IMG/VR virus record: IMGVR_UViG_3300034073_002120
Length of the DNA: 64,000 bases
Source: a virus
Taxonomy: Duplodnaviria > Caudoviricetes
Reading direction: 5' to 3' (one strand)
A program made the position numbers and the translations under genes. The notes below the pieces were generated by a model. That model had not been told where the DNA came from. It saw only the letters and a program-made list of their open reading frames with translations, and made no database searches. Below, one piece after another: positions 1 to 64,000 of the stretch. How positions within the stretch are numbered: the stretch's first letter is position 1; each line of letters opens with the position of its first letter.

Positions 1-684
1 CACTACTACTTTTTTATTTTTGAATTTACCCATTAAGACAGTATCACCAATATTGACATCCATCGTAATATCTTCATTTATTGATTCGCCTAACTTTGCT
101 AATTTAAGTGTAATGAATTTGTAGATTGTTTCATCAAATTTTGGATATGCTTTTAAGAAATTTTTTCTCTTTTCATCATCACTACCTTTACTTAACCAAT
201 TACGAACATCAGTTCCACTAACTGCGTTTGGTTGAGCAGGTGAAGCATAAACGTATCCTTTATCTTTATACCCAAATTCAATTTTACCTTTATATTTTTC
301 AAAGTATTTACCACCCAAACGTTGTTTGTCTTTTTCACCAACAACAGTTATAAATCCAGTTGTAGTTTCATCGAAATTTTTAAGTATTTCAGTAGGAGCA
401 TAAGGATTCTTAACCTCAACTATTTTGTTTGATGGAATACCAAACATTTTAGTCATTATGGTTTTCTTTTCCTTAAAATTAAATGGTGATTTTTGATTAT
501 CGGTTTTATTAGATGTACCGATATACACTCTATCCTTACCAAACTTTTTTACAAGTCCTTGATAAGTTGCAAGGTGACCTTTGTGAAATGGTTGAAATCT
601 ACCTGAATATACTACAACAAAATCTTTTAACTCCTCTTCGGTTAAAAGTATTTGTTCCATCAGATATTTACTTAATTCATTCAT
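1..684 (-). CDS. HxGH nucleotidyltransferase (cytidylyltransferase-like), 3' end outside window
   Basis: Not in the ORF track. Manual translation from ATG at 684: MNELSKYLMEQILLTEEELKDFVVVYSGRFQPFHKGHLATY...VVGEKD...VSGTDVR; GRFQPFHKGH is the HxGH motif. Frame stays open to position 1. Confidence 0.8.
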   Translation of the reverse strand, partial: MNELSKYLMEQILLTEEELKDFVVVYSGRFQPFHKGHLATYQGLVKKFGKDRVYIGTSNKTDNQKSPFNFKEKKTIMTKMFGIPSNKIVEVKNPYAPTEILKNFDETTTGFITVVGEKDKQRLGGKYFEKYKGKIEFGYKDKGYVYASPAQPNAVSGTDVRNWLSKGSDDEKRKNFLKAYPKFDETIYKFITLKLAKLGESINEDITMDVNIGDTVLMGKFKNKKVVV

Positions 685-706
685 AATTTACTGCTCTATC
701 TTAGTA

Positions 707-714
707 TATAAATA
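707..714 (-). promoter_or_regulatory. TATTTATA candidate phage late promoter
   Basis: Recurring intergenic motif, here 22 nt upstream of the ATG at 684. Confidence 0.45.
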
Positions 715-729
715 TGAATGTTTTCATAA

Positions 730-858
730 TTAGTGATTTTTGTAAACGAATGGGTCTCTCTTACGCAATTCTTCTAATTTCTTTTTATAAATTTCCATTT
801 GTTTCTTTTTGTTTCGTTTTTTCTTAAAATACTCAACAATTTTTTTAAATAAGTTCAT
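730..858 (-). CDS. small basic hypothetical protein (42 aa)
   Basis: MNLFKKIVEYFKKKRNKKKQ...LEELRKRDPFVYKNH. ATG at 858 overlaps the upstream stop and is preferred over the 963 start in the track. Confidence 0.55.
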   Translation of the reverse strand: MNLFKKIVEYFKKKRNKKKQMEIYKKKLEELRKRDPFVYKNH

Positions 859-1537
859 TTTTTCTATTTGGGTCTTTAAAGTAAATTCTATACACATATC
901 TATTCCAATTTTCAATTTTAGTAACCGAATGGGATATTCCTGGTGTATTATAATATGAATCAAAAATTACTAATTGATTTTTTTTCGGTTTATAGGTATA
1001 AATAATATTTTTACCGGTTTCATCATCATAAAAAAGAACATCACCGCCAATATCACCCTCTTGCATATCAGTACAATATAAAACTGCAGTACATAATCTA
1101 CTATTACCAGGTGATGTATCGGAATGAATTCTCATTAAATAACCAGGACCATATTCGATTACCGATTGATATTCTATTTCTATGTTGTTATTATTATAAA
1201 TCTCTTTAATGAGATTATGTATATTTTTTGTTATTGTTTCTCGTGTTTGATTACTTAACATTATATCAGAATCACGTCTTAATAATTCATAATCTGTATC
1301 TATATCATAATTTTTATGAAACATTTCTTTTTCAATATCAGTAAAATCTTTATAAAATTTTTGATAAATACCGAAAGTTGTATTTGTTATATTGTTTGTT
1401 ACTGCAAATCTAACTGATTGATTTCCTTCACTTTTTTGGTCTATTATTTCATTAGTAATAGTATCAAATATATTTGTATCTATGACATCATCATAGATAA
1501 AAAATCTTTTAGCAGTATCTTCATATATTTTTATCAT
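845..1537 (-). CDS. 2OG-Fe(II) oxygenase (prolyl-hydroxylase-like)
   Basis: YGPGYLMRIHSD (HxD), CTAVLY, GGDVLF, NQLVIF, HSVTK...R distal His/Arg. Confidence 0.8.
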   Translation of the reverse strand: MIKIYEDTAKRFFIYDDVIDTNIFDTITNEIIDQKSEGNQSVRFAVTNNITNTTFGIYQKFYKDFTDIEKEMFHKNYDIDTDYELLRRDSDIMLSNQTRETITKNIHNLIKEIYNNNNIEIEYQSVIEYGPGYLMRIHSDTSPGNSRLCTAVLYCTDMQEGDIGGDVLFYDDETGKNIIYTYKPKKNQLVIFDSYYNTPGISHSVTKIENWNRYVYRIYFKDPNRKNELI

Positions 1538-2985
1538 AATAAATGTATTTCTTCATTATTGTTAATAATTTTATTAAGATTTTTCATATAAATATCAGCT
1601 ACATATTCATCAGTATATTTTAATAAATGATTTCTATTATACTCTAATATATGAAACATTTGTTTCATCATTTCATCCCATTCTTCGGTTGATTTAGTTA
1701 TTAGTGTTTTTATCAATTCATATACTTTAATAATTCTATCACTATTATTTTCAATATCATCATAACTTTCATCCCAAAAATCACTAAATGTTTTAAATCC
1801 ATAATTTTTAAGAGTTTTAAGAATACCAGGTCTACCTACTAATACAAATGGATGTAAATGAGCTATTGGTTTTAATGTTTTTTCTGAAATATATGTTCCC
1901 ATTTCATAAAATAACGTTTCTGCTACAATACTAAAATATGTTTTTTCATATATATCTTTTGTTTCAAACGCAAATCCCCATACTGAATCTAAATCATCAT
2001 AATCTACAACTCTCTTTTTTATTTTTGTTAAATTATGAAACCCCGTACTCATTTTATTTTTATAATGTTGTGGTTCTATATATGGGTTTCCATCATATCC
2101 ACCACCATTAACCAAATCCAATCCCGCATCTGGTGTATATAACATTTCTCCCATATCAAACGATGAAAGAGTATTATTTAATAACCCATCATTTTGTAAT
2201 AAAGATAAAATAACCAATCGATGTGGTCGTAATCTACGATTTAACATCAATGCTTTCTTTTCCCTATTTTTTAATTCAAGTAAATCATTTGTTTTTGTAA
2301 TTGAATTTATATTAGTATGACCGTTAAAATTCATTTCACTTACATCGTTCAATAAATCACGAGTTTCTTTACTTTTAGCAAATATTGGCCATGGATAACA
2401 AGTTGTTTTTAATAAATTTTCTGGATTATTAGTTTTTACATAATAATTTTTATACAATTCAGTAGTATTTGCAGATGCTGTGATTATCAATATCTTAGAT
2501 GGGTTTATATCTAATCTATCACAAGTTTTATGAATATTATCAAATAGTTCTGGTTTAATATCACCCTCACTACTATAATCAAATATTAAAAAAAAGTTTT
2601 TGGCCTTTAAATTTTCTTTTGCACGAGCTGATATGAAATCAAACGTATGTTTATTTTGATGATATGTAAAATCATCGCCAGTTGATACTAATAAATTTCC
2701 GAATGGTGCGATTGTGTAATAATAGACATCTGATGGGTTTCCTATTGTGTTAGTATTATCATCATATTGTAAATCATTTATATGATGGTCTTTTATACAC
2801 ATATCACCAATATTTAAATAACAATCATATACTGCTATTTGTAAATATTTTTTTGAAAACGCAGTAATAAAATCATTATCAATAAAAAAATTATTATCCC
2901 ACAAATCACTTGTAAAATTATAATTCAATCCATTTGGAATAAATCCACTTGGACCTAAAAAATCAAAAACTCTATGTATTTGCAT
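1534..2985 (-). CDS. putative glycosyltransferase, GT10-like paralog family (copy 1)
   Basis: KALMLNRRLRPHR and FSIVAET...YISEKTLKPI...PFVLVG...GFKTFSDFWDESYD, shared with 3 other ORFs. Likely start MQIH at 2985 (track: 3027). Confidence 0.55.
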   Translation of the reverse strand: MQIHRVFDFLGPSGFIPNGLNYNFTSDLWDNNFFIDNDFITAFSKKYLQIAVYDCYLNIGDMCIKDHHINDLQYDDNTNTIGNPSDVYYYTIAPFGNLLVSTGDDFTYHQNKHTFDFISARAKENLKAKNFFLIFDYSSEGDIKPELFDNIHKTCDRLDINPSKILIITASANTTELYKNYYVKTNNPENLLKTTCYPWPIFAKSKETRDLLNDVSEMNFNGHTNINSITKTNDLLELKNREKKALMLNRRLRPHRLVILSLLQNDGLLNNTLSSFDMGEMLYTPDAGLDLVNGGGYDGNPYIEPQHYKNKMSTGFHNLTKIKKRVVDYDDLDSVWGFAFETKDIYEKTYFSIVAETLFYEMGTYISEKTLKPIAHLHPFVLVGRPGILKTLKNYGFKTFSDFWDESYDDIENNSDRIIKVYELIKTLITKSTEEWDEMMKQMFHILEYNRNHLLKYTDEYVADIYMKNLNKIINNNEEIHLL

Positions 2986-3523
2986 AATATAATTCAGGAT
3001 ATTCAACCAATAGATGAATACCAACATTTTCTATTGCATATTTATAACTTAACTCAACATCTTGCCAAGTTTTTAAATCATGGAATTCAATATTTGGACA
3101 CATTGATTTAAATTGCTCAGTATAATTCCCTTTATGTTGATGACCTGGGTCTAATGGTTTATCAGAACCTTTACCAACTCTAATTAGGATATGTGGATTC
3201 CAAGTACCATCTGACATTAATCCGATTTTATCTAAATGATTCACAAGTTGATTAGTTGCACATATTAAAAAATCCCAACGTGGATAAAAACTTACTACTT
3301 TATGGCCATTCATAGCCAATCCTAAACTCATTCCCATTTGAGTTTCTTCCATAACAGGAACTTCAATCATTTTTTCTTTTGGTAATCCTTCAATAGTCTT
3401 TGACATTGGATTTCCATAATATACAATTTGTTGTCCTATAAAAATAGTAGATTCATCTTCCATTATAGTCTTCATAGCACTTGTCAATGCATCTACATAT
3501 GGTGTAAATTGTGGTGAACTCAT
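2972..3523 (-). CDS. TPP enzyme beta subunit (transketolase/E1-beta pyrimidine-binding domain only)
   Basis: FIGQ, PVMEETQMGMSLGLAMNG, NQLVNH, GHQH; 183 aa with no C-terminal domain. Confidence 0.8.
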   Translation of the reverse strand: MSSPQFTPYVDALTSAMKTIMEDESTIFIGQQIVYYGNPMSKTIEGLPKEKMIEVPVMEETQMGMSLGLAMNGHKVVSFYPRWDFLICATNQLVNHLDKIGLMSDGTWNPHILIRVGKGSDKPLDPGHQHKGNYTEQFKSMCPNIEFHDLKTWQDVELSYKYAIENVGIHLLVEYPELYYANT

Positions 3524-3526
3524 AAC

Positions 3527-4519
3527 TTATGGTTTTGAATTTGGATTATATTCGTTTTTATGTTCTTTATACCATTCGATGGTTTCTTTCAATGCCTGTT
3601 TTAAATCTCTTTTTGGTTTCCAACCTGCATCGTTTATTTTTTTAGATGAAAGTAATCTAACCGGAATCATCGGTGCCTTATTATTTACAAATTCGATTGG
3701 ATTAGTGTTTCCTTCAATTTCCTTAATCCACCCTAACACTTCATTAACACTATAACCCTTTCCATAAGCAACATTAAAAATATTGTATGTATCGTTGTTC
3801 TCAGCAACCCAAATAAATCCATCGGCCATATCTTCTACGTGCAATAAATCTCTGATTTCAGAACCATCGCCCCATACCGGAATTGGATTTAAATTATCTG
3901 CTACTTTACGAATGTTTGCGGGTGTAACATGACACTTTTCAAAATCAAATTTATCATTTGGTCCGAATGCGTTTGAAGGTCTAACAATTAAACATTGCAT
4001 TGGATTGTGAATTTGATGTGAAAAATAATCACAAAGTAATTCACCATATCTTTTCATATTACCAACTGCTCCATATATTGGGAATGTAGGTGTTGCATGA
4101 ACATTTATATCTTCCGTACAAAACTCATCCTTCATATCTGGATAAACTGTATTAGATGAAATGAATAAGAATTTCGTAACCCCATTTCTCCAACTTTGTT
4201 CCATCAAATTTACATTCATTTCTACATTTGGAGTAACGTGTAATAGAGGATTTTCTTTTGTATCTAATGCATTTGATGTATTTGCTGCACAATGAAATAC
4301 TACATCTACACCTTCGGAAACTTCTGCACAAAACTTTGCATCTTGTAAATTTCCTTTATAAAACGCAACATCAGATGTTCCTACGAAATCGTTTCTTAAA
4401 TTTCTACTATGAGATGTTGCTCGTAGGTTTCTATAACCTTTCTCCCATAATAATCTTAATAGATGTGAACCAATAAATCCACTTGCACCAGTAACTAAAA
4501 TCTTATCCGTTTTTTTCAT
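3527..4519 (-). CDS. NAD-dependent NDP-sugar epimerase/reductase (GDP-fucose synthase-like extended SDR)
   Basis: TGASGFIG, FHCAA, FISS, RPSNAFGPND, VWGDGSEIRDLLHVED. Confidence 0.85.
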   Translation of the reverse strand: MKKTDKILVTGASGFIGSHLLRLLWEKGYRNLRATSHSRNLRNDFVGTSDVAFYKGNLQDAKFCAEVSEGVDVVFHCAANTSNALDTKENPLLHVTPNVEMNVNLMEQSWRNGVTKFLFISSNTVYPDMKDEFCTEDINVHATPTFPIYGAVGNMKRYGELLCDYFSHQIHNPMQCLIVRPSNAFGPNDKFDFEKCHVTPANIRKVADNLNPIPVWGDGSEIRDLLHVEDMADGFIWVAENNDTYNIFNVAYGKGYSVNEVLGWIKEIEGNTNPIEFVNNKAPMIPVRLLSSKKINDAGWKPKRDLKQALKETIEWYKEHKNEYNPNSKP

Positions 4520-4522
4520 AAC

Positions 4523-5488
4523 TTATTTTTTGTATTCGTTTAAATAATAATCTATCGTATGTTTCAATCCTGTCTTTAAGGATATTTTTTGTTTGATTCC
4601 AAATGATTCTGCACGTTCCGTACTCATCAATCGCTTCTCATCTCCATTTGGTTTAGTTGGGTCCCATTCAATTTGAACTTTAACTCCGTACATTTCTTCA
4701 TAGATTTCTACAAGAGTTTCTGCAAGTTCTTTGATTGTTACTCCAGTTCCACTACCTAAATTTATTGGTTGCGTAATACCTTGTTCGTATGCTTGAATAA
4801 TTCCATCTGCAACATCACCTGCATAGATAAAATCTCTAATAGGTGAACCATCTCCCCAACACACTAATGGATGTTCTTTCTCACCAAATAATCGTTTAAT
4901 TAAAGATGCGATGACGGTAGATTCTGGACCGAAATTATCATGTCTACCATAAATGTTTGCAGGTCTTACAATTGATGCTTTATTCCAATCATATGATACT
5001 GAATATACTTCTGCTTGAAGTTCTCCAAGTCTTTTTGCCCAACCTGCGTATTTATCTTTTTCTGATGGGAAGGTTTTCCAAACATCATCTTCGTAAAATA
5101 CTTCCGCCGGTTGATATACTCCAACTGTCGATGTGTAAACATACCATTCTACATTTTCTAAACGTGCAGCTTCCATCATATTGGTATTAAACTGCAACAT
5201 CGGTACAAAATAATCTGCAGGTTGTTCTGCTGCTCTTTTTGGAGAACCCTTTACACCTGCAATGTGGAAAATAACATCTTGTCCTTCCACTACTCTTTTA
5301 CAATTTTTGAATTCTCTTAAATCAGCTTTAATAAACTGATAATCACTCTCTTTGTATTTTTCTAATTGATTTAATGGTTCTACAATATCTACGGCGGTTA
5401 CGATTGCACCTCTTTGTAAACATTTTTCTACCATATAATTACCAACCAATCCGTTGGCACCCGTTATCAAAACCTTTTTACCATTCAT
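4523..5488 (-). CDS. NAD-dependent NDP-sugar epimerase/reductase (GDP-fucose synthase-like extended SDR)
   Basis: TGANGLVG, FHIAG, YTSTVGVY, RPANIYGRHDNF, WGDGSPIRDFIY. Confidence 0.85.
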   Translation of the reverse strand: MNGKKVLITGANGLVGNYMVEKCLQRGAIVTAVDIVEPLNQLEKYKESDYQFIKADLREFKNCKRVVEGQDVIFHIAGVKGSPKRAAEQPADYFVPMLQFNTNMMEAARLENVEWYVYTSTVGVYQPAEVFYEDDVWKTFPSEKDKYAGWAKRLGELQAEVYSVSYDWNKASIVRPANIYGRHDNFGPESTVIASLIKRLFGEKEHPLVCWGDGSPIRDFIYAGDVADGIIQAYEQGITQPINLGSGTGVTIKELAETLVEIYEEMYGVKVQIEWDPTKPNGDEKRLMSTERAESFGIKQKISLKTGLKHTIDYYLNEYKK

Positions 5489-6620
5489 TTTCTATTGTTT
5501 TTAATATTTTATCTAAACTATCAATTTCCATCGAATCAAATAGTTGTTTATTATATATACATATATGTTTTACATTTTTATATAATTCATTTAACTCTTC
5601 GATTGGTTTTGAATTAAATTCTTTTACAATTTTCAATATACTGAAAAATCGTTCTTTAGGGTCTACAATCAAATCATAACTTTCATCCCAAAATTCATTA
5701 AATGTTTTAAATCCATATGAACGTAATTTTTCTAAATATCCATATGGTCCAAATACAATAAATGGTTGGTAGTTAATTATAGGTTTTAATATTTTCTCTG
5801 AAATAAATAATTCATTTAAATCATAAGATGTTTCGGTTACTAAATGTATACAAGAATTTAAAAATAATTCTTTTTTAAATGTATTGGTTACACTAAAATT
5901 AGATTTATCTTTTATGTTGAATGTATCTAATTCAATTGGTAAGTGTTTATTAAAAAATTCAATTGGTATTTTTTTATCATCTAACTGGTATATTAATGAA
6001 TATCCTTCGGTTTTCAATAAAAATGTAAAATATGAATCTGAATAATCGTTTGTAAGATATTCATAAAATAATGATATTCTATGAGGTTTATCGTTATTAC
6101 GATTAAAACATAAAAATTTTTTATTCCTAAATACGTCTAATTCAGATATTTCAATTTCTTCACTAACATATCCTAACGAATTTTTATCACTAATAAAATT
6201 ATCGTTTTTATGCCAAATAGCTTCTTCTAAGAAAAAATCAAAAGTAAATATATTAGGTAAACGAGTATTACTATCTAATAAATAATATTTGTTTTTTGGT
6301 AATTTTGTTTGAATATAATCATATCCAAGTTCAAATGTGGGTTCATTGCATGGGTCTGGCATGCTTGTAAACAACATTTTTACATCATTTGTTTTTATGT
6401 AATCAAATATACTATCTGGTATATGTAATAAACTTTCAAATTTATGATTTGATTCTATTAATAATATATTTTTTTTGGTTTCATCCAACTTACCATCTAA
6501 AGTATAAGAGTATTTTTTTTCTATAATATAATTAAAAATTGGGCCTTGTTGTGAGTAACGCTCATCTCCATTATAATCTAATGAATTTTTTAAAAATACA
6601 AAATTTAAATTGTCGTTCAT
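5478..6620 (-). CDS. putative glycosyltransferase, GT10-like paralog family (copy 2)
   Basis: KFLCFNRNNDKPHR; IHLVTETS...FISEKILKPI...PFIVFG...GFKTFNEFWDESYD. Confidence 0.55.
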   Translation of the reverse strand: MNDNLNFVFLKNSLDYNGDERYSQQGPIFNYIIEKKYSYTLDGKLDETKKNILLIESNHKFESLLHIPDSIFDYIKTNDVKMLFTSMPDPCNEPTFELGYDYIQTKLPKNKYYLLDSNTRLPNIFTFDFFLEEAIWHKNDNFISDKNSLGYVSEEIEISELDVFRNKKFLCFNRNNDKPHRISLFYEYLTNDYSDSYFTFLLKTEGYSLIYQLDDKKIPIEFFNKHLPIELDTFNIKDKSNFSVTNTFKKELFLNSCIHLVTETSYDLNELFISEKILKPIINYQPFIVFGPYGYLEKLRSYGFKTFNEFWDESYDLIVDPKERFFSILKIVKEFNSKPIEELNELYKNVKHICIYNKQLFDSMEIDSLDKILKTIENEW

Positions 6621-7576
6621 TATCTTCTGTCTATTTTTTTTGTACTATTTCTAACAAATTTATTTTCATGTTTAAAACTATCAAATAATGATTCATTTTG
6701 AACATATCCCTTTTCACACATCTTATCAAACATAAAATCACCAAATTCTATTTGTGGAGAATATAAGTGTAGGAGTGAAATATTTAGTTTTATATATTGT
6801 TTTATTCCATCTATTATAGATTGTTTATCTCTAAAATCTGATTCAGTAATTTCCCAATCAGCATTAATAAATTTACCATTCACTAAATCAATATATGTTC
6901 CAACTTTATCTACAAAAATAGATTCAAAAAATATTATATTATCTTTAAATGTTGATTCATAAAATGGATATAATCCTTTTGCATCTTCTATTGGTAAATT
7001 ACCCTTATATGTAAAATATCTTCCTTTGAATTTATAACCATAAACCTTTTCCAAATAATATTGTGTTGTTCCTTGAAATCCACTATCTACCATTATGATA
7101 TTTTTCGCAGAACCAATTACATCATCTATATATTTTTTATACTCAATTCTAAGTTCATTTGATTTGATAATAATCGTTTCAATCCATTCACTTAAATTCG
7201 GTAATTCCTTTGTTGTATCAATCCACTGTTTTGTAGTGTTTACTTTTACACCAAATCTATCAAATAATAAATCATTAATATCACCCTCATACCTATGTAG
7301 TTTAAATGAAGCATATATTTCAGTTTCCGTTGTAAATGAAATCATCGATGCTAATTTACGAGAAGTTTTGAAATATACACTCTTTGGTAAATCGTATTTA
7401 TCTCTATAAATTTCCCAAATATCTTTTAGAAAATATCCTTCTCGTGAATTAAATAAAACTAAATCGACATCATTTAGATTATCAATTAACCATTTAAAGT
7501 AATTGAATACCAAAGGGCCAATATATGTTGAACCTAATTCTTCTAATGTTTGAGGATTTCTATTAATCAATAACAT
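6620..7576 (-). CDS. putative glycan phosphoribosyltransferase (gPRT-like)
   Basis: LFNSREGYFLK, YFKTSR and IMVDSGFQGTTQ, resembling the PRPP-binding loop of ribofuranosyltransferase PRT domains. Confidence 0.55.
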   Translation of the reverse strand: MLLINRNPQTLEELGSTYIGPLVFNYFKWLIDNLNDVDLVLFNSREGYFLKDIWEIYRDKYDLPKSVYFKTSRKLASMISFTTETEIYASFKLHRYEGDINDLLFDRFGVKVNTTKQWIDTTKELPNLSEWIETIIIKSNELRIEYKKYIDDVIGSAKNIIMVDSGFQGTTQYYLEKVYGYKFKGRYFTYKGNLPIEDAKGLYPFYESTFKDNIIFFESIFVDKVGTYIDLVNGKFINADWEITESDFRDKQSIIDGIKQYIKLNISLLHLYSPQIEFGDFMFDKMCEKGYVQNESLFDSFKHENKFVRNSTKKIDRR

Positions 7577-8003
7577 AAACTTTAAAACAAGGTATTCCTA
7601 ATTCAACCCACATATCGATTATTCGTTGGTCATCATCGTATGCACAAAATACATCTGATTTAATGTGCGTTTTATACATCTTCTTTTTGTAGATTGGTGC
7701 TTTTAAAAAATTATCTTCCCAACTTCGCATAATTAATTGGTCATATTCTATATCATATTTTTTTAACCATTCAATCGTAACTCCTCTAACTGACTCCGGT
7801 CGACCTGTAAGTAGTATAACCTCAAAACCATCTTTCTTATATCTTTTTGCTAAATCAATCATAGGATAAAATGGGTCATCCATCAAAATATTATTAGGAA
7901 TATGTGCTGCTTCCCAATCTATTTTTCCATTTGGCATTGTTGCTAGAGCAAATCGTATGTTACTATTACATAATGTATTATCTATATCAATTATTACTTT
8001 CAT
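7563..8003 (-). CDS. HAD-superfamily phosphatase (PNKP-phosphatase-like)
   Basis: IIDIDNT (DxDxT), LLTGR, K and YDD motifs. Confidence 0.8.
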   Translation of the reverse strand: MKVIIDIDNTLCNSNIRFALATMPNGKIDWEAAHIPNNILMDDPFYPMIDLAKRYKKDGFEVILLTGRPESVRGVTIEWLKKYDIEYDQLIMRSWEDNFLKAPIYKKKMYKTHIKSDVFCAYDDDQRIIDMWVELGIPCFKVYVID

Positions 8004-9205
8004 AAATCTCGTATTCCCTGTTTTTCATACCCAACTGGTATTTTAATTCCAGTATTACACCCATTACAATTATCACAAAATGTAATATATCCTAAATTTG
8101 TATATCCCAAATCAAACTTTAATAATTCCTCTTTTGAAATTTTGTTTATATCCACATAATCATTTTCACTTAATGGAAATAACTTTGTTCTAACGGCCGA
8201 AGTGTTTAGATGACAATAATAAAACTTACCATCGTTCAATCCTCTAAATGGTGCGGTGCATGAATCAAAGTGTTTTATCAATTTATCAGTTGGTAAGTTT
8301 TTCTTAACTCTCAAATCACCAAAATCATACCATTCAATTTGGTTTCTAACATAATGATTAATATTGTTTTCTTTATATGAATCCAATACTTTTACAACCT
8401 TTTTCTTTATATGGTCTAACTTATCACTATAATCACTAACACTCAAAATAACATCATTATCTTTTAACAATTGAATGATACTATCTTTTGGTAAAATTGT
8501 GCCGTTTGTAGTGATTATTAGTTTATCAATTTTAGTTATGTAGTTTTCTAATAGGTGTTTAATTACATTTTCTATATTTGGATACAAAAATGGTTCTCCA
8601 CCAACTAAATGAAATACACTTACATAATCTACAATTTTAAAATAAGAATCTATATCAGAAATTATAGTGTCCAACTCTCTATGAATTGGAAATTCGTAAT
8701 GTGGCATGAACATATTGCAATGAGAACAATTCAAACTACACTTTTCAGTAACCAACATATCGGATTGAAATATATGAACTATATTTTTATGTTTATATGG
8801 CCAAATTGAAGCTATATTCTTATACCAAGTCCATTTTACACCATTTTCTTCTAAAAATTGTTTATATTTTTGTTTATAAACATCGGTTGTTATAATAACT
8901 TGCGTATTTGATGTAATTTCGAAATCATCTATGTGAATTAGTTGAATATTCTCTCTTTTTATCTCAATATTTTTTGATTGGTGATAAAATGAACTGATTT
9001 CGTTGATGTTATTTAACGTAGTTTGATTTTTTACATCATGGTCAACTATATATTTGATTTTTAATACGTTTTCGCCTAATAGTAAATCAATAGTTCTGAT
9101 GAATTGAATGCATTCTTTACTTGCACCAAATAAAACATATTCAGTATCTAAGTTCCAATCTGAAATGAACTTATCAAAACTATGTAACTCATCATTATAT
9201 AACAT
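8000..9205 (-). CDS. radical SAM protein with N-terminal Rossmann-like segment
   Basis: CSLNCSHC, GGEPFLYP, ITTNGT, C-terminal Cys cluster (C...YYC...CDNC). Confidence 0.85.
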   Translation of the reverse strand: MLYNDELHSFDKFISDWNLDTEYVLFGASKECIQFIRTIDLLLGENVLKIKYIVDHDVKNQTTLNNINEISSFYHQSKNIEIKRENIQLIHIDDFEITSNTQVIITTDVYKQKYKQFLEENGVKWTWYKNIASIWPYKHKNIVHIFQSDMLVTEKCSLNCSHCNMFMPHYEFPIHRELDTIISDIDSYFKIVDYVSVFHLVGGEPFLYPNIENVIKHLLENYITKIDKLIITTNGTILPKDSIIQLLKDNDVILSVSDYSDKLDHIKKKVVKVLDSYKENNINHYVRNQIEWYDFGDLRVKKNLPTDKLIKHFDSCTAPFRGLNDGKFYYCHLNTSAVRTKLFPLSENDYVDINKISKEELLKFDLGYTNLGYITFCDNCNGCNTGIKIPVGYEKQGIRDL

Positions 9206-9209
9206 ATTG

Positions 9210-9848
9210 TTAAAATACTACCCATTTTCCAGTTCCGTAGTGTGGATATTTTGATTTATATTGATAATAAATCACATCTTCAGGTATTTCTCTTTGAATT
9301 CCACCCCACGTATCCAAAGTTGGAGTATTTGTTGAAACACCATTATCTTCTACAACAAAATATAGTGGTAAATTATTATTTCTAGCGTATTTATGAACCT
9401 CATAAAAGATTCCGGTCTCAAAAGTCATATCACCGATGAAACACCACACTTTTTTATCTTCACCTTTTAACTTAATTGATTCAGCAACACCCAATGCAAT
9501 AGGTAAAATACCTGTTACAATTGCCGATGAATAAAAATTACACTTTTTGTTTACAATAGTGATACTTTTTCCATCCAAAATTTCGCCCATCAACCAACTT
9601 CTATCAATTCCATGCAACAAAGCATGGTAATGTGACCTCCAGGTCGAAAATACCCAGTCATCTACACCTACTTTTTTGAAAATTTCAATAAGTTGTTCTT
9701 CATTTCCGTTTGATAAGTGTATTGGGCCTCGGATTTTTCCACTTTCCCAATGCTTTATAACATCATCTTCGAACTGAATTAGGTCTTCAGGTGTTAAATT
9801 TCCATCTACCCATCTATCTTCGTGATAATTTAAGTTTTTAATTTCCAT
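9210..9848 (-). CDS. TPP enzyme alpha subunit (E1-alpha-like, minimal)
   Basis: GPIHLSNGNE, STWRSHYH, and the TPP-binding motif GDMTFETG...EDN. Confidence 0.85.
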   Translation of the reverse strand: MEIKNLNYHEDRWVDGNLTPEDLIQFEDDVIKHWESGKIRGPIHLSNGNEEQLIEIFKKVGVDDWVFSTWRSHYHALLHGIDRSWLMGEILDGKSITIVNKKCNFYSSAIVTGILPIALGVAESIKLKGEDKKVWCFIGDMTFETGIFYEVHKYARNNNLPLYFVVEDNGVSTNTPTLDTWGGIQREIPEDVIYYQYKSKYPHYGTGKWVVF

Positions 9849-10422
9849 TTCTATCCCTTTTTGATAATATTGGTTGTGCTACAGGCCACTCCACATTAAA
9901 TCTTTTATCGTTAAATACTATTGTCTTTTGCTTGTTCTCATCATTATACTCACCATCATACGCCATCTTATAAAAAAAGATAGAATCATCTTCCATCACA
10001 TAGTGGCCATTGGCAAACATAGGTGGAATTAAGACTTGTGTTGCGGTTTCCGGCGAAATTATAAAAGATTCCCATTTACCATAGGTTGGGGATTTAGGAC
10101 GAACATCCATAACTACCAAATATATCTTTCCTTGTAAACAACTTACCAATTTCCAAGTCTTCTCATCGTAATGCATTCCTCTCAATACCCCAATCTTTGA
10201 TTTTGAGTATCTATCATGTTTAAATTGTAACCCATTATTGCGTTCAGCGGCGGGCAACAATCTATCATAATAATCTGCATGATAAGTTGTAGAGATTGAA
10301 CCACGATATTCGTAATATGTGGATGGTTGTACGATTTTAACCTCTGGTAAAACCGAACCATTATAATAGTGGAAATCGTTCCAACTTCTCTCTTTGTAAA
10401 ATATACTACGTCCTTGTGCCAT
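9838..10422 (-). CDS. rmlC: dTDP-4-dehydrorhamnose 3,5-epimerase family (cupin)
   Basis: GVLRGMHY, KLVSCLQGKIYLVVMDVRPKSPTYGKW, IPPMFANGH, WP...ILSKRD. Confidence 0.85.
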   Translation of the reverse strand: MAQGRSIFYKERSWNDFHYYNGSVLPEVKIVQPSTYYEYRGSISTTYHADYYDRLLPAAERNNGLQFKHDRYSKSKIGVLRGMHYDEKTWKLVSCLQGKIYLVVMDVRPKSPTYGKWESFIISPETATQVLIPPMFANGHYVMEDDSIFFYKMAYDGEYNDENKQKTIVFNDKRFNVEWPVAQPILSKRDRNGN

Positions 10423-11371
10423 AACCTAATGGAAATCCATTCCTATATTTTGATGATAAATCTTGTATTAAAATTGTATAAGTTTTTATAAGTTCTTCAA
10501 TACCATCTTCCAAACTCCAATCTGGTTTCCAACCAGTATCTTCTATTTTTTTATTCGAAACTACATAATCTCTTTTATCGGGGTCTTCATAAAAATCTGA
10601 ATATGTAATTGCAAAGTTTGGTACAAATTCTTTAATTTTTTCTACCAATTGTTGTTTAGTTAAATTAGCGTTTGATAGACCTACATTAAATACTTCACCA
10701 CTAAAATTATCATAATTATTTATCATATATTCAAATGTTTTAGCAACATCTCTAATATGAATGTAATTACGAGTAAAATTTTTCTCAAAAATAGTAATGT
10801 ATTTATCAGTTAGTGCTTTGTAAACAAATTCGTTTACTAATAAATCCATTCTCATTCTAGGAGATGAACCAAAGACGGTAGCAAGTCTTATTGAAATACC
10901 ACCAATTGCAAGAACCTCTCTTTCTGCTTTAACTTTGGTCACTCCATAGTGGGAAATTGGGTTGAGTGGACTTTCTTCGGTACACTCACCATTCTCTCCT
11001 ATCCCATATCCACTATTTGTGTTTGGATATATAACTTTTGTTCTTGTATTTTTTGCTAACTCACAAACTTTTCTAACGTGTTCGTAATTTACTGCAGTTG
11101 CAAGGTCTTTATCTCTATCACATGCAGGAAATCCTACAATTGCTGCTAAGGGGATTACAACATCAAATGTAGTAACTAAATCTTCTAACAATTTATGATT
11201 TCTAACATCACCATAAATAAAATTAAATCGTTTGTTATGTGAGTAATGAATTAAAGATGTTTGATTATACATCAAATTATCTAATATAGTAACACTATAA
11301 CCATTATTCAACAATCGCTCAGTCAAAACCGAACCTAAGTATCCTGCACCTCCTGTAATTAAAACTCTCAT
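10406..11371 (-). CDS. NAD-dependent epimerase/dehydratase (extended SDR)
   Basis: TGGAGYLGS, LAAIVG, YGVTK (YxxxK), RLATVFGSSPRMRMDL. Confidence 0.9.
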   Translation of the reverse strand: MRVLITGGAGYLGSVLTERLLNNGYSVTILDNLMYNQTSLIHYSHNKRFNFIYGDVRNHKLLEDLVTTFDVVIPLAAIVGFPACDRDKDLATAVNYEHVRKVCELAKNTRTKVIYPNTNSGYGIGENGECTEESPLNPISHYGVTKVKAEREVLAIGGISIRLATVFGSSPRMRMDLLVNEFVYKALTDKYITIFEKNFTRNYIHIRDVAKTFEYMINNYDNFSGEVFNVGLSNANLTKQQLVEKIKEFVPNFAITYSDFYEDPDKRDYVVSNKKIEDTGWKPDWSLEDGIEELIKTYTILIQDLSSKYRNGFPLGYGTRT

Positions 11372-11372
11372 A

Positions 11373-12788
11373 TTAATTTAAATTTTCTAATAATATTTTT
11401 TGTGTTCTATTTGTTGTATAAAATGAATGTAATAATTTTTTATTGTGAATCAAAACAGATTCCATATTTTTTATCATTTCAATCATTTCTGATTGTGTTT
11501 TATTACAAAGTTTTTTTACCTCTATGATTATCATATCACAGCGTTTTTTGTAATTTTTTTCAGAATCATAACTTTCATCCCAAAAATCACTAAACGTTTT
11601 AAAACCTAATGATTTTAAATATCTTAATGTGTTTGGATTACCTACAACAAAAAATGGATGAAGATTCATTATTGGTTTCATAGTTTTTTCAGTAATAAAA
11701 AGATATTGAGATTCTGCATTAGTTTCACCTACAATTGTAAAAAAAGTTTCCTCATATTCTTTATTTCTACTTAAAAAATTATGAAACCAAGCTATTTTTT
11801 CACCGTCTTCTTCATCTATATTTAATGGGTAATAATTTGTATAAGTAGTTCTAAGTTTATTGAAATCACCCTCATTCAAATCTATCTCATCTGCAGAACC
11901 AGCAAGTTCGTTCATTCTATCTTCAAATTCATCATTTTTAATAAGAGAAACATATCCATTATTTAATAAATTTTCTTCCCATAATTTCATTACAAAATAT
12001 GGACGATGTAACCTCGATGTATTTCTATTATACATTAAGAAATATTTTGGTTTTTCTTCAAATTTTAATTCAGTTTGTAATGAGTAAACATACTCCTCTG
12101 AAAGTATTTGATTATTTTTTGCTGCACGAATTTCTGATATAAATTTGCCTGAATCATTAATGTATTGGTCGTTTATAAAACGTTTTATTCTATTTGTATT
12201 ATATGGATTAATTTTATTATTATCCATTTCCATCAATAGTACATTATTACCACTAACAAATACTTTACCATCGTCATTTATTTCGTATTTATCCAAAAAT
12301 GAATTAATATTTTGAAATAAATTGTAACTATGTTCGTATGAACCTTCCCAAATATCAATAAAAAGAATTTTAAAATTTTTATTTTCTTTGAATAACTTAA
12401 TTAGTTTAGGCGATAACATATTATCTAAACTATTATATTCTGTTCCATAATATTCAAACAATACTTGATTAGCAAATGATTCAAAACATATTACATATAA
12501 GTCGTTTTCATTTATAGTTTCATCAGTTAGCTCGGTCGTTAATATTGTATCAATTGTTTTTCCACGTTCTAATAGTTTAGTTTGATATGATATTGGAAAC
12601 GATTTATATTCGGTAGGATTATCCATATTTGTTATAAACACCACATCCTTTTCATCACATATCGTATCTATATGAGATAAGCAATTATATGGAAATGAAT
12701 ATTTGTTATACCCTAATGGTAAAATACCATTTGGTGTTTTAAACTCATATACAAAATGAATATTTTTTTTTAATTCTCGGTCATCCAT
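11373..12788 (-). CDS. putative glycosyltransferase, GT10-like paralog family (copy 3)
   Basis: KYFLMYNRNTSRLHR; FTIVGETNAE...FITEKTMKPI...PFFVVG...GFKTFSDFWDESYD. Confidence 0.55.
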   Translation of the reverse strand: MDDRELKKNIHFVYEFKTPNGILPLGYNKYSFPYNCLSHIDTICDEKDVVFITNMDNPTEYKSFPISYQTKLLERGKTIDTILTTELTDETINENDLYVICFESFANQVLFEYYGTEYNSLDNMLSPKLIKLFKENKNFKILFIDIWEGSYEHSYNLFQNINSFLDKYEINDDGKVFVSGNNVLLMEMDNNKINPYNTNRIKRFINDQYINDSGKFISEIRAAKNNQILSEEYVYSLQTELKFEEKPKYFLMYNRNTSRLHRPYFVMKLWEENLLNNGYVSLIKNDEFEDRMNELAGSADEIDLNEGDFNKLRTTYTNYYPLNIDEEDGEKIAWFHNFLSRNKEYEETFFTIVGETNAESQYLFITEKTMKPIMNLHPFFVVGNPNTLRYLKSLGFKTFSDFWDESYDSEKNYKKRCDMIIIEVKKLCNKTQSEMIEMIKNMESVLIHNKKLLHSFYTTNRTQKILLENLN

Positions 12789-13507
12789 CGTTTATCATAA
12801 TTTATTAAGTTATTACCATTTTTAGTAATATCTAAAACTTTATATGGAGTTAATTTTTCAAAATTGTAAACAGCAACTGGTCTGTCTGATTTTTCCCATT
12901 TTCCATCAAAAGCTCTTTTAATATCTTTAGAATCCATATATGTTTGAAACACTCCACAAAATGATATATCTCCTTTGAAATAATGTCTATGTTCTTCTGG
13001 ACAACTATCTAATGGATTTGCAACACCTACCCACAACCAAGATGATGAATAATCTGCTAAATCATATATGAATTCTTGACTTATTTCAAAATCATTTGCA
13101 CTAAGTTTAAATAATTTTTTAGTTAAATTAAATGAAATAGAAATATCCATATAATCGTTAGAAATATCAGTTTCTGCATTTAATGGTAATAAAATTTGTT
13201 CGTATGTGGCGTTTTCCGAAGGTTCACCGATGATTTCAGTATCGTTACGTTTTTCTGTCCAACACATTCCTTTCAATATTCGATAATTATTACCTGTTTT
13301 TGCTATTGATATTCCTAAATGTTTTCCATTTTTTATCATAATACCAACCTCTTGCGTTTTAGTATTAGGTATTAAAAAATCCCAATCAACTTTTACTCTC
13401 ACTAAAAAAGTAAAATCACCAAGATGTAAATCGTTTGAATTGACTCTACTTAGACCATATTTACTTGTAGGTGGTATAAACCACGCATCATTTCCGTTGA
13501 ATATCAT
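12770..13507 (-). CDS. LamG/concanavalin A-like domain protein
   Basis: DFTFLVRVK, WLWVGVAN, YFKGDISFCGVF, AVYNFE...VLDITKNGNN; similar to the inserts in the two GT7 ORFs. Confidence 0.6.
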   Translation of the reverse strand: MIFNGNDAWFIPPTSKYGLSRVNSNDLHLGDFTFLVRVKVDWDFLIPNTKTQEVGIMIKNGKHLGISIAKTGNNYRILKGMCWTEKRNDTEIIGEPSENATYEQILLPLNAETDISNDYMDISISFNLTKKLFKLSANDFEISQEFIYDLADYSSSWLWVGVANPLDSCPEEHRHYFKGDISFCGVFQTYMDSKDIKRAFDGKWEKSDRPVAVYNFEKLTPYKVLDITKNGNNLINYDKRWMTEN

Positions 13508-14937
13508 AATTTAATTGTTTTGGTAAATTCATAAAAATCTGCTAATTCTGGAAATGTTTTTTTAAAATCAGTTCCTCTACGTCTATCGTGTTCTTCAAAG
13601 TATTTACCAAAATTATATCTTTGCTCAAATAATTTTTTATCATCTACAGGTGACACCATCCAATCATAAGTTCTTTTTATTTTTTGAATTTCAATATCAG
13701 AATAACCAATATATTTATGGTCAAAAAGTGGAACTCCTAAAAAATCTGCTTGCTGTGCTTGTTGATAAATTAGGTGTGCGAAATCATATGGTAATACTTG
13801 AACTGTTTGATGTGTTGGATATCGCAAATACGATGTATCTAAAAATACTGCAGAATTCCAATACCTATCATTCGAACCATATTTATGTTTTAAATCATAA
13901 ACACCATCGATTAATTTATGATAATTTGGCACTGATAATGCATTATATGTAACCATAAAAGTAAGATTTACTCTTGGACACTTTTCTAATACTTTATTTA
14001 CATTATCCCAAAAACGATTAAATTCGAGTCCGTTACGAATATATTCTGCTTGTTCCCCCCAACTATCACATGATGTAAATATGATAAATTCTCTAACTTT
14101 ATTGTCATCACAAATTTTGTTTATTTTATCAATAAATTTATCAACCAATTTATCTGGTACACCTAAATTTGAATTTATGGCAAGATTAAGTTGTCTATTA
14201 GGGTCTTTATGTTCTATAATATAATCTAACACATCCCATGTATCTTTACTCATTAATGGTTCACCGCCGGTAATTCTAAACGTGTGTAAATCTTTATATA
14301 ATTCCGGCCACCATTTCCAAAATGCATCTACATATGGATTATAATCCGAATGTTTTATTGGCATTTTATTTTCTACTGCATTATGTTCTAATGAATTAAA
14401 TTTATCAGTTGTTGGATATGAACCAAATTGTTCTATTTCTTCCATCCAACGAGATGAAAACGCAGGTGCACAATAAGAACACTTAAAATTACAAGCATTT
14501 GAGAATGCTACTTCTACATATTTTGGATTATAGTCATCTCTCCAATTTGTTTGTTTAATCTCATCCATAAAAGGATATGACCAACTCTCTGCAGATTTAA
14601 ATGTTCTATCAGAAAAACGGTCTGAATTATCTTCTACTCCCCAACAATAATCACATTCAGATGGTCGTTCACCTTCTAACATTTCTTTTCTTCTTCTCTT
14701 TTTATATTGAGTATTATGAAGAGCAGATGGATTACGTTCAATTTCTTTAGTAGGTATTGGATGAGTACGAGGGTGGTGACATGAATGTGTATGACCCAAT
14801 TGTAAGTGTAATGTAGTCTGTGTCCATTTAGCTAAACACATACCATTCCCTTGTGCGTTTAATTCATTTCTAACACCAACGTAAAATGGATTTTCACCGG
14901 TGAGAGTTTTCTTAAGGTCTTCCTTTTCTTCTGCCAT
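13504..14937 (-). CDS. radical SAM protein (twitch-like N-terminal Cys motifs)
   Basis: CLAKW...SCHH, CDYCW, CNFKCSYC, ITGGEPL, INSNL. Confidence 0.85.
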   Translation of the reverse strand: MAEEKEDLKKTLTGENPFYVGVRNELNAQGNGMCLAKWTQTTLHLQLGHTHSCHHPRTHPIPTKEIERNPSALHNTQYKKRRRKEMLEGERPSECDYCWGVEDNSDRFSDRTFKSAESWSYPFMDEIKQTNWRDDYNPKYVEVAFSNACNFKCSYCAPAFSSRWMEEIEQFGSYPTTDKFNSLEHNAVENKMPIKHSDYNPYVDAFWKWWPELYKDLHTFRITGGEPLMSKDTWDVLDYIIEHKDPNRQLNLAINSNLGVPDKLVDKFIDKINKICDDNKVREFIIFTSCDSWGEQAEYIRNGLEFNRFWDNVNKVLEKCPRVNLTFMVTYNALSVPNYHKLIDGVYDLKHKYGSNDRYWNSAVFLDTSYLRYPTHQTVQVLPYDFAHLIYQQAQQADFLGVPLFDHKYIGYSDIEIQKIKRTYDWMVSPVDDKKLFEQRYNFGKYFEEHDRRRGTDFKKTFPELADFYEFTKTIKL

Positions 14938-14962
14938 AACTTAGTTTATATATGTATATATA

Positions 14963-16429
14963 TTATAGTTTTACATTTATCATTTTTGCTTGAGGAGTTA
15001 ATTGATTAATAGAAATCAATTCATATTCTAATTGAGTAATTCCATCAGATTTATAATCCCAATTACCTTGTTGCATTTGTAAAACATATCGTCTTTCATT
15101 TCGAGCAGTTGTTTCTCCCTTTGCCCATTTATCAACTCCACCAACTTTTATCAATCCTTCATCTTTATGAGGTAAACAACGTAATCTACCTGGTCTTCTA
15201 TGTGGAATTATAGTGTATGGTATTTCTATTTTTTCCATAACCGATTGACAACGTTTAATATCACCATTAATTCCGTTTCCACTAAAATCAATTGCAACAT
15301 TTGGTGAATCTATTTGTGTTGGATGGTTAAAATCATAATGTAAAGTTAAACCATTTGATGGAAAACTTTTATGTAAATTTTTAATTTCTTCTGATGACAA
15401 AGCACGATTCCAAAATTTTATATTTGCTATATCACCTTTAAACCATTTATTTGGTTGTCCTTTTCCTACGGATGTTGTTGTTCCGATATAGTAATCATCC
15501 AATCCATAACTTTTTAAACGATTTTCATAATGTAGTGGTGATTCAGTACCAGTTCCATGTCTTGCATCACTTTCTTTACCATTTAAATAAAAGTGAATAT
15601 TTTGATTTGCAGAATCTACTGATAAGGTTACCCAACTCCACTGGTTTTCATAACGTTTTATCCACTGGTATAGATGTTTTTGCTCAGAATCCCAAAGTTG
15701 TGCGGTATATGCTCTACTATTGTTATATGATAATCCGTAATCGTATCCTGGTCTTCGTATAATAGGGTATTCACAAAATCGTCTTTCAGTATCACCCACT
15801 AACCAAATAGGAACTTTTTCTTCTTGTTGATTTGCACGAACTAAAACTGAAATTGTGTGTGAACGTGATGTTAGATTTCTAAGTGTATTATGTTTTTCAA
15901 TTTTAATATGTGATATTCTTCCATCAAAATGTAAAAATGATTGAGGTGTTTGTGTATATTCCATATAAGAATCGTTTGCATAACCTTCTAACACACATCT
16001 CCAAAATAAATCATCATCTTCCATACCCCAATCCCAATAATCATTAGAGTATCCATTTGTTCGTTCTACTTGTTCTTTGGAGAATATTACTGCACCACCA
16101 AAATACTCTTCGTATTTCAACTTATAATCCATTTGAGAGATATTCGTAGCGATGTGTATAGGATGTTCTTTTGGAAATGAATAATCACATCCTTCTTCTG
16201 GTATCATATCAATATCATGCCAAACTATATAATCACACCCATCTTCAAATGCGTGTTTAGCTGCAACGTTTTTCATTGCACCTCTATTAAATAATTTATC
16301 ATCAGTTTGATGACCAAAATATATACAAAAATCAATACCTTGTTCTGTTAAATATTTACTAACAGCCGGTATAAATTCTTTTAAATGTTCTTCTCTATTT
16401 CTATATGGTACGCAAACTCCTAATTTCAT
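14963..16429 (-). CDS. GT7 (beta-1,4-galactosyltransferase-like) with inserted LamG domain
   Basis: VPYRNR, FNRGAMKN, HDIDM, YFGG, NGYSNDYWDWGMEDDDL; then LamG (FYLNG, WFKGDIANIKFWNRALS); then the GT7 C-terminal tail. Confidence 0.85.
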   Translation of the reverse strand: MKLGVCVPYRNREEHLKEFIPAVSKYLTEQGIDFCIYFGHQTDDKLFNRGAMKNVAAKHAFEDGCDYIVWHDIDMIPEEGCDYSFPKEHPIHIATNISQMDYKLKYEEYFGGAVIFSKEQVERTNGYSNDYWDWGMEDDDLFWRCVLEGYANDSYMEYTQTPQSFLHFDGRISHIKIEKHNTLRNLTSRSHTISVLVRANQQEEKVPIWLVGDTERRFCEYPIIRRPGYDYGLSYNNSRAYTAQLWDSEQKHLYQWIKRYENQWSWVTLSVDSANQNIHFYLNGKESDARHGTGTESPLHYENRLKSYGLDDYYIGTTTSVGKGQPNKWFKGDIANIKFWNRALSSEEIKNLHKSFPSNGLTLHYDFNHPTQIDSPNVAIDFSGNGINGDIKRCQSVMEKIEIPYTIIPHRRPGRLRCLPHKDEGLIKVGGVDKWAKGETTARNERRYVLQMQQGNWDYKSDGITQLEYELISINQLTPQAKMINVKL

Positions 16430-17859
16430 TATATACCAACATTTATTATTTGAATTTTATCACTCACTCTTTCTATACCATATTCAATAAATTCAAGAGT
16501 GTTTAACCCATCATTATATATTAATTCGTGATGTTCGTTTACTTCATTTGTAAATCTAAGTTGATTCCAACGCGTTGATTGGTCTTTCCATTTATTTCCA
16601 ATAAATCCATTTTCTTCATGTTTGAGTGATTTAAAAAGAGATTCTCTTCGTTTTGGTACATCAAATTCGATAGTATCTTCAACATCCATTTCAATTATTT
16701 CACAATTAACAATTTCACCCATATTATCATTATATGATAAATCAATTAATTTATAATCACGACAATATGATGATTCATAATATAATTTTAAATTATCTGC
16801 AGATTTATATTCAGCAAAATTTACATTTAAAAGATTATTTTTATTATTAACTATTTCTAATATCTCCGTTTCATTCAACGTTTTATTGAAACATGCAAAA
16901 TACTCAAAATACCCCTTAAACCAATTTGGAATTATTTCTCTATCTGGATTACCTACTCCTAAGTAAATAAATTCTTCTTTTGTATATTTTGTATAAAATT
17001 TTCTAATAATTTCGGTTTCACCTATAAGAACACCATCTTGATACATTTTTATTGTTTTCGATGTGTTGTTATATGTAAGTGTTATATTAGTTCTATATGT
17101 TGGTTTAATTTCGGAATTTAAATATATTGCTTTTTTAGTAGAATCAAATACACAAAAATTATAACGATTAAACGATGTGTATGAAATAGCAAAATCATAA
17201 CCAGGAACACTAAAAATGGAATATTCATCCGATGGTTTAGTGTGGTCAAATTTTAAATCGGTTGGTTCAAAACAAACAGTTATAGAAAAATCATCAGTAA
17301 AATCTATTGTATTTTTTGCTTTAACTAAAGCATTATTTCCATTAAATTTTAATACTTGTTTATTTTTTGTAATGTTTTTAATATATTTTTTTGCAAGTGG
17401 AATATTGTGAAGTTTACATCTTAAAAATAAATCATCATCTTCATATCCCCAACCCCAATATTTGTTAGAATATCCATTAATTCTTTCAAAATCATCGACT
17501 GGGAACATTGTCACTCCACCGAAATATTGGTCAAATATTACTCTATGGTCTGATTTATTTTCAAATTCAAAATTTGTAGCAAGATGTATTGGAGAATCAG
17601 TTGGAGTGTAATCTGCATAGATAGGAAGCATATCTACATCGTGGAAAATTACATAATTACATCGTTGTTTTTTAGCATAACTAAATCCGATATTAAGTAA
17701 CATTCCACGATTAAATAATTTTGCATCATCTTGCTGAACAATTATTATTCTATAATCAATATGTGAATTTCTTCTAAAATATCGAGTTATATTTTTTTTA
17801 AATTCTTTTAAGTGTTCAGGTCGATTACGATATGGAACTATTATTCCAAGTCTATCCAT
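16429..17859 (-). CDS. GT7 (beta-1,4-galactosyltransferase-like) with inserted LamG domain
   Basis: VPYRNR, FNRGMLLN, HDVDM, YFGG, NGYSNKYWGWGYEDDDL; LamG (MYQDG, WFKGYFEYFACFNKTL); tail ...HEENG...DGLN. Confidence 0.85.
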   Translation of the reverse strand: MDRLGIIVPYRNRPEHLKEFKKNITRYFRRNSHIDYRIIIVQQDDAKLFNRGMLLNIGFSYAKKQRCNYVIFHDVDMLPIYADYTPTDSPIHLATNFEFENKSDHRVIFDQYFGGVTMFPVDDFERINGYSNKYWGWGYEDDDLFLRCKLHNIPLAKKYIKNITKNKQVLKFNGNNALVKAKNTIDFTDDFSITVCFEPTDLKFDHTKPSDEYSIFSVPGYDFAISYTSFNRYNFCVFDSTKKAIYLNSEIKPTYRTNITLTYNNTSKTIKMYQDGVLIGETEIIRKFYTKYTKEEFIYLGVGNPDREIIPNWFKGYFEYFACFNKTLNETEILEIVNNKNNLLNVNFAEYKSADNLKLYYESSYCRDYKLIDLSYNDNMGEIVNCEIIEMDVEDTIEFDVPKRRESLFKSLKHEENGFIGNKWKDQSTRWNQLRFTNEVNEHHELIYNDGLNTLEFIEYGIERVSDKIQIINVGI

Positions 17860-17870
17860 TCTAAAATATA

Positions 17871-18062
17871 TTATTTACCTTCATCAATATATTTCTTCTT
17901 CCACTCATATAGATAGTGTTCTATTCTTGGACCCCACTCATCTTTATCGATTTCTTCAAACCATAAAGTAAGTGCATCTAATGAATTACCTATCTTTTCT
18001 AAAGCTTTAACTTTACGTTCTTCAAGCAATTGAGATGCTTCGTTTTGTGTTTTATCTGCCAT
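17871..18062 (-). CDS. hypothetical protein (63 aa)
   Basis: ORF fills the gap; TAAGTT-ATG leader and TATTTATA motif upstream. Confidence 0.65.
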   Translation of the reverse strand: MADKTQNEASQLLEERKVKALEKIGNSLDALTLWFEEIDKDEWGPRIEHYLYEWKKKYIDEGK

Positions 18063-18080
18063 AACTTATTTGTTTGTATA

Positions 18081-18088
18081 TATAAATA
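18081..18088 (-). promoter_or_regulatory. TATTTATA candidate late promoter
   Basis: In the 34-nt intergenic gap upstream of 17871..18062. Confidence 0.45.
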
Positions 18089-18096
18089 TATTTTTT

Positions 18097-18945
18097 TTAT
18101 ATTTTGGTTATTATTTTACTCAATCGATTCCAATATGTATAATCGAAAAAATTACTTTTTGTATTCGTCATTTTTTCAATAAAAAACTTAGAATTTTCAA
18201 CATCTATTTTAAAATCGTTTGATTCTATTTCATTATACATTAGTTCATATTCGGATGAAAATGCATATTCTTTTTTAACATCTGCAACTTGTTTTATTCT
18301 ATCTACACAAGTAGAATCCCATTTAAAATGATGTACTTGTATTAATCCATCACCTCTACCAACTGGATAACGTTTTGGATGTGATGTACCCCAACTATTT
18401 TTCCCATCCTCTACAATTGCATAATGTTGACCAGGGGTTACATCAACATATCCTTTCATTATACAAACTTTATTAGGACAAGCCCCACTTAGTGGATGTC
18501 TAAAAAATCCAGCAAGTGGAAACTTTTCCCAAATATTAGAGTCTTTCTCAACGATTGGAAATTCTCCATTTTCTCCTATCCTATCTATGAATCCACCAGT
18601 TATAAAATCCCAACCATTTTCTTCGCATTCTGAAATAAGTTCTTTGATTGGTTTTGGATAAATGTGAAATTCATCATCGTCTGAAACTACCCACCATTCG
18701 TTTGGTTTGGTTCGTTTAATTTCGTTATATAATTCGGTTACTTTTTCCCAATTGAATTTTGGTTCAGTAACTACTTTAATTGGCGTAATTCCTAATTTTT
18801 TAACTTCATCTAATATACCATCGGTTTCTGTCTGTCTATAAACAACGACGTGTATTTCATCAACTAATGGTTTGTAATGATTAATCATATGACCCAACAT
18901 AGTTGTGTTATGACCTACTACTGTAACTAAATTTATTTTTGACAT
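18097..18945 (-). CDS. GT2-like glycosyltransferase (GT-A fold)
   Basis: LVTVV...MINHY, WWVVSDDDEF (DxD-like), GQH, VHHFKW. Confidence 0.7.
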   Translation of the reverse strand: MSKINLVTVVGHNTTMLGHMINHYKPLVDEIHVVVYRQTETDGILDEVKKLGITPIKVVTEPKFNWEKVTELYNEIKRTKPNEWWVVSDDDEFHIYPKPIKELISECEENGWDFITGGFIDRIGENGEFPIVEKDSNIWEKFPLAGFFRHPLSGACPNKVCIMKGYVDVTPGQHYAIVEDGKNSWGTSHPKRYPVGRGDGLIQVHHFKWDSTCVDRIKQVADVKKEYAFSSEYELMYNEIESNDFKIDVENSKFFIEKMTNTKSNFFDYTYWNRLSKIITKI

Positions 18946-19703
18946 CTTCTAACTAAAGTTAATCCGGTTGATGCTGGTTTATTTTTTTGAATTCCAAAAT
19001 TGAAAAGGTCAAATACTTCCCAATCTGAATTATCTTTAAGTTCTTTTGTGAATTTAATTGGGCCGTACCAATCATCAAAATCACCTCTATCTTTTACTTC
19101 ATCCGTAACGATGTAACTATCTGCATAATTTGGGTCGGTATCGTGAATTGAAATAATGGCGTTTGGAGAAAGTATTTGTGAATATAACTCAAAATCTTCT
19201 TTTACATTTTCATATGAATGTCCTGCATCTATATGTAAATAATCAATCTTAATATCGTTCAATACAAAGAAATTATGAAAGGCAGCTGCAGTTGTACTAC
19301 CAATAATACGTGGACAGAAAAAACGTCTAAAAAAAGATTCTTCTCTGAACCAATCTACATTACCTCCGATTCCATTCATTGCATCAACAACATAAGTAAC
19401 ACCAATATCACCCCAACTATAATCAGGGTTTCCATCAAATATTCCTTGTTGATGTAAATCGTATCTAGCTTGTGTCATTAATCTCGGAATAAATCCACCA
19501 CCACTACCTAAACATACACAAGTTTTTGCTCTCATATATTGTATAAGAGAATATACAATTAAACCGTCTCCCAAATGTAAATCAGTAGCACCATGTGACC
19601 AACGATATGGAACTGGCCTAACTTCTACTTCATGTGATTCGTTAAACTCCTGATTATTTGTCAGATTGTTTTTTAAGTATTCTAAATCTTGTAATGAAAC
19701 CAT
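18933..19703 (-). CDS. class I SAM-dependent methyltransferase (Methyltransf_24-like)
   Basis: VCLGSGGG, IDYLHIDAGHSYENVKEDF, IISIHDT. Confidence 0.85.
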   Translation of the reverse strand: MVSLQDLEYLKNNLTNNQEFNESHEVEVRPVPYRWSHGATDLHLGDGLIVYSLIQYMRAKTCVCLGSGGGFIPRLMTQARYDLHQQGIFDGNPDYSWGDIGVTYVVDAMNGIGGNVDWFREESFFRRFFCPRIIGSTTAAAFHNFFVLNDIKIDYLHIDAGHSYENVKEDFELYSQILSPNAIISIHDTDPNYADSYIVTDEVKDRGDFDDWYGPIKFTKELKDNSDWEVFDLFNFGIQKNKPASTGLTLVRRCQK

Positions 19704-19895
19704 AAACGAATTGTATTTTCCGAAATTACGGAGGTATGCTTAGATAAGCTTTATATAAAGTATAATATTAATAAAATAGTATAAGTTATAGTGTAGTAGT
19801 TAGTAGCTTTGTAGCTAATCCCCCTACCCCCTTTGTATATAAATATATAAAAATATACAAAACGTAAAAAAAAGTGAAAAAATAAATATTTGGAA

Positions 19896-20933
19896 TTATG
19901 ATAAAATTGCTGTACGGACTTTATCAATCCACTCCTCTTTATTATCAAATTTTTGCATATATTTTTTAAGATTTGACCAATTTTGGAATCGTTCTTCTTG
20001 TGAATCTTTTAATATTTGTTTTACACATTCATCGAACTCATTTTTAGTTGAAACTCTATATTTGTATTCAATTTCCGGTGCCCAATCTTTATTAATTATA
20101 GGTAATTTACCATAATCTACTGCCTGAAATATTGAATAACCAAATGGTTCTTTGAAATAAGCACCATGAAATATACCCCAATTTTTTAACATAAAAAAAT
20201 GATGAATAGTAGGGTCCCACTGAAATAAATCGATTCCATTTAACGAATATGTTGTAGTATCTCTTAAATTTTTTACATCAAATTGGTTAGTTAATACATA
20301 ACCTTTATGGTCATTCATCCAATGCAAACATTTACGTGATTCAGCACGAGATGCAAATCCAATTTTACCATTATCTATGTGAGTTGTAAGTGGTATATTA
20401 TTTTTGAATTCGTAAAAATTTGGAACGTTGTATGTGTAATTTGGAAATTCATCGATTAATTGAGTTTTATTATTTCCAATCCATATTCTTCGTTTAAATG
20501 TAGCTAGATATTCATCATAAAATTCTACATCTACTTTTGTTCCAAATTGTAATCGATTTATTTCTGGATTATTATCAATAACTTCTACCATTTCTCTAGC
20601 ATAAGCATGAACAAAAACTGTTCCAAATTTATCTTCCCAATGCCAAAGATGTGGACGATTGTGGTAATGTGGATGTAGAACATGAATTACTTCACTCTCT
20701 TCTAACCAACGATTTGTTTTTTCAGTATCATCGTAATGAAAATGAAATTGTAATCCTTTTGGTAAAGATTTTTCTTCAAAATTAATAGGTCTTTTAGAAT
20801 CGATTAATAATCTCCATTCCTTTTTTACAGGTAGAGTAGGCCAAACTAATTCTAAAAAATAATTAGTCCATATATCAGACCCACCTTGTATAGTGTTTCC
20901 TGCACCAGTTGTAACTAATAGTTTATACCCCAT
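19896..20933 (-). CDS. GT-B glycosyltransferase (GT4-like)
   Basis: GGSDIW N-terminal loop, IGFASRAESRK, EPFGYSIFQAVDYGKLPII. Confidence 0.75.
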   Translation of the reverse strand: MGYKLLVTTGAGNTIQGGSDIWTNYFLELVWPTLPVKKEWRLLIDSKRPINFEEKSLPKGLQFHFHYDDTEKTNRWLEESEVIHVLHPHYHNRPHLWHWEDKFGTVFVHAYAREMVEVIDNNPEINRLQFGTKVDVEFYDEYLATFKRRIWIGNNKTQLIDEFPNYTYNVPNFYEFKNNIPLTTHIDNGKIGFASRAESRKCLHWMNDHKGYVLTNQFDVKNLRDTTTYSLNGIDLFQWDPTIHHFFMLKNWGIFHGAYFKEPFGYSIFQAVDYGKLPIINKDWAPEIEYKYRVSTKNEFDECVKQILKDSQEERFQNWSNLKKYMQKFDNKEEWIDKVRTAILS

Positions 20934-20957
20934 ATATATAAATATATTATTTATACA

Positions 20958-21983
20958 TTATTCAAAAATAGCAGAAGCACAATTTCTACATATTGTATTA
21001 TATGATTCTTCCACTTTTTTTATATGCTCATCAGTTCCCCAAAAATCTTTTAATGTTTGTGTTTTAAAATCACCAAATTGTACTTCCATATCATAATCAT
21101 TGCAGCATAGAAATGCTTTACCTGCTGCATTTACATGAATCCATCCAACCGGTCTTCCACCAACCTCCCTACCATTACCACAGCCAATTACTTTTTTAGT
21201 CTCATCTCCTCCTTGTAAATTTCGTTTTATTGCTTTTTTATTAGTCATTATATTATCTAATAAACCGGCTCTATCAATTAAGGATGGCACATCGAATATT
21301 TGCAAACCAGGAAATAATTCTCTTGCTTTATTTGTTTGGGTTCGTAATTCACCGGTATTTGGGTCTAAATCCATATCGATGGGAAATTCTGGTCCTTTAT
21401 CTAACCAACCACCTCTATCACTAAAAGAATATTCGTTAGAACCATTTACCTGAATTGAAAATGATTTATTCTGAACCATGTCAGATAATTTTTCCATTGC
21501 GTATTTTACATTTGAAATTAGTTTATCAAATTGTTTAATATTAATGCCACTTCTCAAACTCCAAATATCAGGTTCAAATGCTGGAATATTCAAACATATA
21601 CCATTTACTACGCCCTTATATTTTACAATTAAATCTATTTTTTCGGAAGTCAAAGGAACTCCATTAGATAATACCATAAAACACAATCTATATTTCTGAC
21701 ATATTTTTAATAATTCTTCAAAATGTGGATATAATAAAATTTCATTATAATGTGCCGTATAAAATCCTCCAAAATTTTTGTGAACTAAGCCATCTGGTTT
21801 TTCTCTTTCATCTATTAGATTTTTAATTATTTTTTCTAATAATTCAGGACTCATCACTTCTTTACCATTTGTTGGATTACCTTTGTATTTTACCGGACAA
21901 AACCAACATTTTGCATTACATACTCCATATGGGTCTAATTGCATTTGATGGATTTTATAAGTTTGAAATTGCTCTTTTACCAT
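20958..21983 (-). CDS. radical SAM/SPASM protein
   Basis: CNAKCWFC, LSNG, C-terminal GKAFLCCND...CRNC. Start set at 21983 (TAATG overlap with upstream stop) rather than 22028. Confidence 0.85.
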   Translation of the reverse strand: MVKEQFQTYKIHQMQLDPYGVCNAKCWFCPVKYKGNPTNGKEVMSPELLEKIIKNLIDEREKPDGLVHKNFGGFYTAHYNEILLYPHFEELLKICQKYRLCFMVLSNGVPLTSEKIDLIVKYKGVVNGICLNIPAFEPDIWSLRSGINIKQFDKLISNVKYAMEKLSDMVQNKSFSIQVNGSNEYSFSDRGGWLDKGPEFPIDMDLDPNTGELRTQTNKARELFPGLQIFDVPSLIDRAGLLDNIMTNKKAIKRNLQGGDETKKVIGCGNGREVGGRPVGWIHVNAAGKAFLCCNDYDMEVQFGDFKTQTLKDFWGTDEHIKKVEESYNTICRNCASAIFE

Positions 21984-22960
21984 TATACTAATATTGATTT
22001 TTTTCCTACTTTTTGAATAAGTTGCCAATATTCATATGATGTAGTTCCTTCATTTATATTAATAGTTGCACCATATGGTAATTTATCCGTAAAATCTGAT
22101 TTATAAAATAATCCAGATGTTGAATTGACAACTCCTGCATTATGAAATATATTACATTCATCCCAAAGTTTATCTGCAGATGTACCCCAACTAAATTCTA
22201 AGTTTTCATGACAGATAGTTTCATATCCAAGTTTCCAACCATTCCACAAAACTGCCCACATATCTGCACACCATATTTGCAATGGATGATATGGAATTCG
22301 CTTTGGTGAATCAAGTGAATGGGTATGTCTATCTAATTGAATTTTTTCGTTATTTAATTCCGTTATATTGAAAAATAAATTTTCAGAATCGTCTTCTACT
22401 TTTTGCCAATAGTTTTCATCAATTCCCTTCATTATATATTGTGCCCCGATTGCGTTTAATTCGTTAGATTTGACTATCTCTTTATCTATGTCTACAATTT
22501 CACACATCTTATCTAATACATCTTCACCTTTACTGATAATGTAATCGTGTCCAATATACCAACGTGTATCACTACCATACCATTTTTCATCATCAATCAT
22601 TTCATCTGTAATCCATTCAGAAATTGGGTTTGTAAAAACTATATCACAATCATGATAGAAGATAGTTTCTTCTTTTAATTCTGGTCTATTTTTCCAATGC
22701 TGTTTTAATGCATTTGGTCTACTAGATGAAATATAATTTTTAGTTGTTCTAATATCATTATAAAAAAAGAATCTAACGTAATTATACTTTCCAGCTAGTT
22801 TAATCCATTCATCTGATATTAAGTCATTTTGTTTTATCCCAATAATATCTATATTATTTGGGTTTACTCCCATTTCTATAAAATTATGTATCATAACTTC
22901 AACCTGCCATGCGTAATAAAAAATAGCAGGTTGTGCACAAACAAAACGTAAATTTTTCAT
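21983..22960 (-). CDS. HPAT/SERGT-like (GT95/GT96-like) peptide O-glycosyltransferase
   Basis: YYAWQVEVMIHNF resembles plant HPAT Y..WQ..VM..F and SERGT YFDWQ...MHSF; also RPNALKQHW, YHDCD (DxD), CADMWAV. Confidence 0.6.
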   Translation of the reverse strand: MKNLRFVCAQPAIFYYAWQVEVMIHNFIEMGVNPNNIDIIGIKQNDLISDEWIKLAGKYNYVRFFFYNDIRTTKNYISSSRPNALKQHWKNRPELKEETIFYHDCDIVFTNPISEWITDEMIDDEKWYGSDTRWYIGHDYIISKGEDVLDKMCEIVDIDKEIVKSNELNAIGAQYIMKGIDENYWQKVEDDSENLFFNITELNNEKIQLDRHTHSLDSPKRIPYHPLQIWCADMWAVLWNGWKLGYETICHENLEFSWGTSADKLWDECNIFHNAGVVNSTSGLFYKSDFTDKLPYGATININEGTTSYEYWQLIQKVGKKSILV

Positions 22961-22972
22961 ATTTAATTATTT

Positions 22973-24151
22973 TTAAAGAATATCACATGCACCTCCTGAT
23001 GTGAAACGTCCACTTGAATTAATTGTTCCATATACTGCTCCATCTGAATATGTTGCTCCACCACCATCGAATGGTGAACCATCATAATTGTAGTAGAATC
23101 TACCACTTATCAATTCAGAATATAAATTTGAATATACTGTTGTACTATATGAACCATATTGTGCATCTGAACAAGCACTTCCACCTGAACCTGTACTACC
23201 TTGTGCAATATTAATTGAGTAATTCCATCCACTAGGTGCTTCAGTTGTTGTAGTAGTTGTAGTTGTAGTTGTTGCAGGTGCAACATAACAACTTAATGTA
23301 GTTGATTTTTCGGTATAATTACCAACACTATCCGTCAATCTAACCCACCAAGTTCCATCACTTAATGATGACCAATATTTAGATGATGCACCTCCTAATA
23401 TTTCAGGTTCTGCGTATGATAATGCAGCCTGAGAATCTGCAATTCTAACTTGACTATAAGAACCATTACCACCAGAGAAATTATATATCGTTACAGTGCC
23501 ATTGTAACCAGATGCATCTGGACAACTACTAGCTATTCCAAAATTAACTGCTGATAGTGTTGTAGTTGTTGTTGTAGTTGTTGTTGTAGTTGTTGTAGTA
23601 CATCCTGTAACTAATACACTTCTCATAGAAGTTCTACCACCATCATCTGCTAAAATAATATAATAAGTTTGACCGTTTGTTAAACCAGTAAAATCATAAT
23701 TTGATGTATTAAATGGAATAGTAATAGGACTACTTATAGAAGTATTTGCTTCAGTAGTTCCAATTTTAACATACGACCAACTATTATTACCACCACCAAA
23801 ATTATTTATTCGTATTGTACCTGTATCTCCGGTACATTCTAATAAAAATGCATTGAATGTAATTGCACCAAATGTTGTAGTAGTAGTTGTAGTAGTAGTT
23901 GTAGTTGTCGTAGTGGTAGTAGTAGTTGTAGGTGCAGCAGTAGTCGTTGTTGTAGTTGTTGGTGCGGTAGTAGTCGTTGTTGTAGTTGCACCACCTACAC
24001 TTCTTCCTCTAAACTCATCCATACCATGTGGTTTTGATGAAATACCATATGCAATTGCAGCAGTATCCATATCAATCTGAGCAGTAGCTGTTATTCCTCT
24101 ATCTGTATTAAAATCTCTAAATGATATTTCGCCGGTTGATGGAAGTGCCAT
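22973..24151 (-). CDS. Thr-rich mucin-like probable virion protein with two Cys-bounded beta modules
   Basis: N-terminal MALPSTGEISF typical of genes following phage tail fibres; three poly-Thr tracts; two SprB-like modules (C..GT..I.NF.GGN.S.S...L..G..Y/W...L.D..G). Confidence 0.75.
   Translation of the reverse strand: MALPSTGEISFRDFNTDRGITATAQIDMDTAAIAYGISSKPHGMDEFRGRSVGGATTTTTTTAPTTTTTTTAAPTTTTTTTTTTTTTTTTTTTFGAITFNAFLLECTGDTGTIRINNFGGGNNSWSYVKIGTTEANTSISSPITIPFNTSNYDFTGLTNGQTYYIILADDGGRTSMRSVLVTGCTTTTTTTTTTTTTTLSAVNFGIASSCPDASGYNGTVTIYNFSGGNGSYSQVRIADSQAALSYAEPEILGGASSKYWSSLSDGTWWVRLTDSVGNYTEKSTTLSCYVAPATTTTTTTTTTEAPSGWNYSINIAQGSTGSGGSACSDAQYGSYSTTVYSNLYSELISGRFYYNYDGSPFDGGGATYSDGAVYGTINSSGRFTSGGACDIL
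23873..23986 (-). repeat. poly-Thr (ACN)n coding tract with TTTTTTTAP repeats
   Basis: About 38 codons, mostly Thr; degenerate third positions indicate selection at the protein level. Confidence 0.9.
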
Positions 24152-27100
24152 TACTTATCTTTTTTTAATTCGTCAATTTCGTTTTTAAGTTGTTTAACCG
24201 ATTCAATTAAAAGAGGAACTAATTTTTCATATCTAACTCCTAAATATCCACCATTCATCGTATTAACAATTTCAGGAAATACAGCTTGAACTTCTTGTGC
24301 AACCACACCTACATCATGTCCTGTAAATATTGTTTGATTATTATTCCAATCAAACTCATATCCATTTAATTGTGTTAGTTTATCAATAGGATTTTCTATA
24401 AGTGTTAAATTATCTTTTAATCGTTTATCCGAAGATACATATGCAGTAATATTACCATCACATCCAATAGCACCAGAAACAAACAATTGATATGTTGAAG
24501 TATTATCTCTTGGTATTAATACCTTTCTATTAGCTGCAGAAACTACCTGAATACCTCCGGCATTAATTTCCGTAAATTCTTCCGATATAGCTAAAGACAT
24601 ACCAGATACATTAGGAGTTCTAATAGAGAGATATTGAGTCATACTATATGGATAACCAGTGGTGCTTCCGGCAGCTGAAAATGTTGCTATAGAAATACCA
24701 ACCGATATATAATATGTACCAGATTCTACTACAAAGTTGAAGGTACCTGAATTATTTGAAGTTAAATTGACAGTGCTACCATTATTATTACCACCACTAT
24801 CATTAAACGTTTTTGTTACGTTACCGGATGGAGTGTGTAAAGTTATAGAAACAGTAACAGTTCCACTCATTCCATACAAACTTACATTAGTTGTAGAAGC
24901 ATATGCAGATGCATACCAATATCCACTTTGTGGTGTTAGTGTATATGCTAATGTAGCAGTTTGTCCTATAACCGAACTCCATGAACTATTACTTACTTGA
25001 GTATATCCATAACCAGTGTATCCACTTAAACTAGCAGCAATATAGTTAGTTTGTGTTGGACCATTTGATGTAGATGCTACGAATGAAGTTGCTATTGATG
25101 TTGTTGCAAGTGTAGGAGTTGATATAGATGGTTGTGTAAATGATGCATCGTTAGATATAGTTACACGAGTTTCATTTGTGGATGCATCATTTAATTTTAT
25201 GCTAGGTTCAAGTGAATTCAACACTAAATAATTTGCTGACATAGCTCCAGCACCAATTGTAAATCCACCAATATTACCACCGGTTGCATTAATAGTTCCA
25301 ACGAAATTACCGCCTGATGCGAATAAATTACCTGCAGTATCTACTGAAAAATTTTGTCCTATTTGAAAACTACCACCTGTTACTGTTACATTTGAAGCAA
25401 CCACTGCCCCTGCAGGACTTACTTTGAATGGTGCTGCTGCATAAGATGCATTTCCTAAGTAAATTCCATCTGGATCTGCTTTGAAAATATTATCACCACT
25501 ACCGATTGAAATTGTACCACCACTTAAAGCACCTGTAAATGTTCCACTTGCCCCACTTAATGCTCCGGTAAATGTACCACCACCATTTATACTCAATGCA
25601 GACCCATTCCAAGTTACGTTTCCATTTCCTAAACTAAACGTTCCATCTGAATACCAATAATCATTTGAATCGATGTAAATACCATCAGATGTTCCATTTA
25701 CATCATTTCCCAAACTCATTCCACCTGCAGTAATCTTACCAGCAAATGTTCCACCTGCAGCAGATAAGTTTCCACTAAATGTACCACCACCTGTAATTGA
25801 AAGATTTGTTCCATCCCACAATAATGAGTTTGATGCACTTTTTAGAGAAAGTTTTCCACTCGTTCCATCACTACCAATCCACGCACCAGTTTGGTCATAA
25901 CCTTTGGTTGCTTGACCAATGGAAATATATGGTGAGGTTGTACCACCGGCAATAGTAATATTAGCATTACCTGATGTGTTAGTTCCAACGTTTATAGTTT
26001 CCTTAACATAAGATTCTCTAAATATGGCAATTTCAGCTGCTACAAAATAAGAATCAGTTCCTAATGATTCCCAAAACGCAGTTTGAGTATCTGGTTGTTT
26101 ATTTAAGTTCGTAGTTGCGTTTGGTAATGTTGCATAATAAGTTCCACTATATAAAACAGCATCTCTACGAGTCGGATAATCATCAGTATCGTAATAAGTT
26201 GTAGTAGAACTCCACGGCCCCCTAAATACAACACCCGGTCCATCCGCACCATCTGTTCCATCAGTTCCGTCAGTTCCATCAGTTCCGTCAGTTCCATTCG
26301 TACCATCAATTGTTACACTAACTCTATGAACTTTTGTAATTGTACCAGATGTTCCTTCCGAATTTACATATGTTATTGTTAAAGAAACTGTTGTTCCGGC
26401 ATCAGTTGTTGGTGTTGTTGGAGTAATTGTTCCACTTGAATTAGAACCACCTGTAATTGCAGAAACATAATAAGTATTTATTGCACCACCAGTTGAATAT
26501 GAATAGTTAGAACCTCCCTCATTCACCGATGTTGTAAATGTAGATGGTGTTCCATATGTACCTGTATTTGATTTTGTAATCGATTGTGCATCATTTGATA
26601 AAAGAGCAATCACAATCGGAGCAGGTCTTTTTGCTTTTGTGTAAGTTACAATTTTTGTTACATCGGTTGTATCACCTGCACCATCTTTATATCTAACTAA
26701 TAAACTTAATGAACCACTATCTTTTGTTAAAGATGTAATACCATACGTTGCATCATCTGGAGTTGTATCATTTGCAACAACATTTGTTTCAGTTGCAGAA
26801 ATAATATCAAAACGATTATTTGTAGATAAACCTTCTTCTCTTGTTATATCTTCACCTCCAACTTTCACACTTACCGAACCACTTGTCAATACAAATGAAC
26901 CACTCTCAACAAATCCAGTCGATTTAGCAGGAAGAGTTGCGTTTTCATTTGTAAGAGTTACTGATAATCCATCTAATATTTTTACAGGTGTAATTTTAAT
27001 GAAATCAGAATAATTTATTCCATAATTATCCGATGCAGTAAATGAATATACTACCTCACCTGTTCCATATGAAAAAGTAGAACCACTTAAAAAATAAGTA

Positions 27101-29283
27101 GATACACCAGTTCCACCATCCGTACTTAATAATGTTAAAGGTGGTGCACCTGCCGTTGAATTCACTGTTATTGCAGTAATTGCAGATGCTAAATTTTTTC
27201 TTTTTGCATCAAATAATATTTTTTGTCCAGCTGGGTTTAGTGATAAATCCGTTGCTTTATAAATGAATTGATTTGCGTTAGATGTTACAAAAAGACCGGG
27301 TGCGTTATCACCATCTTCAAATCTATATATCGTTTCGTATTCTTCGATTGCTTCACATGATGCAGTGTATGTTATTGAACCTACTATTATTGAACTACTT
27401 AATTCTCCTTTAAAATTATCTATTACTAATGTTGCACCACCATCACCAAATGAAGAAAATCCACCAGGATATGTTCCACCATAAGAACCCGGTGAAATGT
27501 AATTACCACTTGTATCAAATGCAGATGAATAATAAGTTACACTACCTGTTAAATTTTGTTTTGTTACTTTGAATCCAATTTGTTGAGTTTGTGGATTAGC
27601 AAATGAGCCAGTAGAAAATCTAAAAGCAGTTCTATCAGATTCGAATGTTAGTAACTTTGTTGATGTTGGAAAATTATTACCGCCTGTAAATTGTTTTGAA
27701 GCAAATACATCTACTGGTATGTAGTTGTTATTTATATCATAAAATTCAAAACGGAAATCAAAAGTTTCTGATGCCACATTTTTAGAAACATCTTGTACTA
27801 TTGTAAATTCATCAGGTGAAAATGATGTTTCTTGTGCATTTTTCAAACTCACATTTGATATGTACCAACCACTACCATTAAACTCAAATACCAATTTGGC
27901 ATTTTCAGAACTACTGATAGGGGATGCAATTATATTTTGTGTAATATCTTGTTTTGTTTGATATATTGCAGAACCTGATAATGTTGTAAATTCTTGTGTA
28001 TAATTTGATGAACTTAAATACGCACGAAGTGTTTTTGAACTATCTACCGAACCACTATAAAGTGTTTTGAAACTAAGTGTATATTCCACATCTTTTGATA
28101 TGGAAATAGATTCGGTTGTATATAATGTTTGAACCCCAACTTGTCCATTTGTAGGTTTTACCGATGCGTATAATTTATCTAAGTTTATTGTTGGTTGTAA
28201 ATTAGCAGAACCAGTCCAATATGTATTTAAATTTGTTTGAGTAAAATTACCAAATGAAATATCGGTTTGACCTGTTGCTGTTAAATCTCTTAATAATTCA
28301 GTAGATTCTAATTTAGATTCTTGTACTAAAACATAATCACCAACATCGTTACGAGATTTACGGAATACTTTTACTCTTGCAACATCACCAACAAATGTTT
28401 TAAGATTTGAAATGTTTATTTTTGCAAACGAACCATTTAGAGCAGATTCTTCGAATGTTTGACCATCTAAATATTCAAATGATGATGTGTAACTAGTTTG
28501 TGCAAAATTTGTTACAACATTATTGATTGTATATGGAGTATCAACTAAAATCTCATCAGTATTTAAAACCTCTAAAACTTTAGCAGAATATCCGATTTCA
28601 GGTAATTCAATTGTATTTTCATCAATCGATGATGTCCATCCTGCACCACTAACTCTTTTTAATTTATACAAAGTTCCTGCAGTCCATCTACTTAAATTTG
28701 TTCCAGCAATAGGAATTTCTGAAATACCCTCTACTGAACCACTTTGTGTTATGAATGGAGTTGTTACGTTATAGATTGGTTTTACAATCTCATCTATTGT
28801 AATTGTTGGTCTTCTATAAAATCTTACACGAGTTTCGTTTGTTATATTTTTGTTGATTTGGAATGTCTTTTCCCACTTTACATTATATGTACCTTTCCAT
28901 TCTACTGGAATATCACGAATAACCCCGCTAGCATCCTCATAAGTCTTCAATTCTCCTAAAATGGTAATCTTACCTATCCCAATAGGTGTGTCCTCATAAA
29001 CGTGGACAGAAATCAATTTAGATATACCCTCATAATATTCAGGCACACCATTACCCGGTTCATAGTAAATAGGATTACCATCTACATCTAAAATCTCAAT
29101 TTTTATTTCAGTTGTTTCTTTTAAATGCTCAGAACCCTCAATTAAGAATCCGTTTTTACCACCTGTAAAAGTTTCATTAAATTCCGTAATACGAAAATAA
29201 TCAGAATTAGGATTTTGGTCTATGATAAACGTTCCGTAATTCGATAAATTTTGTAGTGGTGAATATGATTTGATTATTGCCAT
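24151..29283 (-). CDS. long tail fibre/tail protein with C-terminal peptidase S74 chaperone
   Basis: 1710 aa, Gly/Ser/Thr-rich repeats, collagen-like GTD repeats, C-terminal SDKRLKDN...LNGYEFDWN...GVVAQEV...VRYEKLVPLLIES. Confidence 0.85.
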   Translation of the reverse strand: MAIIKSYSPLQNLSNYGTFIIDQNPNSDYFRITEFNETFTGGKNGFLIEGSEHLKETTEIKIEILDVDGNPIYYEPGNGVPEYYEGISKLISVHVYEDTPIGIGKITILGELKTYEDASGVIRDIPVEWKGTYNVKWEKTFQINKNITNETRVRFYRRPTITIDEIVKPIYNVTTPFITQSGSVEGISEIPIAGTNLSRWTAGTLYKLKRVSGAGWTSSIDENTIELPEIGYSAKVLEVLNTDEILVDTPYTINNVVTNFAQTSYTSSFEYLDGQTFEESALNGSFAKINISNLKTFVGDVARVKVFRKSRNDVGDYVLVQESKLESTELLRDLTATGQTDISFGNFTQTNLNTYWTGSANLQPTINLDKLYASVKPTNGQVGVQTLYTTESISISKDVEYTLSFKTLYSGSVDSSKTLRAYLSSSNYTQEFTTLSGSAIYQTKQDITQNIIASPISSSENAKLVFEFNGSGWYISNVSLKNAQETSFSPDEFTIVQDVSKNVASETFDFRFEFYDINNNYIPVDVFASKQFTGGNNFPTSTKLLTFESDRTAFRFSTGSFANPQTQQIGFKVTKQNLTGSVTYYSSAFDTSGNYISPGSYGGTYPGGFSSFGDGGATLVIDNFKGELSSSIIVGSITYTASCEAIEEYETIYRFEDGDNAPGLFVTSNANQFIYKATDLSLNPAGQKILFDAKRKNLASAITAITVNSTAGAPPLTLLSTDGGTGVSTYFLSGSTFSYGTGEVVYSFTASDNYGINYSDFIKITPVKILDGLSVTLTNENATLPAKSTGFVESGSFVLTSGSVSVKVGGEDITREEGLSTNNRFDIISATETNVVANDTTPDDATYGITSLTKDSGSLSLLVRYKDGAGDTTDVTKIVTYTKAKRPAPIVIALLSNDAQSITKSNTGTYGTPSTFTTSVNEGGSNYSYSTGGAINTYYVSAITGGSNSSGTITPTTPTTDAGTTVSLTITYVNSEGTSGTITKVHRVSVTIDGTNGTDGTDGTDGTDGTDGADGPGVVFRGPWSSTTTYYDTDDYPTRRDAVLYSGTYYATLPNATTNLNKQPDTQTAFWESLGTDSYFVAAEIAIFRESYVKETINVGTNTSGNANITIAGGTTSPYISIGQATKGYDQTGAWIGSDGTSGKLSLKSASNSLLWDGTNLSITGGGTFSGNLSAAGGTFAGKITAGGMSLGNDVNGTSDGIYIDSNDYWYSDGTFSLGNGNVTWNGSALSINGGGTFTGALSGASGTFTGALSGGTISIGSGDNIFKADPDGIYLGNASYAAAPFKVSPAGAVVASNVTVTGGSFQIGQNFSVDTAGNLFASGGNFVGTINATGGNIGGFTIGAGAMSANYLVLNSLEPSIKLNDASTNETRVTISNDASFTQPSISTPTLATTSIATSFVASTSNGPTQTNYIAASLSGYTGYGYTQVSNSSWSSVIGQTATLAYTLTPQSGYWYASAYASTTNVSLYGMSGTVTVSITLHTPSGNVTKTFNDSGGNNNGSTVNLTSNNSGTFNFVVESGTYYISVGISIATFSAAGSTTGYPYSMTQYLSIRTPNVSGMSLAISEEFTEINAGGIQVVSAANRKVLIPRDNTSTYQLFVSGAIGCDGNITAYVSSDKRLKDNLTLIENPIDKLTQLNGYEFDWNNNQTIFTGHDVGVVAQEVQAVFPEIVNTMNGGYLGVRYEKLVPLLIESVKQLKNEIDELKKDK
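26238..26307 (-). repeat. 9-bp periodic repeat encoding collagen-like (G-T-D)n
   Basis: DGTNGTDGTDGTDGTDGTDGADG. Confidence 0.85.
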
Positions 29284-29302
29284 TATATTTCTCCTATGCA
29301 GG

Positions 29303-29331
29303 TATAAATATAACTGTTTTTAATACTTATT
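29303..29331. promoter_or_regulatory. divergent pair of TAYTTAT motifs
   Basis: TATTTATA on minus (29303-29310) faces the tail fibre ATG; TACTTATT on plus (29324-29331) faces the plus-strand RHH ATG. Confidence 0.5.
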
Positions 29332-29356
29332 GTAAAATCCATAGAAATCCATAGAA

Positions 29357-29521
29357 ATGAATAAATACACTACAATACAAATAAAAAAAGAAACCCACGA
29401 ACTTCTACAACAATATTGTAAAGAACGTGGGTATAAATTAAGCGGATTGGTAGAATCTTTAATTATGCAAAGAATAACTCTTCCTAAAAATGTTTTGAAG
29501 GTTAAAACTTCACATGACTAA
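29357..29521 (+). CDS. ribbon-helix-helix (CopG/Arc-like) DNA-binding protein, 54 aa
   Basis: Manual translation: MNKYTTIQIKKETHELLQQYCKERGYKLSGLVESLIMQRITLPKNVLKVKTSHD; beta-strand, helix, G, helix pattern. Below the ORF-track cutoff. Confidence 0.7.
   Translation: MNKYTTIQIKKETHELLQQYCKERGYKLSGLVESLIMQRITLPKNVLKVKTSHD
29381..29432 (-). terminator. intrinsic terminator downstream of the sbcD-sbcC fusion
   Basis: Minus strand: ACCCACG...TACAA-TATTG-TTGTA...CGTGGGT followed by TTCTTTTTTTA. Confidence 0.6.
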
Positions 29522-32500
29522 ATCCTTCTACTTTTTTAATTTCGATTAAACCATCTACTACATCTCTCATAGAATCGATGTGTGATATAATCATGACAAA
29601 ATCAAATTGTGTCTTTAAGTAAGTGAATAACATAAATAACGATTGTAAATTCTCACTATCTAACGTTCCAAACCCTTCATCGATTACTAAGAAATTTGGA
29701 CGAGGTAAGTTACATACGTTGATTAAAGCAACTCTAATTGCAAGTCCTGATATAAATCTCTCCATACCACTACACATCTCCAAAGACCACTTATTATCAC
29801 CATAAACAAGGTAAGCATTGATGTTTTTACCATCCATCTCTAATTGCATTCCGAACTCAACAATTTGTGCAAGGATGTTATTTACCTCACCTTCAATCAT
29901 AGGTAATGCTTTTTCAATCAATTCATAAGAAACACCATCTTTACTCAAAGAGTTCAAATAATACTCATATAATTTAGATTGTTCTTCTAATTCTTTAATC
30001 TCACTAATCTTTGCCTCAAGGGTTTCTTTTTGTGATTTAAGAGACGAAACCTTACCATTTAAATCTAAAAGTTTTTTATTTGTCTTTGTAAAGTTTTTCT
30101 TAACCTCTTCTAATAAATCACGCTTACCTTTGATTTCTTCTCTAATTTCACCATTCTTTTTGATTTGTTCTTCATTTTGATGATACTCCTCAATAAGTTT
30201 AATTTGGTCTGCAATTTGTGTTTGAATACGAACTTCTTCGGTTTCTGATGCTGAAAGTTTGTTTATTAGAGTTGAAATTTCTCTATCAACTTTACCCTCT
30301 TTTTCTTTAGTTTGAACCAAATTATTCCAATCAGTTTCGTATGGAGTCAATTCGTTAATTTTGATTTCAGTAATATCATGTGTATGTGTTACTTGACTAA
30401 TCTCTTCAAAAAGGTTTGCTAAACTCTCTTCAACATCTTTTTTAGATTCTAAAATACTTTTAGAGTTTTCCATACAAATATCACAATTTTCGTTATATTT
30501 GTGAGAATCTAAATGTTCTTTTTTATCTTTTAATGAATCTAATTTTATATCTAATTTTTCTAATTCATGAGTTGCAGTGTTAAAATCTCTTCTAGCAAAC
30601 TTCAATACTTCAATCTTATCTTCTAAATCTTCTTCATCAAATCCATCAATAATTTCCTCTAATTGTAGTTGTAATTCTTCCAATTTAGAAATTCTTTCTT
30701 GTATTGCAATTTTTGTATTTAAGATTTCAGTTTCCTTATCGGTAAGAATTTTTTTACGTTTTTCTAATTCATCAATACCAACTAAATCAGAATTTAATTT
30801 TACAATCTTTCCATTTAATCGTATCAAATCTTTATTTAGTCCATCTTCATCATCCTTAATACCACCCAATTCAATCTCAACTAATTTGTATTCAGATTTG
30901 TTTTCTTTCAAATCGGTTTCAATTTGAGCAAGTTTAGAAGTAAAATCATCCGATTTAAATTTCTTAATTAGAGTTGCATTTTCTCTATTCTCATCTGATG
31001 CTAATTGGTATAATTTATCAAAAATATCCACACCGATGAATTGTGATAAAATCTCTTTACGTTCTGATTGTGATTTATCGATGAAGAGTGCGTTATTACC
31101 TTGTAAGGATAATGATGTTAAAACAAAATCTTCAAACTTACCTAAATACTTTTCAATATTTTTGTTAGTATCTCTACGTTGTTCTCCATTTAAAGATGTA
31201 ATTACACCGGCATCTTCTTTCCAAAAGTTTACGTTTACCGAAAGGTTAGTTCCCTTTCTAGTCCACTTCGCACTTCTTTCAATAAAATAATCAACTCCAT
31301 CAATCTCAAAATTAAACTTACAATAAAAGTTGTCTTTTTGATTATTTAGAATGTTTTTTGATGAAGATGTACGAGATGTTTTATCAAAGATACAGAATGA
31401 TAGAGCATCAAACAACGATGATTTACCACTTGCGTTTGGTGCAAAAATACCAATCACACCTCTTGCATCTTCGAACCTAACTTTATTACCCTCACCATAA
31501 GAAAACATATTACTGAACTCCAATGTCTTAGGAGTCCAAAGAATATTCTCAGCTAAAGTAGAATCATCAATTCTTGAGTTTACCTCTTTATTTATATCTG
31601 AAATCTTATCTAAATCAGAATCTTCTAAAAGAAATTGTCTTTCTAAGTAATCTCTAATAAGTTGGTTTTGGAACGTTTCATCCTTTACATTACCAACGAT
31701 ATTTTTGTTTAGAGCAGAGTTACGTTTTAATTGACCAATCGTATCAGTTCTTGTAACTGTAACCTCAGCAACATTAAATAATTGTTTTAATTCAGTAATA
31801 CGAAGTTTCATATCAGATGCTTCGGTATTAGTAAATCGCAATCTTAAACGAGGATTTTTAGGTAATTTTGTTCCAACCTCATCATAGACCCATTGTGGTA
31901 TAACTCCACCAACTACATCGATTGTAAGGAAACCATAATCGTTATGTATGTGATGTTCGGTAAAAGTACGAGTAGGAACATCCCATATCAAATAACCATG
32001 ATTCTCCAACATTTCGCCATGATTTTGTTGAATCATAGAACCCGCATATGCAACGTGTTCGTAACCTGTACCGAATGTTTGACGTTTATGAATATCACCC
32101 ATCATAACCATATCAAATCCATCAAACATATCGACAGTAAATGAGTTTGAGGATACTACATATCCAATATCAGTTTGTGCTTTATTTACAGGGCCGTGGA
32201 AAAGACAGATTTTATTTTCTCCTTCAATATCCTTTGCCAAAGGCCAATTTTCTTTTTTATCCAATATAGAATAAACGACAAAAGTAAGATTGTGGTGGTT
32301 GTAAACACCAGTATCGCGAAGATAATGTACGCGAGGGTTATTAAGATTATCGACAATGGGCGTAAGAACATCTAATCTATGTGTGTTGTTTAGGTTACAA
32401 TCGTGGTTTCCCGTGATTAAAAAAGTTTCGCGTAACTTAGAACATTCTGTTAAAAACCAACTTATCTCCTGTATTAATTCGGGTGACATTTCAGTTTTAG

Positions 32501-32657
32501 CATGAGCAATATCTCCTGCTAAATAAATAATAGAATCTTCAATTTTATCATCTTCTACTTGTTTCAAAAACTTTTTGAATACCTCGCGATATTCTTTATG
32601 TCTTTGTAAGTTTCTAATGTGTAAATCTGCTAGGTGGTATATTTTGTTTATAACCAT
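29502..32657 (-). CDS. fused SbcD-SbcC (Mre11-Rad50; T4 gp47/gp46-like) recombination nuclease-ATPase
   Basis: Metallophosphoesterase motifs ADLH, GDIAH, GNHD, HG, GDIH; Walker A APNASGKSS; coiled coil; signature CSGMERF; Walker B VIDEGFGTLD; IISH. Confidence 0.9.
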   Translation of the reverse strand: MVINKIYHLADLHIRNLQRHKEYREVFKKFLKQVEDDKIEDSIIYLAGDIAHAKTEMSPELIQEISWFLTECSKLRETFLITGNHDCNLNNTHRLDVLTPIVDNLNNPRVHYLRDTGVYNHHNLTFVVYSILDKKENWPLAKDIEGENKICLFHGPVNKAQTDIGYVVSSNSFTVDMFDGFDMVMMGDIHKRQTFGTGYEHVAYAGSMIQQNHGEMLENHGYLIWDVPTRTFTEHHIHNDYGFLTIDVVGGVIPQWVYDEVGTKLPKNPRLRLRFTNTEASDMKLRITELKQLFNVAEVTVTRTDTIGQLKRNSALNKNIVGNVKDETFQNQLIRDYLERQFLLEDSDLDKISDINKEVNSRIDDSTLAENILWTPKTLEFSNMFSYGEGNKVRFEDARGVIGIFAPNASGKSSLFDALSFCIFDKTSRTSSSKNILNNQKDNFYCKFNFEIDGVDYFIERSAKWTRKGTNLSVNVNFWKEDAGVITSLNGEQRRDTNKNIEKYLGKFEDFVLTSLSLQGNNALFIDKSQSERKEILSQFIGVDIFDKLYQLASDENRENATLIKKFKSDDFTSKLAQIETDLKENKSEYKLVEIELGGIKDDEDGLNKDLIRLNGKIVKLNSDLVGIDELEKRKKILTDKETEILNTKIAIQERISKLEELQLQLEEIIDGFDEEDLEDKIEVLKFARRDFNTATHELEKLDIKLDSLKDKKEHLDSHKYNENCDICMENSKSILESKKDVEESLANLFEEISQVTHTHDITEIKINELTPYETDWNNLVQTKEKEGKVDREISTLINKLSASETEEVRIQTQIADQIKLIEEYHQNEEQIKKNGEIREEIKGKRDLLEEVKKNFTKTNKKLLDLNGKVSSLKSQKETLEAKISEIKELEEQSKLYEYYLNSLSKDGVSYELIEKALPMIEGEVNNILAQIVEFGMQLEMDGKNINAYLVYGDNKWSLEMCSGMERFISGLAIRVALINVCNLPRPNFLVIDEGFGTLDSENLQSLFMLFTYLKTQFDFVMIISHIDSMRDVVDGLIEIKKVEGFSHVKF

Positions 32658-32660
32658 ATT

Positions 32661-33800
32661 TTATATTAAATTATGTTTTGGTCTTTCGAAATATTTATAG
32701 TTTGTTGATTTGAAATCAAATTTTATAGTTTCTAACAAACCAAAATTTCTTTCTATTTTTGATTCGTTCTTTATGTAATAGTCATGAATTTCGGAATATG
32801 ACATTTTGTTTATAATATCTAAATTATTCATATATTGTTTTAGAATACTACCAACATCCATTTGAGGTGTTAAATCAAATAAATCATCTGCTAACCAAAA
32901 TCCTATTTTTTGTAAATACTGATTTATATAACTACTTCCCAATATTAACGGAATATTTCTAGATATAAATGGATTCCACGACTTTTCACTTAAATGAATT
33001 AAATCACCCGGTAATACCATAGTTTCCAATATACAACTAAAATATGAAGTCATAGTAATTGGTAGTGGTGGTATTTCAACATTTACTGAACCAATCATAC
33101 TACGTTCAATTGGAGTATCTAAAATGACCGGTAATTTTTGGTTTCTAAACTTTTGTAATTCTACACTAAGTTCTGAATCATCATATTGGGTACTAAATGC
33201 ACTATACCCTAACCAAGATTCGGAATCTAATCCAATTTTATAAACATATTTGAAAATTTTCAAACGTTCTTTTTTATCAACACCGATAATCATATTCATC
33301 TTTTTTTGACGAATATTAGTTTGAAAATTATGAACTACATATTTCAAATGTGGCCAATAATTTTGTAATGCTGCTCTATATCGATAATAGTTGCAATTGT
33401 GTTCATATTCATGTAAAAGTTCATATGGTCTTACAAAAAATTTATTTGAAAAAAATGTATATCGCTCAGTATCTTTATATTCTAATGCATTATCATCATC
33501 GAATAAAATGAATTTACAATCATCGTATTTTATTGATAATTGTATTAAAGTTTTTTCTAAATTACCATCATACTGATTAATATATCTAGCATCGAATATT
33601 ACAATATCACCATATTTTGGATTTATTGTTTTTAATTTATTTAAAAAATTATCAACATATGGTGGTTCACCAATCCATTTGTGTTGTATATCATCTATAT
33701 CATCAAATTGATGAAAAATATGAGGTTCTGTAATATTCAACAAATCATACCAAGCAGTATATGAACCCTTACCTATGTGATGGGGTATTATGTGAATCAT
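32661..33800 (-). CDS. putative glycosyltransferase, GT10-like paralog family (divergent copy 4)
   Basis: FSCILETMVL...HLSEKSWNPF...PLILGS...GF; same C-terminal pattern as copies 1-3. Confidence 0.45.
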   Translation of the reverse strand: MIHIIPHHIGKGSYTAWYDLLNITEPHIFHQFDDIDDIQHKWIGEPPYVDNFLNKLKTINPKYGDIVIFDARYINQYDGNLEKTLIQLSIKYDDCKFILFDDDNALEYKDTERYTFFSNKFFVRPYELLHEYEHNCNYYRYRAALQNYWPHLKYVVHNFQTNIRQKKMNMIIGVDKKERLKIFKYVYKIGLDSESWLGYSAFSTQYDDSELSVELQKFRNQKLPVILDTPIERSMIGSVNVEIPPLPITMTSYFSCILETMVLPGDLIHLSEKSWNPFISRNIPLILGSSYINQYLQKIGFWLADDLFDLTPQMDVGSILKQYMNNLDIINKMSYSEIHDYYIKNESKIERNFGLLETIKFDFKSTNYKYFERPKHNLI

Positions 33801-34732
33801 AATTGTTGTAATTTTTGGAACACAATATCACCATATTCCGTAGATTTAACATCTTTTAATATTTTATTTATTTGTTGAAATCCCATTTCGGATGCATCTT
33901 TTTCAGATGGAATTACATTTTTAGTATCAATTCCTTGTTTCTGAAAATAAATTGTATAATGTAATGCTTGGTCTTGTGCATCACTATCTAATACGATATT
34001 AATTTTCTTAACCCCTCTTTGATATATACTATCCATTAATTTTTTTGGAATAAATTTACCTAAGATTGGAATAGCGTTTCGTTTAATTGATAATGCATCA
34101 AATGCACCTTCACAGACTGTAATTGGTTCGTTCCAATTTATTTGGTTTTCAAACATAATTACATTCTTTGAAACTGGTGGGTTTTTATATTTGTAAGGTT
34201 CATCTTCATAAACCGAACGTGCAATAAAATAATTTAATTTATTATTTGAATCATACGATGGTATAATAACTCTTCCAGCATACAACCCACCTTTACAATA
34301 TCCCATATTATATCGAATAATATCACTTTCAGTAATACCTCTAACTTTTAGATAATGTTTTACTTTTTTGTAAAGAGGATTTAATCCTTTTGGAGTTTCG
34401 GTTAAAGATATAAATTCTGATGGTAATCGTAATTCAATCTCTACATCTTCATTATTTGCAACTACATAATCATCTCCATATATGTCTAATATACGTTTTA
34501 ATTTATGAGAATCTACTTGTAATTTTCGTAAAAGTGAGTATATACGTTTACCCTTAGAATCACAAACCCAACAGTGCCATTGTTGTGTATCTAAGTTTAC
34601 TTGAAGTTTTTTCTTATGATGATGACAAAAAGGACAATAGTGAGCTTGTTCATTACCTTTTAGTGATGAGCCATGTCCTAACGTATCATCTAAGATACTA
34701 ATAATTGTTAGTTTATCTGGTGTTGATAGCAT
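33797..34732 (-). CDS. DNA primase (zinc finger plus TOPRIM)
   Basis: CPFCHHHKKKL...WHCWVC zinc finger; RVIIP; CEGAFDA; LDSDA. Confidence 0.9.
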   Translation of the reverse strand: MLSTPDKLTIISILDDTLGHGSSLKGNEQAHYCPFCHHHKKKLQVNLDTQQWHCWVCDSKGKRIYSLLRKLQVDSHKLKRILDIYGDDYVVANNEDVEIELRLPSEFISLTETPKGLNPLYKKVKHYLKVRGITESDIIRYNMGYCKGGLYAGRVIIPSYDSNNKLNYFIARSVYEDEPYKYKNPPVSKNVIMFENQINWNEPITVCEGAFDALSIKRNAIPILGKFIPKKLMDSIYQRGVKKINIVLDSDAQDQALHYTIYFQKQGIDTKNVIPSEKDASEMGFQQINKILKDVKSTEYGDIVFQKLQQL

Positions 34733-34751
34733 TATACTACAATTTGATATA

Positions 34752-34783
34752 CAAATATACGAAATAAATCTGATATTTCCAAA
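34752..34783 (-). promoter_or_regulatory. Bacteroidota-type housekeeping promoter (TTTG-N20-TATATTTG)
   Basis: Minus strand tttg-gaaatatcagatttatttcg-tatatttg, just upstream of the primase ATG. Confidence 0.7.
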
Positions 34784-34814
34784 TTTATTTTTATCTATTT
34801 GCTATTATACTATC

Positions 34815-34846
34815 CAAAGATACGAAAAATTTATGAATTTTCCAAA
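34815..34846 (-). promoter_or_regulatory. Bacteroidota-type housekeeping promoter (TTTG-N20-TATCTTTG)
   Basis: Minus strand tttg-gaaaattcataaatttttcg-tatctttg, in tandem with the previous one. Confidence 0.7.
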
Positions 34847-35298
34847 TCTATTTCATCTAAATCTCTACGGAAAAATTTACCCAAAAGATTATCATTTAGG
34901 GCATTTTCATCTGCTAATACATTATGGGCAAATTGTTCTTGTAATTCATAATAAGTTAGGGATTTTTTGGATTTACAAAATCTTAGGATTTCTAACTTAA
35001 TTCTATCTCCACTCCATGCTTTTACGATTGCATTTGAAGATTGATATTTTTTCCAATCGGATTCCTTAGTAACCCATTCCCAATGCTTACTACGTTTATC
35101 GGTTAGGGCTGCGATTTCCTTTTTACCGAATTTTCTTTTTGTGATGGATAATACATTTTTCTTACCAATATAATATTGACCAGTTTCACCATTAGTTATT
35201 TTGTAAATAAAACCGATTGTATTTTCAGGCATATCTGAAAGTTCGGTTATAAATTGTCCTCTATATGTCCAACTCATAGTTAAAAAATTTGAAATCAT
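34831..35298 (-). CDS. GIY-YIG-like nuclease family protein
   Basis: IGFIYKITN...YYIGKK, YQSSN, EILRFC...Y.E; true start may be MSWTY at 35277. Confidence 0.6.
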   Translation of the reverse strand: MISNFLTMSWTYRGQFITELSDMPENTIGFIYKITNGETGQYYIGKKNVLSITKRKFGKKEIAALTDKRSKHWEWVTKESDWKKYQSSNAIVKAWSGDRIKLEILRFCKSKKSLTYYELQEQFAHNVLADENALNDNLLGKFFRRDLDEIDLENS

Positions 35299-35833
35299 TT
35301 TTATATCTTTCCAATACCCATTCCTTGCACCAAATATCTTTATATAAGATTTTATAATAATCTACATCATTTAAGTGCGGATGTCTATTAAATATTGGAT
35401 TACGATTTTCGTTAGGAAGTTCTTGTATTGGTATTTTAAGTGTATTGAGTATGTAATTTACATCGGTTATATAATTTTCATATTTACCAATATAATTTAC
35501 AATTCTACCCTCTTTACTATTATGATTTATAAAATAAGTTTGTGGGAAATACCAAACATCGATAGGTGAAATTGTTTCTAAAAAGTTTTTAAAATTTGTA
35601 GCGTTTCCACTTCTCACATTATGTTGATATGCGGATGCTATTCTTGTAAATGGATTTCTTACAAATGTAAAAATAAAATAATTCGAAACATTACCAAAAT
35701 TTCCCAAATCACCATGTGTTATAATCTCTTCACTATTATCTACATTTAAAAGTAGTTTAGTTAAAGAAGTTCCACCAGTTTTTGGAATATGTAAATAACC
35801 CCATTTTTTTGAATGGTTTATTATTAAAGACAA
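35261..35833 (-). CDS. sulfotransferase (Sulfotransfer_2-like)
   Basis: YLHIPKTGGTSL (5'-PSB loop), FTFVRNPFTRIASAY (3'-PB), YIGKYEN, YKNDFKFFNY; TTG start. Confidence 0.85.
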   Translation of the reverse strand: MSLIINHSKKWGYLHIPKTGGTSLTKLLLNVDNSEEIITHGDLGNFGNVSNYFIFTFVRNPFTRIASAYQHNVRSGNATNFKNFLETISPIDVWYFPQTYFINHNSKEGRIVNYIGKYENYITDVNYILNTLKIPIQELPNENRNPIFNRHPHLNDVDYYKILYKDIWCKEWVLERYKNDFKFFNYELDI

Positions 35834-35839
35834 AACTTA

Positions 35840-36022
35840 TTATTTTTTGATAGTAGACGAATATGCTTTTTCTTGTAATTTACCACCTCTTGCATTATTT
35901 AATTTTGCATCATCGGTGTGTAATTTATTTTTCTCATCTGCAGAAATTGGTGTTTTATCTTTTGAAGATGAACCCACTTTAGCAAATTCTGAACCTTTGT
36001 ATAAATCTAAGATTGTTGCCAT
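35840..36022 (-). CDS. hypothetical protein (60 aa)
   Basis: AAGGAG 7 nt before ATG; fills the gap. Confidence 0.7.
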   Translation of the reverse strand: MATILDLYKGSEFAKVGSSSKDKTPISADEKNKLHTDDAKLNNARGGKLQEKAYSSTIKK

Positions 36023-36033
36023 GTTATATCTCC

Positions 36034-36246
36034 TTATGCTTCTTCTACTACACGTTTGAAAAATCTAAGACTATCAGTATTTTCAAATTTCTCTTTTAAT
36101 TCCGCTAAGATTTCAGCATCTAATGGATAATAGAAATATGTAACTTCTACATCGTTTGAATTATTTTCAATAAGTTCTAACGCTGCTTCTTCTGTAATAT
36201 TTTCAGTTATTACATTTTCATTTGCATCAATAATGTTGTATGCCAT
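36034..36246 (-). CDS. acidic hypothetical protein (70 aa)
   Basis: AGGAG leader; TATTTATA at 36271-36278 upstream. Confidence 0.7.
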   Translation of the reverse strand: MAYNIIDANENVITENITEEAALELIENNSNDVEVTYFYYPLDAEILAELKEKFENTDSLRFFKRVVEEA

Positions 36247-36281
36247 AGTTTCTCCTGTATTATTGTTTTATATAAATATCA

Positions 36282-37445
36282 TTAAGTATCAAAACGGACT
36301 AAAAAATTAACGTTGTAATCTGGTAAGTTCTTTATTGGTTTTGGTAATTTTGCAACAACTAATAAATTATCATCATCATCGTACAATCCAATTGTAGTAA
36401 TATATGGTGTTAGATACGAACCAGTCGGGTCTGCAGAAGCAGATGTAAAATAATCTTCCCAAGTACCTTGAGATGAACCAATACTGCCTGAGAACGTTTG
36501 TGTTTGTTTAATATCTAAAATTTCTTTAATTTTCACCGTCTTAGCAGGTGATACATTTGGAATAGCGGTTGTTTCAAAATCATATGAACCACTTAAAGTA
36601 ACATTTACTGCAGATGGATTTTGGGAATAATTAAATTCCCCTGCATCAGATGATACTAAAATTTCAGTTTCATAAATTGTATGAGTAGAACGGAAATTCA
36701 TAGAATACGAAGATGGTTCGGTGATTTGAGTTGTTAATACAACCAATCCATCATCATAGAATATATTACCATGTATTTGACGAGATAAATCAGTTCCTTC
36801 AAATTGAAAATCTTCTAAAAACTCTACTGTTCCGTTTAAAAAATCTATATCTACTAATGTTATTGTATCCGGTGTGCCTGAATATATAAAATAACTTACA
36901 CCAGATTCCATATCTATACCAACTCCCATCGTTGATTCCAATACCTCAATCGAAAAAGTATCAACACCATTAGATATAAGTAATTCACCAATACTACCAG
37001 ATTGTAAATCTAACGATAATAATGTATAAATTGGTGCAGGAGTAGTTAATTGTCCATATCCATCATCAGTATAAGTGTATCCATTTACGGATAATTCAAC
37101 TGATTCTGGTTTTATTTGTTCTCCGAATTTTGAACGTTGTATTGAAAATACATATATATCAGACCCCGTTGGAAATGGTCTCTCATTCTCATAATTACTT
37201 AAATTTTCAACACTACCAAATGTTGTAAATGCGTTACCATTTGATTCGTAGTATTTTTTCTTTATTGAATTATATAATGATTTTACATAATATCCTTGCG
37301 ATGTTGGAGAACTCCCCTCAAAATGAGAACCAGATACATTATATAATTTAATTATAGGAGCATCTGCTTCAGTTTCATCTGACCAAAGTTTATAAGCTTT
37401 GAATGAACGTTGGGATATATTTGATTTTGGTATTGATTTAAACAT
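36282..37445 (-). CDS. probable virion structural protein (paralog of 37537..38754)
   Basis: C-terminal GEFNYSQNPS...YITTIGLYDDDDNLLVVAKLPKPI. Confidence 0.6.
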   Translation of the reverse strand: MFKSIPKSNISQRSFKAYKLWSDETEADAPIIKLYNVSGSHFEGSSPTSQGYYVKSLYNSIKKKYYESNGNAFTTFGSVENLSNYENERPFPTGSDIYVFSIQRSKFGEQIKPESVELSVNGYTYTDDGYGQLTTPAPIYTLLSLDLQSGSIGELLISNGVDTFSIEVLESTMGVGIDMESGVSYFIYSGTPDTITLVDIDFLNGTVEFLEDFQFEGTDLSRQIHGNIFYDDGLVVLTTQITEPSSYSMNFRSTHTIYETEILVSSDAGEFNYSQNPSAVNVTLSGSYDFETTAIPNVSPAKTVKIKEILDIKQTQTFSGSIGSSQGTWEDYFTSASADPTGSYLTPYITTIGLYDDDDNLLVVAKLPKPIKNLPDYNVNFLVRFDT

Positions 37446-37474
37446 AGTAAAGTCCTTACCTATATAAGTATTTT

Positions 37475-37509
37475 AATAAACAAAAACCCAACTTTTTAAG
37501 GTTGGGTTT
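37475..37509 (-). terminator. intrinsic terminator
   Basis: AAACCCAAC/GTTGGGTTT 9-bp stem followed by a T-rich run on minus. Confidence 0.75.
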
Positions 37510-37536
37510 CGTTTTCTATAAATTATATTAAATTAA

Positions 37537-38754
37537 TTAGAAATCTAATTTAACTGCAATCAATACTTCTTTATCGTATGATTTAGCAATTGGTTGTGAA
37601 GTTTTTGCAACTGCCAACAATTCATTGGCATCGTTGTATAAACCAACTGTTGTAATAAATGTCTTAGGGTCTCTTTCGAATGAAGATTCAGCAAATGAAC
37701 CATCAGAACCCGTTACAAATGTTGGGTTATTTGAGAAGTTAAATTCTCTATTTGTTGCTCTTACAAAGTAATGAGATGTAGAAACGTTTTCAGTTCTTCT
37801 TGCTTCAAAATCACCACCACCTACAATTGCGTTGTATAATAAGTATTGGTTTTTACCTTCGTATGCAACACCTGTATATAAAGATGCACCACTTACTGAA
37901 CCACTATCTTTTGATGTTCCAATTGTATTATGAATTGCAGTTGGATTAAGAATAATCAAACCTTGGTCTGGATAAAATAATCCAAAACCTTGTCCATTAG
38001 ATGAATAGTTACTTGAAACTGTAGCAGCTGCATCTTGTCCTAAGTTTAATGAACCACTTGCAACATAGAATACTCTACCTGCTTTACCGACCGTGTCAGA
38101 GAATTTCTTACCACTATCATCGATGAACGTAGATACACCATTAGAACCACTTAATGATAATTGCCAGTTTCCAGCATCCATAGTTTCTTTGTATCTGGCA
38201 CGTGATACGTTAATAACATAGATGTCTGATGAATCTAAAAGGTTTTCACCCGATGCGGAATCAAAAGTAAAGAATTGGTCATCTTGTTCTAACAATAAAG
38301 AACGATATTGTGCATATGTTGCTTTTGTTGCTAAAGTAGATGTATCTGAATTTCCTAAACTAATTGAACCACTTGCATATTTGTGTCCGTATGCAATTGC
38401 AAATTGAACAGATGATGTTGTTGCAGTATCATATACATTTACATAATAGTTTGAACTATCTGCTGCTGCTTGCGTTGATGATGTGTAGAAAGTTGTTAAA
38501 CTTCCAGTATCACCACTCCAAAGACCAGTTGTTACAACTTCTACCTTACCTGTAATTTGGTCGAATTCACCAAATCTTTTGTAAATACCCGTTGTAATAG
38601 AACCACCTTGTGCTGCTAATTTATCACCACCAGTTAAGTATTGGTTAATAAGGTTTGTCAATTGTTCCGTAGTAACATTACCATTACTAGCTTGTAAATA
38701 CGCTGCTAATTCTGATGTTAAATTTACTCCGGCTTGTCCTGTAATTTGTGCCAT
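37537..38754 (-). CDS. probable virion structural protein
   Basis: Ser/Thr/Gly-rich; C-terminal EFNFSNNPT...FITTVGLYNDANELLAVAKTSQPI; GGAG leader; strong downstream terminator. Confidence 0.6.
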   Translation of the reverse strand: MAQITGQAGVNLTSELAAYLQASNGNVTTEQLTNLINQYLTGGDKLAAQGGSITTGIYKRFGEFDQITGKVEVVTTGLWSGDTGSLTTFYTSSTQAAADSSNYYVNVYDTATTSSVQFAIAYGHKYASGSISLGNSDTSTLATKATYAQYRSLLLEQDDQFFTFDSASGENLLDSSDIYVINVSRARYKETMDAGNWQLSLSGSNGVSTFIDDSGKKFSDTVGKAGRVFYVASGSLNLGQDAAATVSSNYSSNGQGFGLFYPDQGLIILNPTAIHNTIGTSKDSGSVSGASLYTGVAYEGKNQYLLYNAIVGGGDFEARRTENVSTSHYFVRATNREFNFSNNPTFVTGSDGSFAESSFERDPKTFITTVGLYNDANELLAVAKTSQPIAKSYDKEVLIAVKLDF

Positions 38755-38771
38755 ATTTTAATTTCTCCGTT

Positions 38772-39395
38772 TTATGCTACATATGTTACGGTCACTGGGA
38801 TAGTTTGAGAACCACCTGTTTCGTTTCCATAAACTGTTATAGTTGTCTTAATAGTTTGTGTGATATTTGGGTTAGGAATGAATGAGAATGTTAATCCTCT
38901 TTCTACTGCTGCAGTTGTTGTGATTTCATCACCTAAGAATACCGGAATAGTACCAGTACCTGCTGCTAAACCACTACCAACAATTGAACCAGCATTTTTA
39001 TTAGCTAACACAATTGTGTAACCACTTTGTGTATTACCACTTGGTGAAGTAGTTGGAGTTAAAGAAACTTGACCACTTCTTTGGTTTACTGAAATAGATG
39101 GAACACCAAATTCAACTTTTGGTATTTTTGTAGTTCCTTTTGGTAAAGTAACTAATTTGTATTTTAATACTTGTGTTTCATCTGGAGATGCTTCCGTTAC
39201 GGGAATTGCTCTAATTGCTGCATCATAATATGCAGAACCTTTTGGATGAGCTGGTTCGTAAAGTGTATAATCGATTTCATCATCACCCAAAGCGAACTTT
39301 GTGATGTTTAATCCTTCACCTGATGCTAATTTCTCTCTACCTTTTTTTGTAAGAATCGCATCGACCGTAATTTCGGTATTATCTAAATATGCCAT
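38772..39395 (-). CDS. probable virion structural protein
   Basis: MAYLDNTEITVDAILTKKGREKLA...TKFALGDDEIDY, a pattern I associate with tail/baseplate genes of large phages; TATTTATA at 39420-39427. Confidence 0.55.
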   Translation of the reverse strand: MAYLDNTEITVDAILTKKGREKLASGEGLNITKFALGDDEIDYTLYEPAHPKGSAYYDAAIRAIPVTEASPDETQVLKYKLVTLPKGTTKIPKVEFGVPSISVNQRSGQVSLTPTTSPSGNTQSGYTIVLANKNAGSIVGSGLAAGTGTIPVFLGDEITTTAAVERGLTFSFIPNPNITQTIKTTITVYGNETGGSQTIPVTVTYVA

Positions 39396-39447
39396 AATTT
39401 AATTTCCTTTTATTTCCTATATAAATATAAGTATTCTATAATTTTAA

Positions 39448-42400
39448 TTAATCAACCTCTAAAATTGGTTCGCCACTTCCTCTACCAGTATCAGAAACTC
39501 TTAATACATTTGGATTAGTTGTGAATATTTGAACCGGTGAACCACCTAAAATATTGGTAGTTGCAGTTTGTTTTGAACCATTAAAGTAACTATTTTGTAA
39601 ACCAGTTGTTAAATCACCAGTGTTTCTATAATGTGTTGGAAAGTATCCATTTAATGGTGAAACTTCTACAATATTACCACCAACAATTGGTGCAGATGAT
39701 TCATTACCATCAGAACCAGTAAATGGTAAAATCGTAACCTTATGTCTATATTTTGTAACCGATTGTAATTCAGTTCCCAAACTCTTATCTTGGTCATTTA
39801 TATTAATCGGTGTTTTTTCAGTATAACTTTCTTTTATTAAATATACTTTACTTCTTTCTTTAATACGATTTCCAAATGAATCTATATAATTTCTTATTGT
39901 ATTTCCGTTTTCGCCATATAATCCAAATCCAGCAACACCCATAGAGTTTCTATCTAATCCTACTTGTGTAAATTCTACATTATCATATGCACCTTTTACT
40001 GAACCTGTTATTTGAGCATCGATTGTTGATGTAATCGTATCATATGTTGATTCAATTAGGGTTTCGGTTGTAGTATCTATCTCACCTTCATATGTTATAT
40101 ATTCCGCAGAAGCAGTAGAAACCAATTCCGTATTTATTTCTGCAATATAGTTTGAATTTACAGCACTCAATACAACGGATTCAGTAGTAGAAAGCGTTGT
40201 TGCAAAATTATTATAAGTTGCAGTAGTTAAAGTAGTTTCGTTTGTATCAATCGTAGTTTCATATTGATTTAATGAACCAGTTGGTTTGTTCCACTTAACT
40301 TTACTTCTTTCTAAAATATGTGGTTCAATCAAAAGACCCGATGAAACTTTTGCTCTAGCAGGAACTAATGATTCTAACGTATCAAATAATGATTTATCAA
40401 TATAACGAACTAATTGAATATACTCATGAGTATTCAAATTGTAACGTTGGAAATAATAATTTCTCAATTGTGTTAAATCTGAATATGAATCATTATATTC
40501 ATCTGCAGGATTTCCAATATAATCATCTATGTTAAATTCACCCAACGAACGAAGAATATCCATATTGATTTCTTTCATTGGCGAGAAGAATAATCCTAAT
40601 TTATCCGAATCTATTGCACTTTGGTCATATGATTTTTTCGTTGCACGAGATTTATAATTCAAATCACCTGTCAAAGTTTGTGATTCAAAACGGAATTTAT
40701 TACCATACGTTAAACCAGATGATGGAACGTTTGCAGTTACACTTCTTTCATATGGAATATAATTATAAGGATATGTCGTATCACTAAAACCAACCGCATG
40801 TGCAGATGATGTATAATCCGTAATAATTGCAACGTTATTTATACTACCGGTTTGACTTAAATCTTTTGGATATTCAAAATCTAAACGGAATAATAAATCA
40901 ACCGAAGATGCAGAAATATGTGAACCATCAATCGCATCAGGTAATAAAGTATGATTATTAATACGTGATTCTGAAAGTGGTGCTCTCCATAAACGGAACT
41001 CATCAATAGAACCGGTTAAAGTTTGACCAATATATAATGTAGAACCACTTCCCCAACTTGTACTTCCGGTAATGTATGAAATAGATGAACTTGCTTGATT
41101 TCTAATTCTACCATCAAATCCTTCCTTAAAATAAACCTCAAATGTTTCGGATGTTGAACCGGTTCTTCTATTTACAACTACGTTAGCATAATCATCTTTG
41201 TAGAATGGTATATAATCAGTAGAAGATGCTGTAATATATCCACCATTTTGAATTTTGAATTCTACTTTAGCTAATGAACCAGTTCCAGGAACTAAATTTA
41301 ATTCCCAACCACTACCACTAATTAATGATTGTGTTGCTTCATTATTTACTGCTGTTAAACGGAATTCAACTGCGTTTGGATAATATCCATTATATGTTTG
41401 GAATGGAACTTTTAAGTATGATGATGAATCAAACGCCAATGCACAAGTTCTATCATCAAACGTAAATTGAGTAGTTGCAGAACTAGCAGGGTCTTGCGGT
41501 CCGCCATACTCCATAATTGTTAATAATGAAACAGGAATACCATAACAAGCCATTGCTGCATGTAATGCTCTTTTCGTTCCTTTGTGTTTTAACAAATATG
41601 GTAAGTTGTTTAGAATTCTTCTCCATATTTGATGTTGTCTTGCTTTTCCACTCATCGATGTATGAGTAGTACCATCAGTATCTTTACCAAATGCATACTC
41701 CCATAGGAATTGTGATTGAACTCCCATATCAGCATCCCAACCAAGAGATTCTAACATATGATATATCAATTCATTTCCAATACCATCTTCGTATTTATGT
41801 TCTAATTTTTTAGATTGAGAAATGTTTTTAATATGTGCCCACAAAATATCAAAGTGTTGACCCATCATCGTTAAGAAAAGGGTAAACTCTTCATTGTCTG
41901 CATCATTTGTGATATGTGCAGGAATATTATTTGTTAATAAGTTTTTATTATTCGAATCATAGGTTTCCGTTTCATCAAGTATTCCATTATACCAACTAAT
42001 TGCTTGAGAACTTGTTGGATTATATAAACTACCAGTGTAATTTACTTTTGGATAGGTGTTTCCATTTTCAGATGAACTAACATATAACCATTTTTCAAAT
42101 CCATCAAATCCATTTTTTAATTGTTGAATTTGACCTTCATATGATTTGATTTCGTTTGAAGAGGCAATACTACCAGAAATAAATGAAGTAGATGAACTTA
42201 CAAAGTTAATTTTGGTATTGTAACTTTCTATTAACTGAATTTTGTAATAAAAGTTTCTAACGCGTTCTTCCGCAGATGAATATTTTACAAAATTTTCCCA
42301 ATAAATTTCAGAACCGCTTTCGTATTGAATATTTAAATTTTCTAATGAATAACCACTAGAACTTACAAATGTATTCACTAAATCAGTTGATGTGGCAGAA

Positions 42401-44412
42401 CCACTTGCAATCAAATCATCTAATAATTGATAGCCAATATCATCGGTTACACTAACATTAAAATTAGGACGTAATTGAGTACATTCACTCTTTAATTCAT
42501 CAATAATAGTAACTTGTTCTATTATAGGAATCGATTGAATTTTAGAAATCCATAATTGTTGGTTTGGTTCTATTTCACGTGGAAGTGGTTCGTATAATTT
42601 AAGAACTAATGCTCTTTCTTCTCTACTTTTACTTCTATTACCAGTAGTTGGGTCTTCGGTATATGTTGAAAACGTTTCTCTATCGATTCCCCACGTTGCT
42701 ATAAGTTTATTATCACCATCACCCATATGAATGTAGTGAGTTAAGAATTTAGAAACCTCTTCTCTTAAAATAGTTTCATCCCAACTTTGTTCGAATGCTT
42801 TACGAATATCAGCAACAACATTTCCACGCTGTAATTTAAGGTCACCCTTATCAAACAACATAGATATACGTTCTATCTTACCTTCCGTTAGTTCATCACC
42901 TTCTGCGTTAAATGGAATTAATAAGAATTCAAACTGAATCTTATCAGTATCTTCGTTAAATTGAAGTTTTGCTTTACGCAATACATCACTAACTTTGAAT
43001 GTTGCTAAACCAGCTGGTGAAAATCTACCTAATGCATATTCTTTATCGTATTTTGAAACATAAATTTCAACATAGTTGGTATTAATTGATTGCCAACTAA
43101 TATCGAAATCAACTTCAAATTCTTTGAAATCTGCACCTTTAATATTTTGTGGGTAATAGATATTTGTAATATCTGGTCCTGGTAAATAATATTTGTTTAC
43201 AACGTTAATTGTAACTTTTATCGTTTCACCACTTCCTGCTCTATTACTACGAGGTTGTAAGTATAAAACATAATTACCAACTCCGTTATAAAAATCATTT
43301 TTATTTAATACAATAGAACCACTATTTGAAATAATACGTTGGGTAGAACCTAACGAAAATACAACTTCATCCGCGTTAAATGAATTGTATGGAATTTTCA
43401 AATCATCATTACCCGAAATATTAAATTCGAAAGTATTACCTTCGGTTCTTAATGTAGGTGATGATGGTAGTGGTACTGCTTGATTATTATTTTTACTTAC
43501 AATAATATCTACAATAACATTATCATTAACCAAATCAATCGTTTGATTTAACGTATTATTTGTAGTAATATTACCATTTTTATTTATTCTATATGTAACG
43601 GAATGTGTTTGAGAATCTAATCCCTTAGATGTAAACTGAATATTATTTGCACCATTTGAATTTGGTGAAAAATCTAATTCAGTAGTTCCACGAGTTACTA
43701 ACCCAACCCTACCATCGGTAGTTCTATATTCAACTAAATCGTTTTGATATACATCACCATTTATTGTAATTTTACCTTTAGCAGTAGGTATTGGTTCTAC
43801 ATAAACCGGTGTTGATTTTATATCAAACGTAAGGTTTGTATTTAATGTAGCCTGTTTATCACCAACTTTAGATTCTAATTTATTTTGTTGAATATATTGG
43901 CCATCTATTAATTTTTCTACAATTAATTCATAATATGGAAAATATACTACACTTGTATAAACTTTTGGACGTTCTACCTTTTCTCTAATTATAGCACCAG
44001 GATTGTTAGGGTCTTGTCTATATGTATAATCAATCCTATCATCAAATGGTACAGGCTCTTCAATATCTTTTCTTAATTCTTTATATATTGTATATAATTT
44101 ATATACATCACCAGATTGTGTACCAGATTTTTTTACTGAAATAGTTTTTGGTGTAAGTAATTCTTTTTCGGTAAATGTAATAGTAGATGGTGCTAGTTGA
44201 TTTGTTTCATTACCATCTATAACAATCATTCCATCTTTTGGAGTTGATGAAATTGCAACATTTACAAATAAACTTTGACTTTCAGATATAGGAGTTGTAG
44301 GGGGAACGTATACAGTTCCACCACCCCCACCGCCACCAACATCATTAACGAAGTTGTCCAGGCCGTTCATATTTACATTACCATCTAATCTATTTATTTC
44401 TTCTATTGCCAT
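39448..44412 (-). CDS. large (1654 aa) probable baseplate/virion protein
   Basis: Long ORF in the structural block; LLKHKGTKRAL and IDEFRLW (LamG-like) segments; TATTTATA at 44431-44438. Confidence 0.6.
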   Translation of the reverse strand: MAIEEINRLDGNVNMNGLDNFVNDVGGGGGGGTVYVPPTTPISESQSLFVNVAISSTPKDGMIVIDGNETNQLAPSTITFTEKELLTPKTISVKKSGTQSGDVYKLYTIYKELRKDIEEPVPFDDRIDYTYRQDPNNPGAIIREKVERPKVYTSVVYFPYYELIVEKLIDGQYIQQNKLESKVGDKQATLNTNLTFDIKSTPVYVEPIPTAKGKITINGDVYQNDLVEYRTTDGRVGLVTRGTTELDFSPNSNGANNIQFTSKGLDSQTHSVTYRINKNGNITTNNTLNQTIDLVNDNVIVDIIVSKNNNQAVPLPSSPTLRTEGNTFEFNISGNDDLKIPYNSFNADEVVFSLGSTQRIISNSGSIVLNKNDFYNGVGNYVLYLQPRSNRAGSGETIKVTINVVNKYYLPGPDITNIYYPQNIKGADFKEFEVDFDISWQSINTNYVEIYVSKYDKEYALGRFSPAGLATFKVSDVLRKAKLQFNEDTDKIQFEFLLIPFNAEGDELTEGKIERISMLFDKGDLKLQRGNVVADIRKAFEQSWDETILREEVSKFLTHYIHMGDGDNKLIATWGIDRETFSTYTEDPTTGNRSKSREERALVLKLYEPLPREIEPNQQLWISKIQSIPIIEQVTIIDELKSECTQLRPNFNVSVTDDIGYQLLDDLIASGSATSTDLVNTFVSSSGYSLENLNIQYESGSEIYWENFVKYSSAEERVRNFYYKIQLIESYNTKINFVSSSTSFISGSIASSNEIKSYEGQIQQLKNGFDGFEKWLYVSSSENGNTYPKVNYTGSLYNPTSSQAISWYNGILDETETYDSNNKNLLTNNIPAHITNDADNEEFTLFLTMMGQHFDILWAHIKNISQSKKLEHKYEDGIGNELIYHMLESLGWDADMGVQSQFLWEYAFGKDTDGTTHTSMSGKARQHQIWRRILNNLPYLLKHKGTKRALHAAMACYGIPVSLLTIMEYGGPQDPASSATTQFTFDDRTCALAFDSSSYLKVPFQTYNGYYPNAVEFRLTAVNNEATQSLISGSGWELNLVPGTGSLAKVEFKIQNGGYITASSTDYIPFYKDDYANVVVNRRTGSTSETFEVYFKEGFDGRIRNQASSSISYITGSTSWGSGSTLYIGQTLTGSIDEFRLWRAPLSESRINNHTLLPDAIDGSHISASSVDLLFRLDFEYPKDLSQTGSINNVAIITDYTSSAHAVGFSDTTYPYNYIPYERSVTANVPSSGLTYGNKFRFESQTLTGDLNYKSRATKKSYDQSAIDSDKLGLFFSPMKEINMDILRSLGEFNIDDYIGNPADEYNDSYSDLTQLRNYYFQRYNLNTHEYIQLVRYIDKSLFDTLESLVPARAKVSSGLLIEPHILERSKVKWNKPTGSLNQYETTIDTNETTLTTATYNNFATTLSTTESVVLSAVNSNYIAEINTELVSTASAEYITYEGEIDTTTETLIESTYDTITSTIDAQITGSVKGAYDNVEFTQVGLDRNSMGVAGFGLYGENGNTIRNYIDSFGNRIKERSKVYLIKESYTEKTPININDQDKSLGTELQSVTKYRHKVTILPFTGSDGNESSAPIVGGNIVEVSPLNGYFPTHYRNTGDLTTGLQNSYFNGSKQTATTNILGGSPVQIFTTNPNVLRVSDTGRGSGEPILEVD

Positions 44413-44463
44413 TTAATTATAATCCTCGTCTATAAATATAGCTTATTTAATATTGTTACTTTA

Positions 44464-46227
44464 CTACCTTATATTTTGGTATTGATTATCGTTAGTATCC
44501 ATATAGTTTCCACCATATCCATAGTCTCTAAAATTATTTGCAGTTTCTCCACCTGAACTTCCACCACTACTTCCTCCATATGATACGGTCGGTTGATAAT
44601 TTGTAGGAGCTCCACAATCACCAACTTTAGTAACTGTCCAATTTGGTCCACCGACCGTTATAGTTCCTTCGGCAGCACATAATGTAACGGAACGACCTGG
44701 TTCTAATGATGGACCAGTTTGTGGTTGACCTGCTGAATTTTTATATTGGAATGAATTTGTAAATCCACTTCCGTATGATGCACCATTATAGTTTTGATTT
44801 TGATTTGCTTCATGCGAACCATTATAAATTGTATATGAGAATAATTTTAATTCCACTTTTTGTTTTGGTACTTCTCTTACATCTCCACTAAATTCAGGTG
44901 TACCTTGATATGTGATAGTTAATGCATCATATTCTCTACCAAATACATTTGTAGGTTTTTTACCATCTTTATCAGTAAATGTTATACCACCATTATCTGA
45001 CCAAACATAGAATGTTTTAGTTGTTGTTTGTGGTTTATCCGCATATCTACAAGAACCATCATCCTCTGTTGCGTTTGGATTGTAGTTTAGTGAATTCGGG
45101 TCCATACATCCTCTAACCTTTTGAATTGGGTTTGCATCTTGTATAGGTCTATAAACACAACTACCATCATTCTCTACTGCAAGAGGGTTATAATTTAATG
45201 CATTAGGGTCAGTACAACCTCTAACTACACCTTGTCTATTTCCAATTTCAGTTGAAACGTTTTGATTGTTACTAAGAATTGATTTTAATATTTGTTTAGT
45301 TTCATCTAATGTAATTTGTTCGTCTTTAGAAAGTATATTATCTTCTTGAATATTTCTTTTTGGTAAATAATATTCGATAATTTCTATCAAAGATTGTAAT
45401 ATCGTTTGTTTAATTCTTTCGATTGATAATTCAACTGGCATTGGTGATGATAATGGTTTACCATAAGTTACTGATTTTATTGACCAATCCCTATTTTGAA
45501 TATAATATTTTGTACTTTCAACTAATTTAGTTTTTATTACATTTATAAATTCTTCCCAATTTATAATATTAAATTCTTTTTGTATAAGTTTTACATAAGT
45601 TTCACCTTGCTGGATTGTTCCCTTTTGTGAAACAAACTTTTGTAAGATATTTTCTACTTTAAGACTTTCAATAAAAGGTTCTATGAAATAAACAGTATCA
45701 TCTCTAAACTCACCTTCTTTTAAAAAAATATTTACACGAGTATCTAAATCATCAATTACTTTACCATCTTTATCTTTTAAAGGTAAGACACGAATTTCAG
45801 TACGAGATGGTGAAATTTCATGTATCCATAACTTATCTTTATCTACACTCGCAGAACCTGCTCTTCTATTCAAAAGTGTAGTTTGAGTTTTGAATATACC
45901 ATTTGCATATCCTGCATCTCTAACTAACTTTTCAGTATCTATTATATATTCTTTAGCACCATTTGTTTTTTTGTTAGATTTATTTTCACTAAAAATAAAA
46001 TATTTTGAAATATTTACATCGTCCAAAAATATGTATCTAACTTTATCTCCACTTTCACCTTGTGGCAATACATTATCACTTGCATCATATAATACAAATT
46101 CAATAGTATCTGCAGTTCCAAGTCCAAAGTAGGATTTTGCAACTTCTTGTTCAAAAATTGCTCTATCTTTACTATCAACTTTGTAGCCCTTTTTATCAAC
46201 TACTTCTTTAAATTGAGTTATTGCCAT
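44464..46227 (-). CDS. probable virion protein with two GCxDPxxxNYNPxAxxxDGSCxY repeats
   Basis: EISPSRTEIR motif; repeats GCTDPNALNYNPLAVENDGSCVY and GCMDPNSLNYNPNATEDDGSCRY. Confidence 0.6.
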   Translation of the reverse strand: MAITQFKEVVDKKGYKVDSKDRAIFEQEVAKSYFGLGTADTIEFVLYDASDNVLPQGESGDKVRYIFLDDVNISKYFIFSENKSNKKTNGAKEYIIDTEKLVRDAGYANGIFKTQTTLLNRRAGSASVDKDKLWIHEISPSRTEIRVLPLKDKDGKVIDDLDTRVNIFLKEGEFRDDTVYFIEPFIESLKVENILQKFVSQKGTIQQGETYVKLIQKEFNIINWEEFINVIKTKLVESTKYYIQNRDWSIKSVTYGKPLSSPMPVELSIERIKQTILQSLIEIIEYYLPKRNIQEDNILSKDEQITLDETKQILKSILSNNQNVSTEIGNRQGVVRGCTDPNALNYNPLAVENDGSCVYRPIQDANPIQKVRGCMDPNSLNYNPNATEDDGSCRYADKPQTTTKTFYVWSDNGGITFTDKDGKKPTNVFGREYDALTITYQGTPEFSGDVREVPKQKVELKLFSYTIYNGSHEANQNQNYNGASYGSGFTNSFQYKNSAGQPQTGPSLEPGRSVTLCAAEGTITVGGPNWTVTKVGDCGAPTNYQPTVSYGGSSGGSSGGETANNFRDYGYGGNYMDTNDNQYQNIR

Positions 46228-47309
46228 GCTACGTTTCTTTTACTCATCGTTTTATTATATACATAATAACAATATTGTTTACCAATATTGTGAATTATTT
46301 TACCCATCCAATTATCTTTTGGTAATTCACCCATCTCATAAGCCATATGTTCTGTCCACGGTCTAACTACTTTGTAAATCCATTTTGTATGTTGTGGTTT
46401 TTGTTTCATAAACTTCACCACATTTTTAGCCCACATCATATATCCTAATACTAATTGAGGGTCTTTCTCCCACATCATATTACCATATCTCTCATCTGCA
46501 TCCCATATGTGTTCTGGTAAATATCCTTGAATATATAATTCATTACAAATGATTTTCTTCTTTTTCGTATTAGCCAATTCTGCTTGAGTTTTTGCTGCCT
46601 GTGCTGCTGAAGCTGCTGCCTGTGCTTGTGAAGCCTCAATTTGTGCAGATGCTAATAATTGTTGAGCATTTGTTACTTGGTTTTGTAAATCAATTGTTCT
46701 TGTCAGTGCCGATTGTAATTGAGTTTCTAATTGTTTTTGTAATTCAGTAAACGTTTGTTTCTCAGCCTGTAAACCTCTAAGTTGTGCTTCTAGTGAAACT
46801 CTTTCAATACCTTCTCTAATACCTTTACTCAATGCATTCTGAAAATCTTGTACTAAGGTTACATATTTTTCATTAGTAATATCTAATTCATTTTCAGCAG
46901 ATGCACGTAATAAACGTTCAACATCAATTTGAGTTATTAGATTATTATTTTCAGTAGTTAAACGTTGTATCTCTGCAGTTGCATCACTTAACTCTTTATC
47001 TAAATTTCTAACTTGGCCTAAACTACCACTATATAATCCTTCTAATCTATCGTATGTTTTTTGAGGAACTACTTTTGGTTGTTCTTTTGGTGTTTGTGGT
47101 ATAAGTTCATCAACTACAACATCAACTGCTTTTTTCAGTTCTTCTTCGTTGTATTTTGGTTTTTCTACATAACCACTGGTTTCACCATCAAAATCTTCAT
47201 TTATTGGTTTGGCATAAAAAGTATGATTACCTGAACTATTTTGTGAGGTAATAACTGCAGAACCACTTGATATTAATTCTGATACTCTAAATTCGTTTTG
47301 TAATGACAT
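46218..47309 (-). CDS. coiled-coil protein with C-terminal IICNELY domain
   Basis: Long Q/A/E/L-rich coiled coil, then KKKIICNELYIQGYLPEHIWDADERYG...GYMMWA. Confidence 0.6.
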   Translation of the reverse strand: MSLQNEFRVSELISSGSAVITSQNSSGNHTFYAKPINEDFDGETSGYVEKPKYNEEELKKAVDVVVDELIPQTPKEQPKVVPQKTYDRLEGLYSGSLGQVRNLDKELSDATAEIQRLTTENNNLITQIDVERLLRASAENELDITNEKYVTLVQDFQNALSKGIREGIERVSLEAQLRGLQAEKQTFTELQKQLETQLQSALTRTIDLQNQVTNAQQLLASAQIEASQAQAAASAAQAAKTQAELANTKKKKIICNELYIQGYLPEHIWDADERYGNMMWEKDPQLVLGYMMWAKNVVKFMKQKPQHTKWIYKVVRPWTEHMAYEMGELPKDNWMGKIIHNIGKQYCYYVYNKTMSKRNVAWQ

Positions 47310-47312
47310 ATA

Positions 47313-48377
47313 TTATTTTTCCACTAAAAAGGTTAAATCTTTATCTGAAAAATATTCGATTTCACCATCTCTATCAATTTTTATTTCGATGTAATATTCT
47401 CTATTAGTTTCCCAATTCGTTAAATTTACCTTAAAGTAATTACCATTTGAATCACAACTAACTTTTGTGTAATCACCAAATGGAACAACCACTTCATCCG
47501 TAACTACATCTTTAATTTGATAATAAGTTGTAGCAGGTAAATACTTTACATCATTATATGAATAAAGATTGGTATATGTTTTAAGTGGATACTTTTCTCT
47601 TGCAAACACTCTTATCTCTGGTTTACTATTTACTTTGTATCTAGCTTTTAATCTCTTAAATGTTACATGAATATCATCACTTGTCAATTCAGTTAGTGAA
47701 CCAGTTGTAAATGTCGAATCATCCCATCCAATTCTTAGTTTTGGTTGATATATGGTATTTGTTTCTTTTGAAAAGAATTTTAATTGTCCATAATCTAACG
47801 TATCATTTTCTAATGAAGATGCATGTTTTAATATCATACCCTCATTTGGAAAACTACCACTTAACCAAGCTGAAACTAATGGAATAATATTCATCTCAAT
47901 ATCAGAACTTTGGTAATTAAACGATTGTGATGCGTAAGAACCAGTGTACCAAACACCACCCTTTCCAGTCAATGAACCAGTTGTTTGTGGATTTAAACTA
48001 CCAGAATTTTCTAACCAATCATTTTCCGTACTTCTATAATTCCAAGTTACACCATCAATTGAAATATCATCAAAACGAGTTCCTATACCCATATCCCAAC
48101 TTTGAGATATTGCGTATGCATAAATGGTATAATCTATTGGTATTTCGTTTGATTCACATTCTTTCAATATCAAATCACATGAACTCATTGTCACATCACC
48201 GGATAGCAAAGATGCAGATAAAGCAGTTGTATCAAATTTAATTAAACTACGTGCAGTATCTTTTAGATTTCCATAATAAACTTTGGAAATTTCTAATATT
48301 TCATCCAACCCTGTGTTTTGTTTAGGTTGTTGTAAATAAATTGTTGCATCTTTTGATGCTGTTATGAATTGATACAT
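47313..48377 (-). CDS. DNRLRE-like domain virion protein
   Basis: DATIY...NTGLDEILEI...RSLIKFD...SQSWDMG...NEGMILK...FFSKE...PKL. Confidence 0.5.
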   Translation of the reverse strand: MYQFITASKDATIYLQQPKQNTGLDEILEISKVYYGNLKDTARSLIKFDTTALSASLLSGDVTMSSCDLILKECESNEIPIDYTIYAYAISQSWDMGIGTRFDDISIDGVTWNYRSTENDWLENSGSLNPQTTGSLTGKGGVWYTGSYASQSFNYQSSDIEMNIIPLVSAWLSGSFPNEGMILKHASSLENDTLDYGQLKFFSKETNTIYQPKLRIGWDDSTFTTGSLTELTSDDIHVTFKRLKARYKVNSKPEIRVFAREKYPLKTYTNLYSYNDVKYLPATTYYQIKDVVTDEVVVPFGDYTKVSCDSNGNYFKVNLTNWETNREYYIEIKIDRDGEIEYFSDKDLTFLVEK

Positions 48378-50392
48378 TAAACAACCCTCCCTTTAATATC
48401 TTTCGCTGGATATTTCAATTCAAATACTGATGGGTCTAATGATGGGTACACCATTTTACCTTTTGTTGCTTCAGCAATGTTATATGAATATTGCGAATAT
48501 TGACCTAAACATTTGTTTACAATTTCACACTTCGGAACAGATTGAACTCCTTCAACACCTGCAATCAACAATTCTAATTCACTTAGATTGATTGCCATAT
48601 TAAATGTCCAATTATCTATATTAAAGTAATTTGTAATTTCATCAATACATCTTACCAATACTTCTCTTTTATTATATCCACCATACACCATAATTTCAAA
48701 ATCTACACCGATGTTGATAATAAAACCATCTAAAAGATTTACACCATCAGTCAACATTCTATATTCATTTAGATATGTTTTAAGATTTTGTTTTAATGCC
48801 TGATTTGTTCCAATTTGTTGTAAGTTTTTATTTGAATTATATCCTAACACATATAAGTTTATTGCAAAAGGATTATTTTTTTCATTCAAATTATTTTTCT
48901 TACCAACTAAAAATTTGTTTACACTATCTTTAATTTCCATTTCAGATTTACCTTGCATGGATTGAACTAATTGTGTAAATTCTGATAAAGTATCTGGGTT
49001 TGCAAGAATAGATGATGGTGAATTATTATCCAACTCTCCATCTGGTGCACAATATGCTTTAGCAATTCCACCATACTTTGGAGGTAATGATAATGCTCTT
49101 ACTTGATAATCTTTACGAGTTACTGCACGATTTTGAGATGAGAAATTTGCAAGTGCATTCTCTCTAATTTCCTCAATTGTTTCGGCACCTCTACCACCAA
49201 CTGCAGTTACTTCATTTTCTACTGCAATCGAACTTTTAGCAGTTCTATATAATCCTAATTCATTATCCGTAAATGAATTTGTATCTTCATCAAACGATAT
49301 GTTTTCAATTCTTGTTAAATCCCCAATTGGTGTGTTTGATGCAATACCACCACCAACTAAATACGAAACTGTTATAGTTGTATTGTTTGGTGCTTGTCCA
49401 TATGATTTTGTTTTTAAGAAATTTGCGGGGTCAAATGATGCACCTAATTTATCTATTGATGAATTTAACCCTAATCCTACATTTTTAAAATTAGGAATAA
49501 GTGTTTCATCCGATGATGTTGAATTACCACCACCGAATACCAAACTTGTTGAATTATCTGCGTTTACTTTTGTTACAAATCTACGAGATGTTTTTAATAC
49601 CTTTAATATATTTGATACTGAATCTTTGAATTGAACTAAATCTTTATCTGTATATTCATTATTTGGGTAATCTACGAATACCATTTCTTGTGCAAGATAT
49701 GGAACTTCATACCATTTATTTCCATTACTATCTCTCACATCGTATATTTCGATTACATTATCATCTGCTATATCGATTGTAGAAAATTCTTCCGGACTAC
49801 CAAATGTTTTTTCGATAGTCTTTAATTCTGCAGAAATAGCATTTACGTGTTTTTTAATTAAGTAAAAAGCAGGTTCATCTCCATTTTTAGAATAAATTGT
49901 TATTTCTCTATCATCATCTACATTAAAATCTAATAATTCAGTTGTTCTAAAAAGAGTTCCGGTTGAGTTTGCTTGAACTACCATCCCTTCTTTAATTCTT
50001 AAATAATATTTTGAATCGGGTCTATTGTTTACACCGATTCCAACTGCAGGAACTAATTGATAAACTGTTAAACTAACTAATGCAGGAGAAGTTACTTTTG
50101 GTTTATATCCTAAATATTGTGCAAGGGCAAGAACGTTTTCTTTATCCTCTGCATATAACATTAAAGATTCTTTTAAAGTATCATCGATGTAATATCCCAT
50201 AACATCACCAATATATGATGCCATTTCTATAAACATCATACCTGGAGATGATTCATTAAAATCTGAATATGTTTTTGGGAAATATGTTTTAGCATACTCA
50301 ATTAAATTTTGACGGAAACCCGCAAAATCTTTATTAAGATATTTTATATCTCTTCCCTGATTACTTTTTTTTGTTATACTATTTAACGCCAT
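48377..50392 (-). CDS. baseplate wedge protein (T4 gp6/baseplate-J-like)
   Basis: NKDFAGFRQNLIEY...DFNESSPGMMFIEMASY; GGRGAETIEEIRENA...QNRAVTRKDY. Confidence 0.8.
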   Translation of the reverse strand: MALNSITKKSNQGRDIKYLNKDFAGFRQNLIEYAKTYFPKTYSDFNESSPGMMFIEMASYIGDVMGYYIDDTLKESLMLYAEDKENVLALAQYLGYKPKVTSPALVSLTVYQLVPAVGIGVNNRPDSKYYLRIKEGMVVQANSTGTLFRTTELLDFNVDDDREITIYSKNGDEPAFYLIKKHVNAISAELKTIEKTFGSPEEFSTIDIADDNVIEIYDVRDSNGNKWYEVPYLAQEMVFVDYPNNEYTDKDLVQFKDSVSNILKVLKTSRRFVTKVNADNSTSLVFGGGNSTSSDETLIPNFKNVGLGLNSSIDKLGASFDPANFLKTKSYGQAPNNTTITVSYLVGGGIASNTPIGDLTRIENISFDEDTNSFTDNELGLYRTAKSSIAVENEVTAVGGRGAETIEEIRENALANFSSQNRAVTRKDYQVRALSLPPKYGGIAKAYCAPDGELDNNSPSSILANPDTLSEFTQLVQSMQGKSEMEIKDSVNKFLVGKKNNLNEKNNPFAINLYVLGYNSNKNLQQIGTNQALKQNLKTYLNEYRMLTDGVNLLDGFIINIGVDFEIMVYGGYNKREVLVRCIDEITNYFNIDNWTFNMAINLSELELLIAGVEGVQSVPKCEIVNKCLGQYSQYSYNIAEATKGKMVYPSLDPSVFELKYPAKDIKGRVV

Positions 50393-50399
50393 TTTTTTA

Positions 50400-50831
50400 T
50401 TATCCCCTAACTGTAAAAGTTATTTCTTGTAATTCAATTTGATTACCGACCGTAAACTGAACTTTCATATGTGCTATATGTCTATCCTTCATATCATCAG
50501 TCATTTCTATATCAATTTCTTCTATGTTTATGTAAGGTAGCCAATAATTTACTGTCTGTGTAATTACATTGGTCAATTTACTTTCAAATTCACTATCCAT
50601 CGGTTCAAATAATAATGCTTCTAATCCAGTTCCGAATTCAGGTTGCATTACTCTTTCACCTTGTTTAGTTAGGAGTAAATTTTTTAAGTTTGATTTAGCT
50701 TGTTCAAAGGAAGTAAAAGCCTGTTCAAAATACCCATTACCTCCCCTTTTTATTGGTAAGGTAATTCCATACGCATATGAATCGTATTCTTTTGTATCTT
50801 TTACAATTTTATTTCCTAAAACGTATGCCAT
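50400..50831 (-). CDS. baseplate wedge gp25-like protein
   Basis: AKSNLKNLLLTKQGERVMQPEFGTGLEALLFEP. Confidence 0.9.
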   Translation of the reverse strand: MAYVLGNKIVKDTKEYDSYAYGITLPIKRGGNGYFEQAFTSFEQAKSNLKNLLLTKQGERVMQPEFGTGLEALLFEPMDSEFESKLTNVITQTVNYWLPYINIEEIDIEMTDDMKDRHIAHMKVQFTVGNQIELQEITFTVRG

Positions 50832-51460
50832 TATTTTTTAAACCTCTTAACCAATTCTGAATTATCTCTATTTAAAATTCTATCTAAACCCGCCAAACCA
50901 GTTGATACACCTAAACCACCTTTGTTTCCACCAACATTCATATCACCATAACCCATCTTCTCAGCCATTTGTGCTCTCATAGATTGAATACCTCCCATTG
51001 CTCCACCACTATATGAAATAGTTTCATCAATATCTGGTTCAGCATCCATATAATTTGGAATATGTGAATTTGTATAACCTTCGTTAATAGGTTCAGATTG
51101 GAAATTATCTAAAATAGATGAACCACCACCTACACCACCTTCTGCTCTTTGTGCTGAACTAAATGGTTTAGTTTGATTTAAAATATCGTTGATTGTTGGG
51201 TTTTTTGAAAATTGTCTAATAGGTTGTTTTGGTTGTACCGATTCTTTTTGAATCTTTGGCTGCACTCTTTCCTTATCTAACAATTGATTTGCAAGTTCAA
51301 ATGGGTCTACATCTTCCAATATATCCTTTTTCTTAGGAGTTGGTTTTGTAGTTTCATTTAATAACTTACCAACTTCCTCTTTAATCATTTGGGGAAGTTG
51401 TTTTTTAATTTCTTGTTCTACTACTAATTTAATTAGTTGTGCTAATTTTTTAGAATCCAT
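50831..51460 (-). CDS. hypothetical protein
   Basis: 209-aa ORF; TATTTATA at 51484-51491 upstream. Confidence 0.7.
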   Translation of the reverse strand: MDSKKLAQLIKLVVEQEIKKQLPQMIKEEVGKLLNETTKPTPKKKDILEDVDPFELANQLLDKERVQPKIQKESVQPKQPIRQFSKNPTINDILNQTKPFSSAQRAEGGVGGGSSILDNFQSEPINEGYTNSHIPNYMDAEPDIDETISYSGGAMGGIQSMRAQMAEKMGYGDMNVGGNKGGLGVSTGLAGLDRILNRDNSELVKRFKK

Positions 51461-51514
51461 TTTGAAAATATTTGTTTACTTCATATAAATATATCTTCGT
51501 TAGATTTTGAATTC

Positions 51515-52501
51515 TTATGAGTATAAATTGGGGTTTTCTTTTAATTTTTTCCAATAAGCACAGAATTTCTTCTTTCTATCATCCAATCCATTATATCCAC
51601 CATTTATTCGTTTTGTAATAAACTTTAATGTTCCAATTGTATCATCTACTGCTGCTTCGTTTAATTTACGGGTTCTCCAAAACCAACATGCAGTTTCTGC
51701 AACATATTTTTTTTCAACTAAGGTAGAATTAGCAACAACATCATCGGTTACTCCTTTTCTAAATTGTGCATAATTTGCTCTACCTGTAACTTGAATGTAT
51801 CCTCTTCCTGCAAAACGAAACCCATCGCCTGGTTGTGTATTACCTAAGTCTTTTCTACCTTCATAACGTTGTTGTGCTGCAGATGGACCCCATATTTCTT
51901 TTGTATAAATAAAATTACCACTTTCATGTGCACATTGAGCAAGGAAATGAGCTTTTTGTAATGGGGTTTTTATTCCCCATTTTCTCATAGCATCAATAAC
52001 AACTTGTGGTGGTTCTTTGATTCTTACATTTCCACATTCTGCGATTTTTTCGGATGGAGGTTGATTTGCCGTTTCAGAATCTGCTTGAGTATCTGATGAA
52101 CCTCCACCACTATCTACATCGTTTGATTCATCCGGTGAAAATTCTATGGTTTCTCCACTCAATCCTGCGGATGTAGAATCATTTATATCATATCCTGCCT
52201 CAGTTGCACTTTCAGCCAATGCTTCTTGTTCAGGAGTTAGAGTTATTGCTTCTTCAATTCTTTTTTGTTCATCGGTCAATTCTTCAGGAGTTGATTCTAA
52301 TACATCACCACCACCTCCAGCACCTCTTCCTGCAGGCGGAATTGTATAACCAACAAAAGGTACTGCACCAGGACCAGGTGTCATTAAAGGAGGATATAAT
52401 GATGTTGTAAGATATGTTCCTTTAATGGTGGGCAAGTGAGATTGAATTGATGCAATCAATTGGTCTAAAAATACTTCACTGCTATCGGTTGGTTTTGCCA
52501 T
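51515..52501 (-). CDS. GH19 lysozyme/chitinase-like peptidoglycan hydrolase with Pro-rich N-terminal module and acidic linker
   Basis: HFLAQCAHESGNF, GRGYIQVTGRANY, ACWFW, ITKRINGGYNGLDDR. Confidence 0.9.
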   Translation of the reverse strand: MAKPTDSSEVFLDQLIASIQSHLPTIKGTYLTTSLYPPLMTPGPGAVPFVGYTIPPAGRGAGGGGDVLESTPEELTDEQKRIEEAITLTPEQEALAESATEAGYDINDSTSAGLSGETIEFSPDESNDVDSGGGSSDTQADSETANQPPSEKIAECGNVRIKEPPQVVIDAMRKWGIKTPLQKAHFLAQCAHESGNFIYTKEIWGPSAAQQRYEGRKDLGNTQPGDGFRFAGRGYIQVTGRANYAQFRKGVTDDVVANSTLVEKKYVAETACWFWRTRKLNEAAVDDTIGTLKFITKRINGGYNGLDDRKKKFCAYWKKLKENPNLYS

Positions 52502-52504
52502 ATA

Positions 52505-53653
52505 TTAATAATAACATTTAATTCCCGGTGAATATTTACCCTTTAACATTGTCAATAATTGTTTTCGTTGTGAACCACCTCGTTTACAACTTATATGTAA
52601 CCAAATTGAATTACCATGTTCAAAAATCATTTGGTCAAAAGGAAGTGTTCCAGCAATCCATTTTGCAATTGGTAGATATTCTTTTGGTGAAACCCCCACA
52701 AATTGTAAATCTACTGCCTCACCTTTTTGATGTTGTGATACTCCACCAGGAATTGAAGGTGCACCTCTAAAAGCTGAATTTATTTTCATATTTGGATATT
52801 TTGCTTTTATCGGTTCTAAAATATTAATAGCTACATTTTTTAAATTACAAACAATATCTTCTGCACTTAATCCAACTTGTGCTTTAATTTTATGAGGAAA
52901 TACTGTTGCAATGGATAAATGTTTTAATTTAAAATTTGGAGATAATTGAGTATTGTAATCTAATGTTCCACCACATGATATTGGTTTGGCATTAGCAGAT
53001 GATGTAGTGATAGCAACCTCATCTGGTGTTTGGTTTTGTTCATATGGTGGATTATCTTCACCATATTCACTTTGTATCGATTCAATTTGAGAACCACCAT
53101 CTTCACCACCATCAGTTAAAAGTTCAACTCCGGTTTCATTCATAGCCTCTTCTGCACCTTCTAATGTATTATTATCATCTGGTATTCTTTCTAATAATTC
53201 TTCGGTTGTAGGTTCACCCTCACCTTCGGATGGTATAACCTCTAATGGAGTTAAACTTTGAATATCAGTTGGTTGCCAAATACCAGGGTCGGTGATAAAA
53301 CTACTAACAGTTGCTACATTCACAACTGCACCCGGTGATGGTATAATTGGTGGTGGAACTTGACTCATTGTAGCACCTGTCCAATATGCAATAAATGCAG
53401 GTCCCATATTTGTAATAATTGGGTGTTCGCCAGATGGTTGTTGTAATGCAGTATTTAAGATTCCAGTCAAAGTGGCTTCCATTAATTCGGTATTACCTTT
53501 TGCTATCGGAATACTATTGGTAGTATCAAATCCTCGTTTCACAGCCATATCATACTCCATAGTAAGTTTCTTTGCAAAATCTCCATAGGAACTAATTCCT
53601 TGTTGGTTTTGCATATAACTCAACATATTTTGTTTGAATATTTCTAATGACAT
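52505..53653 (-). CDS. peptidase M15 (Zn peptidoglycan endopeptidase) with N-terminal module and acidic linker
   Basis: LSPNFKL, INSAFR, SQHQKGEAVD, DQMIFEH...WLHIS. Confidence 0.85.
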   Translation of the reverse strand: MSLEIFKQNMLSYMQNQQGISSYGDFAKKLTMEYDMAVKRGFDTTNSIPIAKGNTELMEATLTGILNTALQQPSGEHPIITNMGPAFIAYWTGATMSQVPPPIIPSPGAVVNVATVSSFITDPGIWQPTDIQSLTPLEVIPSEGEGEPTTEELLERIPDDNNTLEGAEEAMNETGVELLTDGGEDGGSQIESIQSEYGEDNPPYEQNQTPDEVAITTSSANAKPISCGGTLDYNTQLSPNFKLKHLSIATVFPHKIKAQVGLSAEDIVCNLKNVAINILEPIKAKYPNMKINSAFRGAPSIPGGVSQHQKGEAVDLQFVGVSPKEYLPIAKWIAGTLPFDQMIFEHGNSIWLHISCKRGGSQRKQLLTMLKGKYSPGIKCYY

Positions 53654-53654
53654 T

Positions 53655-54881
53655 TTATTCCGTATAATTTAAAGTTGATAAGAATTTATCTAATCTACCC
53701 TTAATATCATTAAATGTACTACGATTTTCAGGACCTGTTGCCGTTGGACCTGCAGGTGTTTTGAATACTTGATTATTAATTGCATCAATTAATTCTTCTA
53801 ATAATCCTTTTAAAGTTTCTCCTCTTACCAAAGGTTCTTTATCACTTTCAGTATTTAAAAAGATATTACCTTTACCACCTAATATATAAGTGCTATTATC
53901 ATTTGTAGTGATACGAACATCTCCGTGAAAATCTAAATCAGCACCAGCTTTTCCATTATCAATTGACATTTTACCATCTGATATAAATCCCCAATTTCCT
54001 TTTGAAAAGAAAATCATTTCTTGTGTTTTTGATGAAAGTATAATTCTTTCGGTGTTTACAAGAACTTGGTCATATCCTTTTAATTCTGATGGATAATTTG
54101 AAAATTTAGTTGGTTTTGTTTCTAATGATGATTGAAAATCCAATTTATATACACCAGATGTAATTGCAATCGTAGTTCCATCTTTATTAACATCTTCTTC
54201 GGTTAATGAACCTTTTTTTAATTTACTTAAAGATTCATCACTTTGTCTATTACGAAGAATAATGGTAGGTGCGTATTTTTTATCTTGATTATTATATCCA
54301 CTAAAACGAATGCTTTGTCCGAAACGGGATTGGATGATTCTATCACCTTCATATAATTTAAGAGGATTTATTTGCTTTGGTTCAAAATATTCACCAATTT
54401 TCGTCTTTCGTTCCTCATCACCACTACCTCCACTTGGAGTTCCAGTTGCAGACACTGTTGAATATTCACTAGCAGGTGAACCGGGTTTTTCAGTTGCCTG
54501 AAAGTTTTTTATATCTACGTTTTCAATTGCGTTTCCGGTATTGATATTTGTAGATGCAATTCTTTTATAATGTAATTTACCACCTAATGAAAATAATTCT
54601 ACCGTCTCACCAACTAATGGAATACCTTCATCACTACTGAATGGTTTATATGCCTTTGCACCCGTTTTACTAGCAGATGGGTCATTTAATTTTCTAATAA
54701 CAGCACTACCAATAATACTTGTATCTTTTGATTCAACTTCACTAAAATCATACGTTTCTACTTTTGGATGTTTATCATCCAAAATCACATCTAACACAAC
54801 ACCAGTCATTACACCAGTTGCACCACCGGTATTAGGATTTGTGGAATATGATGCGTTTGATATTTGGGTTCTTTGACTCAT
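53655..54881 (-). CDS. probable baseplate hub/spike (gp5/VgrG-like)
   Basis: EGDRIIQSRFGQSIRFS; beta-helix-like C-terminal repeats; EPLVRGETL...TPAGPT; upstream of gp25/gp6. Confidence 0.55.
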   Translation of the reverse strand: MSQRTQISNASYSTNPNTGGATGVMTGVVLDVILDDKHPKVETYDFSEVESKDTSIIGSAVIRKLNDPSASKTGAKAYKPFSSDEGIPLVGETVELFSLGGKLHYKRIASTNINTGNAIENVDIKNFQATEKPGSPASEYSTVSATGTPSGGSGDEERKTKIGEYFEPKQINPLKLYEGDRIIQSRFGQSIRFSGYNNQDKKYAPTIILRNRQSDESLSKLKKGSLTEEDVNKDGTTIAITSGVYKLDFQSSLETKPTKFSNYPSELKGYDQVLVNTERIILSSKTQEMIFFSKGNWGFISDGKMSIDNGKAGADLDFHGDVRITTNDNSTYILGGKGNIFLNTESDKEPLVRGETLKGLLEELIDAINNQVFKTPAGPTATGPENRSTFNDIKGRLDKFLSTLNYTE

Positions 54882-55291
54882 TACTTACCAATCTTTTGTT
54901 TTAATTCTTCAACTTCGTTTGTCAATTCATCTACCTTTGCATCTTGTTCATCTTTTACATCGTTGACAGTTACTTCAATTTCTTTCAATAATTGTTCTTT
55001 TTCAGCATCAGATAAGAATCCAACTTCACCTTCGGATTTAGTGTTTGCAGTAACAATACGTTGTGCAATTGTTGCTAATTTAATTAACGCATCATCATTA
55101 CGAACTGATACATCTACTAAATCTTTTAGAATTGGACCAATAACTGCCATATCACCTGCGTGACGAATTAACTTTCTCATTTCGGCTATTAATTCCGAAA
55201 TTCTTGCTTTCTTATTTTGTTGATTATCGTAAATATCTTTAAATAATCCACTCAAACTTTTGCCAGGGAATATTTCAAATTCTGTGCTCAT
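54881..55291 (-). CDS. hypothetical helical protein
   Basis: 136-aa ORF; TATTTATA at 55313-55320. Confidence 0.7.
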   Translation of the reverse strand: MSTEFEIFPGKSLSGLFKDIYDNQQNKKARISELIAEMRKLIRHAGDMAVIGPILKDLVDVSVRNDDALIKLATIAQRIVTANTKSEGEVGFLSDAEKEQLLKEIEVTVNDVKDEQDAKVDELTNEVEELKQKIGK

Positions 55292-55330
55292 ATTTATTAA
55301 ATTGATTCAAGCTATAAATATGATAAATAA

Positions 55331-55357
55331 AAAAACCTCATTTTTAGTGAGGTTTTT
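55331..55357. terminator. intrinsic terminator (potentially bidirectional)
   Basis: AAAAACCTCA/TGAGGTTTTT perfect 10-bp inverted repeat flanked by A/T runs. Confidence 0.75.
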
Positions 55358-55360
55358 CAA

Positions 55361-55459
55361 TTAAGTGTGTTTTTTATAATTACCTTTTTTTTGTTGTTCG
55401 GTAATCGTTTTCTTAGCAATCTTCTTACGATTTTTTTCTTTTTGTTGTCTTTTTGTCAT
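55361..55459 (-). CDS. very basic 32-aa peptide
   Basis: MTKRQQKKKNRKKIAKKTITEQQKKGNYKKHT; AAGGGG 5 nt before ATG; fits between the Ntn gene and the terminator; not in the track. Confidence 0.55.
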   Translation of the reverse strand: MTKRQQKEKNRKKIAKKTITEQQKKGNYKKHT

Positions 55460-55468
55460 AGTAACCCC

Positions 55469-56278
55469 TTACAATTTTTTGATTTCAATTTTAATTTTTG
55501 GTTCATAACCTTTTGGTAAATTTACTTTAACACCATGAAACTTATCAACTTTTTCATCAAAATAATTCAATTCAAAAATCAAATCGGTTAAATTTAATAA
55601 AACTTGTGATGATGTATTCATTTTATCAGTTTTACGTGCCATATTAAGATTTGATTTTTTACTGAACAAATCTTGTCTCAATGCATTTAAAACTCCTTGT
55701 GGGTCTTCTGCTTTTCCTGTCAATTTCTCTGCTGATGCTTTTCTTACTTTTGATGAAAGATAATCTGGTCCTTCGGTATATCCAGCATCCCAATGGTCAT
55801 GTCCATGATTAGTTCTAACTACATGAGCATCTGATTGGTGAATTGTGAAACGTGGATTGTGTTTTGATGTTGTTTCGATTGATACAACTTTATCTTCGGT
55901 TGATATAAAAGTATGGCCTTTAATACCACCCATAAATTTAGCAGCAATTACGATTGTATCTTTTAGGGTTTTTTGTCCTAATGCTTCTCTGATTTTAATA
56001 CCATCTTTGGATTTCTTACCTGTCTTTTTTACAAGTTGTTTTTCCTTTTCATCATAACCAACCATCAATGCAGTGTTTAACACACCAATACCATATTCGT
56101 TTATACCCTCACTCCAATCGGTGATTGTATCGTGAAGATATACTACCTCTACTCCGTTTAATAATTCATGTACTACTTCCAATTCAGGTCTATACATTCT
56201 ATCGCGGTTTTTAGCCATAACGACAGTATCACCCATCTTTTTTCTAACTATAATACATTCATTCAATTTGGTGTCCAT
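55469..56278 (-). CDS. N-terminal nucleophile (Cys) hydrolase, peptidase C45-like
   Basis: NE-CIIV...AKNRD, SEGINEYGIGVLNTAL, RTNH. Confidence 0.65.
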   Translation of the reverse strand: MDTKLNECIIVRKKMGDTVVMAKNRDRMYRPELEVVHELLNGVEVVYLHDTITDWSEGINEYGIGVLNTALMVGYDEKEKQLVKKTGKKSKDGIKIREALGQKTLKDTIVIAAKFMGGIKGHTFISTEDKVVSIETTSKHNPRFTIHQSDAHVVRTNHGHDHWDAGYTEGPDYLSSKVRKASAEKLTGKAEDPQGVLNALRQDLFSKKSNLNMARKTDKMNTSSQVLLNLTDLIFELNYFDEKVDKFHGVKVNLPKGYEPKIKIEIKKL

Positions 56279-56350
56279 TTCTTAGCCTGAAGAGATTGGT
56301 TAAATTCTCACGCTAATAAATATATTTTTATTTCAAATTGATATAAAATA

Positions 56351-56581
56351 TTATTTCAATCGATACATGAACTGATAACCGCAATCATCATCGTAATCAC
56401 AATCTTCAACTACTTCATTAAGATTACCCAATAATTCGTTCAATTTATTCACATCAACCTGTCTCCAGTATCCAAAACGAAAATACACATCGTTTGAACC
56501 ACCCCAAACTTGTTTGATGTCAAAATCACCAAATTCTAACTCAATTTTCTTTAATGTAGAAATATCTAATCCGTTTCTCAT
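56351..56581 (-). CDS. hypothetical protein
   Basis: 76-aa ORF downstream of a host-type promoter. Confidence 0.65.
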   Translation of the reverse strand: MRNGLDISTLKKIELEFGDFDIKQVWGGSNDVYFRFGYWRQVDVNKLNELLGNLNEVVEDCDYDDDCGYQFMYRLK

Positions 56582-56593
56582 AATTTTTATATT

Positions 56594-56803
56594 TTAATAT
56601 TCACCATAATGTGCAAACACCATATCACGTGTAACCAATTCCCACTTAGCTCTCTCATACATCTCCTCACTAATCAACATCTTCTCAAAGAAGATGTCTA
56701 TATTCAACTCCTCAGCATCCACACCAGTATGGATGGCTCTTAACTCAATAAAATCAACATACTCACTCACACTCATTTCAGAAAAATTTGGAAAAGAATT
56801 CAT
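56594..56803 (-). CDS. hypothetical acidic protein
   Basis: 69-aa ORF downstream of a host-type promoter. Confidence 0.65.
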   Translation of the reverse strand: MNSFPNFSEMSVSEYVDFIELRAIHTGVDAEELNIDIFFEKMLISEEMYERAKWELVTRDMVFAHYGEY

Positions 56804-56834
56804 ATTTTTATTGTTTTATGTTTAACTCTTATTA

Positions 56835-56871
56835 CAAAGCTAACATACGAAGAATATTTTACAATTCCAAA
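56835..56871 (-). promoter_or_regulatory. Bacteroidota-type promoter
   Basis: Minus strand tttg-gaattgtaaaatattcttcg-tatgttagctttg (TAnnTTTG-like -7 element). Confidence 0.55.
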
Positions 56872-56890
56872 TTTTTTGTAAAATATTTTC

Positions 56891-56921
56891 AATAAAAAAG
56901 GGAAAACTTTCGCTTTCCCTT
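56891..56921 (-). terminator. intrinsic terminator
   Basis: AAGGGAAAGC-GAAA-GTTTTCCCTT followed by TTTTATT. Confidence 0.85.
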
Positions 56922-56947
56922 AGTGAATACCTTGTGATTATATTTGT

Positions 56948-57715
56948 TTAGAATTTAGTTCCGCAATGTGGACAGAACTTATGTGTATCTTTTTTTCTTT
57001 TAGCACCACACTCGCCACAATATAGAATACCTAACTCTTCTTTGTGATATTGTTTATGTGATGTGGGTAAAATTCTCCACGCAACATTATGAAATGAATA
57101 CGAATGGAAAGTTCTATCCGATGATGTAAATTGTTGATTAGATGTATCACCTTTTTCAGTTGTACCGGTTTCTATCTTATTACTTCTAAGATTCGGACCT
57201 GAAAATGTATTTGATGTTAAACTTGCGTTGTTGTAATATGAGGTAGGGGTAGTTCCACTAATTCCTAATGTATTGGTAGTATATGTTGCACCACCTAACC
57301 AATTTCCACTACTACTCGTAGTGATTGTACCATATCCACCATAGAAATGATTGGTAGTATTCTCATTAAAGAATTGTATTTCAACATATCCATTATTATC
57401 AATAGCACCTAAATTAACTGCCTCTTTTCCTACTTCATAGGTTCTGAATACAAATTTGTTATTTGAATCCAAGAAACGTTCTAAAAACACTCTCTCACCT
57501 GGTCTTAATACAATACCACCACCCGATAAGTAATCTTTATCGATTTTGATTTTTGCTAAGATGTGTTTTGGAGTTGGGTTGAATAATTCGATTTGGTATT
57601 CATCTCCATCATTAAGATAGACTTGACCATCGAATTGTTTGATTCTTTGTTTACCTTTTGTGATAAACGCTTGCGGGTTTGACGGACTTCCGCTAGTCCA
57701 GATTGATTGTTTCAT
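56948..57715 (-). CDS. hypothetical beta-rich protein with C-terminal zinc ribbon
   Basis: YQIELFNP...VLRPGERVFLERF; C-terminal CGECG...FCPHCG. Confidence 0.75.
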   Translation of the reverse strand: MKQSIWTSGSPSNPQAFITKGKQRIKQFDGQVYLNDGDEYQIELFNPTPKHILAKIKIDKDYLSGGGIVLRPGERVFLERFLDSNNKFVFRTYEVGKEAVNLGAIDNNGYVEIQFFNENTTNHFYGGYGTITTSSSGNWLGGATYTTNTLGISGTTPTSYYNNASLTSNTFSGPNLRSNKIETGTTEKGDTSNQQFTSSDRTFHSYSFHNVAWRILPTSHKQYHKEELGILYCGECGAKRKKDTHKFCPHCGTKF

Positions 57716-57741
57716 TTTTTTCCTTTGTTTATTTGTTATTT

Positions 57742-57812
57742 AAAACTTCATTCGTTGGTATTTCTCCAACTCAACTGCCTCAAAGGACAGTGAAGGTTTA
57801 ACCACAAGGTTT
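57742..57812 (-). ncRNA. candidate structured 5' leader RNA (three-way junction)
   Basis: P1 CTTCA/TGAAG enclosing P2 CTGTC/GGCAG and P3 GTTGG/CCAAC, preceded by hairpin AACC/GGTT; lies between a TACTTATA motif and the ATG at 57715. Confidence 0.45.
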
Positions 57813-57827
57813 CGAATATAAGTATTA

Positions 57828-59558
57828 CTATTTAATTTTTTTCTTAACGATATAATTTCCTAATACTAATGTATCCATTTCACAATCTAAAAAAGTTTCA
57901 ATTGCATCCTTTGGTGAATTTACAATTGTTTTATCTTTTAAATTGAATGATGTGTTTAGGACAATCGGGTATCCATTATCTCTTTCTAATTGATTTAATA
58001 ATGAATACATTCTTTTATGTTGTCTATTATTTAAGGTTTGAATTCTTGCAGAACCATCTACGTGAGTAATTGCCGGTAAATTATCTATATGTTCTGAATT
58101 TACTTTTACCACTTGATTCATATAGGGAACTAATAGTTTGTAATCAAAATATTTTAATCTATCCTCTTCTTTTACGATTGGAGCAAATGGTCTAAACCCT
58201 TCTCTTTTTTTGATTACTCTATTTACCCTACTTTTCATTTGAGGGTCTCTTGGGTTAGCAAGTATAGAACGATTACCGAGTGCTCGAGAACCAAATTCCA
58301 TTCTACCTTCGTACCAACCAATAACATTTCCATCTGTAATTTCCTTAGAAATAATTGGAATAAGTTCGGAGTGATTTTTGTATTCATACCATACATCGTT
58401 TGATTGTTTATCTAATTCTTCTTTAATTTCATCATTTGAATGCCATGGGCCTAAGTATGGATTCGTATTATCAACTCTACCAGCATTTTCAGTATGAGTA
58501 TAATAATATTCTAAAGCACATCCAATTGCAGAACCGGCATCAGATGGTGCAGGTGGAATCCATAATTGTTTATATGGAGATTCTTTTGTTATTTTTCCGT
58601 TTGCAGTTCCATTATATGCACACCCACCACTTAAACACAAACTATATGATGGATTAGTTGCAAACATTTTATTTATTAAACGGAAAAAGAAATATTCATA
58701 TTGTGATTGAATTGTTGCTGCTAAATCCTTATGATGTTGTTCTATCTTATCTTCTGGTAATCGATTTGGAATACCTAATAATAATCCTAATTTTTCATTA
58801 AACATAGAATTGTTTGAATAATCATATGTGAAATAATCCATATTGATTTCAAACCCACCATCTTCGGTTTCTTTAATAAGTTCTTTAAAATGTTTTGTAT
58901 AAACGTTCGGATTACCATATGGTGCAAGACCCATTACCTTATACTCACCCTCATTTGGTTTAAATCCTAAGAATGCAGTAAATGCAGAATAAATCATTCC
59001 CAACGAATGTGGAAATTTAATATTCTGAATTTTTGTGATTTTATTATTTTCTGCAAATGCTAAAACTGTGGTTTCCCATTCCCCAACACCATCTACTGAA
59101 ATGATTGCTGAACGGTCAAATGGAGATGTGTAATAAGAATACGCAATGTGAGATAAATGATGGTCTCCGTATGATAAAATTATTTTATCGTTTGTGATTT
59201 CATAAATCTTACGTTCCGTTTCTTTATATTTTTGTTTATTTTCTTTTAGAATAGCATTACGTTTGAAGTATTGTAATAACCCACCTCTCTTAGTGGTTTC
59301 TTCGATGCGTTCTAACTTTGTTGTTGGGTTTTCATAAAACGAAACTACCGATACATCCGCACCGGTAATTTTGAATTCGTTATATAACCAATTTATTGCA
59401 TTAGTGGGAAAAGAAGAATCATGTTTAATTCCCGTAAATCTTTCTTCTTCTACTGCTCCTAAAACTTTTCCATCTTTTAATAAACATGCTGCAGAATCAT
59501 GATATCCACATGCTATTCCTAAAATATATTTATTCTTCATCATAATCTTCATCACCAC
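57828..59558 (-). CDS. carbamoyltransferase (NodU/CmcH/TobZ family)
   Basis: GYHDSAACL, EEERF..KH, HHLSH, DGVGE, GEYKVMGLAPYG, SGGCAYN, PAPSDAG, EFGSRALGNRS, FRPFAP, HVDGSARIQT, LNTSFN; true start probably near 59540. Confidence 0.95.
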   Translation of the reverse strand: MVMKIMMKNKYILGIACGYHDSAACLLKDGKVLGAVEEERFTGIKHDSSFPTNAINWLYNEFKITGADVSVVSFYENPTTKLERIEETTKRGGLLQYFKRNAILKENKQKYKETERKIYEITNDKIILSYGDHHLSHIAYSYYTSPFDRSAIISVDGVGEWETTVLAFAENNKITKIQNIKFPHSLGMIYSAFTAFLGFKPNEGEYKVMGLAPYGNPNVYTKHFKELIKETEDGGFEINMDYFTYDYSNNSMFNEKLGLLLGIPNRLPEDKIEQHHKDLAATIQSQYEYFFFRLINKMFATNPSYSLCLSGGCAYNGTANGKITKESPYKQLWIPPAPSDAGSAIGCALEYYYTHTENAGRVDNTNPYLGPWHSNDEIKEELDKQSNDVWYEYKNHSELIPIISKEITDGNVIGWYEGRMEFGSRALGNRSILANPRDPQMKSRVNRVIKKREGFRPFAPIVKEEDRLKYFDYKLLVPYMNQVVKVNSEHIDNLPAITHVDGSARIQTLNNRQHKRMYSLLNQLERDNGYPIVLNTSFNLKDKTIVNSPKDAIETFLDCEMDTLVLGNYIVKKKIK

Positions 59559-60288
59559 TTATTGAATCTGGCGATACCCAAAAAGGTTCATCTCTTACTG
59601 AAAAATCACCTTCTTCTAAATAATCGTTTAACATTTTTTTCTGATGTTGTTTCATTATATTTACCACTTTTGTGATATAATGAGTCTTGCAATCAGTCAT
59701 TTCTCTAATAAGTAGATATAAATGTTTTTTGTTAAAATTTTCTATATAATCACTTCTACGGAATAATTCCAATACCGCATCTGCAATTTGTATATCTCTT
59801 TTTTTATTAAATATGGTTGTTAAATGTTTATCCCAATAGGCTAACATTATATCTTTAAATTCTCTGAATTCAGTTCCTTCTTCGGTTTCGTAAAAATCAT
59901 TCTCAGGATTCCAACTTTCAGGCATTTCAGAAATTAAAGCATTTTGTTTCCAACGTTTGTAGTTTCCGTTGTTTTTTAGAATCAAATGATTCTTTGCAAT
60001 GATGGTAAAATAAGAGAATGCTCTACCCTTACCTTCTTTATACATATGCATTTTTTCTACCATAGTAGAAACTACTTCCATTTGTATATCCTTTTTAGAT
60101 ACATCAAAATATGAAAACTTAAATGTATTTAATACGTTTTCTGCTAACTTTTCAAAAGGATATTTAATTCTTTCTTCGTAAATTTTAGAACGTTTTACGG
60201 GGTCTTTACATTTATTGTATTCTACTATTGCATCTTGTGCAGGTGTTCCAAAATATACTTTATCTTTTGGTTTTCTTGTTTTTGCCAT
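59530..60288 (-). CDS. putative phage sigma factor (T4 gp55-like)
   Basis: DAIVEYN...KLAEN...FSY...RAFSYFTIIAKN, resembling sigma region 2 of gp55-type late sigma factors. Confidence 0.55.
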   Translation of the reverse strand: MAKTRKPKDKVYFGTPAQDAIVEYNKCKDPVKRSKIYEERIKYPFEKLAENVLNTFKFSYFDVSKKDIQMEVVSTMVEKMHMYKEGKGRAFSYFTIIAKNHLILKNNGNYKRWKQNALISEMPESWNPENDFYETEEGTEFREFKDIMLAYWDKHLTTIFNKKRDIQIADAVLELFRRSDYIENFNKKHLYLLIREMTDCKTHYITKVVNIMKQHQKKMLNDYLEEGDFSVRDEPFWVSPDSISGDEDYDEE

Positions 60289-60289
60289 A

Positions 60290-60547
60290 TTAAATTATTT
60301 CATTTAGATTTTCAACAACATCTTTGATTTCTTTGAAAACCACTCCAACTTCATCATCGGATTCAAATGAACCTTTTAAATCTGCATCTCTCAATGCTTC
60401 TAATGCAGTTTCTACTTTTGTTTTAACATCTCTAAGAGTTTCGGTAAGTGTATCTTCTAACTCTTCATTTTGATTCAGTAAATTTCTTACTCCTACAATA
60501 AGTGCAATATTTAGAATTGCAGATATTGATAATATTATATAAATCAT
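60290..60547 (-). CDS. hypothetical protein with N-terminal hydrophobic (TM) helix
   Basis: MIYIILSISAILNIALIVGV followed by a coiled coil. Confidence 0.65.
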   Translation of the reverse strand: MIYIILSISAILNIALIVGVRNLLNQNEELEDTLTETLRDVKTKVETALEALRDADLKGSFESDDEVGVVFKEIKDVVENLNEII

Positions 60548-60559
60548 ATTTTTTGATTT

Positions 60560-60814
60560 TTATGCTTCACCCATCGGTCCGAAATAATTCATCATAGGTG
60601 TTTCATCTTCGGATGGTGGATTCATTTGGTTTTTTAATTGTTCTTCAATTATCTTCGCGTTTCTATCAATTTTACCTTTGATGTCATCAAAACTACAAAC
60701 TCCATTTTCAATTAAAATATTGATTAGAGCATCAATTATAAAACTATGATTTACAATTGTTTGTTCTAACATTTTAATATGTTCTTTTTTAGATAGTTTC
60801 TTTTCTGAGCTCAT
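60560..60814 (-). CDS. hypothetical protein
   Basis: 84-aa ORF in the operon. Confidence 0.65.
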   Translation of the reverse strand: MSSEKKLSKKEHIKMLEQTIVNHSFIIDALINILIENGVCSFDDIKGKIDRNAKIIEEQLKNQMNPPSEDETPMMNYFGPMGEA

Positions 60815-61019
60815 TGATTAAATCTTCAAAGGTTTTACGCTCTTCATCGGTTTCGATAAAGGCTTTATTTATAGTTTCGTGATGATAGCCTAAAGCCGAT
60901 GCCATTCTAATACATATCGTTTTGTATTCAAAAATTGTCATATCATCCGGCACTGTTAGTTCTATATTCGATGCCTCTCTATAATCATCTGCATCGATAG
61001 TAAATGTAAATTTAGCCAT
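60789..61019 (-). CDS. hypothetical protein
   Basis: Likely start MAKF at 61019, 1 nt after the def stop. Confidence 0.65.
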   Translation of the reverse strand: MAKFTFTIDADDYREASNIELTVPDDMTIFEYKTICIRMASALGYHHETINKAFIETDEERKTFEDLINELRKETI

Positions 61020-61020
61020 A

Positions 61021-61638
61021 TTATACAATCTCTGCACCTAACTCTAAGAATGGTTGTGCTTTTTTATATTTCATAAATTCGGTTTTCCCATCTGGTAATT
61101 TAACCATAACCATTTCATTTCTACCATAAGTTTTAGGAGCAATGTATGTAGTTGTATATCTACGTTCTGGGTTTGTAATAAGAATACCATCTAAGTGGTC
61201 GATTTCATGTTGTGCACATACACACTCCATTAAACCAGCATCACCAAAGAATTCATCTGCATCTTTCCAATCGTTGAATTGATTATCTGCTTTAAATTCT
61301 ACAACACCTAAGTTGTCGGTTTCTACTAAAATTCGTTTTGAACGAACTGTTTTAACTGGACTTTTTAATGTCTTATCGATTGATAAACATTGCTCTACAT
61401 AGGCAACAGCATCTTCTGAGCGTTCTATGATTGTTGGGTTGATTAAAACTAACGGCTCGATTACCTTAATTATACATGCACGAACATCCAAACCTAATTG
61501 ATTAGCAGATAATCCAATACCACCGTGTTTTTCTAATTCAGTAGTAAGGGTTTCAGTAATCTTTTGAATTTCTTCAGCAGATAATTTTGAAGGTTTAATC
61601 GGTTTAGATAGTTTAAGTTTGTCTTTTACAATTTGCAT
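61021..61638 (-). CDS. def: peptide deformylase
   Basis: GIGLSANQLG, EQCLS, QHEIDHLDG. Confidence 0.9.
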   Translation of the reverse strand: MQIVKDKLKLSKPIKPSKLSAEEIQKITETLTTELEKHGGIGLSANQLGLDVRACIIKVIEPLVLINPTIIERSEDAVAYVEQCLSIDKTLKSPVKTVRSKRILVETDNLGVVEFKADNQFNDWKDADEFFGDAGLMECVCAQHEIDHLDGILITNPERRYTTTYIAPKTYGRNEMVMVKLPDGKTEFMKYKKAQPFLELGAEIV

Positions 61639-61648
61639 GATATTATTT

Positions 61649-61840
61649 TTATTTATTTGTATAAGGATTTATGTAATTCGGTTTAAAATATTCATCAGTA
61701 TATTCCACATTATCTGGAAATATTGAATGGGTTTCTTTGATTTGTTCGTTGAAAATTCTTCTAATTTTTTCACCCAATTCCGCATTGTTAGGTGTATCTT
61801 TTATTAGTGATACGGGAATTGTTATTGTGTCATTACTCAT
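61649..61840 (-). CDS. hypothetical protein
   Basis: 63-aa ORF downstream of a host-type promoter. Confidence 0.6.
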   Translation of the reverse strand: MSNDTITIPVSLIKDTPNNAELGEKIRRIFNEQIKETHSIFPDNVEYTDEYFKPNYINPYTNK

Positions 61841-61869
61841 AAAATATTTATTATTTGGTTATTGTTATG

Positions 61870-61901
61870 TAAAGATACGAAAATATTTTCATAATTCCAA
61901 A
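61870..61901 (-). promoter_or_regulatory. Bacteroidota-type promoter
   Basis: Minus strand tttg-gaattatgaaaatattttcg-tatcttta. Confidence 0.6.
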
Positions 61902-61902
61902 T

Positions 61903-62859
61903 TTATTTCCAATTAAAATTATTACCCATATGTCCCCATTTGGATGTTTCTGCGTAAGATATATTTCGTAAATCTAAAAAATCAATAATTCCATTTGGTG
62001 ATAAGTCATATCCTTGTACCTCATACAATCGAAGACCGGTTTCAACATTTATACCACTATCATTTCCTTTTATTCTTGCTTGAATAGGTTGTGTTTGGTT
62101 ATTAGAATAACTTAATTCCACTAATGCGTATTGTAATCCATATTGTTTCAAAGAATCAACAGCTATTCTTCTAGCCATATATCCTGCACATCTATCTAAT
62201 TTAGTAGCATCTTTTCCACTATACGAACCACCACCTAACGGAATTCTGGGACCATAATTATCAATTACATTTTGTTTACCTGATGCACCTACTCCATTTA
62301 TCAACCCACCATTAGACCAATCACCATTTGAATTACAATATAATTTATTCAGATGAAAATTTGTAGTATCAAAATATTCTTTTATAATTGTTTCCAATTC
62401 TAATGTGGTAGTATTTTCAAACGATGCCACAACATCTACCCAATCTCCATTTATTGTGATTTGAGTTTTACCTTCAAACGGAAATTGTGTATAAATAAAT
62501 TTATTTAATTCACGAGTATAATGATATTCAAAAGGTAAGTAAGTTTCAGTCTCTTTGGTTGCGTAACCTATCGATATTCCAAATTTATTTATATGAGAAA
62601 TTTTATTAATATTCTTTAATACAATATTAACGTTTTCTATATTAGAAATGTTATAAACAATTTCAATTATTTCTGAATCAGATAAATGTCCATCACTTGC
62701 AACTTCTCCAATAATATTTAAAACACCAAATCCACCACTCACTTGAATATTACATTGCGTGTACGGGTCTTGTTCTAAATATTTATCAAATATTGTGTCA
62801 GATATAATATCACACAATTTATCTGGATGTTTAGGTGATATGAATTCTGATGTTCTCAT
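61903..62859 (-). CDS. metK: S-adenosylmethionine synthetase homolog with degenerate active site
   Basis: TSE...HPDK, GYAT.ET, GGGSYSGKDATKLDR, YAETSKWGHMG; GDQG and GRK motifs altered. Confidence 0.8.
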   Translation of the reverse strand: MRTSEFISPKHPDKLCDIISDTIFDKYLEQDPYTQCNIQVSGGFGVLNIIGEVASDGHLSDSEIIEIVYNISNIENVNIVLKNINKISHINKFGISIGYATKETETYLPFEYHYTRELNKFIYTQFPFEGKTQITINGDWVDVVASFENTTTLELETIIKEYFDTTNFHLNKLYCNSNGDWSNGGLINGVGASGKQNVIDNYGPRIPLGGGSYSGKDATKLDRCAGYMARRIAVDSLKQYGLQYALVELSYSNNQTQPIQARIKGNDSGINVETGLRLYEVQGYDLSPNGIIDFLDLRNISYAETSKWGHMGNNFNWK

Positions 62860-63101
62860 TTAAATTTATTTAACGTTTTTTCGTTAGTTTTTGTTTTCGT
62901 TTTCTTTGCCTCTTTATTTTGTTTTTCTATAACTTTCATTCTAGCAAAATAGGCTGGTTTCCATTTATACTCTACTGATATTGGACCATTTGGAAATTTC
63001 TTTTTATCATATTTCCAAATTGATATAGATTCATCGTCTTCGTAGGTATATTCAAATTTGGTAGGTTTATCCTTCATCGAAGGTTCTGGTCTCTTTGCCA
63101 T
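62856..63101 (-). CDS. hypothetical basic protein
   Basis: 81-aa ORF with TAAGTT-ATG leader. Confidence 0.65.
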   Translation of the reverse strand: MAKRPEPSMKDKPTKFEYTYEDDESISIWKYDKKKFPNGPISVEYKWKPAYFARMKVIEKQNKEAKKTKTKTNEKTLNKFK

Positions 63102-63109
63102 AACTTAAA

Positions 63110-64000
63110 TTAAAATGAAAAAAATTTATTTATTGTTTCCTTATCAACTCTACTCTCCTTTCGCATCTCATCAATTGGTTTTAGTAATTCATCATATCCA
63201 TCTATTGGTTCACCAACATACTCATGACAATATGATGCTCGTTGATACATTGTCTTATACACCTCTGAATGGTCATTATTATCGTTTCTAATCTTTCCGT
63301 TAAATAAAGTAGGTTTCCAACTTTCGGTATGAATATTTCGATAAATACCCAACGCAGGATTGATAGTTTTAGTGTAATACTTTGCATGCATATTTTTAAG
63401 AATACCACCACTCCATTCAGATATTTTACTACCAATACTCATTCCTTGATAATCTGGATGAACTACGATTCTACTTTCTCTGAATACTTTGAATCCACCA
63501 TTCTTACCCAAATGTCTTCCAATTACATTTATTGCTACAGGTTTATCGTTCCATTCAAATAGAAGATAGATGTAGGTTTTGTTTGCGTTTTGTGTTAGAT
63601 AATGATGTTCTTTGAAGAAGTCCCAAGCTTCAGGTTCAACCCTACTAACTGATAAAGTGATTTCCGGTCTCCCTTGCCGAAGATAGTCAGGTCTTTCGAA
63701 CCCGCCTCCTTTTGATGGTGAATATATCCAATCCGGCATTATCCACTCCATAATATCAAAGTGACAGGATGCTAAGATAATCTTTTTTCCTTCCCTACGA
63801 ATGTATTTTTGTAATGCGAAACTCATTGCCTTTGCAACATCTCTATCAACAACCGATGTGTATTCATCAATTAAAATAGTATCACCATCTTTTGCAGATG
63901 AAACTAAATATGCAAGATATGCACGATATTGTTCTCCATTACTTAATAAACGAAACGGTCTTAACCAAGTGGGAACTGATGATAATCCTATCGATGTTAG
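63110..64000 (-). CDS. ABC-ATPase-GNAT acetyltransferase fusion, 5' end outside window
   Basis: Frame open to 64000: ...LLSNGEQYRA (ABC signature), ILIDEYTSVVD (Walker B), ASCH; then GNAT-like ESRIVVHPDYQGMSIG. Confidence 0.8.
   Translation of the reverse strand, partial: LTSIGLSSVPTWLRPFRLLSNGEQYRAYLAYLVSSAKDGDTILIDEYTSVVDRDVAKAMSFALQKYIRREGKKIILASCHFDIMEWIMPDWIYSPSKGGGFERPDYLRQGRPEITLSVSRVEPEAWDFFKEHHYLTQNANKTYIYLLFEWNDKPVAINVIGRHLGKNGGFKVFRESRIVVHPDYQGMSIGSKISEWSGGILKNMHAKYYTKTINPALGIYRNIHTESWKPTLFNGKIRNDNNDHSEVYKTMYQRASYCHEYVGEPIDGYDELLKPIDEMRKESRVDKETINKFFSF

What the first reader, a model, noticed from the sequence alone, without database searches (positions are those of the whole stretch)
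1..24151. ~23 kb phage-encoded glycan biosynthesis and decoration island attached to the tail-fibre operon
Seen: about 25 contiguous co-oriented genes directly downstream of the tail fibre. They include 8 or more predicted glycosyltransferases (GT95/96-like, GT4, GT2-like, two GT7, three GT10-like), NDP-sugar enzymes (RmlC, three SDRs, TPP alpha/beta), tailoring enzymes (methyltransferase, 2OG oxygenase, three radical SAM, PRT plus HAD) and a cytidylyltransferase. Established: such enzyme sets build and modify complex glycans. Inference: the phage runs its own multi-step glycosylation pathway. TATTTATA motifs inside the island match those upstream of structural genes, suggesting late expression and a virion target rather than DNA or the host surface.
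Basis: partly seen in the sequence, partly recalled or inferred. Interest (0 to 1): 0.8.

Follow-up and report, generated by a model that had tools for sequence, protein, structure and literature searches.

The report
Phage tail-fibre glycosylation gene island
A roughly 262-kb freshwater or subsurface jumbo phage carries, directly after its tail-fibre gene, a threonine-rich "mucin-like" protein, a plant-type protein sugar-transferase and about 21 further soluble sugar-building enzymes, so it most likely sugar-coats its own fibre proteins on a scale not yet described for a phage.

Summary
Window 845-24151 contains 24 co-oriented minus-strand genes plus one 63-aa ORF, directly downstream of a 1710-aa tail fibre.

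Confirmed enzymes:
- By Pfam: two GT7+LamG transferases, three SDRs, RmlC, split TPP E1 alpha/beta, three radical SAM enzymes, a methyltransferase, a 2OG oxygenase and a HAD.
- By fold: the 325-aa gene is closest to plant SERGT1/HPAT (GT96/GT95), and the three paralogs are GT10-like GT-B enzymes.
- Weak or unconfirmed: "GT4" and "GT2-like" are weak, and "PRT" is unconfirmed.
- The cytidylyltransferase is the N-terminal domain of a giant flanking protein.

What the comparisons add:
1. The block beginning at 19896-20933 follows a tail-fibre homolog in 52 of 70 relatives, in some with overlapping stop and start codons.
2. The slot between fibre and block holds a modular protein whose linkers co-vary with the next enzyme. 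Poly-Thr linkers go with the HPAT-like transferase, Pro-rich linkers with a prolyl 4-hydroxylase, and no linker with neither.
3. No island protein has a transmembrane helix. There is no flippase, polymerase, priming transferase, TET-like oxygenase or cytosine methyltransferase.
4. TATTTATA is a positional late-promoter-like motif.

The best reading is late, cytoplasmic glycosylation of fibre-associated virion proteins. No glycan has been observed. This scan has already found the poly-Thr/HPAT-like pair on other DNA. The large elaboration island and the linker/enzyme swapping are the new parts.

The parts
24151..29283 (-). Tail fibre, 1710 aa, with a C-terminal S74 intramolecular chaperone. It anchors the island. 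Its stop overlaps the next gene's ATG.
   Evidence: PHROG tail-fibre families, E 3.7e-29. PF13884 at E 3.4e-14. Homolog upstream of the island in 52/70 relatives.
22973..24151 (-). Fibre-adjacent modular protein, 392 aa. It has a conserved 54-aa N-terminal domain, three poly-Thr linkers (residues 55-93, 185-198, 291-303), two paralogous ~90-aa Cys-bounded domains and a C-terminal domain. It is the proposed O-glycosylation acceptor.
   Evidence: Translation. It is the only protein with T-runs in the window. Domain and N-terminal homologs in relatives. Linker type varies between relatives.
21983..22960 (-). HPAT/SERGT-like GT-A glycosyltransferase (phrog_4417), with an invariant HDCD (DxD) at residues 103-106. 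It is the proposed initiating peptidyl-Thr O-glycosyltransferase.
   Evidence: AF2 pLDDT 94.9. Best fold hits are SERGT1 (E 1.5e-10) and HPAT1-3/RDN/PLENTY (TM 0.61-0.63). GT8-type retaining GT-A in the PDB. phrog_4417 at E 4.8e-61. A poly-Thr ORF lies directly upstream in 48/76 viral loci against 2.9% background, and in 7/7 cultured phages inspected.
20958..22028 (-). Radical SAM/SPASM enzyme. The likely ATG is at 21983, overlapping the HPAT-like stop as TAATG. It co-occurs with the poly-Thr/HPAT-like core and is fused to the HPAT-like gene in one relative.
   Evidence: PF04055 and PF13186. Gene call of 341 aa. Sequence at the junction. 668-aa fused ORF in L001. Present next to the core in 15 loci.
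19896..20933 (-). First gene of the conserved block. Probably a GT-B glycosyltransferase (GT4/AGT-like), but this is a lead only.
   Evidence: Atlas feature neighbours are viral Glycos_transf_1 and AGT clusters, score 0.96-0.97. No Pfam or PDB sequence hit. It lies directly after the tail fibre in 23 relatives.
18933..19703 (-). Methyltransf_24 methyltransferase, probably a sugar O-methyltransferase.
   Evidence: PF13578 at E 2.3e-10. In relative L041 the same domain (also matching TylF) is fused to a Glycos_transf_1 domain.
18097..18945 (-). GT2-like GT-A protein (weak).
   Evidence: PF13704 at 26.7 bits against a cut-off of 27.5. Conserved in nearly all relatives.
17871..18062 (-). 63-aa ORF preceded by TATTTATA 19 nt upstream. 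A small ORF occupies this position in most relatives.
16429..17859 (-). GT7 (beta-1,4-Gal/GalNAc-transferase-like) catalytic domain fused to a LamG/ConA-like domain, copy b.
   Evidence: PF13733 at 4.4e-19, PF02709 at 1.5e-19, PF13385 at 8.9e-8.
14963..16429 (-). GT7 catalytic domain fused to a LamG/ConA-like domain, copy a.
   Evidence: PF02709 at 4.9e-20, PF13733 at 4.1e-17, PF13385 at 5.2e-13. 264 viral contigs carry relatives.
13504..14937 (-). Twitch-domain radical SAM enzyme. It is expanded to tandem arrays in some relatives.
   Evidence: NF033640 at 360 bits against a cut-off of 170. Arrays of 4-7 paralogs in L126, L129, L134.
12770..13507 (-). Conserved 245-aa protein of unknown fold, last gene of the conserved proximal block.
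   Evidence: No Pfam or PHROG hit. No significant similarity to the LamG region of GT7a. Conserved position.
11373..12788 (-). GT10-like GT-B glycosyltransferase, paralog c.
   Evidence: C-terminal domain paralogous to 5478-6620 at E 3e-21. Atlas neighbours are all viral.
10406..11371 (-). NDP-sugar epimerase/dehydratase/reductase, SDR3.
   Evidence: PF01370 at 2.2e-36 and RmlD_sub_bind at 6.8e-17. No NCBIfam equivalog reached.
9838..10422 (-). RmlC-like NDP-4-keto-6-deoxyhexose 3,5-epimerase.
   Evidence: PF00908 at 1.1e-40. TIGR01221 at 117 bits, below its 155.75 cut-off.
9210..9848 (-). Short TPP-dependent E1 alpha-like subunit.
   Evidence: PF00676 at 1.7e-13. TIGR03182 at 3.9e-24.
8000..9205 (-). 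Radical SAM enzyme 1, part of a conserved sub-cluster with the HAD, the 318-aa protein and the TPP subunits.
   Evidence: PF04055 at 4.1e-12. 75% identity to its ortholog in a 245-kb relative.
7563..8003 (-). HAD-type phosphatase.
   Evidence: PF25109 at 1.6e-17. 95% identity in the relative L091.
6620..7576 (-). Conserved 318-aa protein of unknown function.
   Evidence: No Pfam or PHROG hit. 443 environmental homologs, none annotated.
5478..6620 (-). GT10-like GT-B glycosyltransferase, paralog b, with an invariant E275-K276 in an S-E-K motif.
   Evidence: AF2 pLDDT 91.4. Best PDB hits are H. pylori alpha-1,3-FucT 2nzw (E 2e-5) and FUT9, then Gtf3/GtfC. Invariant columns.
4523..5488 (-). NDP-sugar SDR2.
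   Evidence: PF01370 at 7.5e-39. Best NCBIfam match is GDP-fucose synthase, below cut-off.
3527..4519 (-). NDP-sugar SDR1.
   Evidence: PF01370 at 5.4e-48. The ortholog in L091 (81% identity) is fused to a 2OG-FeII_Oxy_3 domain.
2972..3523 (-). Short TPP E1 beta-like subunit (pyrimidine-binding domain only).
   Evidence: PF02779 at 2.5e-5. NF006667 at 9.5e-12.
1534..3027 (-). GT10-like GT-B glycosyltransferase, paralog a.
   Evidence: C-terminal domain paralogous to the other two at E 1e-22 to 2e-29.
845..1537 (-). 2OG-Fe(II) oxygenase, the last gene of the island proper. Probably a sugar-tailoring or protein hydroxylase.
   Evidence: PF13640 at 1.9e-11. No close solved P4H. A 2OG-SDR fusion exists in relative L091.
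1..684 (-). N-terminal 228 aa (nucleotidyltransferase-like domain) of a large late protein that runs off the window. It is a conserved distal flank, not clearly part of the pathway.
   Evidence: PF01467 at 1.2e-8. 1204-1513 aa in relatives, directly after the core where the island is absent. TATTTATA lies 22 nt upstream.
29303..29310 (-). Late-promoter-like TATTTATA 19 nt before the tail-fibre ATG. Equivalent copies in the island are at 20937-20944, 19838-19845, 18081-18088 and 707-714.

Best explanation
The island is a late-expressed, entirely cytoplasmic factory that glycosylates fibre-associated virion proteins.

Shown by the sequence and comparisons:
- A tail-fibre gene is translationally coupled to a modular protein with three poly-Thr linkers.
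- The next gene is a soluble GT-A enzyme whose nearest structural relatives are the plant peptidyl-Ser/Hyp O-glycosyltransferases.
- About 21 further soluble enzymes follow: five well-supported extension glycosyltransferases (two GT7+LamG, three GT10-like) and two weaker candidates (GT2-like, GT-B-like), together with NDP-sugar enzymes (three SDRs, RmlC) and tailoring enzymes (split TPP E1-like pair, three radical SAM enzymes, a methyltransferase, a 2OG oxygenase and a HAD).

Inferred steps:
1. The HPAT-like enzyme puts the first sugar on Thr of the poly-Thr linkers.
2. The SDR/RmlC/TPP/radical-SAM/HAD set converts host NDP-sugars into unusual donors, possibly deoxy, C-branched or chain-extended and methylated.
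3. The GT7, GT10-like and other transferases extend the chain.
4. The product is a mucin- or extensin-like glycoprotein mounted with the tail fibre.

The glycan part is mosaic between relatives, like an O-antigen locus, which suggests diversifying selection on an exposed surface. In relatives without the poly-Thr/HPAT-like pair, the conserved block must use another acceptor, most simply the fibre itself or a Pro-rich version of the modular protein.
For: Enzyme content.

Fold assignments.

Poly-Thr and HPAT-like pairing:
- 48 of 76 viral loci have a T-rich ORF directly upstream, against 2.9% background.
- 7 of 7 cultured phages inspected show it, in head or tail modules. They infect hosts of six genera.
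- Among GT7a-bearing relatives the HPAT-like gene occurs only where the linkers are poly-Thr.

Linker and enzyme co-variation in one protein family:
- poly-Thr linkers with the HPAT-like gene: 7 of 8 (the eighth, L001, has the gene fused to the rSAM);
- Pro/TP-rich linkers with a P4H-like gene: 7 of 9 (the L112 enzyme matches B. anthracis P4H at E 3.7e-28);
- no linker with neither enzyme: 6 of 6.

Linkage of the island to the fibre: 52 of 70 relatives, with stop/start overlap in some.

Late-type promoter motif.

Soluble, carrier-free machinery: no TM helix or signal peptide in any island protein, and no coding-strand terminator within 1-20 kb.

Fusions in relatives that tie parts together:
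- HPAT-like fold with GT7C in Bacteroidota proteins;
- HPAT-like gene with the rSAM/SPASM gene;
- 2OG with SDR1;
- Glycos_transf_1 with Methyltransf_24/TylF.

Variable GT content in the same slot.
Against: - No glycan, virion proteome or transcript data exist for this phage. No RNA run holds the region.
- The large block is tied to the tail fibre, not to the poly-Thr/HPAT-like pair. Most relatives have the block without that pair, so 'the island extends the HPAT-initiated glycan' is an inference for this genome only.
- The relatives belong to one phage clade, so conserved synteny with the fibre is partly shared ancestry.
- The modular protein's N-terminal domain has no match in cultured phages, so its place in the virion is unproven.
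- The HPAT-like family does not match Pfam HPAT by sequence.
- Donor sugars cannot be named: no NCBIfam equivalog cut-off is reached except by the twitch rSAM.
Confidence: 0.58

Rival explanations
1. Two independent modules sit side by side. The poly-Thr protein and the HPAT-like enzyme (with the rSAM/SPASM) form a self-contained monoglycosylation unit. The large block from 19896 leftwards glycosylates something else on the virion, most simply the tail fibre itself, and does not extend the Thr-linked sugar.
For: - Most relatives have the block directly after the fibre with no poly-Thr protein and no HPAT-like gene.
- The HPAT-like/poly-Thr pair occurs alone in hundreds of phages, including small Firmicutes phages.
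- The block has its own promoter-like motif at 20937.
Against: - Bacteroidota proteins combine an HPAT-like fold with a GT7C domain.
- The slot between fibre and block also holds the Pro-rich/P4H alternative, which suggests an acceptor cassette feeding a common extension block.
- The fibre shows no obvious acceptor tract.
Confidence: 0.2
2. The island remodels host envelope glycans (LPS, capsule or cell-wall polymers) during infection. This is the usual reading of glycosyltransferase clusters in large cyanophages.
For: - Large cyanomyoviruses carry up to 13 glycosyltransferases plus NDP-sugar epimerases and RmlC, read as cell-wall synthesis and modification genes (PMC12801897).
- The enzyme classes here (SDR, RmlC, GT2/GT4-like) are those of O-antigen loci.
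Against: - None of the island proteins has a TM helix, and there is no flippase, polymerase, ABC exporter, polyprenyl-phosphate priming transferase or oligosaccharyltransferase.
- Expression signals are of the structural-gene type, and in relatives the first gene is coupled to the fibre gene.
- Late surface remodelling brings little benefit to a lytic phage.
Confidence: 0.1
3. The glycosyltransferases hypermodify phage DNA bases with sugars, as in T4 glucosylation or the 5hmC glycan clusters described in phage metaviromes.
For: - Phage DNA-glycan clusters can lie next to structural genes (bioRxiv 10.1101/2023.12.21.572611).
- The 345-aa protein has T4 AGT-family clusters among its language-model neighbours, and T4 AGT/BGT appear among weak fold hits of the GT10-like model.
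- Other first-stage notes report a base-modification operon elsewhere in this genome (untested).
Against: - The island has no cytosine methyltransferase, TET/JBP-type dioxygenase or hydroxymethylase. Its 2OG enzyme is PF13640 and its methyltransferase is Methyltransf_24 (TylF-related in a relative).
- LamG lectin-like domains on the GT7 enzymes, eight candidate transferases and the Thr/Pro linker-enzyme co-variation fit a protein acceptor.
- The putative DNA-modification operon lies about 70 kb away beside the replication genes.
Confidence: 0.07
4. The island makes a free or secreted glycoconjugate or glycosylated small molecule, for example a modified peptide or oligosaccharide released at lysis, rather than decorating the virion.
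For: - Three radical SAM enzymes (one SPASM, one twitch), a TPP pair and a methyltransferase resemble natural-product tailoring sets.
- Tandem rSAM arrays in relatives recall RiPP-like diversification.
Against: - There is no exporter, no leader-peptide-like small precursor and no protease.
- The island is tightly coupled to the fibre gene and to a large modular protein with matched linkers.
Confidence: 0.05

Closest known systems
Mycobacteriophage virion O-glycosylation (Che8, Rita, Corndog, Myrna; Freeman et al. 2023, Cell Host Microbe 31:1216, PMID 37329881; cited through PMC11256854, and from my own knowledge)
   Same: Phage-encoded glycosyltransferases act on the phage's own structural proteins. 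The acceptor is a Ser/Thr-rich tract. The result is a glycan coat on the particle.
   Different: - There, a few transferases use host sugar donors and act on C-terminal tails of capsid and tail-tube subunits.
- Here, a dedicated fibre-adjacent modular protein carries internal poly-Thr linkers.
- The initiating enzyme is of a different type (HPAT/SERGT-like, phrog_4417).
- About 21 further genes include a sugar-nucleotide tailoring pathway.
- No experimental glycan data exist for this system.
Plant and algal extensin-type O-glycosylation: prolyl 4-hydroxylase, HPAT (CAZy GT95) and SERGT1/SGT1 (GT96)
   Same: - The 325-aa enzyme's best fold matches are SERGT1 and HPAT1-3/RDN/PLENTY.
- The acceptors are repetitive, low-complexity hydroxy-amino-acid or proline tracts in rod-like proteins.
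- Relatives with Pro-rich linkers carry a genuine P4H homolog instead.
   Different: - No sequence-level match to Pfam HPAT.
- The phage enzyme is soluble and cytoplasmic, not a Golgi type II membrane protein.
- The likely acceptor is Thr, not Hyp or Ser.
- The donor sugar is unknown.
Giant-virus glycosylation gene clusters (Mimivirus fibril glycans, chlorovirus capsid glycans; from my own knowledge, not read here)
   Same: A virus-encoded multi-gene cluster makes rare sugars and attaches them to surface fibrils or capsid, independently of host glycosylation machinery. Cluster content is specific to each clade.
   Different: Those viruses infect eukaryotes. This is a tailed phage, the cluster is anchored to a tail-fibre gene, and the acceptor/initiator cassette is of another type.
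Serine-rich-repeat adhesin glycosylation in Gram-positive bacteria (GtfA/B, Gtf3/GtfC and further transferases)
   Same: A Ser/Thr-rich fibrillar protein is glycosylated stepwise in the cytoplasm by several soluble transferases. Gtf3/GtfC structures are among the hits of the GT10-like model.
   Different: Those systems are bacterial, coupled to an accessory Sec export system and act on Ser-rich repeats. No homologous operon organisation is seen here, and the fold similarity is at the general GT-B level (TM 0.39-0.47).
Glycosyltransferase and NDP-sugar gene clusters of large cyanomyoviruses (S-SCSM2R, S-SCSM1, P-SSM2; PMC12801897)
   Same: Jumbo or near-jumbo myoviruses with many glycosyltransferases (including a GT10), NDP-sugar epimerases and RmlC.
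   Different: Those clusters were read as host cell-wall or DNA modification and no acceptor was identified. Here a candidate acceptor and a matched initiating enzyme sit between the fibre and the cluster.

Membership tests
CAZy GT95/GT96 (HPAT / SERGT1), Pfam PF23452 | Sequence match to the family profile (PF23452 HPAT) | tested here: not met
   No Pfam hit for the window protein at E up to 10. 0 of 26 family members hit PF23452 at E up to 1.
CAZy GT95/GT96 (HPAT / SERGT1), Pfam PF23452 | GT-A fold with a DxD motif, and HPAT/SERGT as the nearest structural relatives | tested here: met
   Model pLDDT 94.9. The top nine AFDB-SwissProt hits are SERGT1 and HPAT-family proteins (E 1.5e-10 to 7.6e-8, TM by query 0.54-0.63), ahead of GT8. 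H103-D104-C-D106 is invariant. The Atlas structure search also reaches HPAT clusters.
CAZy GT95/GT96 (HPAT / SERGT1), Pfam PF23452 | Transfers a sugar to a peptidyl hydroxyl (Hyp or Ser) in repetitive tracts | not testable with these tools
   Only genomic association with poly-Thr tracts is available.
Phage virion O-glycosylation (mycobacteriophage type) | Phage-encoded glycosyltransferase plus a Ser/Thr-rich tract on a virion protein | tested here: met
   The GT and the poly-Thr protein are adjacent and coupled to the tail fibre. In cultured relatives the tracts sit on major capsid or major tail proteins.
Phage virion O-glycosylation (mycobacteriophage type) | Glycans demonstrated on purified virions | not testable with these tools
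   Uncultured phage. No proteomic or glycan data.
CAZy GT10 fucosyltransferases (Pfam PF00852) | Sequence match to PF00852 | tested here: not met
   No Pfam hit for any of the three paralogs. The family profile finds no PDB sequence.
CAZy GT10 fucosyltransferases (Pfam PF00852) | GT-B fold closest to solved GT10 enzymes, with a conserved (S/T)-E-K donor-site motif | tested here: met
   H. pylori FucT 2nzw/2nzx/2nzy and human FUT9 are the top hits (E 2e-5 to 1e-3, probability 0.96-1.0, TM about 0.4). E275-K276 is invariant in 30 sequences. The role of the motif comes from my own knowledge of HpFucT.
CAZy GT7 (beta-1,4-galactosyltransferase-like) | Both Glyco_transf_7N and Glyco_transf_7C above Pfam gathering scores | tested here: met
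   Both proteins score 62-71 bits on 7N and 7C.
Phage DNA sugar-hypermodification clusters (MT + 5mYOX/TET + GT) | Cytosine methyltransferase and a TET/JBP-type dioxygenase (or a dNMP hydroxymethylase) next to the GT | tested here: not met
   The only 2OG enzyme is PF13640/PF13661 and the only methyltransferase is PF13578. Family definition taken.
Lipid-carrier-dependent surface polysaccharide loci (O-antigen / capsule type) | Priming polyprenyl-phosphate transferase, flippase or ABC exporter, and polymerase (all membrane proteins) | tested here: not met
   No such Pfam domains. No convincing TM segment in any island protein: the two windows above 1.6 lie inside Rossmann and TPP folds.
Prolyl 4-hydroxylase (for the window's 2OG enzyme at 845-1537) | Close sequence similarity to characterised P4Hs | tested here: not met
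   It matches the broad 2OG-FeII_Oxy_3 family but no solved P4H at E up to 0.01. By contrast, the L112 enzyme in a relative does match one.

The most novel reading that the evidence does not exclude
Jumbo phages of this clade build their own mucin/extensin-like glycoprotein appendage on the tail fibre.

The system would have two parts. The first is a swappable 'acceptor plus initiator' cassette: poly-Thr linkers with an HPAT/SERGT-like transferase, or Pro-rich linkers with a prolyl 4-hydroxylase and other GT-A enzymes. The second is a hypervariable 10-20-kb glycan-extension and sugar-tailoring locus that evolves like a bacterial O-antigen locus and gives phage 'glycotypes'.

That would be a phage-encoded equivalent of plant cell-wall glycoprotein chemistry. 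It would also be the largest virion-glycosylation pathway known in a bacterial virus.
Probability: 0.4. Interest if true: 0.85.

Novelty: new variant of a known kind. Interest (0 to 1): 0.72.

Why it matters
Glycosylated phage particles have so far been shown only for a few mycobacteriophages that use two or three transferases. This island suggests something larger in environmental jumbo phages.

- **Investment.** About 9% of a 262-kb genome goes to making unusual sugars and attaching them near the host-recognition organ. The glycan part is mosaic and fast-evolving.
- **Possible consequences.** If true, virion glycans could affect adsorption, host range, stability, aggregation, and recognition by defence or grazers. 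That would add a "glycotype" layer to phage diversity.
- **Reinterpretation of known clusters.** The many glycosyltransferase clusters in large marine and freshwater phages are usually filed as host-surface or DNA modification. They could be re-read as virion glycosylation.
- **Testable now.** The initiating enzyme family (phrog_4417, annotated "unknown function") occurs with poly-Thr tags on capsid or tail proteins in cultured Lactobacillus, Enterococcus, Staphylococcus, Clostridium and Chryseobacterium phages.
- **Biochemistry.** The conserved sub-cluster of split TPP E1, radical SAM, HAD, the 318-aa protein and an SDR is a candidate route to a new sugar.

Tried and rejected
- **Cultured relatives.** A near-identity DNA search of the island against 50,697 phage records found nothing. 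tblastn with a neighbouring 387-aa protein gave only two weak hits. No close cultured relative exists.
- **Whole genome.** It is not held, so the rest of the genome could not be searched for further acceptors or DNA-modification genes.
- **Sequence-level family assignment.** Pfam at E up to 10, PHROGs, and single-sequence and profile searches of the PDB failed for the HPAT-like, GT10-like, 345-aa, 318-aa and 245-aa proteins. Only fold comparison or language-model neighbours gave leads.
- **Rejected: the 245-aa protein as a free LamG domain.** Best local E-value against GT7a is 0.13.
- **Rejected: the 318-aa protein as a phosphoribosyltransferase.** There is no support in any library or among its 443 homologs.
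- **Rejected: the window's 2OG enzyme as a prolyl hydroxylase.** It has no match to solved P4Hs.
- **Modular protein's N-terminal 54 aa.** No match in cultured phages.
- **Distant HPAT-like candidate.** A DxD-containing 276-aa ORF next to the P4H in L097 is not related to the HPAT-like family (hhalign probability 0.1%).
- **PHROG annotation of upstream genes in environmental HPAT-like loci.** Uninformative.
- **Published proteome of Lactobacillus phage 521B.** It could not be mapped reliably to the Ig-like/PTTV-repeat gene.
- **RNA features.** No Rfam family or tRNA in the window.
- **Expression.** No RNA-seq run holds the region.
- **Literature.** I found no description of an HPAT-like/poly-Thr phage system or of a fibre-linked glycan island. 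Freeman et al. 2023 is not held in the library.

Full report
**What is in the window**

All genes that tile the 64-kb window lie on the minus strand, in DNA of about 30% G+C. The window belongs to a large myovirus.
- Baseplate wedge proteins, lysozyme-type tail proteins and a 1710-aa tail fibre with an S74 chaperone end are recognisable.
- An identical copy of one island protein lies on a 261,829-bp contig.
- Near-identical DNA occurs in subsurface and freshwater metagenomes from several studies.
- The fibre gene stands apart from the baseplate block. Upstream of it lie an SbcC-like ATPase and a primase.

**The observation**

From the fibre's stop codon (24151) down to 845 there are 24 contiguous co-oriented genes plus a 63-aa ORF. 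Most are separated by a few bases or overlap. No terminator-like site occurs on the coding strand within 1-20 kb.

- two GT7 catalytic domains, each fused to a LamG/ConA-like domain;
- three extended SDRs of the NDP-sugar epimerase/dehydratase type and an RmlC;
- a split, shortened TPP E1 alpha/beta pair;
- three radical SAM enzymes, one with a SPASM domain and one a full-length NF033640 twitch-domain protein;
- a Methyltransf_24, a 2OG-FeII_Oxy_3 and a HAD phosphatase.

Eight proteins had no Pfam match even at E 10. I modelled two of them.
- The 325-aa protein (pLDDT 95) is a GT-A with an invariant HDCD motif. Its best matches among reviewed proteins are plant SERGT1 (GT96, E 1.5e-10) and the HPAT/RDN/PLENTY hydroxyproline arabinosyltransferases (GT95, TM 0.61-0.63), ahead of GT8 enzymes. 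Among solved structures it matches GT8-type retaining enzymes.
- The 380-aa protein (pLDDT 91) is a GT-B. Its best solved matches are H. pylori alpha-1,3-fucosyltransferase and human FUT9, both GT10. Its two paralogs share the C-terminal donor domain and differ in the N-terminal domain.

The rest of the list fares less well.
- "GT4" (19896-20933) rests only on language-model neighbours.
- "GT2-like" sits just under Pfam's cut-off.
- "PRT" has no support.
- The "cytidylyltransferase" at 1-684 is the N-terminal domain of a protein that is 1204-1513 aa in relatives. It follows the core directly where the island is missing, so it is a flank.

**The promoter-like motif**

TATTTATA is not over-represented overall: 22 copies against 20.5 expected. 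Its placement is what matters. Ten of the 15 coding-strand copies lie in the 4.9% of the window that is intergenic, and at least seven of these lie 18-24 nt before a start codon.
- Copies precede the fibre, the baseplate and other large structural genes.
- In the island, copies lie at 707 and 18081. Further copies lie at 20937 (3 nt before its ATG) and at 19838 (134 nt before its ATG).
- No copy precedes SbcC or primase.

In the closest relatives the extended form ATATATTTATATA is conserved just upstream of the 19896-20933 ortholog. In more distant relatives that gene instead overlaps the end of the fibre gene. The island is therefore expressed with the fibre.

**The poly-Thr protein and the HPAT-like enzyme**

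The gene coupled to the fibre (22973-24151) encodes the only protein in the window with Thr runs. Its layout is as follows.
- A 54-aa N-terminal domain.
- Three poly-Thr linkers, with runs of up to 19 Thr.
- Two paralogous Cys-bounded domains of about 90 aa.
- A C-terminal domain.

The HPAT-like gene follows 12 nt later. Its stop overlaps the start of the rSAM/SPASM gene as TAATG. In one relative the two are a single 668-aa ORF.

The HPAT-like family has 358 loci in IMG/VR. In 48 of 76 evaluable loci the ORF directly upstream is Thr-rich, against 2.9% of other ORFs. These Thr-rich proteins have several unrelated architectures.

The family (phrog_4417, "unknown function") also occurs in 77 cultured-phage records. 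In all seven that I inspected, a poly-Thr tract lies immediately upstream and belongs to a head or tail protein:
- Chryseobacterium MA9V-3;
- Clostridium phiCTP1 (end of the probable major tail protein);
- Enterococcus Planchet (a Thr-rich frame just after the capsid gene);
- Staphylococcus SA2 (end of the major tail protein plus an overlapping poly-Thr frame);
- Lactobacillus 521B, Semele and iLp84.

Other agents of this scan reached the same pairing on other DNA. My analysis was independent of theirs but is not the first.

**What the large island is tied to**

A search with GT7a found 264 viral contigs. The 80 kept share 59-85% identity, and many come from contigs of 200-290 kb. Gene maps show the following.
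- A proximal block is conserved: 345-aa protein, Methyltransf_24, GT2-like, small ORF, GT7b, GT7a, twitch rSAM, 245-aa protein.
- The distal half is mosaic, with different SDRs, 2OG enzymes and GT10-like paralogs, and in some relatives tandem arrays of four to seven twitch-rSAM paralogs.
- A fibre homolog lies upstream of the block in 52 of 70 loci. It is directly adjacent in 23 and has one gene between in 15.
- The HPAT-like gene is present in only the two or three loci whose intervening protein has poly-Thr linkers.

The island is therefore anchored to the fibre, not to the HPAT-like/poly-Thr pair.

**Linker and enzyme co-variation**

When a gene follows the fibre, it belongs to one family, defined by the N-terminal motif MALPxSGxIS..NTDR. 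Its linkers differ between relatives:
- poly-Thr;
- (TP)n, PPTPA, P16 or PNVTPQ repeats;
- no linker.

The Pro-rich versions are followed by 2OG oxygenases. The one I tested is a genuine prolyl 4-hydroxylase homolog (E 3.7e-28 to B. anthracis P4H; it also matches Chlamydomonas and PBCV-1 P4H). These versions also have DxD/DxH-containing ORFs nearby.

Counting distinct proteins:

| Linker type | HPAT-like gene | P4H-like gene | Neither |
|---|---|---|---|
| poly-Thr (8) | 7 (the eighth, L001, is the fusion case) | 0 | 1 |
| Pro/TP-rich (9) | 1 | 7 | 1 |
| none (6) | 0 | 0 | 6 |

This is the strongest evidence that the linkers are substrates of the adjacent enzymes. It also suggests that the slot between fibre and block works as an "acceptor plus initiator" cassette.

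**Other links between parts**
- A 245-kb relative keeps the HAD (95% identity), the 318-aa protein (83%), SDR1 (81%), rSAM1 (75%) and TPP alpha/beta (69%), while its GT10-like genes are only 25-36% identical. This points to one conserved sugar route with variable transferases.
- There, SDR1 is fused to a 2OG domain, which suggests the 2OG enzymes act on sugars.
- In L041 a Glycos_transf_1 domain is fused to a Methyltransf_24/TylF domain and is followed by a TibC/GT9-like protein. In L063 a GT32-like and two GT2 genes occupy the slot.
- Bacteroidota proteins combine an HPAT-like fold with a GT7C domain.

**Mechanism and rivals**

None of the island proteins has a transmembrane helix or signal peptide. 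There is no flippase, polymerase, exporter, priming transferase or oligosaccharyltransferase. This argues against remodelling of host envelope glycans, the usual reading of such clusters in large cyanophages.

There is also no cytosine methyltransferase or TET/JBP dioxygenase, the hallmark of phage DNA-glycan clusters. I therefore commit to late, cytoplasmic, stepwise glycosylation of fibre-associated virion proteins (confidence 0.58).
- In this genome the HPAT-like enzyme initiates on the poly-Thr linkers.
- The island makes donor sugars and extends the chain.

The main rival (0.2) is that the two modules are independent and the block decorates the fibre or another virion protein. Host-surface (0.1), DNA (0.07) and free-product (0.05) readings are less likely.

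What remains inferred: the acceptor residue, the donors, the glycan structure, and the presence of the 392-aa protein in the virion.

**Comparison and novelty**

The closest demonstrated system is mycobacteriophage virion O-glycosylation (Freeman 2023; cited through and from my own knowledge). The closest enzymology is plant extensin-type modification by P4H, HPAT and SERGT. The closest in scale are giant-virus glycan clusters.

The 325-aa enzyme fails sequence membership of GT95/96 but meets the fold criterion, so I call it "HPAT/SERGT-like" and not a member. I found no paper describing this system. I rate it a new variant of a known kind: virion glycosylation with a new initiator/acceptor cassette and an unusually large, O-antigen-like elaboration locus.

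Noticed in passing
L112:3369-3917, L142:2660-3712, L097:1997-3196, L140:3017-3592, L096:3475-4047: In relatives, the fibre-adjacent modular protein has Pro-rich linkers ((TP)n, PPTPA, P16). It is followed by prolyl-4-hydroxylase-like 2OG oxygenases, and the L112 enzyme matches solved P4Hs at E 3.7e-28. This looks like a phage version of extensin-type proline hydroxylation.
   Followed up: partly
L001:8640-10646: The HPAT-like glycosyltransferase and the radical SAM/SPASM enzyme form a single 668-aa ORF in this relative. It may be a real fusion or an assembly indel. In the window the two genes overlap as TAATG.
   Followed up: partly
L126, L129, L134 (downstream of the GT7a match): Tandem arrays of four to seven paralogs of the twitch-domain radical SAM gene (window 13504-14937) occur inside the island of some relatives.
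   Followed up: no
L097 and L112, C-terminal ends of the 539-aa modular proteins: These proteins end in sequences resembling the first block of Hint/intein domains (C-x-x-x-G-[ST]-E-I-x-M-x-D-G-S-x-K-L-I-E). This hints at autoprocessing or ligation of the fibre-adjacent protein. Another first-stage note reports tandem Hint domains elsewhere in this genome.
   Followed up: no
window 1-684, and L013:12752-17290, L041:15117-18728: A giant late protein (1204-1513 aa in relatives) has only an N-terminal nucleotidyltransferase-like domain recognisable. It forms the conserved distal flank of the glycan slot and has its own TATTTATA motif 22 nt upstream.
   Followed up: partly
window 61903-62859, 61021-61638, 63110-63826, 57828-59558: The window also encodes an S-adenosylmethionine synthetase, which would supply the three radical SAM enzymes and the methyltransferase. 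It further encodes a peptide deformylase, a GNAT acetyltransferase and a Nol-type carbamoyltransferase (E 6.8e-118), which could carbamoylate a sugar.
   Followed up: no
window 39448-44412: A 1654-aa protein with a weak LamG/ConA-like match is preceded by the late-type motif. It lies between the fibre region and the baseplate genes and is probably another fibre or adhesin.
   Followed up: no
L085:3773-4000 (Enterococcus phage Planchet) and L086:3667-3930 (Staphylococcus phage SA2): Poly-Thr coding frames without their own ATG follow or overlap the ends of the major capsid and major tail genes in another frame. This suggests programmed frameshifting that gives a fraction of subunits a Thr-rich tag.
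   Followed up: no
window 19704-19895, 35834-36281, 56279-56947: Three unusually long gaps (192, 448 and 669 nt) have no convincing ORF. The first starts with GGGGGTAGGGGG. No Rfam family or tRNA was found in any of them.
   Followed up: partly

What the first reader, a model, noticed from the sequence alone, without database searches (positions are those of the whole stretch)
2972..9848. Minimal split thiamine-diphosphate enzyme, possibly making a branched-chain sugar
Seen: a 212-aa alpha subunit (9210..9848, GD...N motif) and a 183-aa beta subunit (2972..3523) lacking the C-terminal domain; no E2/E3 genes in the window; both sit among NDP-keto-sugar enzymes. Established: E1-like alpha/beta pairs or YerE-type TPP enzymes add two-carbon units from pyruvate to NDP-4-keto sugars (yersiniose; avilamycin eurekanate). 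Inference: the phage makes a C-branched sugar rather than a metabolic pyruvate dehydrogenase.
Basis: partly seen in the sequence, partly recalled or inferred. Interest (0 to 1): 0.6.

Follow-up and report, generated by a model that had tools for sequence, protein, structure and literature searches.

The report
Mini thiamine enzyme in heptose pathway
A large marine phage carries the two halves of a stripped-down thiamine-dependent enzyme among genes that turn a seven-carbon sugar nucleotide into a reactive 4-keto form, so it most likely builds an unusual carbon-branched sugar rather than burning pyruvate; the same uncharacterised mini-enzyme is common in marine phages and many bacteria.

Summary
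Observation confirmed. ORFs 9210-9848(-) (212 aa) and 2972-3523(-) (183 aa) are the PP and PYR halves of an E1-type thiamine-diphosphate (ThDP) enzyme. Both keep the cofactor and catalytic motifs. Both lack everything that ties E1 to E2/lipoate.

They form one enzyme:
- They are fused in cyanophages S-SM2 and P-TIM68 and in metagenomic proteins.
- They are adjacent in about 50 cellular genomes.
- They co-occur in every viral locus that extends far enough.

The mini form is a separate clade from classical E1-alpha. Its lengths are fixed at about 200 + 180 aa.

New here: the conserved partners are not generic deoxyhexose enzymes. The gene overlapping alpha best matches C. jejuni GDP-4-keto-heptose 3,5-epimerases. 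The next gene matches PDB 6VO6 at 371 bits; from memory this is Cj1427, the GDP-heptose C4-dehydrogenase. Cellular cassettes add GmhA/HddA/GmhB/HddC-like genes.

The likely acceptor is therefore a GDP-4-keto-heptose, and the likely reaction is C4 acyl branching. No chemistry has been measured, and the donor 2-oxo acid is unknown.

First readers noted the same pair in several other genomes of this scan.

Verdict: new variant of a known kind.

The parts
9210..9848 (-). Mini-E1 alpha: ThDP diphosphate-binding (PP) domain, 212 aa. Keeps H44, R71/H73, G139-D140...N169 and C-terminal H203, and ends there.
   Evidence: Pfam E1_dh 1.7e-13. PDB E1-alpha alignment. Family alignment A1. AF2 pLDDT 93. VIA Z 19.3, rmsd 2.6-2.8 A, 197 aligned to human E1-alpha residues 12-268 of about 362.
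2972..3523 (-). Mini-E1 beta: aminopyrimidine-binding (PYR) domain only, 183 aa. Has catalytic E59 and Q129-H130. No C-terminal domain.
   Evidence: Transket_pyr 24.4 bits. NF006667 E 9.5e-12. PDB E1-beta hits. Alignment A3. The homologous half of fusion P0252 superposes on E1-beta residues 1-180 at Z 24, rmsd about 2.2 A.
9838..10422 (-). Cupin C3/C5-epimerase of the GDP-4-keto-heptose type (Cj1430/MlghB-like). Overlaps the start of alpha by 11 nt.
   Evidence: 163 bits to 8dco/8db5 (GDP-D-glycero-4-keto-D-lyxo-heptose 3,5-epimerase) against at most 94 bits to dTDP RmlC. Found in 73 of the 80 viral loci and directly upstream of alpha in most of them.
10406..11371 (-). SDR 'S3': Cj1427-type nucleotide-heptose C4-dehydrogenase, the maker of the 4-keto acceptor.
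   Evidence: E 4.5e-110, 371 bits over residues 2-301 to PDB 6vo6/6vo8. A strong ortholog is present in 60 of 80 viral and 31 of 57 cellular mini-E1 loci. Cj1427 function from PMC10680097.
4523..5488 (-). SDR 'S2': GDP-fucose-synthase-like reductase/epimerase. Candidate reducer of the C4 keto group or of the new branch carbonyl.
   Evidence: Best PDB and NCBIfam hits are GDP-L-fucose synthases. Present in 74 of 80 viral loci.
3527..4519 (-). SDR 'S1': GDP-sugar epimerase/reductase-like. Sits immediately upstream of beta in most phage loci.
   Evidence: PDB hits to SDR 8rdg, GDP-mannose 3,5-epimerase and GDP-fucose synthases, including C. jejuni heptose C4-reductase entries. The S1-then-BETA adjacency is seen.
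5478..9205 (-). Variable insert that separates the two halves in this phage: radical SAM 8000-9205, HAD phosphatase 7563-8003, unknown 318 aa 6620-7576, unknown 380 aa 5478-6620.
   Evidence: Pfam. The rSAM/HAD/318-aa part of the block is present in only 12-13 of 80 related loci (the 380-aa type is in 62) and absent where alpha and beta are 11 bp to 3 kb apart.
1534..3027 (-). Unknown 497-aa protein (u497 family, paralogs at 5478-6620 and 11373-12788) directly downstream of beta. Candidate partner or transferase.
   Evidence: No Pfam or NCBIfam hit. In phage L058 a homologous domain is fused to the C-terminus of beta (E 2e-12). Follows beta in most loci.
11373..17859 (-). Conserved upstream part of the cluster: u471, 245-aa protein, twitch radical SAM 13504-14937, and two GT7-LamG glycosyltransferases 14963-16429 and 16429-17859.
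   Evidence: Pfam and NCBIfam. The order GT7 GT7 rSAM u245 u471 S3 RmlC ALPHA recurs in many viral loci.

Best explanation
The two ORFs encode the PP and PYR halves of a minimal E1-type ThDP enzyme. By analogy with E1 it is probably an alpha2beta2 assembly.

Shown:
- Both halves have the E1/transketolase catalytic-core fold and keep the cofactor-binding and catalytic residues.
- They lack every element that couples E1 to E2/lipoate.
- They always travel together and are fused in some genomes.
- Their conserved neighbours are a Cj1427-type C4-dehydrogenase and a Cj1430-type C3/C5-epimerase, both of which act on GDP-D-glycero-manno-heptose.

Inferred mechanism:
1. Host-made GDP-heptose is oxidised at C4 by S3.
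2. The 4-keto-heptose is epimerised by the cupin.
3. The mini-E1 decarboxylates a 2-oxo acid, with pyruvate as the default guess, to the ThDP-bound acyl-anion equivalent.
4. It adds that unit to the C4 carbonyl, giving a GDP-4-C-acyl-heptose.
5. An SDR (S1 or S2) then reduces a carbonyl.
6. The cluster's glycosyltransferases install the sugar on a virion or cell-surface glycan.
For: One enzyme:
- Natural PP-to-PYR fusions exist in S-SM2 (402 aa), P-TIM68 (381 aa), P0252 and P0333.
- In the 80 viral loci, every case without a separate beta stops before the position where beta normally lies. The alpha-beta gap ranges from 11 bp to more than 9 kb.
- Alpha and beta are adjacent in 53 of 57 cellular loci.

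Fold:
- Fusion model pLDDT 89. PYR half against E1-beta 1-180, Z 24. Whole model against transketolase domains I+II, Z 22, rmsd 3.1-3.5 A, about 357 aligned.
- Window alpha pLDDT 93, Z 19.3 against E1-alpha 12-268.

Catalytic residues are conserved family-wide. An intein is inserted right before the GDM motif in P0268.

Not PDH:
- Separate clade, branch length 0.82, SH-aLRT 98.
- Far below NCBIfam cutoffs.
- No E2, lipoyl or TKC domain in the complete relative genome (control 84).

Acceptor:
- Cupin scores 163 bits to GDP-4-keto-heptose epimerases.
- S3 scores 371 bits to 6vo6.
- Pathway described in PMC10680097.
- Alpha overlaps the epimerase gene by 11 nt.
- Cellular cassettes carry HddA/HddC/GmhA/GmhB-like genes. 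In the 36 loci with at least 6 kb on both sides of alpha, a GHMP kinase occurs in 31 and an NTP_transferase in 24.

Chemistry precedent: E1-type Pau11/12 and AviB1/B2, and YerE/ErwE, add acyl branches at C4 of 4-keto sugars, followed by ketoreduction.
Against: - No activity, product or glycan has been measured for any member.
- The donor acid is unknown.
- The known E1-type branchers are full-length (325 and 345 aa), and their relatedness to the mini clade was not tested.
- S3, the epimerase and a reductase alone form a complete C. jejuni-type heptose epimerisation route. The ThDP enzyme could therefore serve a different step.
- In the cyanophage-type context there is no RmlC-like gene. The neighbours are a Zn-ADH, a PfkB kinase and a CTP_transf-like nucleotidyltransferase, so the substrate may differ between subfamilies.
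- This phage and its complete relative lack GmhA and HddC-type genes, so GDP-heptose supply by the host is assumed.
- Equating 6VO6 with Cj1427 rests on my memory. The paper could not be fetched.
Confidence: 0.55

Rival explanations
1. Mini-transketolase or DXP-synthase-like enzyme. It makes or interconverts a ketose phosphate, for example sedoheptulose-7-phosphate, to feed nucleotide-heptose synthesis, rather than acting on the nucleotide sugar.
For: - Whole-chain fold is closest to transketolase domains I+II (Z about 22), and DXPS tops Foldseek.
- Cellular and cyanophage cassettes carry GmhA, kinase and nucleotidyltransferase genes next to it.
- S-SM2 and P-TIM68 annotate the fusion as a transketolase-region protein.
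Against: - Sequence is E1-like, not transketolase-like. There is no Transketolase_N hit, and the transketolase NCBIfam model scores 22 bits against a cutoff of 488.
- Per-domain structure ranks E1-alpha and E1-beta above transketolase and DXPS.
- This phage clade keeps the pair while lacking GmhA and HddC-type genes entirely.
- The pair is locked to the 4-keto-heptose enzymes.
- Hosts already have transketolase.
Confidence: 0.1
2. Plain 2-oxo-acid decarboxylase, comparable in minimal build to sulfopyruvate or phosphonopyruvate decarboxylases. It yields an aldehyde that other enzymes use, for example the Zn-ADH in cyanophages. Alternatively it handles 2-oxoglutarate linked to the Cj1427-type dehydrogenase's ping-pong cycle.
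For: - A bare PP+PYR architecture is enough for simple decarboxylases (established knowledge of ThDP families).
- A Zn-ADH sits next to the fused form in S-SM2, P-TIM68 and L009.
- Cj1427 consumes 2-oxoglutarate (PMC10680097).
Against: - No ADH accompanies the pair in this phage clade or in most cellular cassettes.
- Both active-site histidines that E1 uses toward its electrophilic acceptor are conserved.
- Tight operon coupling to the epimerase argues for a nucleotide-sugar substrate.
Confidence: 0.12
3. ThDP-dependent C-C chemistry at another site of the heptose. Examples are acyloin-type extension or cleavage of the C6-C7 side chain, or addition to a C3 keto or 3-deoxy-4-keto intermediate as in cellular cassettes with an RfbH-like enzyme. 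This would give a chain-extended or shortened sugar rather than a C4-branched one.
For: - Heptose side chains offer alpha-hydroxy-carbonyl chemistry.
- Cellular cassettes add an RfbH-like PLP enzyme and a B12 radical SAM. Phage clusters add several radical SAM enzymes.
- ErwE-type enzymes use long functionalised donors.
Against: - The only keto-forming enzyme conserved with the pair is the C4-dehydrogenase type.
- All characterised sugar-branching ThDP enzymes attack C4.
Confidence: 0.13
4. Auxiliary metabolic pyruvate/2-oxo-acid dehydrogenase E1, or decayed remnants of one.
For: Best Pfam and NCBIfam names are PDH E1 alpha and beta, and JGI annotates relatives that way.
Against: - Lacks the E2-binding domain and the E1-alpha tail.
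- No E2 or lipoyl domain in a complete relative genome.
- Distinct clade.
- Lengths are fixed and identity is 77-93% across thousands of relatives, so the genes are not decaying.
- Always found in sugar clusters.
Confidence: 0.02

Closest known systems
E1-type sugar-branching pairs of actinomycete antibiotics: AviB1/AviB2 (avilamycin), Pau11/Pau12 = Plm8/Plm9 (paulomycin), EvdU5/EvdS3 (everninomicin)
   Same: - Two-subunit, PDH-E1-like ThDP enzyme encoded inside a sugar pathway, with no E2/E3.
- Proposed to take a C2 unit from pyruvate and attach it at C4 of a 4-keto sugar that has passed a 3,5-epimerase.
- Followed by ketoreduction.
   Different: - Those subunits are full E1 size (Pau11 325 aa, Pau12 345 aa). 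Here they are 212 and 183 aa, lacking the E1-alpha tail and the whole E1-beta C-terminal domain.
- The acceptor here is probably a GDP-heptose rather than a TDP/UDP deoxyhexose or pentose.
- Sequence relationship was not tested.
YerE / ErwE / MyGE (yersiniose, erwiniose; acetolactate-synthase-like ThDP carboligases)
   Same: Works alike: a decarboxylated 2-oxo acid is added to the C4 carbonyl of a nucleotide-4-keto sugar, then the side chain is reduced. The donor can be pyruvate or a longer acid.
   Different: A different ThDP superfamily branch. These are single-chain PYR-TH3-PP enzymes, and YerE is a flavoprotein. The enzyme here is E1-like, with PP and PYR on separate chains and no middle domain.
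Heterotetrameric 2-oxo acid dehydrogenase E1 (PDH, BCKDH, acetoin dehydrogenase)
   Same: - Closest sequence and fold for each half: Z 19 for alpha, Z 24 for beta.
- Same ThDP/Mg motif, activating Glu and both active-site His positions.
   Different: - No E1-beta C-terminal (E2-binding) domain.
- E1-alpha stops about 5-9 residues after the active-site His.
- No E2, E3 or lipoyl partner.
- Separate clade.
- Far below curated family cutoffs.
Transketolase, including split-gene transketolase (PDB 6yak)
   Same: The PP-PYR arrangement of the fused form matches transketolase domains I+II (Z about 22). Splitting into two genes has a precedent.
   Different: No domain III, no Transketolase_N sequence signature, and E1-like active-site residues.
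C. jejuni capsular GDP-heptose modification route (Cj1427 dehydrogenase, Cj1430 epimerase, Cj1428 reductase)
   Same: The partner genes S3 and the cupin are close homologs (371 and 163 bits). S1 and S2 resemble the C4-reductases.
   Different: The C. jejuni route has no ThDP enzyme. No paper combining manno-heptose and ThDP was found. Here a ThDP enzyme is inserted directly after the epimerase.

Membership tests
2-oxo acid dehydrogenase E1 (alpha2beta2 type) | PP domain with the GDG...N ThDP/Mg motif | tested here: met
   G139-D140...N169 is invariant in the family. E1_dh 1.7e-13. Z 19.3 to E1-alpha.
2-oxo acid dehydrogenase E1 (alpha2beta2 type) | PYR domain with the ThDP-activating Glu | tested here: met
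   E59 is invariant. Z 24 to E1-beta residues 1-180 for the homologous half of fusion P0252.
2-oxo acid dehydrogenase E1 (alpha2beta2 type) | E1-beta C-terminal (Transketolase_C) domain that binds E2 | tested here: not met
   Beta ends at 183 aa. The structural match stops at E1-beta residue about 180 of about 325. No PF02780 in the complete relative genome.
2-oxo acid dehydrogenase E1 (alpha2beta2 type) | Full-length E1-alpha, including the region after the active-site His | tested here: not met
   Alpha residues 1-208 map to E1-alpha residues 12-268 of about 362, with about 60 loop residues deleted.
2-oxo acid dehydrogenase E1 (alpha2beta2 type) | E2 (lipoyl acyltransferase) partner | tested here: not met
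   No PF00198 or PF00364 in the 287-kb complete relative. The positive control PF00676 was found.
2-oxo acid dehydrogenase E1 (alpha2beta2 type) | Reaches curated family cutoffs and groups with classical E1 | tested here: not met
   TIGR03182 scores 85 against a cutoff of 394. NF006667 scores 44 against 321. Separate clade, SH-aLRT 98.
E1-type sugar-branching pairs (AviB1/B2, Pau11/12) | E1-like alpha and beta encoded in a keto-sugar pathway, without E2/E3 | tested here: met
E1-type sugar-branching pairs (AviB1/B2, Pau11/12) | Full-size E1 subunits (about 325 and 345 aa) | tested here: not met
   212 and 183 aa here, against 325 and 345 aa for Pau11 and Pau12.
E1-type sugar-branching pairs (AviB1/B2, Pau11/12) | Sequence or phylogenetic grouping with AviB1/Pau11 | not tested
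The Treede 2005 paper is not held.
E1-type sugar-branching pairs (AviB1/B2, Pau11/12) | Formation of a C-acyl branch on the sugar | not testable with these tools
   Needs enzymology or glycan analysis.
YerE-type (decarboxylase-family) carboligases | Single chain PYR-TH3-PP (TPP_enzyme_N/M/C) | tested here: not met
   Only a weak TPP_enzyme_C hit (24 bits), which lies under the E1_dh match. There is no N or M domain.
Transketolase | PP+PYR core arrangement | tested here: met
   Fusion model against transketolase residues 11-477: Z about 22, rmsd 3.1-3.5 A.
Transketolase | Domain III and the transketolase sequence signature | tested here: not met
   No PF02780. No Transketolase_N hit. NF004559 scores 22 bits against a cutoff of 488.
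Cj1427/Cj1430/Cj1428-type GDP-heptose modification pathway (context) | C4-dehydrogenase and C3/C5-epimerase orthologs | tested here: met
   371 bits to 6vo6 and 163 bits to 8dco. That 6vo6 is Cj1427 is recalled from memory, not verified.
Cj1427/Cj1430/Cj1428-type GDP-heptose modification pathway (context) | GDP-heptose supply genes (GmhA, HddA, GmhB, HddC) | tested here: inconclusive
   Absent from the phage and its complete relative. Present beside the pair in cellular cassettes, but only GmhB exceeds its curated cutoff.

The most novel reading that the evidence does not exclude
The mini-E1 is the smallest working form of the E1/transketolase superfamily, about 200 + 180 aa and catalytic core only. 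It defines an undescribed step of heptose metabolism: ThDP-dependent attachment of an acyl branch to GDP-4-keto-heptose. The products would be branched sugars of nine or more carbons that have not been reported. Abundant marine myophages, probably pelagiphages, and many bacterial phyla would use them to decorate virions or cell surfaces.
Probability: 0.35. Interest if true: 0.75.

Novelty: new variant of a known kind. Interest (0 to 1): 0.6.

Why it matters
If the chemistry holds, four things follow.
- It would show that the E1-alpha tail and the E1-beta C-terminal domain are dispensable for E1-type ThDP catalysis. That gives a compact two-chain, or roughly 400-aa fused, carboligase scaffold for biocatalysis.
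- It would add a carbon-branching step to the well-studied GDP-heptose modification pathways and predict a new class of branched higher-carbon sugars.
- It would correct a very common mis-annotation. Thousands of metagenomic genes, and genes in cultured cyanophages, are currently labelled "pyruvate dehydrogenase E1" or "transketolase region", and could be misread as central-carbon auxiliary metabolic genes.
- It would point to specific glycan chemistry behind the large LPS-type gene clusters of marine myophages, which matters for phage-host recognition in SAR11-type hosts.

Tried and rejected
Searches and look-ups that led nowhere:
- The DNA-level search of the 7.6-kb region against 50,697 phage records found nothing. 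Only protein-level searches reach relatives.
- No whole genome is held for the window. The complete relative L012/G001 was used instead.
A 12-sequence alignment worked.
- P0350 (APH kinase-alpha fusion) and P0325 gave no usable context.
- Treede 2005 and Huddleston 2020 are not held. So AviB sizes were taken indirectly from Pau11/12, and the link between 6VO6 and Cj1427 stays unverified.
- Literature searches for ThDP together with manno-heptose, or for E1 components in O-antigen clusters, gave no relevant prior description. One search was malformed.

Readings considered and rejected:
- PDH auxiliary metabolic gene: no E2 or lipoyl domain, truncated subunits, separate clade.
- Pseudogene or remnant: fixed length and 77-93% identity across thousands of relatives.
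- Phosphonate pathway (phosphonopyruvate-decarboxylase-like): the enzyme is E1-type, not decarboxylase-family. No PEP-mutase-type hit appeared among the neighbours scanned.
- dTDP-rhamnose-type pathway: the cupin scores far higher to GDP-heptose epimerases than to RmlC.

Technical note: Foldseek whole-chain ranking put DXPS first, but with rmsd about 18 A, meaning only one domain was superposed. VIA per-domain alignment was used instead.

Full report
**1. Observation**

The window is an AT-rich (about 30% GC) tailed-phage genome segment. Every gene of 100 aa or more lies on the minus strand, and the window contains baseplate-wedge, tail-lysozyme and endolysin genes.

The two ORFs exist exactly as described: 9210-9848(-), 212 aa, and 2972-3523(-), 183 aa.

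Alpha:
- It hits Pfam E1_dh (E 1.7e-13), but only over profile positions 7-168 of 300.
- It aligns to human PDH E1-alpha residues about 60-206.

Beta:
- It hits Transket_pyr at 24.4 bits, just below the gathering score of 27.
- It hits the NCBIfam E1-beta model NF006667 (E 9.5e-12) over positions 6-144 of 327.
- It also hits PDB E1-beta chains.

Both subunits score far below the curated equivalog cutoffs: 85 against 394 bits for alpha, and 44 against 321 bits for beta.

The short lengths are genuine.
- Among 6,492 significant alpha relatives, the best 120 are all 212-231 aa at 77-87% identity.
- The best 120 beta relatives are 167-184 aa at 67-93% identity.

**2. The two ORFs encode one enzyme**

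Three independent lines support this.

(i) Fusions. In the cultured cyanophages S-SM2 (402 aa) and P-TIM68 (381 aa), one gene covers both halves in the order PP then PYR. It is annotated "transketolase central region-containing protein". The metagenomic proteins P0252 (408 aa) and P0333 (401 aa) have the same build. On the tree, fusion arose at least twice.

(ii) Co-occurrence. In 80 viral loci fetched with the alpha family, every locus without a separate beta ends, or reaches the 10-kb flank limit, before the place where beta normally lies. The gap between alpha and beta ranges from 11 bp (L058, L076, L080) to more than 9 kb. "RmlC-like then ALPHA" and "SDR S1 then BETA" are the stable adjacencies. 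The 5.7-kb separation in this window comes from an inserted block (radical SAM, HAD, 318-aa and 380-aa unknowns). The radical SAM, HAD and 318-aa genes of that block occur in only 12-13 of the 80 loci, whereas the 380-aa type is common (62 of 80).

(iii) Cellular genomes. Alpha (about 200 aa) and beta (about 178 aa) are immediate neighbours in 53 of 57 loci. These span Nitrospira, Burkholderiales (including the isolates Massilia sp. LXY-6 and Herbaspirillum sp.), Verrucomicrobiota, SAR116, Pelagibacteraceae, CPR bacteria and archaea.

**3. Anatomy**

Fusion model. AlphaFold2 of the natural fusion P0252 is confident (pLDDT 89.1, pTM 0.89), with only the linker disordered.
- Its C-terminal half superposes on the PYR domain of E1-beta (chain residues about 1-180 of about 325-338) at Z about 24, rmsd 2.0-2.6 A.
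- It stops exactly where the E2-binding C-terminal domain of E1-beta would begin.
- The whole chain superposes on transketolase domains I+II at Z about 22, rmsd 3.1-3.5 A, about 357 residues aligned.

Window alpha. It folds at pLDDT 93. Residues 1-208 superpose on human E1-alpha 12-268 (Z 19.3, rmsd 2.6-2.8 A, 197 aligned), on BCKDH E1-alpha 33-296, and on the Geobacillus enzyme 22-276. So about 60 loop residues and the last 95 or so residues of E1-alpha are missing.

Conserved residues across the family:
- Alpha: H44, R71, H73, G139-D140, E167, N169, and H203 in a C-terminal YPH-x-G-x-G motif.
- Beta: E59 (the ThDP-activating Glu), R82, H96 and Q129-H130.

By the ends of the structural alignments, H203 falls at the position of the E1-alpha active-site histidine. 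This is His291-alpha in BCKDH, named in the titles of PDB 1OLS and 1OLX. Beta H130 aligns with the "QHS" histidine of E1-beta. This residue mapping is inference from alignment ranges, not from a residue-level superposition.

In P0268 an intein interrupts the protein between the residues aligned to F137 and G139, directly before the Mg-ThDP motif. That is the kind of essential site inteins favour.

**4. Not a pyruvate dehydrogenase**

- In a maximum-likelihood tree of 98 sequences, all mini-alphas (cellular, phage and fused) lie on one side of a branch of length 0.82 (SH-aLRT 98), away from 23 classical E1-alpha. The one exception by label, L151, is a long-ORF call next to a 178-aa beta.
- Identity drops from 44-60% within the mini family to 28-35% with partial coverage for ordinary E1-alpha.
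- The complete genome of the closest relative (L012 record, 287,455 bp, CheckV 100%, alpha 95% identical) has no 2-oxoacid_dh, Biotin_lipoyl or Transketolase_C domain. The same method does find its single E1_dh gene.

**5. What it works on**

The gene that overlaps the start of alpha by 11 nt is a cupin epimerase.
- It scores 163 bits to the C. jejuni GDP-D-glycero-4-keto-D-lyxo-heptose 3,5-epimerases (8dco, 8db5, and also 7m14).
- It scores only up to 94 bits to genuine dTDP-4-dehydrorhamnose epimerases.

The next gene upstream (S3) matches PDB 6vo6/6vo8 at E 4.5e-110, 371 bits over 300 residues.
[quoted passage not shown] The structure paper could not be opened, so this link is from memory.
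- The pathway itself is documented in PMC10680097. Cj1427 makes GDP-D-glycero-4-keto-heptose, recycling its bound NADH with 2-oxoglutarate. Cj1430 epimerises C3/C5. Cj1428 reduces C4.

S1 and S2 resemble GDP-fucose-synthase-type reductases and GDP-mannose 3,5-epimerase.

A strong S3 ortholog accompanies the pair in 60 of 80 viral loci and 31 of 57 cellular loci, and many of the cellular contigs are short.

Cellular cassettes tie the pair to heptose nucleotides directly.
- In Massilia the run is: HddA-like kinase, GDP-fucose-synthase-like SDR, alpha, beta, RfbH-like PLP enzyme, HddC-like nucleotidyltransferase, GmhA, S3-type SDR, GmhB. Each is NCBIfam's top hit, but only GmhB is above its cutoff.
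- A Pelagibacteraceae single-cell genome has GmhA, alpha, beta, GHMP kinase, DegT, B12 radical SAM, cupin and an S3-type SDR.
- Among the 36 cellular loci with at least 6 kb on both sides, 35 have beta, 31 a GHMP kinase, 27 DegT, 25 a strong S3, 25 a B12 radical SAM and 24 an NTP_transferase.

The phage clade itself has none of the supply genes, so it would draw on host GDP-heptose. The phage alphas are monophyletic (support 95), and their sister group is mostly Pelagibacteraceae (support 96). That fits an AT-rich pelagimyophage. Such phages are known to carry large LPS-type gene sets (PMC7029224).

**6. Mechanism proposed**

Shown:
- A minimal ThDP-binding heteromer with intact catalytic residues.
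- Obligate pairing of the two halves.
- Obligate association with enzymes that generate and epimerise a GDP-4-keto-heptose.

Inferred:
- The enzyme decarboxylates a 2-oxo acid and adds the acyl-anion equivalent to the C4 carbonyl.
- YerE and ErwE do this on CDP-3,6-dideoxy-4-keto-glucose (PMC9306805).
- The same is proposed for the E1-type pairs AviB1/B2, Pau11/12 = Plm8/9 and EvdU5/S3.
- In paulomycin the 3,5-epimerase product is the proposed acceptor, which parallels the epimerase-then-alpha coupling here.
- A following ketoreduction, possibly by S1 or S2, is the norm.

Unknown:
- The donor acid.
- The stereochemistry.
- The roles of the radical SAM enzymes and of the u497/u380/u471 family.
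- The final glycan target.

**7. Rivals**

- A transketolase-like or DXPS-like supplier of ketose phosphates fits the fold and the heptose-supply neighbours. It conflicts with the E1-like sequence and active site. It also conflicts with the fact that this phage clade keeps the pair but has no supply genes.
- A plain decarboxylase fits the minimal build and the Zn-ADH neighbour in cyanophages. That neighbour is absent here.
- C-C chemistry at another position of the heptose cannot be excluded.
- A metabolic PDH is excluded for practical purposes.

**8. Novelty**

E1-type ThDP pairs in sugar branching are known, but they are full-length (325 and 345 aa), and they act in deoxyhexose or pentose pathways of actinomycetes. 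I found no description of a catalytic-core-only E1, nor of any ThDP enzyme in a GDP-heptose pathway. That search covers only the held library.

The family is very large: more than 532 viral contigs, 121 clusters at the 50% level with E <= 1e-30, and many bacterial phyla. It is currently annotated as PDH E1 or transketolase.

First readers of this scan flagged the same pair, with the same reading, in several other genomes. Those notes were unchecked and are not independent support.

I file it as a new variant of a known kind.

Noticed in passing
L058:10602-12335 (+); window 1534-3027 (-): In a 333-kb phage contig the beta PYR domain is fused to a roughly 400-aa C-terminal region. That region is homologous to the window's unknown 497-aa protein, which follows beta (E 2e-12). 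This is a second fusion link, tying the u497/u380/u471 paralog family (no Pfam or NCBIfam hit) to the ThDP enzyme.
   Followed up: partly
P0268 (metagenomic alpha homolog, 550 aa): A mini-alpha is interrupted by an intein of about 356 aa, inserted between the residues aligned to F137 and G139. That is directly before the GDM ThDP/Mg-binding motif.
   Followed up: yes
P0350 (552 aa, metagenome): An APH-family kinase domain is fused N-terminally to a mini-alpha. The contig was too short and its DNA unavailable, so no context could be read.
   Followed up: partly
L001:11983-13191 (S-SM2), L002:12049-13194 (P-TIM68), L009: The fused form in cultured cyanophages sits in a different context: Zn-ADH, PfkB kinase, SDR epimerase, CTP_transf-like nucleotidyltransferase and SIS isomerases, with no RmlC-like gene. 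This subfamily may use another substrate. It is a deep separate clade on the tree.
   Followed up: partly
LR756501.1 322608-324805: A 735-kb uncultured megaphage record encodes both halves (42% and 32% identity) about 1.1 kb apart on the same strand, with beta upstream.
   Followed up: no
L103 (Massilia), L133 (Pelagibacteraceae), L007: Cellular cassettes regularly add an RfbH-like DegT-family PLP enzyme (27 of 36 loci) and a B12-binding radical SAM (25 of 36) next to the pair. This suggests C3-deoxygenation or amination, and C-methylation, of the same sugar.
   Followed up: partly
window 13504-14937 (-): A 477-aa twitch-domain radical SAM (NF033640, 360 bits against a cutoff of 170) is conserved upstream of S3 in most related phage loci, sometimes in two or three copies. 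Its function is unknown.
   Followed up: no
window 57828-59558 (-), 61903-62859 (-), 61021-61638 (-): The window also encodes a NodU/CmcH-type carbamoyltransferase, a SAM-synthetase-like protein and a peptide deformylase. In L058 a carbamoyltransferase lies directly after the beta fusion, so the sugar may be carbamoylated. The SAM synthetase could serve the many radical SAM enzymes and methyltransferases.
   Followed up: no
window 1-684 (-) and L003:17569-20642: A CTP_transf_like (HIGH-type nucleotidyltransferase) domain starts a very long ORF immediately downstream of the sugar cluster. This holds both here and in related phages.
   Followed up: no

What the first reader, a model, noticed from the sequence alone, without database searches (positions are those of the whole stretch)
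21983..24151. Plant-like peptide O-glycosyltransferase directly downstream of a mucin-like poly-Thr virion protein: candidate phage O-glycosylation initiation system
Seen: the gene after the tail fibre encodes three long Thr tracts (about 38, 14 and 11 residues) separating folded modules. Only 12 nt later begins a 325-aa ORF with YYAWQVEVMIHNF, RPNALKQHW and a DCD motif. Established: plant hydroxyproline O-arabinosyltransferases (GT95) and peptidyl-serine galactosyltransferases (GT96) have a Y..WQ...M..F N-terminal motif plus DxD and glycosylate hydroxy-amino-acid repeats. Inference: this enzyme primes Thr residues of the adjacent protein, and the rest of the island extends the glycan into a mucin-like brush on the tail. 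Such a brush could shield the virion, set host range or mediate adhesion. This is my best candidate for an undescribed system.
Basis: partly seen in the sequence, partly recalled or inferred. Interest (0 to 1): 0.85.

Follow-up and report, generated by a model that had tools for sequence, protein, structure and literature searches.

The report
Phage threonine-tract sugar transferase beside its substrate
An uncultured freshwater or groundwater phage encodes, right after its tail-fibre gene, a beads-on-a-string protein with pure threonine linkers, followed by an unannotated enzyme whose predicted fold is closest to the plant enzymes that start sugar chains on cell-wall proteins; this gene pair recurs across very different phages, so many phages probably sugar-coat virion proteins by a route not yet described.

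Summary

- **The pair.** On the minus strand, a 392-aa protein (ThrP) with three Thr tracts follows the S74 tail fibre. It is followed 12 nt later by a 325-aa protein (GTx).
- **The enzyme.** GTx has no Pfam or NCBIfam hit and matches only phrog_4417, of unknown function. Its AlphaFold model is very confident (pLDDT 96.8) and shows a GT-A fold. The best Swiss-Prot model matches are plant peptidyl-Ser galactosyltransferase (GT96) and Hyp O-arabinosyltransferases (GT95). GT8-like retaining enzymes come next.
- **The link to poly-Thr.** In 47 non-redundant lineages, the gene just upstream of a GTx homolog carries a poly-Thr tract in 31. The downstream neighbour does so in 0 of 46, and other genes in 27 of 715 (p about 1e-27). 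All 8 distant cultured phages examined show a Thr-rich tail just upstream of the homolog.
- **A natural control.** Orthologs of ThrP with Pro-rich linkers lack GTx in the DNA held. They carry a prolyl-hydroxylase-like gene instead, with a Skp1-type GlcNAc-transferase-family gene in four of six loci and a true HPAT-family gene in three.

Nothing has been shown biochemically. This scan has noted the same enzyme and poly-Thr pairing before on other phage DNA. I found no paper describing it.

The parts
24151..29283 (-). Tail fibre, 1710 aa, with a C-terminal Peptidase_S74 chaperone domain. Its stop codon overlaps the ThrP start codon.
   Evidence: Pfam PF13884 E 3e-14. TAATG overlap. The same fibre-then-linker-protein order occurs in L066, L099-L110.
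22973..24151 (-). ThrP: a 392-aa modular protein and the proposed glycosylation substrate.
23990..24151 (-). ThrP N-terminal conserved domain (residues 1-54), a possible virion-attachment domain. It marks the orthologous gene slot after the fibre.
   Evidence: 74-89% identical in P0275-P0279. 63-75% identical in L104-L110.
23873..23989 (-). Thr tract 1, residues 55-93 (33 Thr, interrupted by A/AP/AAP).
23600..23872 (-). Ig/FN3-like beta-sandwich module A (SprB-repeat-like, bounded by Cys).
   Evidence: pLDDT above 90. Tandem FN3/Ig matches. Repeat alignment A4.
23558..23599 (-). Thr tract 2, residues 185-198 (14 Thr).
23282..23557 (-). Ig/FN3-like beta-sandwich module B.
23243..23281 (-). Thr tract 3, residues 291-303 (APA followed by 10 Thr).
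22976..23242 (-). ThrP C-terminal Gly/Ser/Tyr-rich module. Its fold was not resolved.
   Evidence: pLDDT below 50 with a shallow alignment.
21983..22960 (-). GTx: a 325-aa GT-A-fold glycosyltransferase of the HPAT/SGT1-like, GT8-like superfamily. It is the proposed Thr O-glycosyltransferase.
   Evidence: phrog_4417 E 5e-61. AF2 pLDDT 96.8. Foldseek and VIA-align matches.
22643..22651 (-). Codons for D104-C-D106, the DxD metal and nucleotide-sugar motif of GTx.
   Evidence: D106 is invariant and D104 is at least 90% conserved in 64 homologs. It aligns with the DxD of phage HPAT-family proteins.
20958..21983 (-). Radical SAM/SPASM enzyme, starting where GTx ends.
   Evidence: Pfam PF04055 and PF13186. 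It lies directly downstream of GTx in 15 of 88 loci. It is fused to GTx in P0134.
19896..20933 (-). u345: a 345-aa protein without Pfam hits, probably a GT-B (GT4/AGT-like) glycosyltransferase. It is conserved in both Thr-type and Pro-type cassettes.
   Evidence: 65-78% identical homologs in L099, L104, L106-108 and L110. ESM Atlas feature hits are all GT-B families, score 0.95-0.97; this is a lead only.
18097..19703 (-). Methyltransf_24 methyltransferase (18933-19703) and a GT2-like transferase (18097-18945).
   Evidence: Pfam. Both co-occur with u345 in L004, L011, L026, L066 and L104.
14963..17859 (-). Two tandem GT7 (beta-1,4-galactosyltransferase-like) enzymes, each with a LamG/concanavalin-like domain.
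   Evidence: Pfam PF13733, PF02709 and PF13385.
1..14937 (-). Nucleotide-sugar and tailoring island. It holds a cytidylyltransferase, a 2OG-Fe(II) oxygenase, three SDR epimerase/dehydratases, an RmlC-like epimerase, a split TPP enzyme, a HAD phosphatase, two more radical SAM enzymes, and unknowns.
   Evidence: Pfam and NCBIfam.

Best explanation
GTx is a soluble, metal-dependent GT-A glycosyltransferase. It belongs to an unannotated, mostly phage-borne family and is distantly related to the plant/algal HPAT (GT95) and SGT1 (GT96) peptide O-glycosyltransferases and to GT8-like retaining enzymes.

Proposed mechanism:
1. Late in infection, in the host cytoplasm, GTx transfers a sugar from a nucleotide sugar onto the hydroxyl groups of the poly-Thr tracts of ThrP, the protein encoded just upstream. 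ThrP is a string of Ig-like modules made together with the tail fibre.
2. By analogy with its structural neighbours, the linkage is probably alpha (retention of configuration).
3. Other transferases of the island then probably extend and tailor the glycan. Candidates are the GT-B-like u345, the GT2-like enzyme, the two GT7-LamG enzymes, the methyltransferases and the radical SAM enzymes.
4. The result would be stiff, protease-resistant, mucin-like glycosylated linkers on a fibre-associated virion protein.

What is shown: the gene anatomy, the fold, the conserved catalytic-type residues, the adjacency statistics, the domain fusions, and the Thr/Pro covariation.

What is inferred: the acceptor, that GTx adds the first sugar, the donor, the stereochemistry, that ThrP is in the virion, and the biological role.
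For: (1) Fold. The AF2 model has pLDDT 96.8 and pTM 0.93. The top Swiss-Prot AFDB hits are GT96 and GT95 enzymes, E 1.4e-10 to 1e-7 and TM up to 0.63. Among solved structures, LgtC, glycogenin, Skp1 alpha-GalT AgtA, WbbM and UGGT score Z 13-14.

(2) Conserved residues. D104 (at least 90% conserved), D106, Q174, H273 and K287 (invariant) across 64 homologs of 30-87% identity. A co-linear profile alignment to a phage protein family that does pass the Pfam HPAT threshold lines up the W-Q, DxD, GG, W..M and H...K motifs, but weakly (E 0.0026, probability 12%). HPAT is the only Pfam family hit by more than one A1 member. Look-alike ESM Atlas clusters carry PF23452.

(3) Adjacency. The immediate upstream gene has a poly-Thr tract in 31 of 47 lineages. 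The figure is 0 of 46 for the downstream gene and 27 of 715 for other genes (Fisher p 1.5e-27). Several upstream genes that miss the strict threshold are still Thr-rich.

(4) Non-homologous carriers. In 8 of 8 distant phages of Lactobacillus, Enterococcus, Staphylococcus, Clostridium and Chryseobacterium (28-36% identity), the Thr-rich tail sits just upstream of the homolog. It is carried by a major capsid protein, major tail proteins, Ig-like small proteins, or an unannotated frame.

(5) Exceptions explained. Three of five records without an adjacent poly-Thr gene encode long poly-Thr modular proteins elsewhere.

(6) Covariation. In ThrP orthologs, Thr linkers go with GTx as the next gene (window; L103). 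Pro-rich linkers go with no GTx in the DNA held but with a prolyl-4-hydroxylase-type 2OG oxygenase in 6 of 6 loci, a PF11397 GlcNAc-transferase-family gene in 4, and a true PF23452 HPAT-family gene in 3. P4H-like genes occur in only 2 of 88 GTx loci.

(7) Fusions and neighbours. GTx is fused to GT2+GT32, GT6, GT7, Methyltransf_24 and rSAM-SPASM domains. Its downstream neighbours elsewhere are GT2, GT32 and GT4+methyltransferase genes.

(8) Uniqueness in the window. ThrP is the only poly-Thr ORF in 64 kb.
Against: - There is no biochemical or proteomic evidence anywhere for this family.
- The window's GTx fails the Pfam HPAT and GT8 models, and the profile-profile link is weak.
- Adjacency cannot tell whether GTx adds the first sugar or a later one. 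u345, a probable GT-B, is conserved in both Thr-type and Pro-type cassettes and could be the initiator.
- About a third of lineages lack a strict poly-Thr neighbour. One complete 65-kb record (G002) showed no run of 8 Thr codons.
- The lineages are not fully independent, so the p-values overstate significance. The GTx loci were found through GTx, and the Pro-type set is small: 6 loci in about 4 lineages.
- ThrP has not been shown to be a virion protein.
- Poly-Thr, Thr/Pro and poly-Pro tracts can all act as plain extended linkers without modification.
Confidence: 0.7

Rival explanations
1. GTx is part of the same protein-glycosylation pathway but does not start the chain. Another enzyme, for example the GT-B-like u345 or a host enzyme, puts the first sugar on Thr, and GTx adds a later sugar.
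For: u345 is conserved at 65-78% in both Thr-type and Pro-type cassettes and resembles GT-B transferases. GT8-domain enzymes such as GlyE and GlyD, which elongate glycans on serine-rich repeat proteins, are among the structural neighbours.
Against: In the stretches of small siphophages examined (iLp84, 4995_1, phiCTP1, SA2), no other gene is annotated as a glycosyltransferase. GTx, not u345, is the component that switches with linker chemistry. u345 homologs occur in only 4 of 88 GTx loci. The nearest structural relatives act directly on peptide hydroxyl groups.
Confidence: 0.13
2. GTx acts on something other than protein, such as phage DNA bases, host cell-wall polymers or a small molecule. 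Its position next to poly-Thr genes would then reflect a common insertion site for accessory genes in late operons.
For: Phage glycosyltransferases are best known for DNA glucosylation and serotype conversion (reviewed in PMC12619734). The best ESM Atlas feature match of u345 is the T4 DNA alpha-glucosyltransferase family. Fold alone does not define the acceptor.
Against: The adjacency is strictly directional: the poly-Thr gene is upstream in 31 of 47 lineages and downstream in 0 of 46. It holds across non-homologous carrier proteins and unrelated phage types. GTx is replaced by Hyp-directed enzymes exactly where Thr linkers become Pro linkers. No hydroxymethylase-type DNA-modification gene was seen among the window ORFs scanned.
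Confidence: 0.07
3. The Thr tracts are unmodified flexible or extended spacers, and the co-occurrence with GTx is only an inherited block without an enzyme-substrate relation.
For: In orthologs the linkers vary freely between poly-Thr, TTAAP, PPTPA and poly-Pro. This is what is expected of spacers, where only length and stiffness matter.
Against: An inherited block cannot explain the pairing with unrelated carrier proteins (capsid, tail tube, decoration, fibre-associated) in unrelated phages. It also cannot explain the matched switch of enzyme type with linker chemistry.
Confidence: 0.06

Closest known systems
Plant/algal peptidyl-serine alpha-galactosyltransferase SGT1/SERGT1 (CAZy GT96) and hydroxyproline O-arabinosyltransferases HPAT1-3, RDN1/2, PLENTY, NOD3 (CAZy GT95; Pfam PF23452)
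   Same: These are the best structural matches of the GTx model. They share the GT-A fold, the DxD motif and an N-terminal aromatic-W-Q motif, and they align co-linearly with phage HPAT-family proteins. From general knowledge, they add the first sugar to hydroxy-amino-acid repeats in extended, proline-rich structural proteins, which is the same logic as proposed here.
   Different: The window's protein does not reach the PF23452 threshold. It has no membrane anchor and would act in a bacterial cytoplasm, not the Golgi. The likely acceptor is Thr, not Ser or Hyp. The donor sugar is unknown. True HPAT-family genes occur in sister phages, but with Pro-rich linkers and a prolyl hydroxylase.
GT8-like retaining GT-A enzymes: glycogenin, LgtC, Skp1 alpha-galactosyltransferase AgtA, UGGT catalytic domain (GT24), GlyD/GlyE of the pneumococcal serine-rich-repeat protein pathway
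   Same: Fold match Z 12.6-14.1 over 213-246 residues. DxD plus a C-terminal His...Lys pattern. Several of these act on proteins or on protein-bound glycans in the cytoplasm.
   Different: Sequence identity is about 10%. There is no Pfam Glyco_transf_8 hit. The structural scores are lower than for GT95/GT96 models.
Mycobacteriophage virion glycosylation (Che8, Corndog, Myrna; Freeman et al. 2023, Cell Host Microbe, as summarised in PMC12619734)
   Same: Phage-encoded transferases decorate virion proteins with O-linked glycans. In distant relatives of GTx, the Thr tags sit on capsid and tail-tube C-termini, as in those phages.
   Different: The enzyme family is different; from memory, those phages use GT2-type enzymes. 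The hosts are different. In the window the carrier is a separate modular protein after the tail fibre, with internal pure-Thr linkers rather than a C-terminal tag. I could not read the original paper.
Cytoplasmic Skp1 prolyl-hydroxylation and glycosylation pathway of protists (PhyA P4H, Gnt1, AgtA) and the chlorovirus PBCV-1 prolyl 4-hydroxylase and capsid glycosyltransferases
   Same: The Pro-linker sister cassettes combine a P4H-type oxygenase with a PF11397 (Gnt1-type) transferase. Glycosylation is cytoplasmic and virus-encoded. PBCV-1 A64R is also a structural neighbour, Z 11.1.
   Different: Those pathways belong to eukaryotes or eukaryotic viruses. The window itself uses Thr linkers and GTx, not the Hyp route.

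Membership tests
HPAT family (Pfam PF23452 / CAZy GT95) | Significant match to the family HMM | tested here: not met
   No Pfam hit for GTx at E up to 0.1. Only 2 of 64 relatives give weak hits, best E 0.046. A profile-profile comparison to phage proteins that do pass PF23452 is co-linear but weak: E 0.0026, probability 12%.
HPAT family (Pfam PF23452 / CAZy GT95) | GT-A fold whose nearest structural neighbours are HPAT enzymes | tested here: met
   Seven HPAT/RDN/PLENTY/NOD3 models score E 6e-10 to 6e-8 and TM 0.60-0.63, above all GT8 entries.
HPAT family (Pfam PF23452 / CAZy GT95) | Acceptor is peptidyl hydroxyproline; donor is UDP-L-arabinofuranose | not testable with these tools
   The context points to Thr rather than Hyp. 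Thr linkers pair with GTx, while Pro linkers pair with a P4H gene and, in L106-L108, a true HPAT-family gene.
HPAT family (Pfam PF23452 / CAZy GT95) | Type II membrane anchor (Golgi enzyme) | tested here: not met
   The model's first beta-strand starts at residue 4, so there is no N-terminal hydrophobic segment.
Peptidyl-serine alpha-galactosyltransferase (CAZy GT96) | Structural similarity of the catalytic domain | tested here: met
   Arabidopsis SGT1 is the top hit, E 1.4e-10, TM 0.52 by query. Chlamydomonas SGT1 scores E 1e-7.
Peptidyl-serine alpha-galactosyltransferase (CAZy GT96) | Sequence-level family membership and alpha-Gal transfer to Ser | not tested
   No GT96 sequences or model were available to compare, and activity cannot be tested here.
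Glycosyltransferase family 8 (Pfam PF01501) | Match to the family HMM | tested here: not met
   No hit for GTx or any of the 64 relatives at E up to 1.
Glycosyltransferase family 8 (Pfam PF01501) | GT-A fold with DxD and a C-terminal His/Lys metal- and phosphate-binding pattern | tested here: met
   LgtC and glycogenin score Z 14.1. D104, D106, H273 and K287 are conserved. Assigning roles to these residues is an inference.
Phage virion O-glycosylation systems (mycobacteriophage type) | A phage-encoded glycosyltransferase genetically coupled to Ser/Thr-rich segments of virion proteins | tested here: met
   and the window anatomy.
Phage virion O-glycosylation systems (mycobacteriophage type) | Glycan demonstrated on virion proteins | not testable with these tools
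   This requires glycoproteomics or glycan staining of particles.

The most novel reading that the evidence does not exclude
GTx may found a new family of polypeptide threonine O-glycosyltransferases. On this reading it is widespread in phages, from Firmicutes siphophages to large aquatic myophages, and evolutionarily tied to the plant and algal HPAT/SGT1 enzymes. Phages would then run two interchangeable, eukaryote-like linker-glycosylation chemistries on the same fibre-associated protein: direct Thr glycosylation, or Pro to Hyp followed by Hyp glycosylation with P4H, Gnt1-like and HPAT-like enzymes. This would make mucin- or extensin-like glycoprotein rods a common, overlooked component of virions.
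Probability: 0.45. Interest if true: 0.9.

Novelty: new variant of a known kind. Interest (0 to 1): 0.8.

Why it matters
Glycosylated phage particles have so far been demonstrated only for mycobacteriophages, as far as I could find. Here an unrelated and much more widespread enzyme family has a simple, recognisable substrate tag (poly-Thr). The family has 2626 clusters at 90% identity and 847 at 50%, and carries no annotation in Pfam or NCBIfam.

If confirmed, it would have several consequences:
- It would give a name and a function to phrog_4417.
- It would allow glycosylated virion proteins to be predicted from sequence.
- It would bear on phage stability, host range, adhesion to mucus or biofilms, and antibody recognition of therapeutic phages of Enterococcus, Staphylococcus and lactic acid bacteria.
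- It would provide a soluble bacterial-cytoplasm enzyme for making mucin-like Thr-glycosylated polypeptides.

The Thr-versus-Pro sister cassettes also offer a rare natural experiment on how substrate chemistry and modifying enzyme co-evolve. They link phage enzymes to the plant extensin and protist Skp1 pathways.

Tried and rejected
- **DNA similarity to known phages:** none. ThrP has no tblastn match in phage records.
- **Sequence searches of GTx and its profile against PDB:** only noise.
- **Profile A1 against single sequences of the Pro-type cassette** (P4H, PF11397 protein, HPAT protein): no significant match. Only the profile-profile comparison A1 vs A3 gave a co-linear but weak alignment.
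- **BLASTP of GTx against the 399-aa gene of L099:** no relation. That gene is the u345 homolog.
- **Promoter and terminator scan of 16-30 kb:** counts at chance level, so no operon boundaries could be called.
- **Whole genome:** none is held for this window, so I could not check the capsid or tail-tube genes of this phage for Thr tags.
- **Freeman et al. 2023:** not readable.
- **Slippage artefact in the Thr tracts:** rejected, because the codons are mixed.
- **Chance adjacency:** rejected.
- **RNA evidence:** no RNA run holds the region, and read laying was not used.


Full report
**Observation**

All genes in the region lie on the minus strand.
- A 1710-aa tail fibre with a C-terminal Peptidase_S74 domain occupies 24151-29283.
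- It is followed, with overlapping stop and start codons (TAATG), by a 392-aa ORF, ThrP (22973-24151).
- Twelve nucleotides later comes a 325-aa ORF, GTx (21983-22960).

ThrP has three Thr tracts: residues 55-93 (33 Thr), 185-198 (14 Thr) and 291-303 (10 Thr). Their codons are mixed. ThrP is the only ORF of 80 aa or more in the 64-kb window with such a tract.

**What GTx is**

GTx has no Pfam or NCBIfam match. It matches only phrog_4417, of unknown function (E 5e-61), and has no sequence relative in the PDB. It is nevertheless very common:
- 2626 clusters at 90% identity with E of 1e-5 or better, none with a Pfam domain among the 120 listed.
- 847 clusters at 50% identity.
- 358 confirmed relatives among IMG/VR contig stretches.
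- 77 GenBank phage records, from phages of Lactobacillus, Enterococcus, Staphylococcus, Lactococcus, Clostridium and Chryseobacterium.

With a 64-sequence alignment (A1), AlphaFold gives a very confident model: pLDDT 96.8, pTM 0.93.
- Arabidopsis and Chlamydomonas peptidyl-serine alpha-galactosyltransferase: E 1.4e-10 and 1e-7.
- Seven hydroxyproline O-arabinosyltransferases: E 6e-10 to 6e-8, TM 0.60-0.63.
- GT8-type enzymes follow at TM about 0.45.

No GT95 or GT96 entry appears among the matches to solved structures. The best of those are the retaining GT-A enzymes LgtC, glycogenin, Skp1 alpha-galactosyltransferase, WbbM and the UGGT catalytic domain (Z 13-14; Foldseek E about 1e-6).

Invariant or nearly invariant residues include D104, D106 (DxD), Q174, H273 and K287. 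In my reading, these correspond to the metal, donor and catalytic-face residues of GT8-like enzymes. That correspondence is an inference.

Sequence-level links to HPAT exist but are weak:
- PF23452 is the only Pfam family hit by more than one A1 member (2 of 64, E 0.046).
- Look-alike ESM Atlas clusters carry PF23452 in part of their members.
- The A1 profile aligns co-linearly over 234 columns with a phage protein family that does pass PF23452 (A3), and all motifs line up. The score is only E 0.0026 and probability 12%.

I therefore place GTx in the HPAT/SGT1-like, GT8-like superfamily. It is not a member of GT95, GT96 or GT8.

**Link to poly-Thr**

In three very different cultured phages, the gene immediately upstream of the GTx homolog is a poly-Thr protein. 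In iLp84 the major capsid protein also ends in TTTTTTT.

Five more phages show the same pattern:
- phiCTP1: the upstream gp18 ends in TTTTTNAPITTTTTT.
- Enterococcus 4995_1: the upstream major capsid protein ends in TTTTTTKPTTTTTTT.
- Staphylococcus SA2: the major tail protein ends in TTTTTTTT, and an overlapping poly-Thr ORF follows it.
- Enterococcus Planchet: an unannotated poly-Thr frame lies between the capsid gene and the GTx homolog.
- Lactobacillus 521B: the upstream Ig-like protein ends in TTVKP/TTVAP repeats.

I then tested this across the 80 IMG/VR loci plus these 8, collapsed to 49 clusters at 85% GTx identity, 47 of which had a usable upstream gene:

| Gene position | With a strict poly-Thr tract (at least 8 Thr in 10) |
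|---|---|
| Immediately upstream, same strand | 31 of 47 |
| Immediately downstream | 0 of 46 |
| All other genes | 27 of 715 |

Fisher's exact test gives p = 1.5e-27 against other genes and 4.5e-13 against the downstream gene. Several upstream genes scored negative are still Thr-rich (17-26% Thr).

One abundant lineage has no adjacent poly-Thr gene. Three of the five whole records examined from such lineages encode long poly-Thr modular proteins elsewhere; one complete record showed none at the strict pattern.

Lineages are not independent, so the p-values are inflated. However, the carrier proteins are not homologous to each other (capsid, tail tube, Ig-like decoration, fibre-associated modular proteins). 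This argues for a functional link rather than an inherited one.

**A natural control**

The N-terminal 54 residues of ThrP are conserved (A2) and mark an orthologous gene slot after the S74 fibre. Loci found through this domain, independently of GTx, fall into two classes:

| Linker type | Loci | What follows |
|---|---|---|
| Thr or TTAAP | window; L103 | GTx as the next gene (71% identical in L103) |
| Pro-rich: poly-Pro (L099), PPTPA (L104), TPQVTPAPNV (L106-108), PTPAPTPA (L110) | six loci, about four lineages | No GTx in up to 4.5 kb of downstream DNA held, but a prolyl-4-hydroxylase-type 2OG-Fe(II) oxygenase in 6 of 6 |

The Pro-rich loci also carry:
- a PF11397 'GlcNAc' transferase in L104 (E 3.5e-36) and in L106-L108. 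From memory, this is the Pfam family of the Skp1 hydroxyproline GlcNAc-transferase Gnt1.
- a bona fide PF23452 HPAT-family protein in L106-L108 (E 6.6e-11, above threshold).

P4H-like genes occur in only 2 of 88 GTx loci. So the modifying enzymes switch together with the linker chemistry: Thr with GTx, Pro with hydroxylase plus Hyp-type transferases. This is the strongest argument that the linkers are the substrates and that GTx is the Thr-specific step. The sample is small and needs extending.

**ThrP anatomy**

AlphaFold gives two confident beta-sandwich modules, at residues 95-181 and 202-286. They match tandem FN3/Ig domains. They form a Cys-bounded repeat family shared by many of the upstream proteins (A4) and resemble SprB repeats. 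A weak Pfam SprB hit appears in the L106 ortholog (E 0.003).

The Thr tracts, the N-terminal domain and the C-terminal module are of low confidence. I infer virion association from the translational coupling to the fibre gene and the conserved gene order. It has not been shown.

**Pathway context**

Downstream of GTx lie:
- a radical SAM/SPASM enzyme. The same arrangement occurs in 15 of 88 loci, and it is fused to GTx in P0134.
- u345, probably a GT-B transferase (a lead only). It is conserved in both cassette types.
- a Methyltransf_24 methyltransferase, a GT2-like enzyme, and two GT7-LamG enzymes.
- about 15 kb of nucleotide-sugar and tailoring genes.

Elsewhere, GTx is fused to GT2+GT32, GT6, GT7 and methyltransferase domains, and is followed by GT2, GT32 or GT4+methyltransferase genes. 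This fits a conserved first step with variable elaboration. However, most of the window's island is not conserved with GTx, so assigning it to this glycan is tentative.

**Mechanism proposed (confidence 0.7)**

GTx is a cytoplasmic, Mn2+-type GT-A enzyme that glycosylates the Thr tracts of ThrP. By analogy it acts with retention of configuration. Further transferases then extend the glycan. The product would be stiff, protease-resistant, mucin-like linkers between Ig-like modules on a fibre-associated protein.

Three rivals remain: GTx as an elongating enzyme (0.13), a non-protein acceptor (0.07), and unmodified linkers (0.06).

**Known or new**

My literature searches found no description of this family, of poly-Thr tags in phages, or of phage Hyp glycosylation. 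The nearest described system is mycobacteriophage virion glycosylation, which I know through the summary in PMC12619734.

Earlier notes of this scan report the same pairing in other phage genomes. They are consistent with my results, which I reached independently. I do not count them as evidence.

The region is held by subsurface and freshwater metagenomes from eight studies. No RNA run holds it.

**Limits**
- No whole genome is held for this window.
- There is no experimental evidence of any kind.
- The family assignment rests on predicted structures.

Noticed in passing
L104:6001-7620, L106:6001-7650, L110:1542-3242: The Pro-linker orthologs of ThrP end in a roughly 150-aa Hint/intein-like domain (C...VHN; weak Pfam Hom_end_hint and PT-HINT hits). 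This suggests C-terminal autoprocessing or ligation of the fibre-associated protein. The window's ThrP lacks it.
   Followed up: partly
L104:7630-9042; L106:7657-11071: A candidate phage hydroxyproline-glycosylation cassette. It combines a P4H-type 2OG oxygenase, a PF11397 (Gnt1-type) transferase, a PF23452 HPAT-family protein and a GDSL-like esterase, next to Pro-rich linker proteins. It parallels the protist Skp1 and plant extensin pathways.
   Followed up: partly
window 20958-21983; P0134: A radical SAM/SPASM enzyme that fits no NCBIfam equivalog starts where GTx ends. It is fused to GTx in other genomes, and is directly downstream in 15 of 88 loci. It may modify the peptide or the first sugar.
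   Followed up: partly
ESM Atlas clusters: Bacterial (Pseudomonadota) clusters combine a PqqD domain, which is a peptide-recognition element of RiPP pathways, with an HPAT-family domain. This hints at peptide glycosylation by this superfamily in bacteria.
   Followed up: no
L087:8667-8930 (Staphylococcus phage SA2); L085 around 8823 (Enterococcus phage Planchet): Poly-Thr reading frames overlap or follow the end of the major tail protein gene (SA2) and the major capsid protein gene (Planchet). The Planchet frame is unannotated. They may be frameshift extensions that add a Thr tag to a fraction of subunits.
   Followed up: no
window 14963-17859: Two tandem GT7 (beta-1,4-galactosyltransferase-like) genes, each with a LamG/concanavalin-like lectin domain. 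This is an unusual architecture for a mostly eukaryotic family.
   Followed up: partly
window 57828-59558, 61021-61638, 61903-62859: A NodU/CmcH-like carbamoyltransferase (phrog_1601, E 7e-118), a peptide deformylase and an S-adenosylmethionine synthetase are encoded by the phage. The synthetase would supply the many radical SAM enzymes and methyltransferases of the island.
   Followed up: no
window 845-1537: A 2OG-Fe(II) oxygenase of the P4H-type Pfam family (PF13640) lies at the far end of the sugar island, although the window's linkers are Thr-type. Its substrate is unknown.
   Followed up: no
window 19896-20933: The best language-model look-alikes of u345 include the T4 DNA alpha-glucosyltransferase family (PF11440) as well as GT4 families. 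Its acceptor, protein glycan or DNA, is open.
   Followed up: partly
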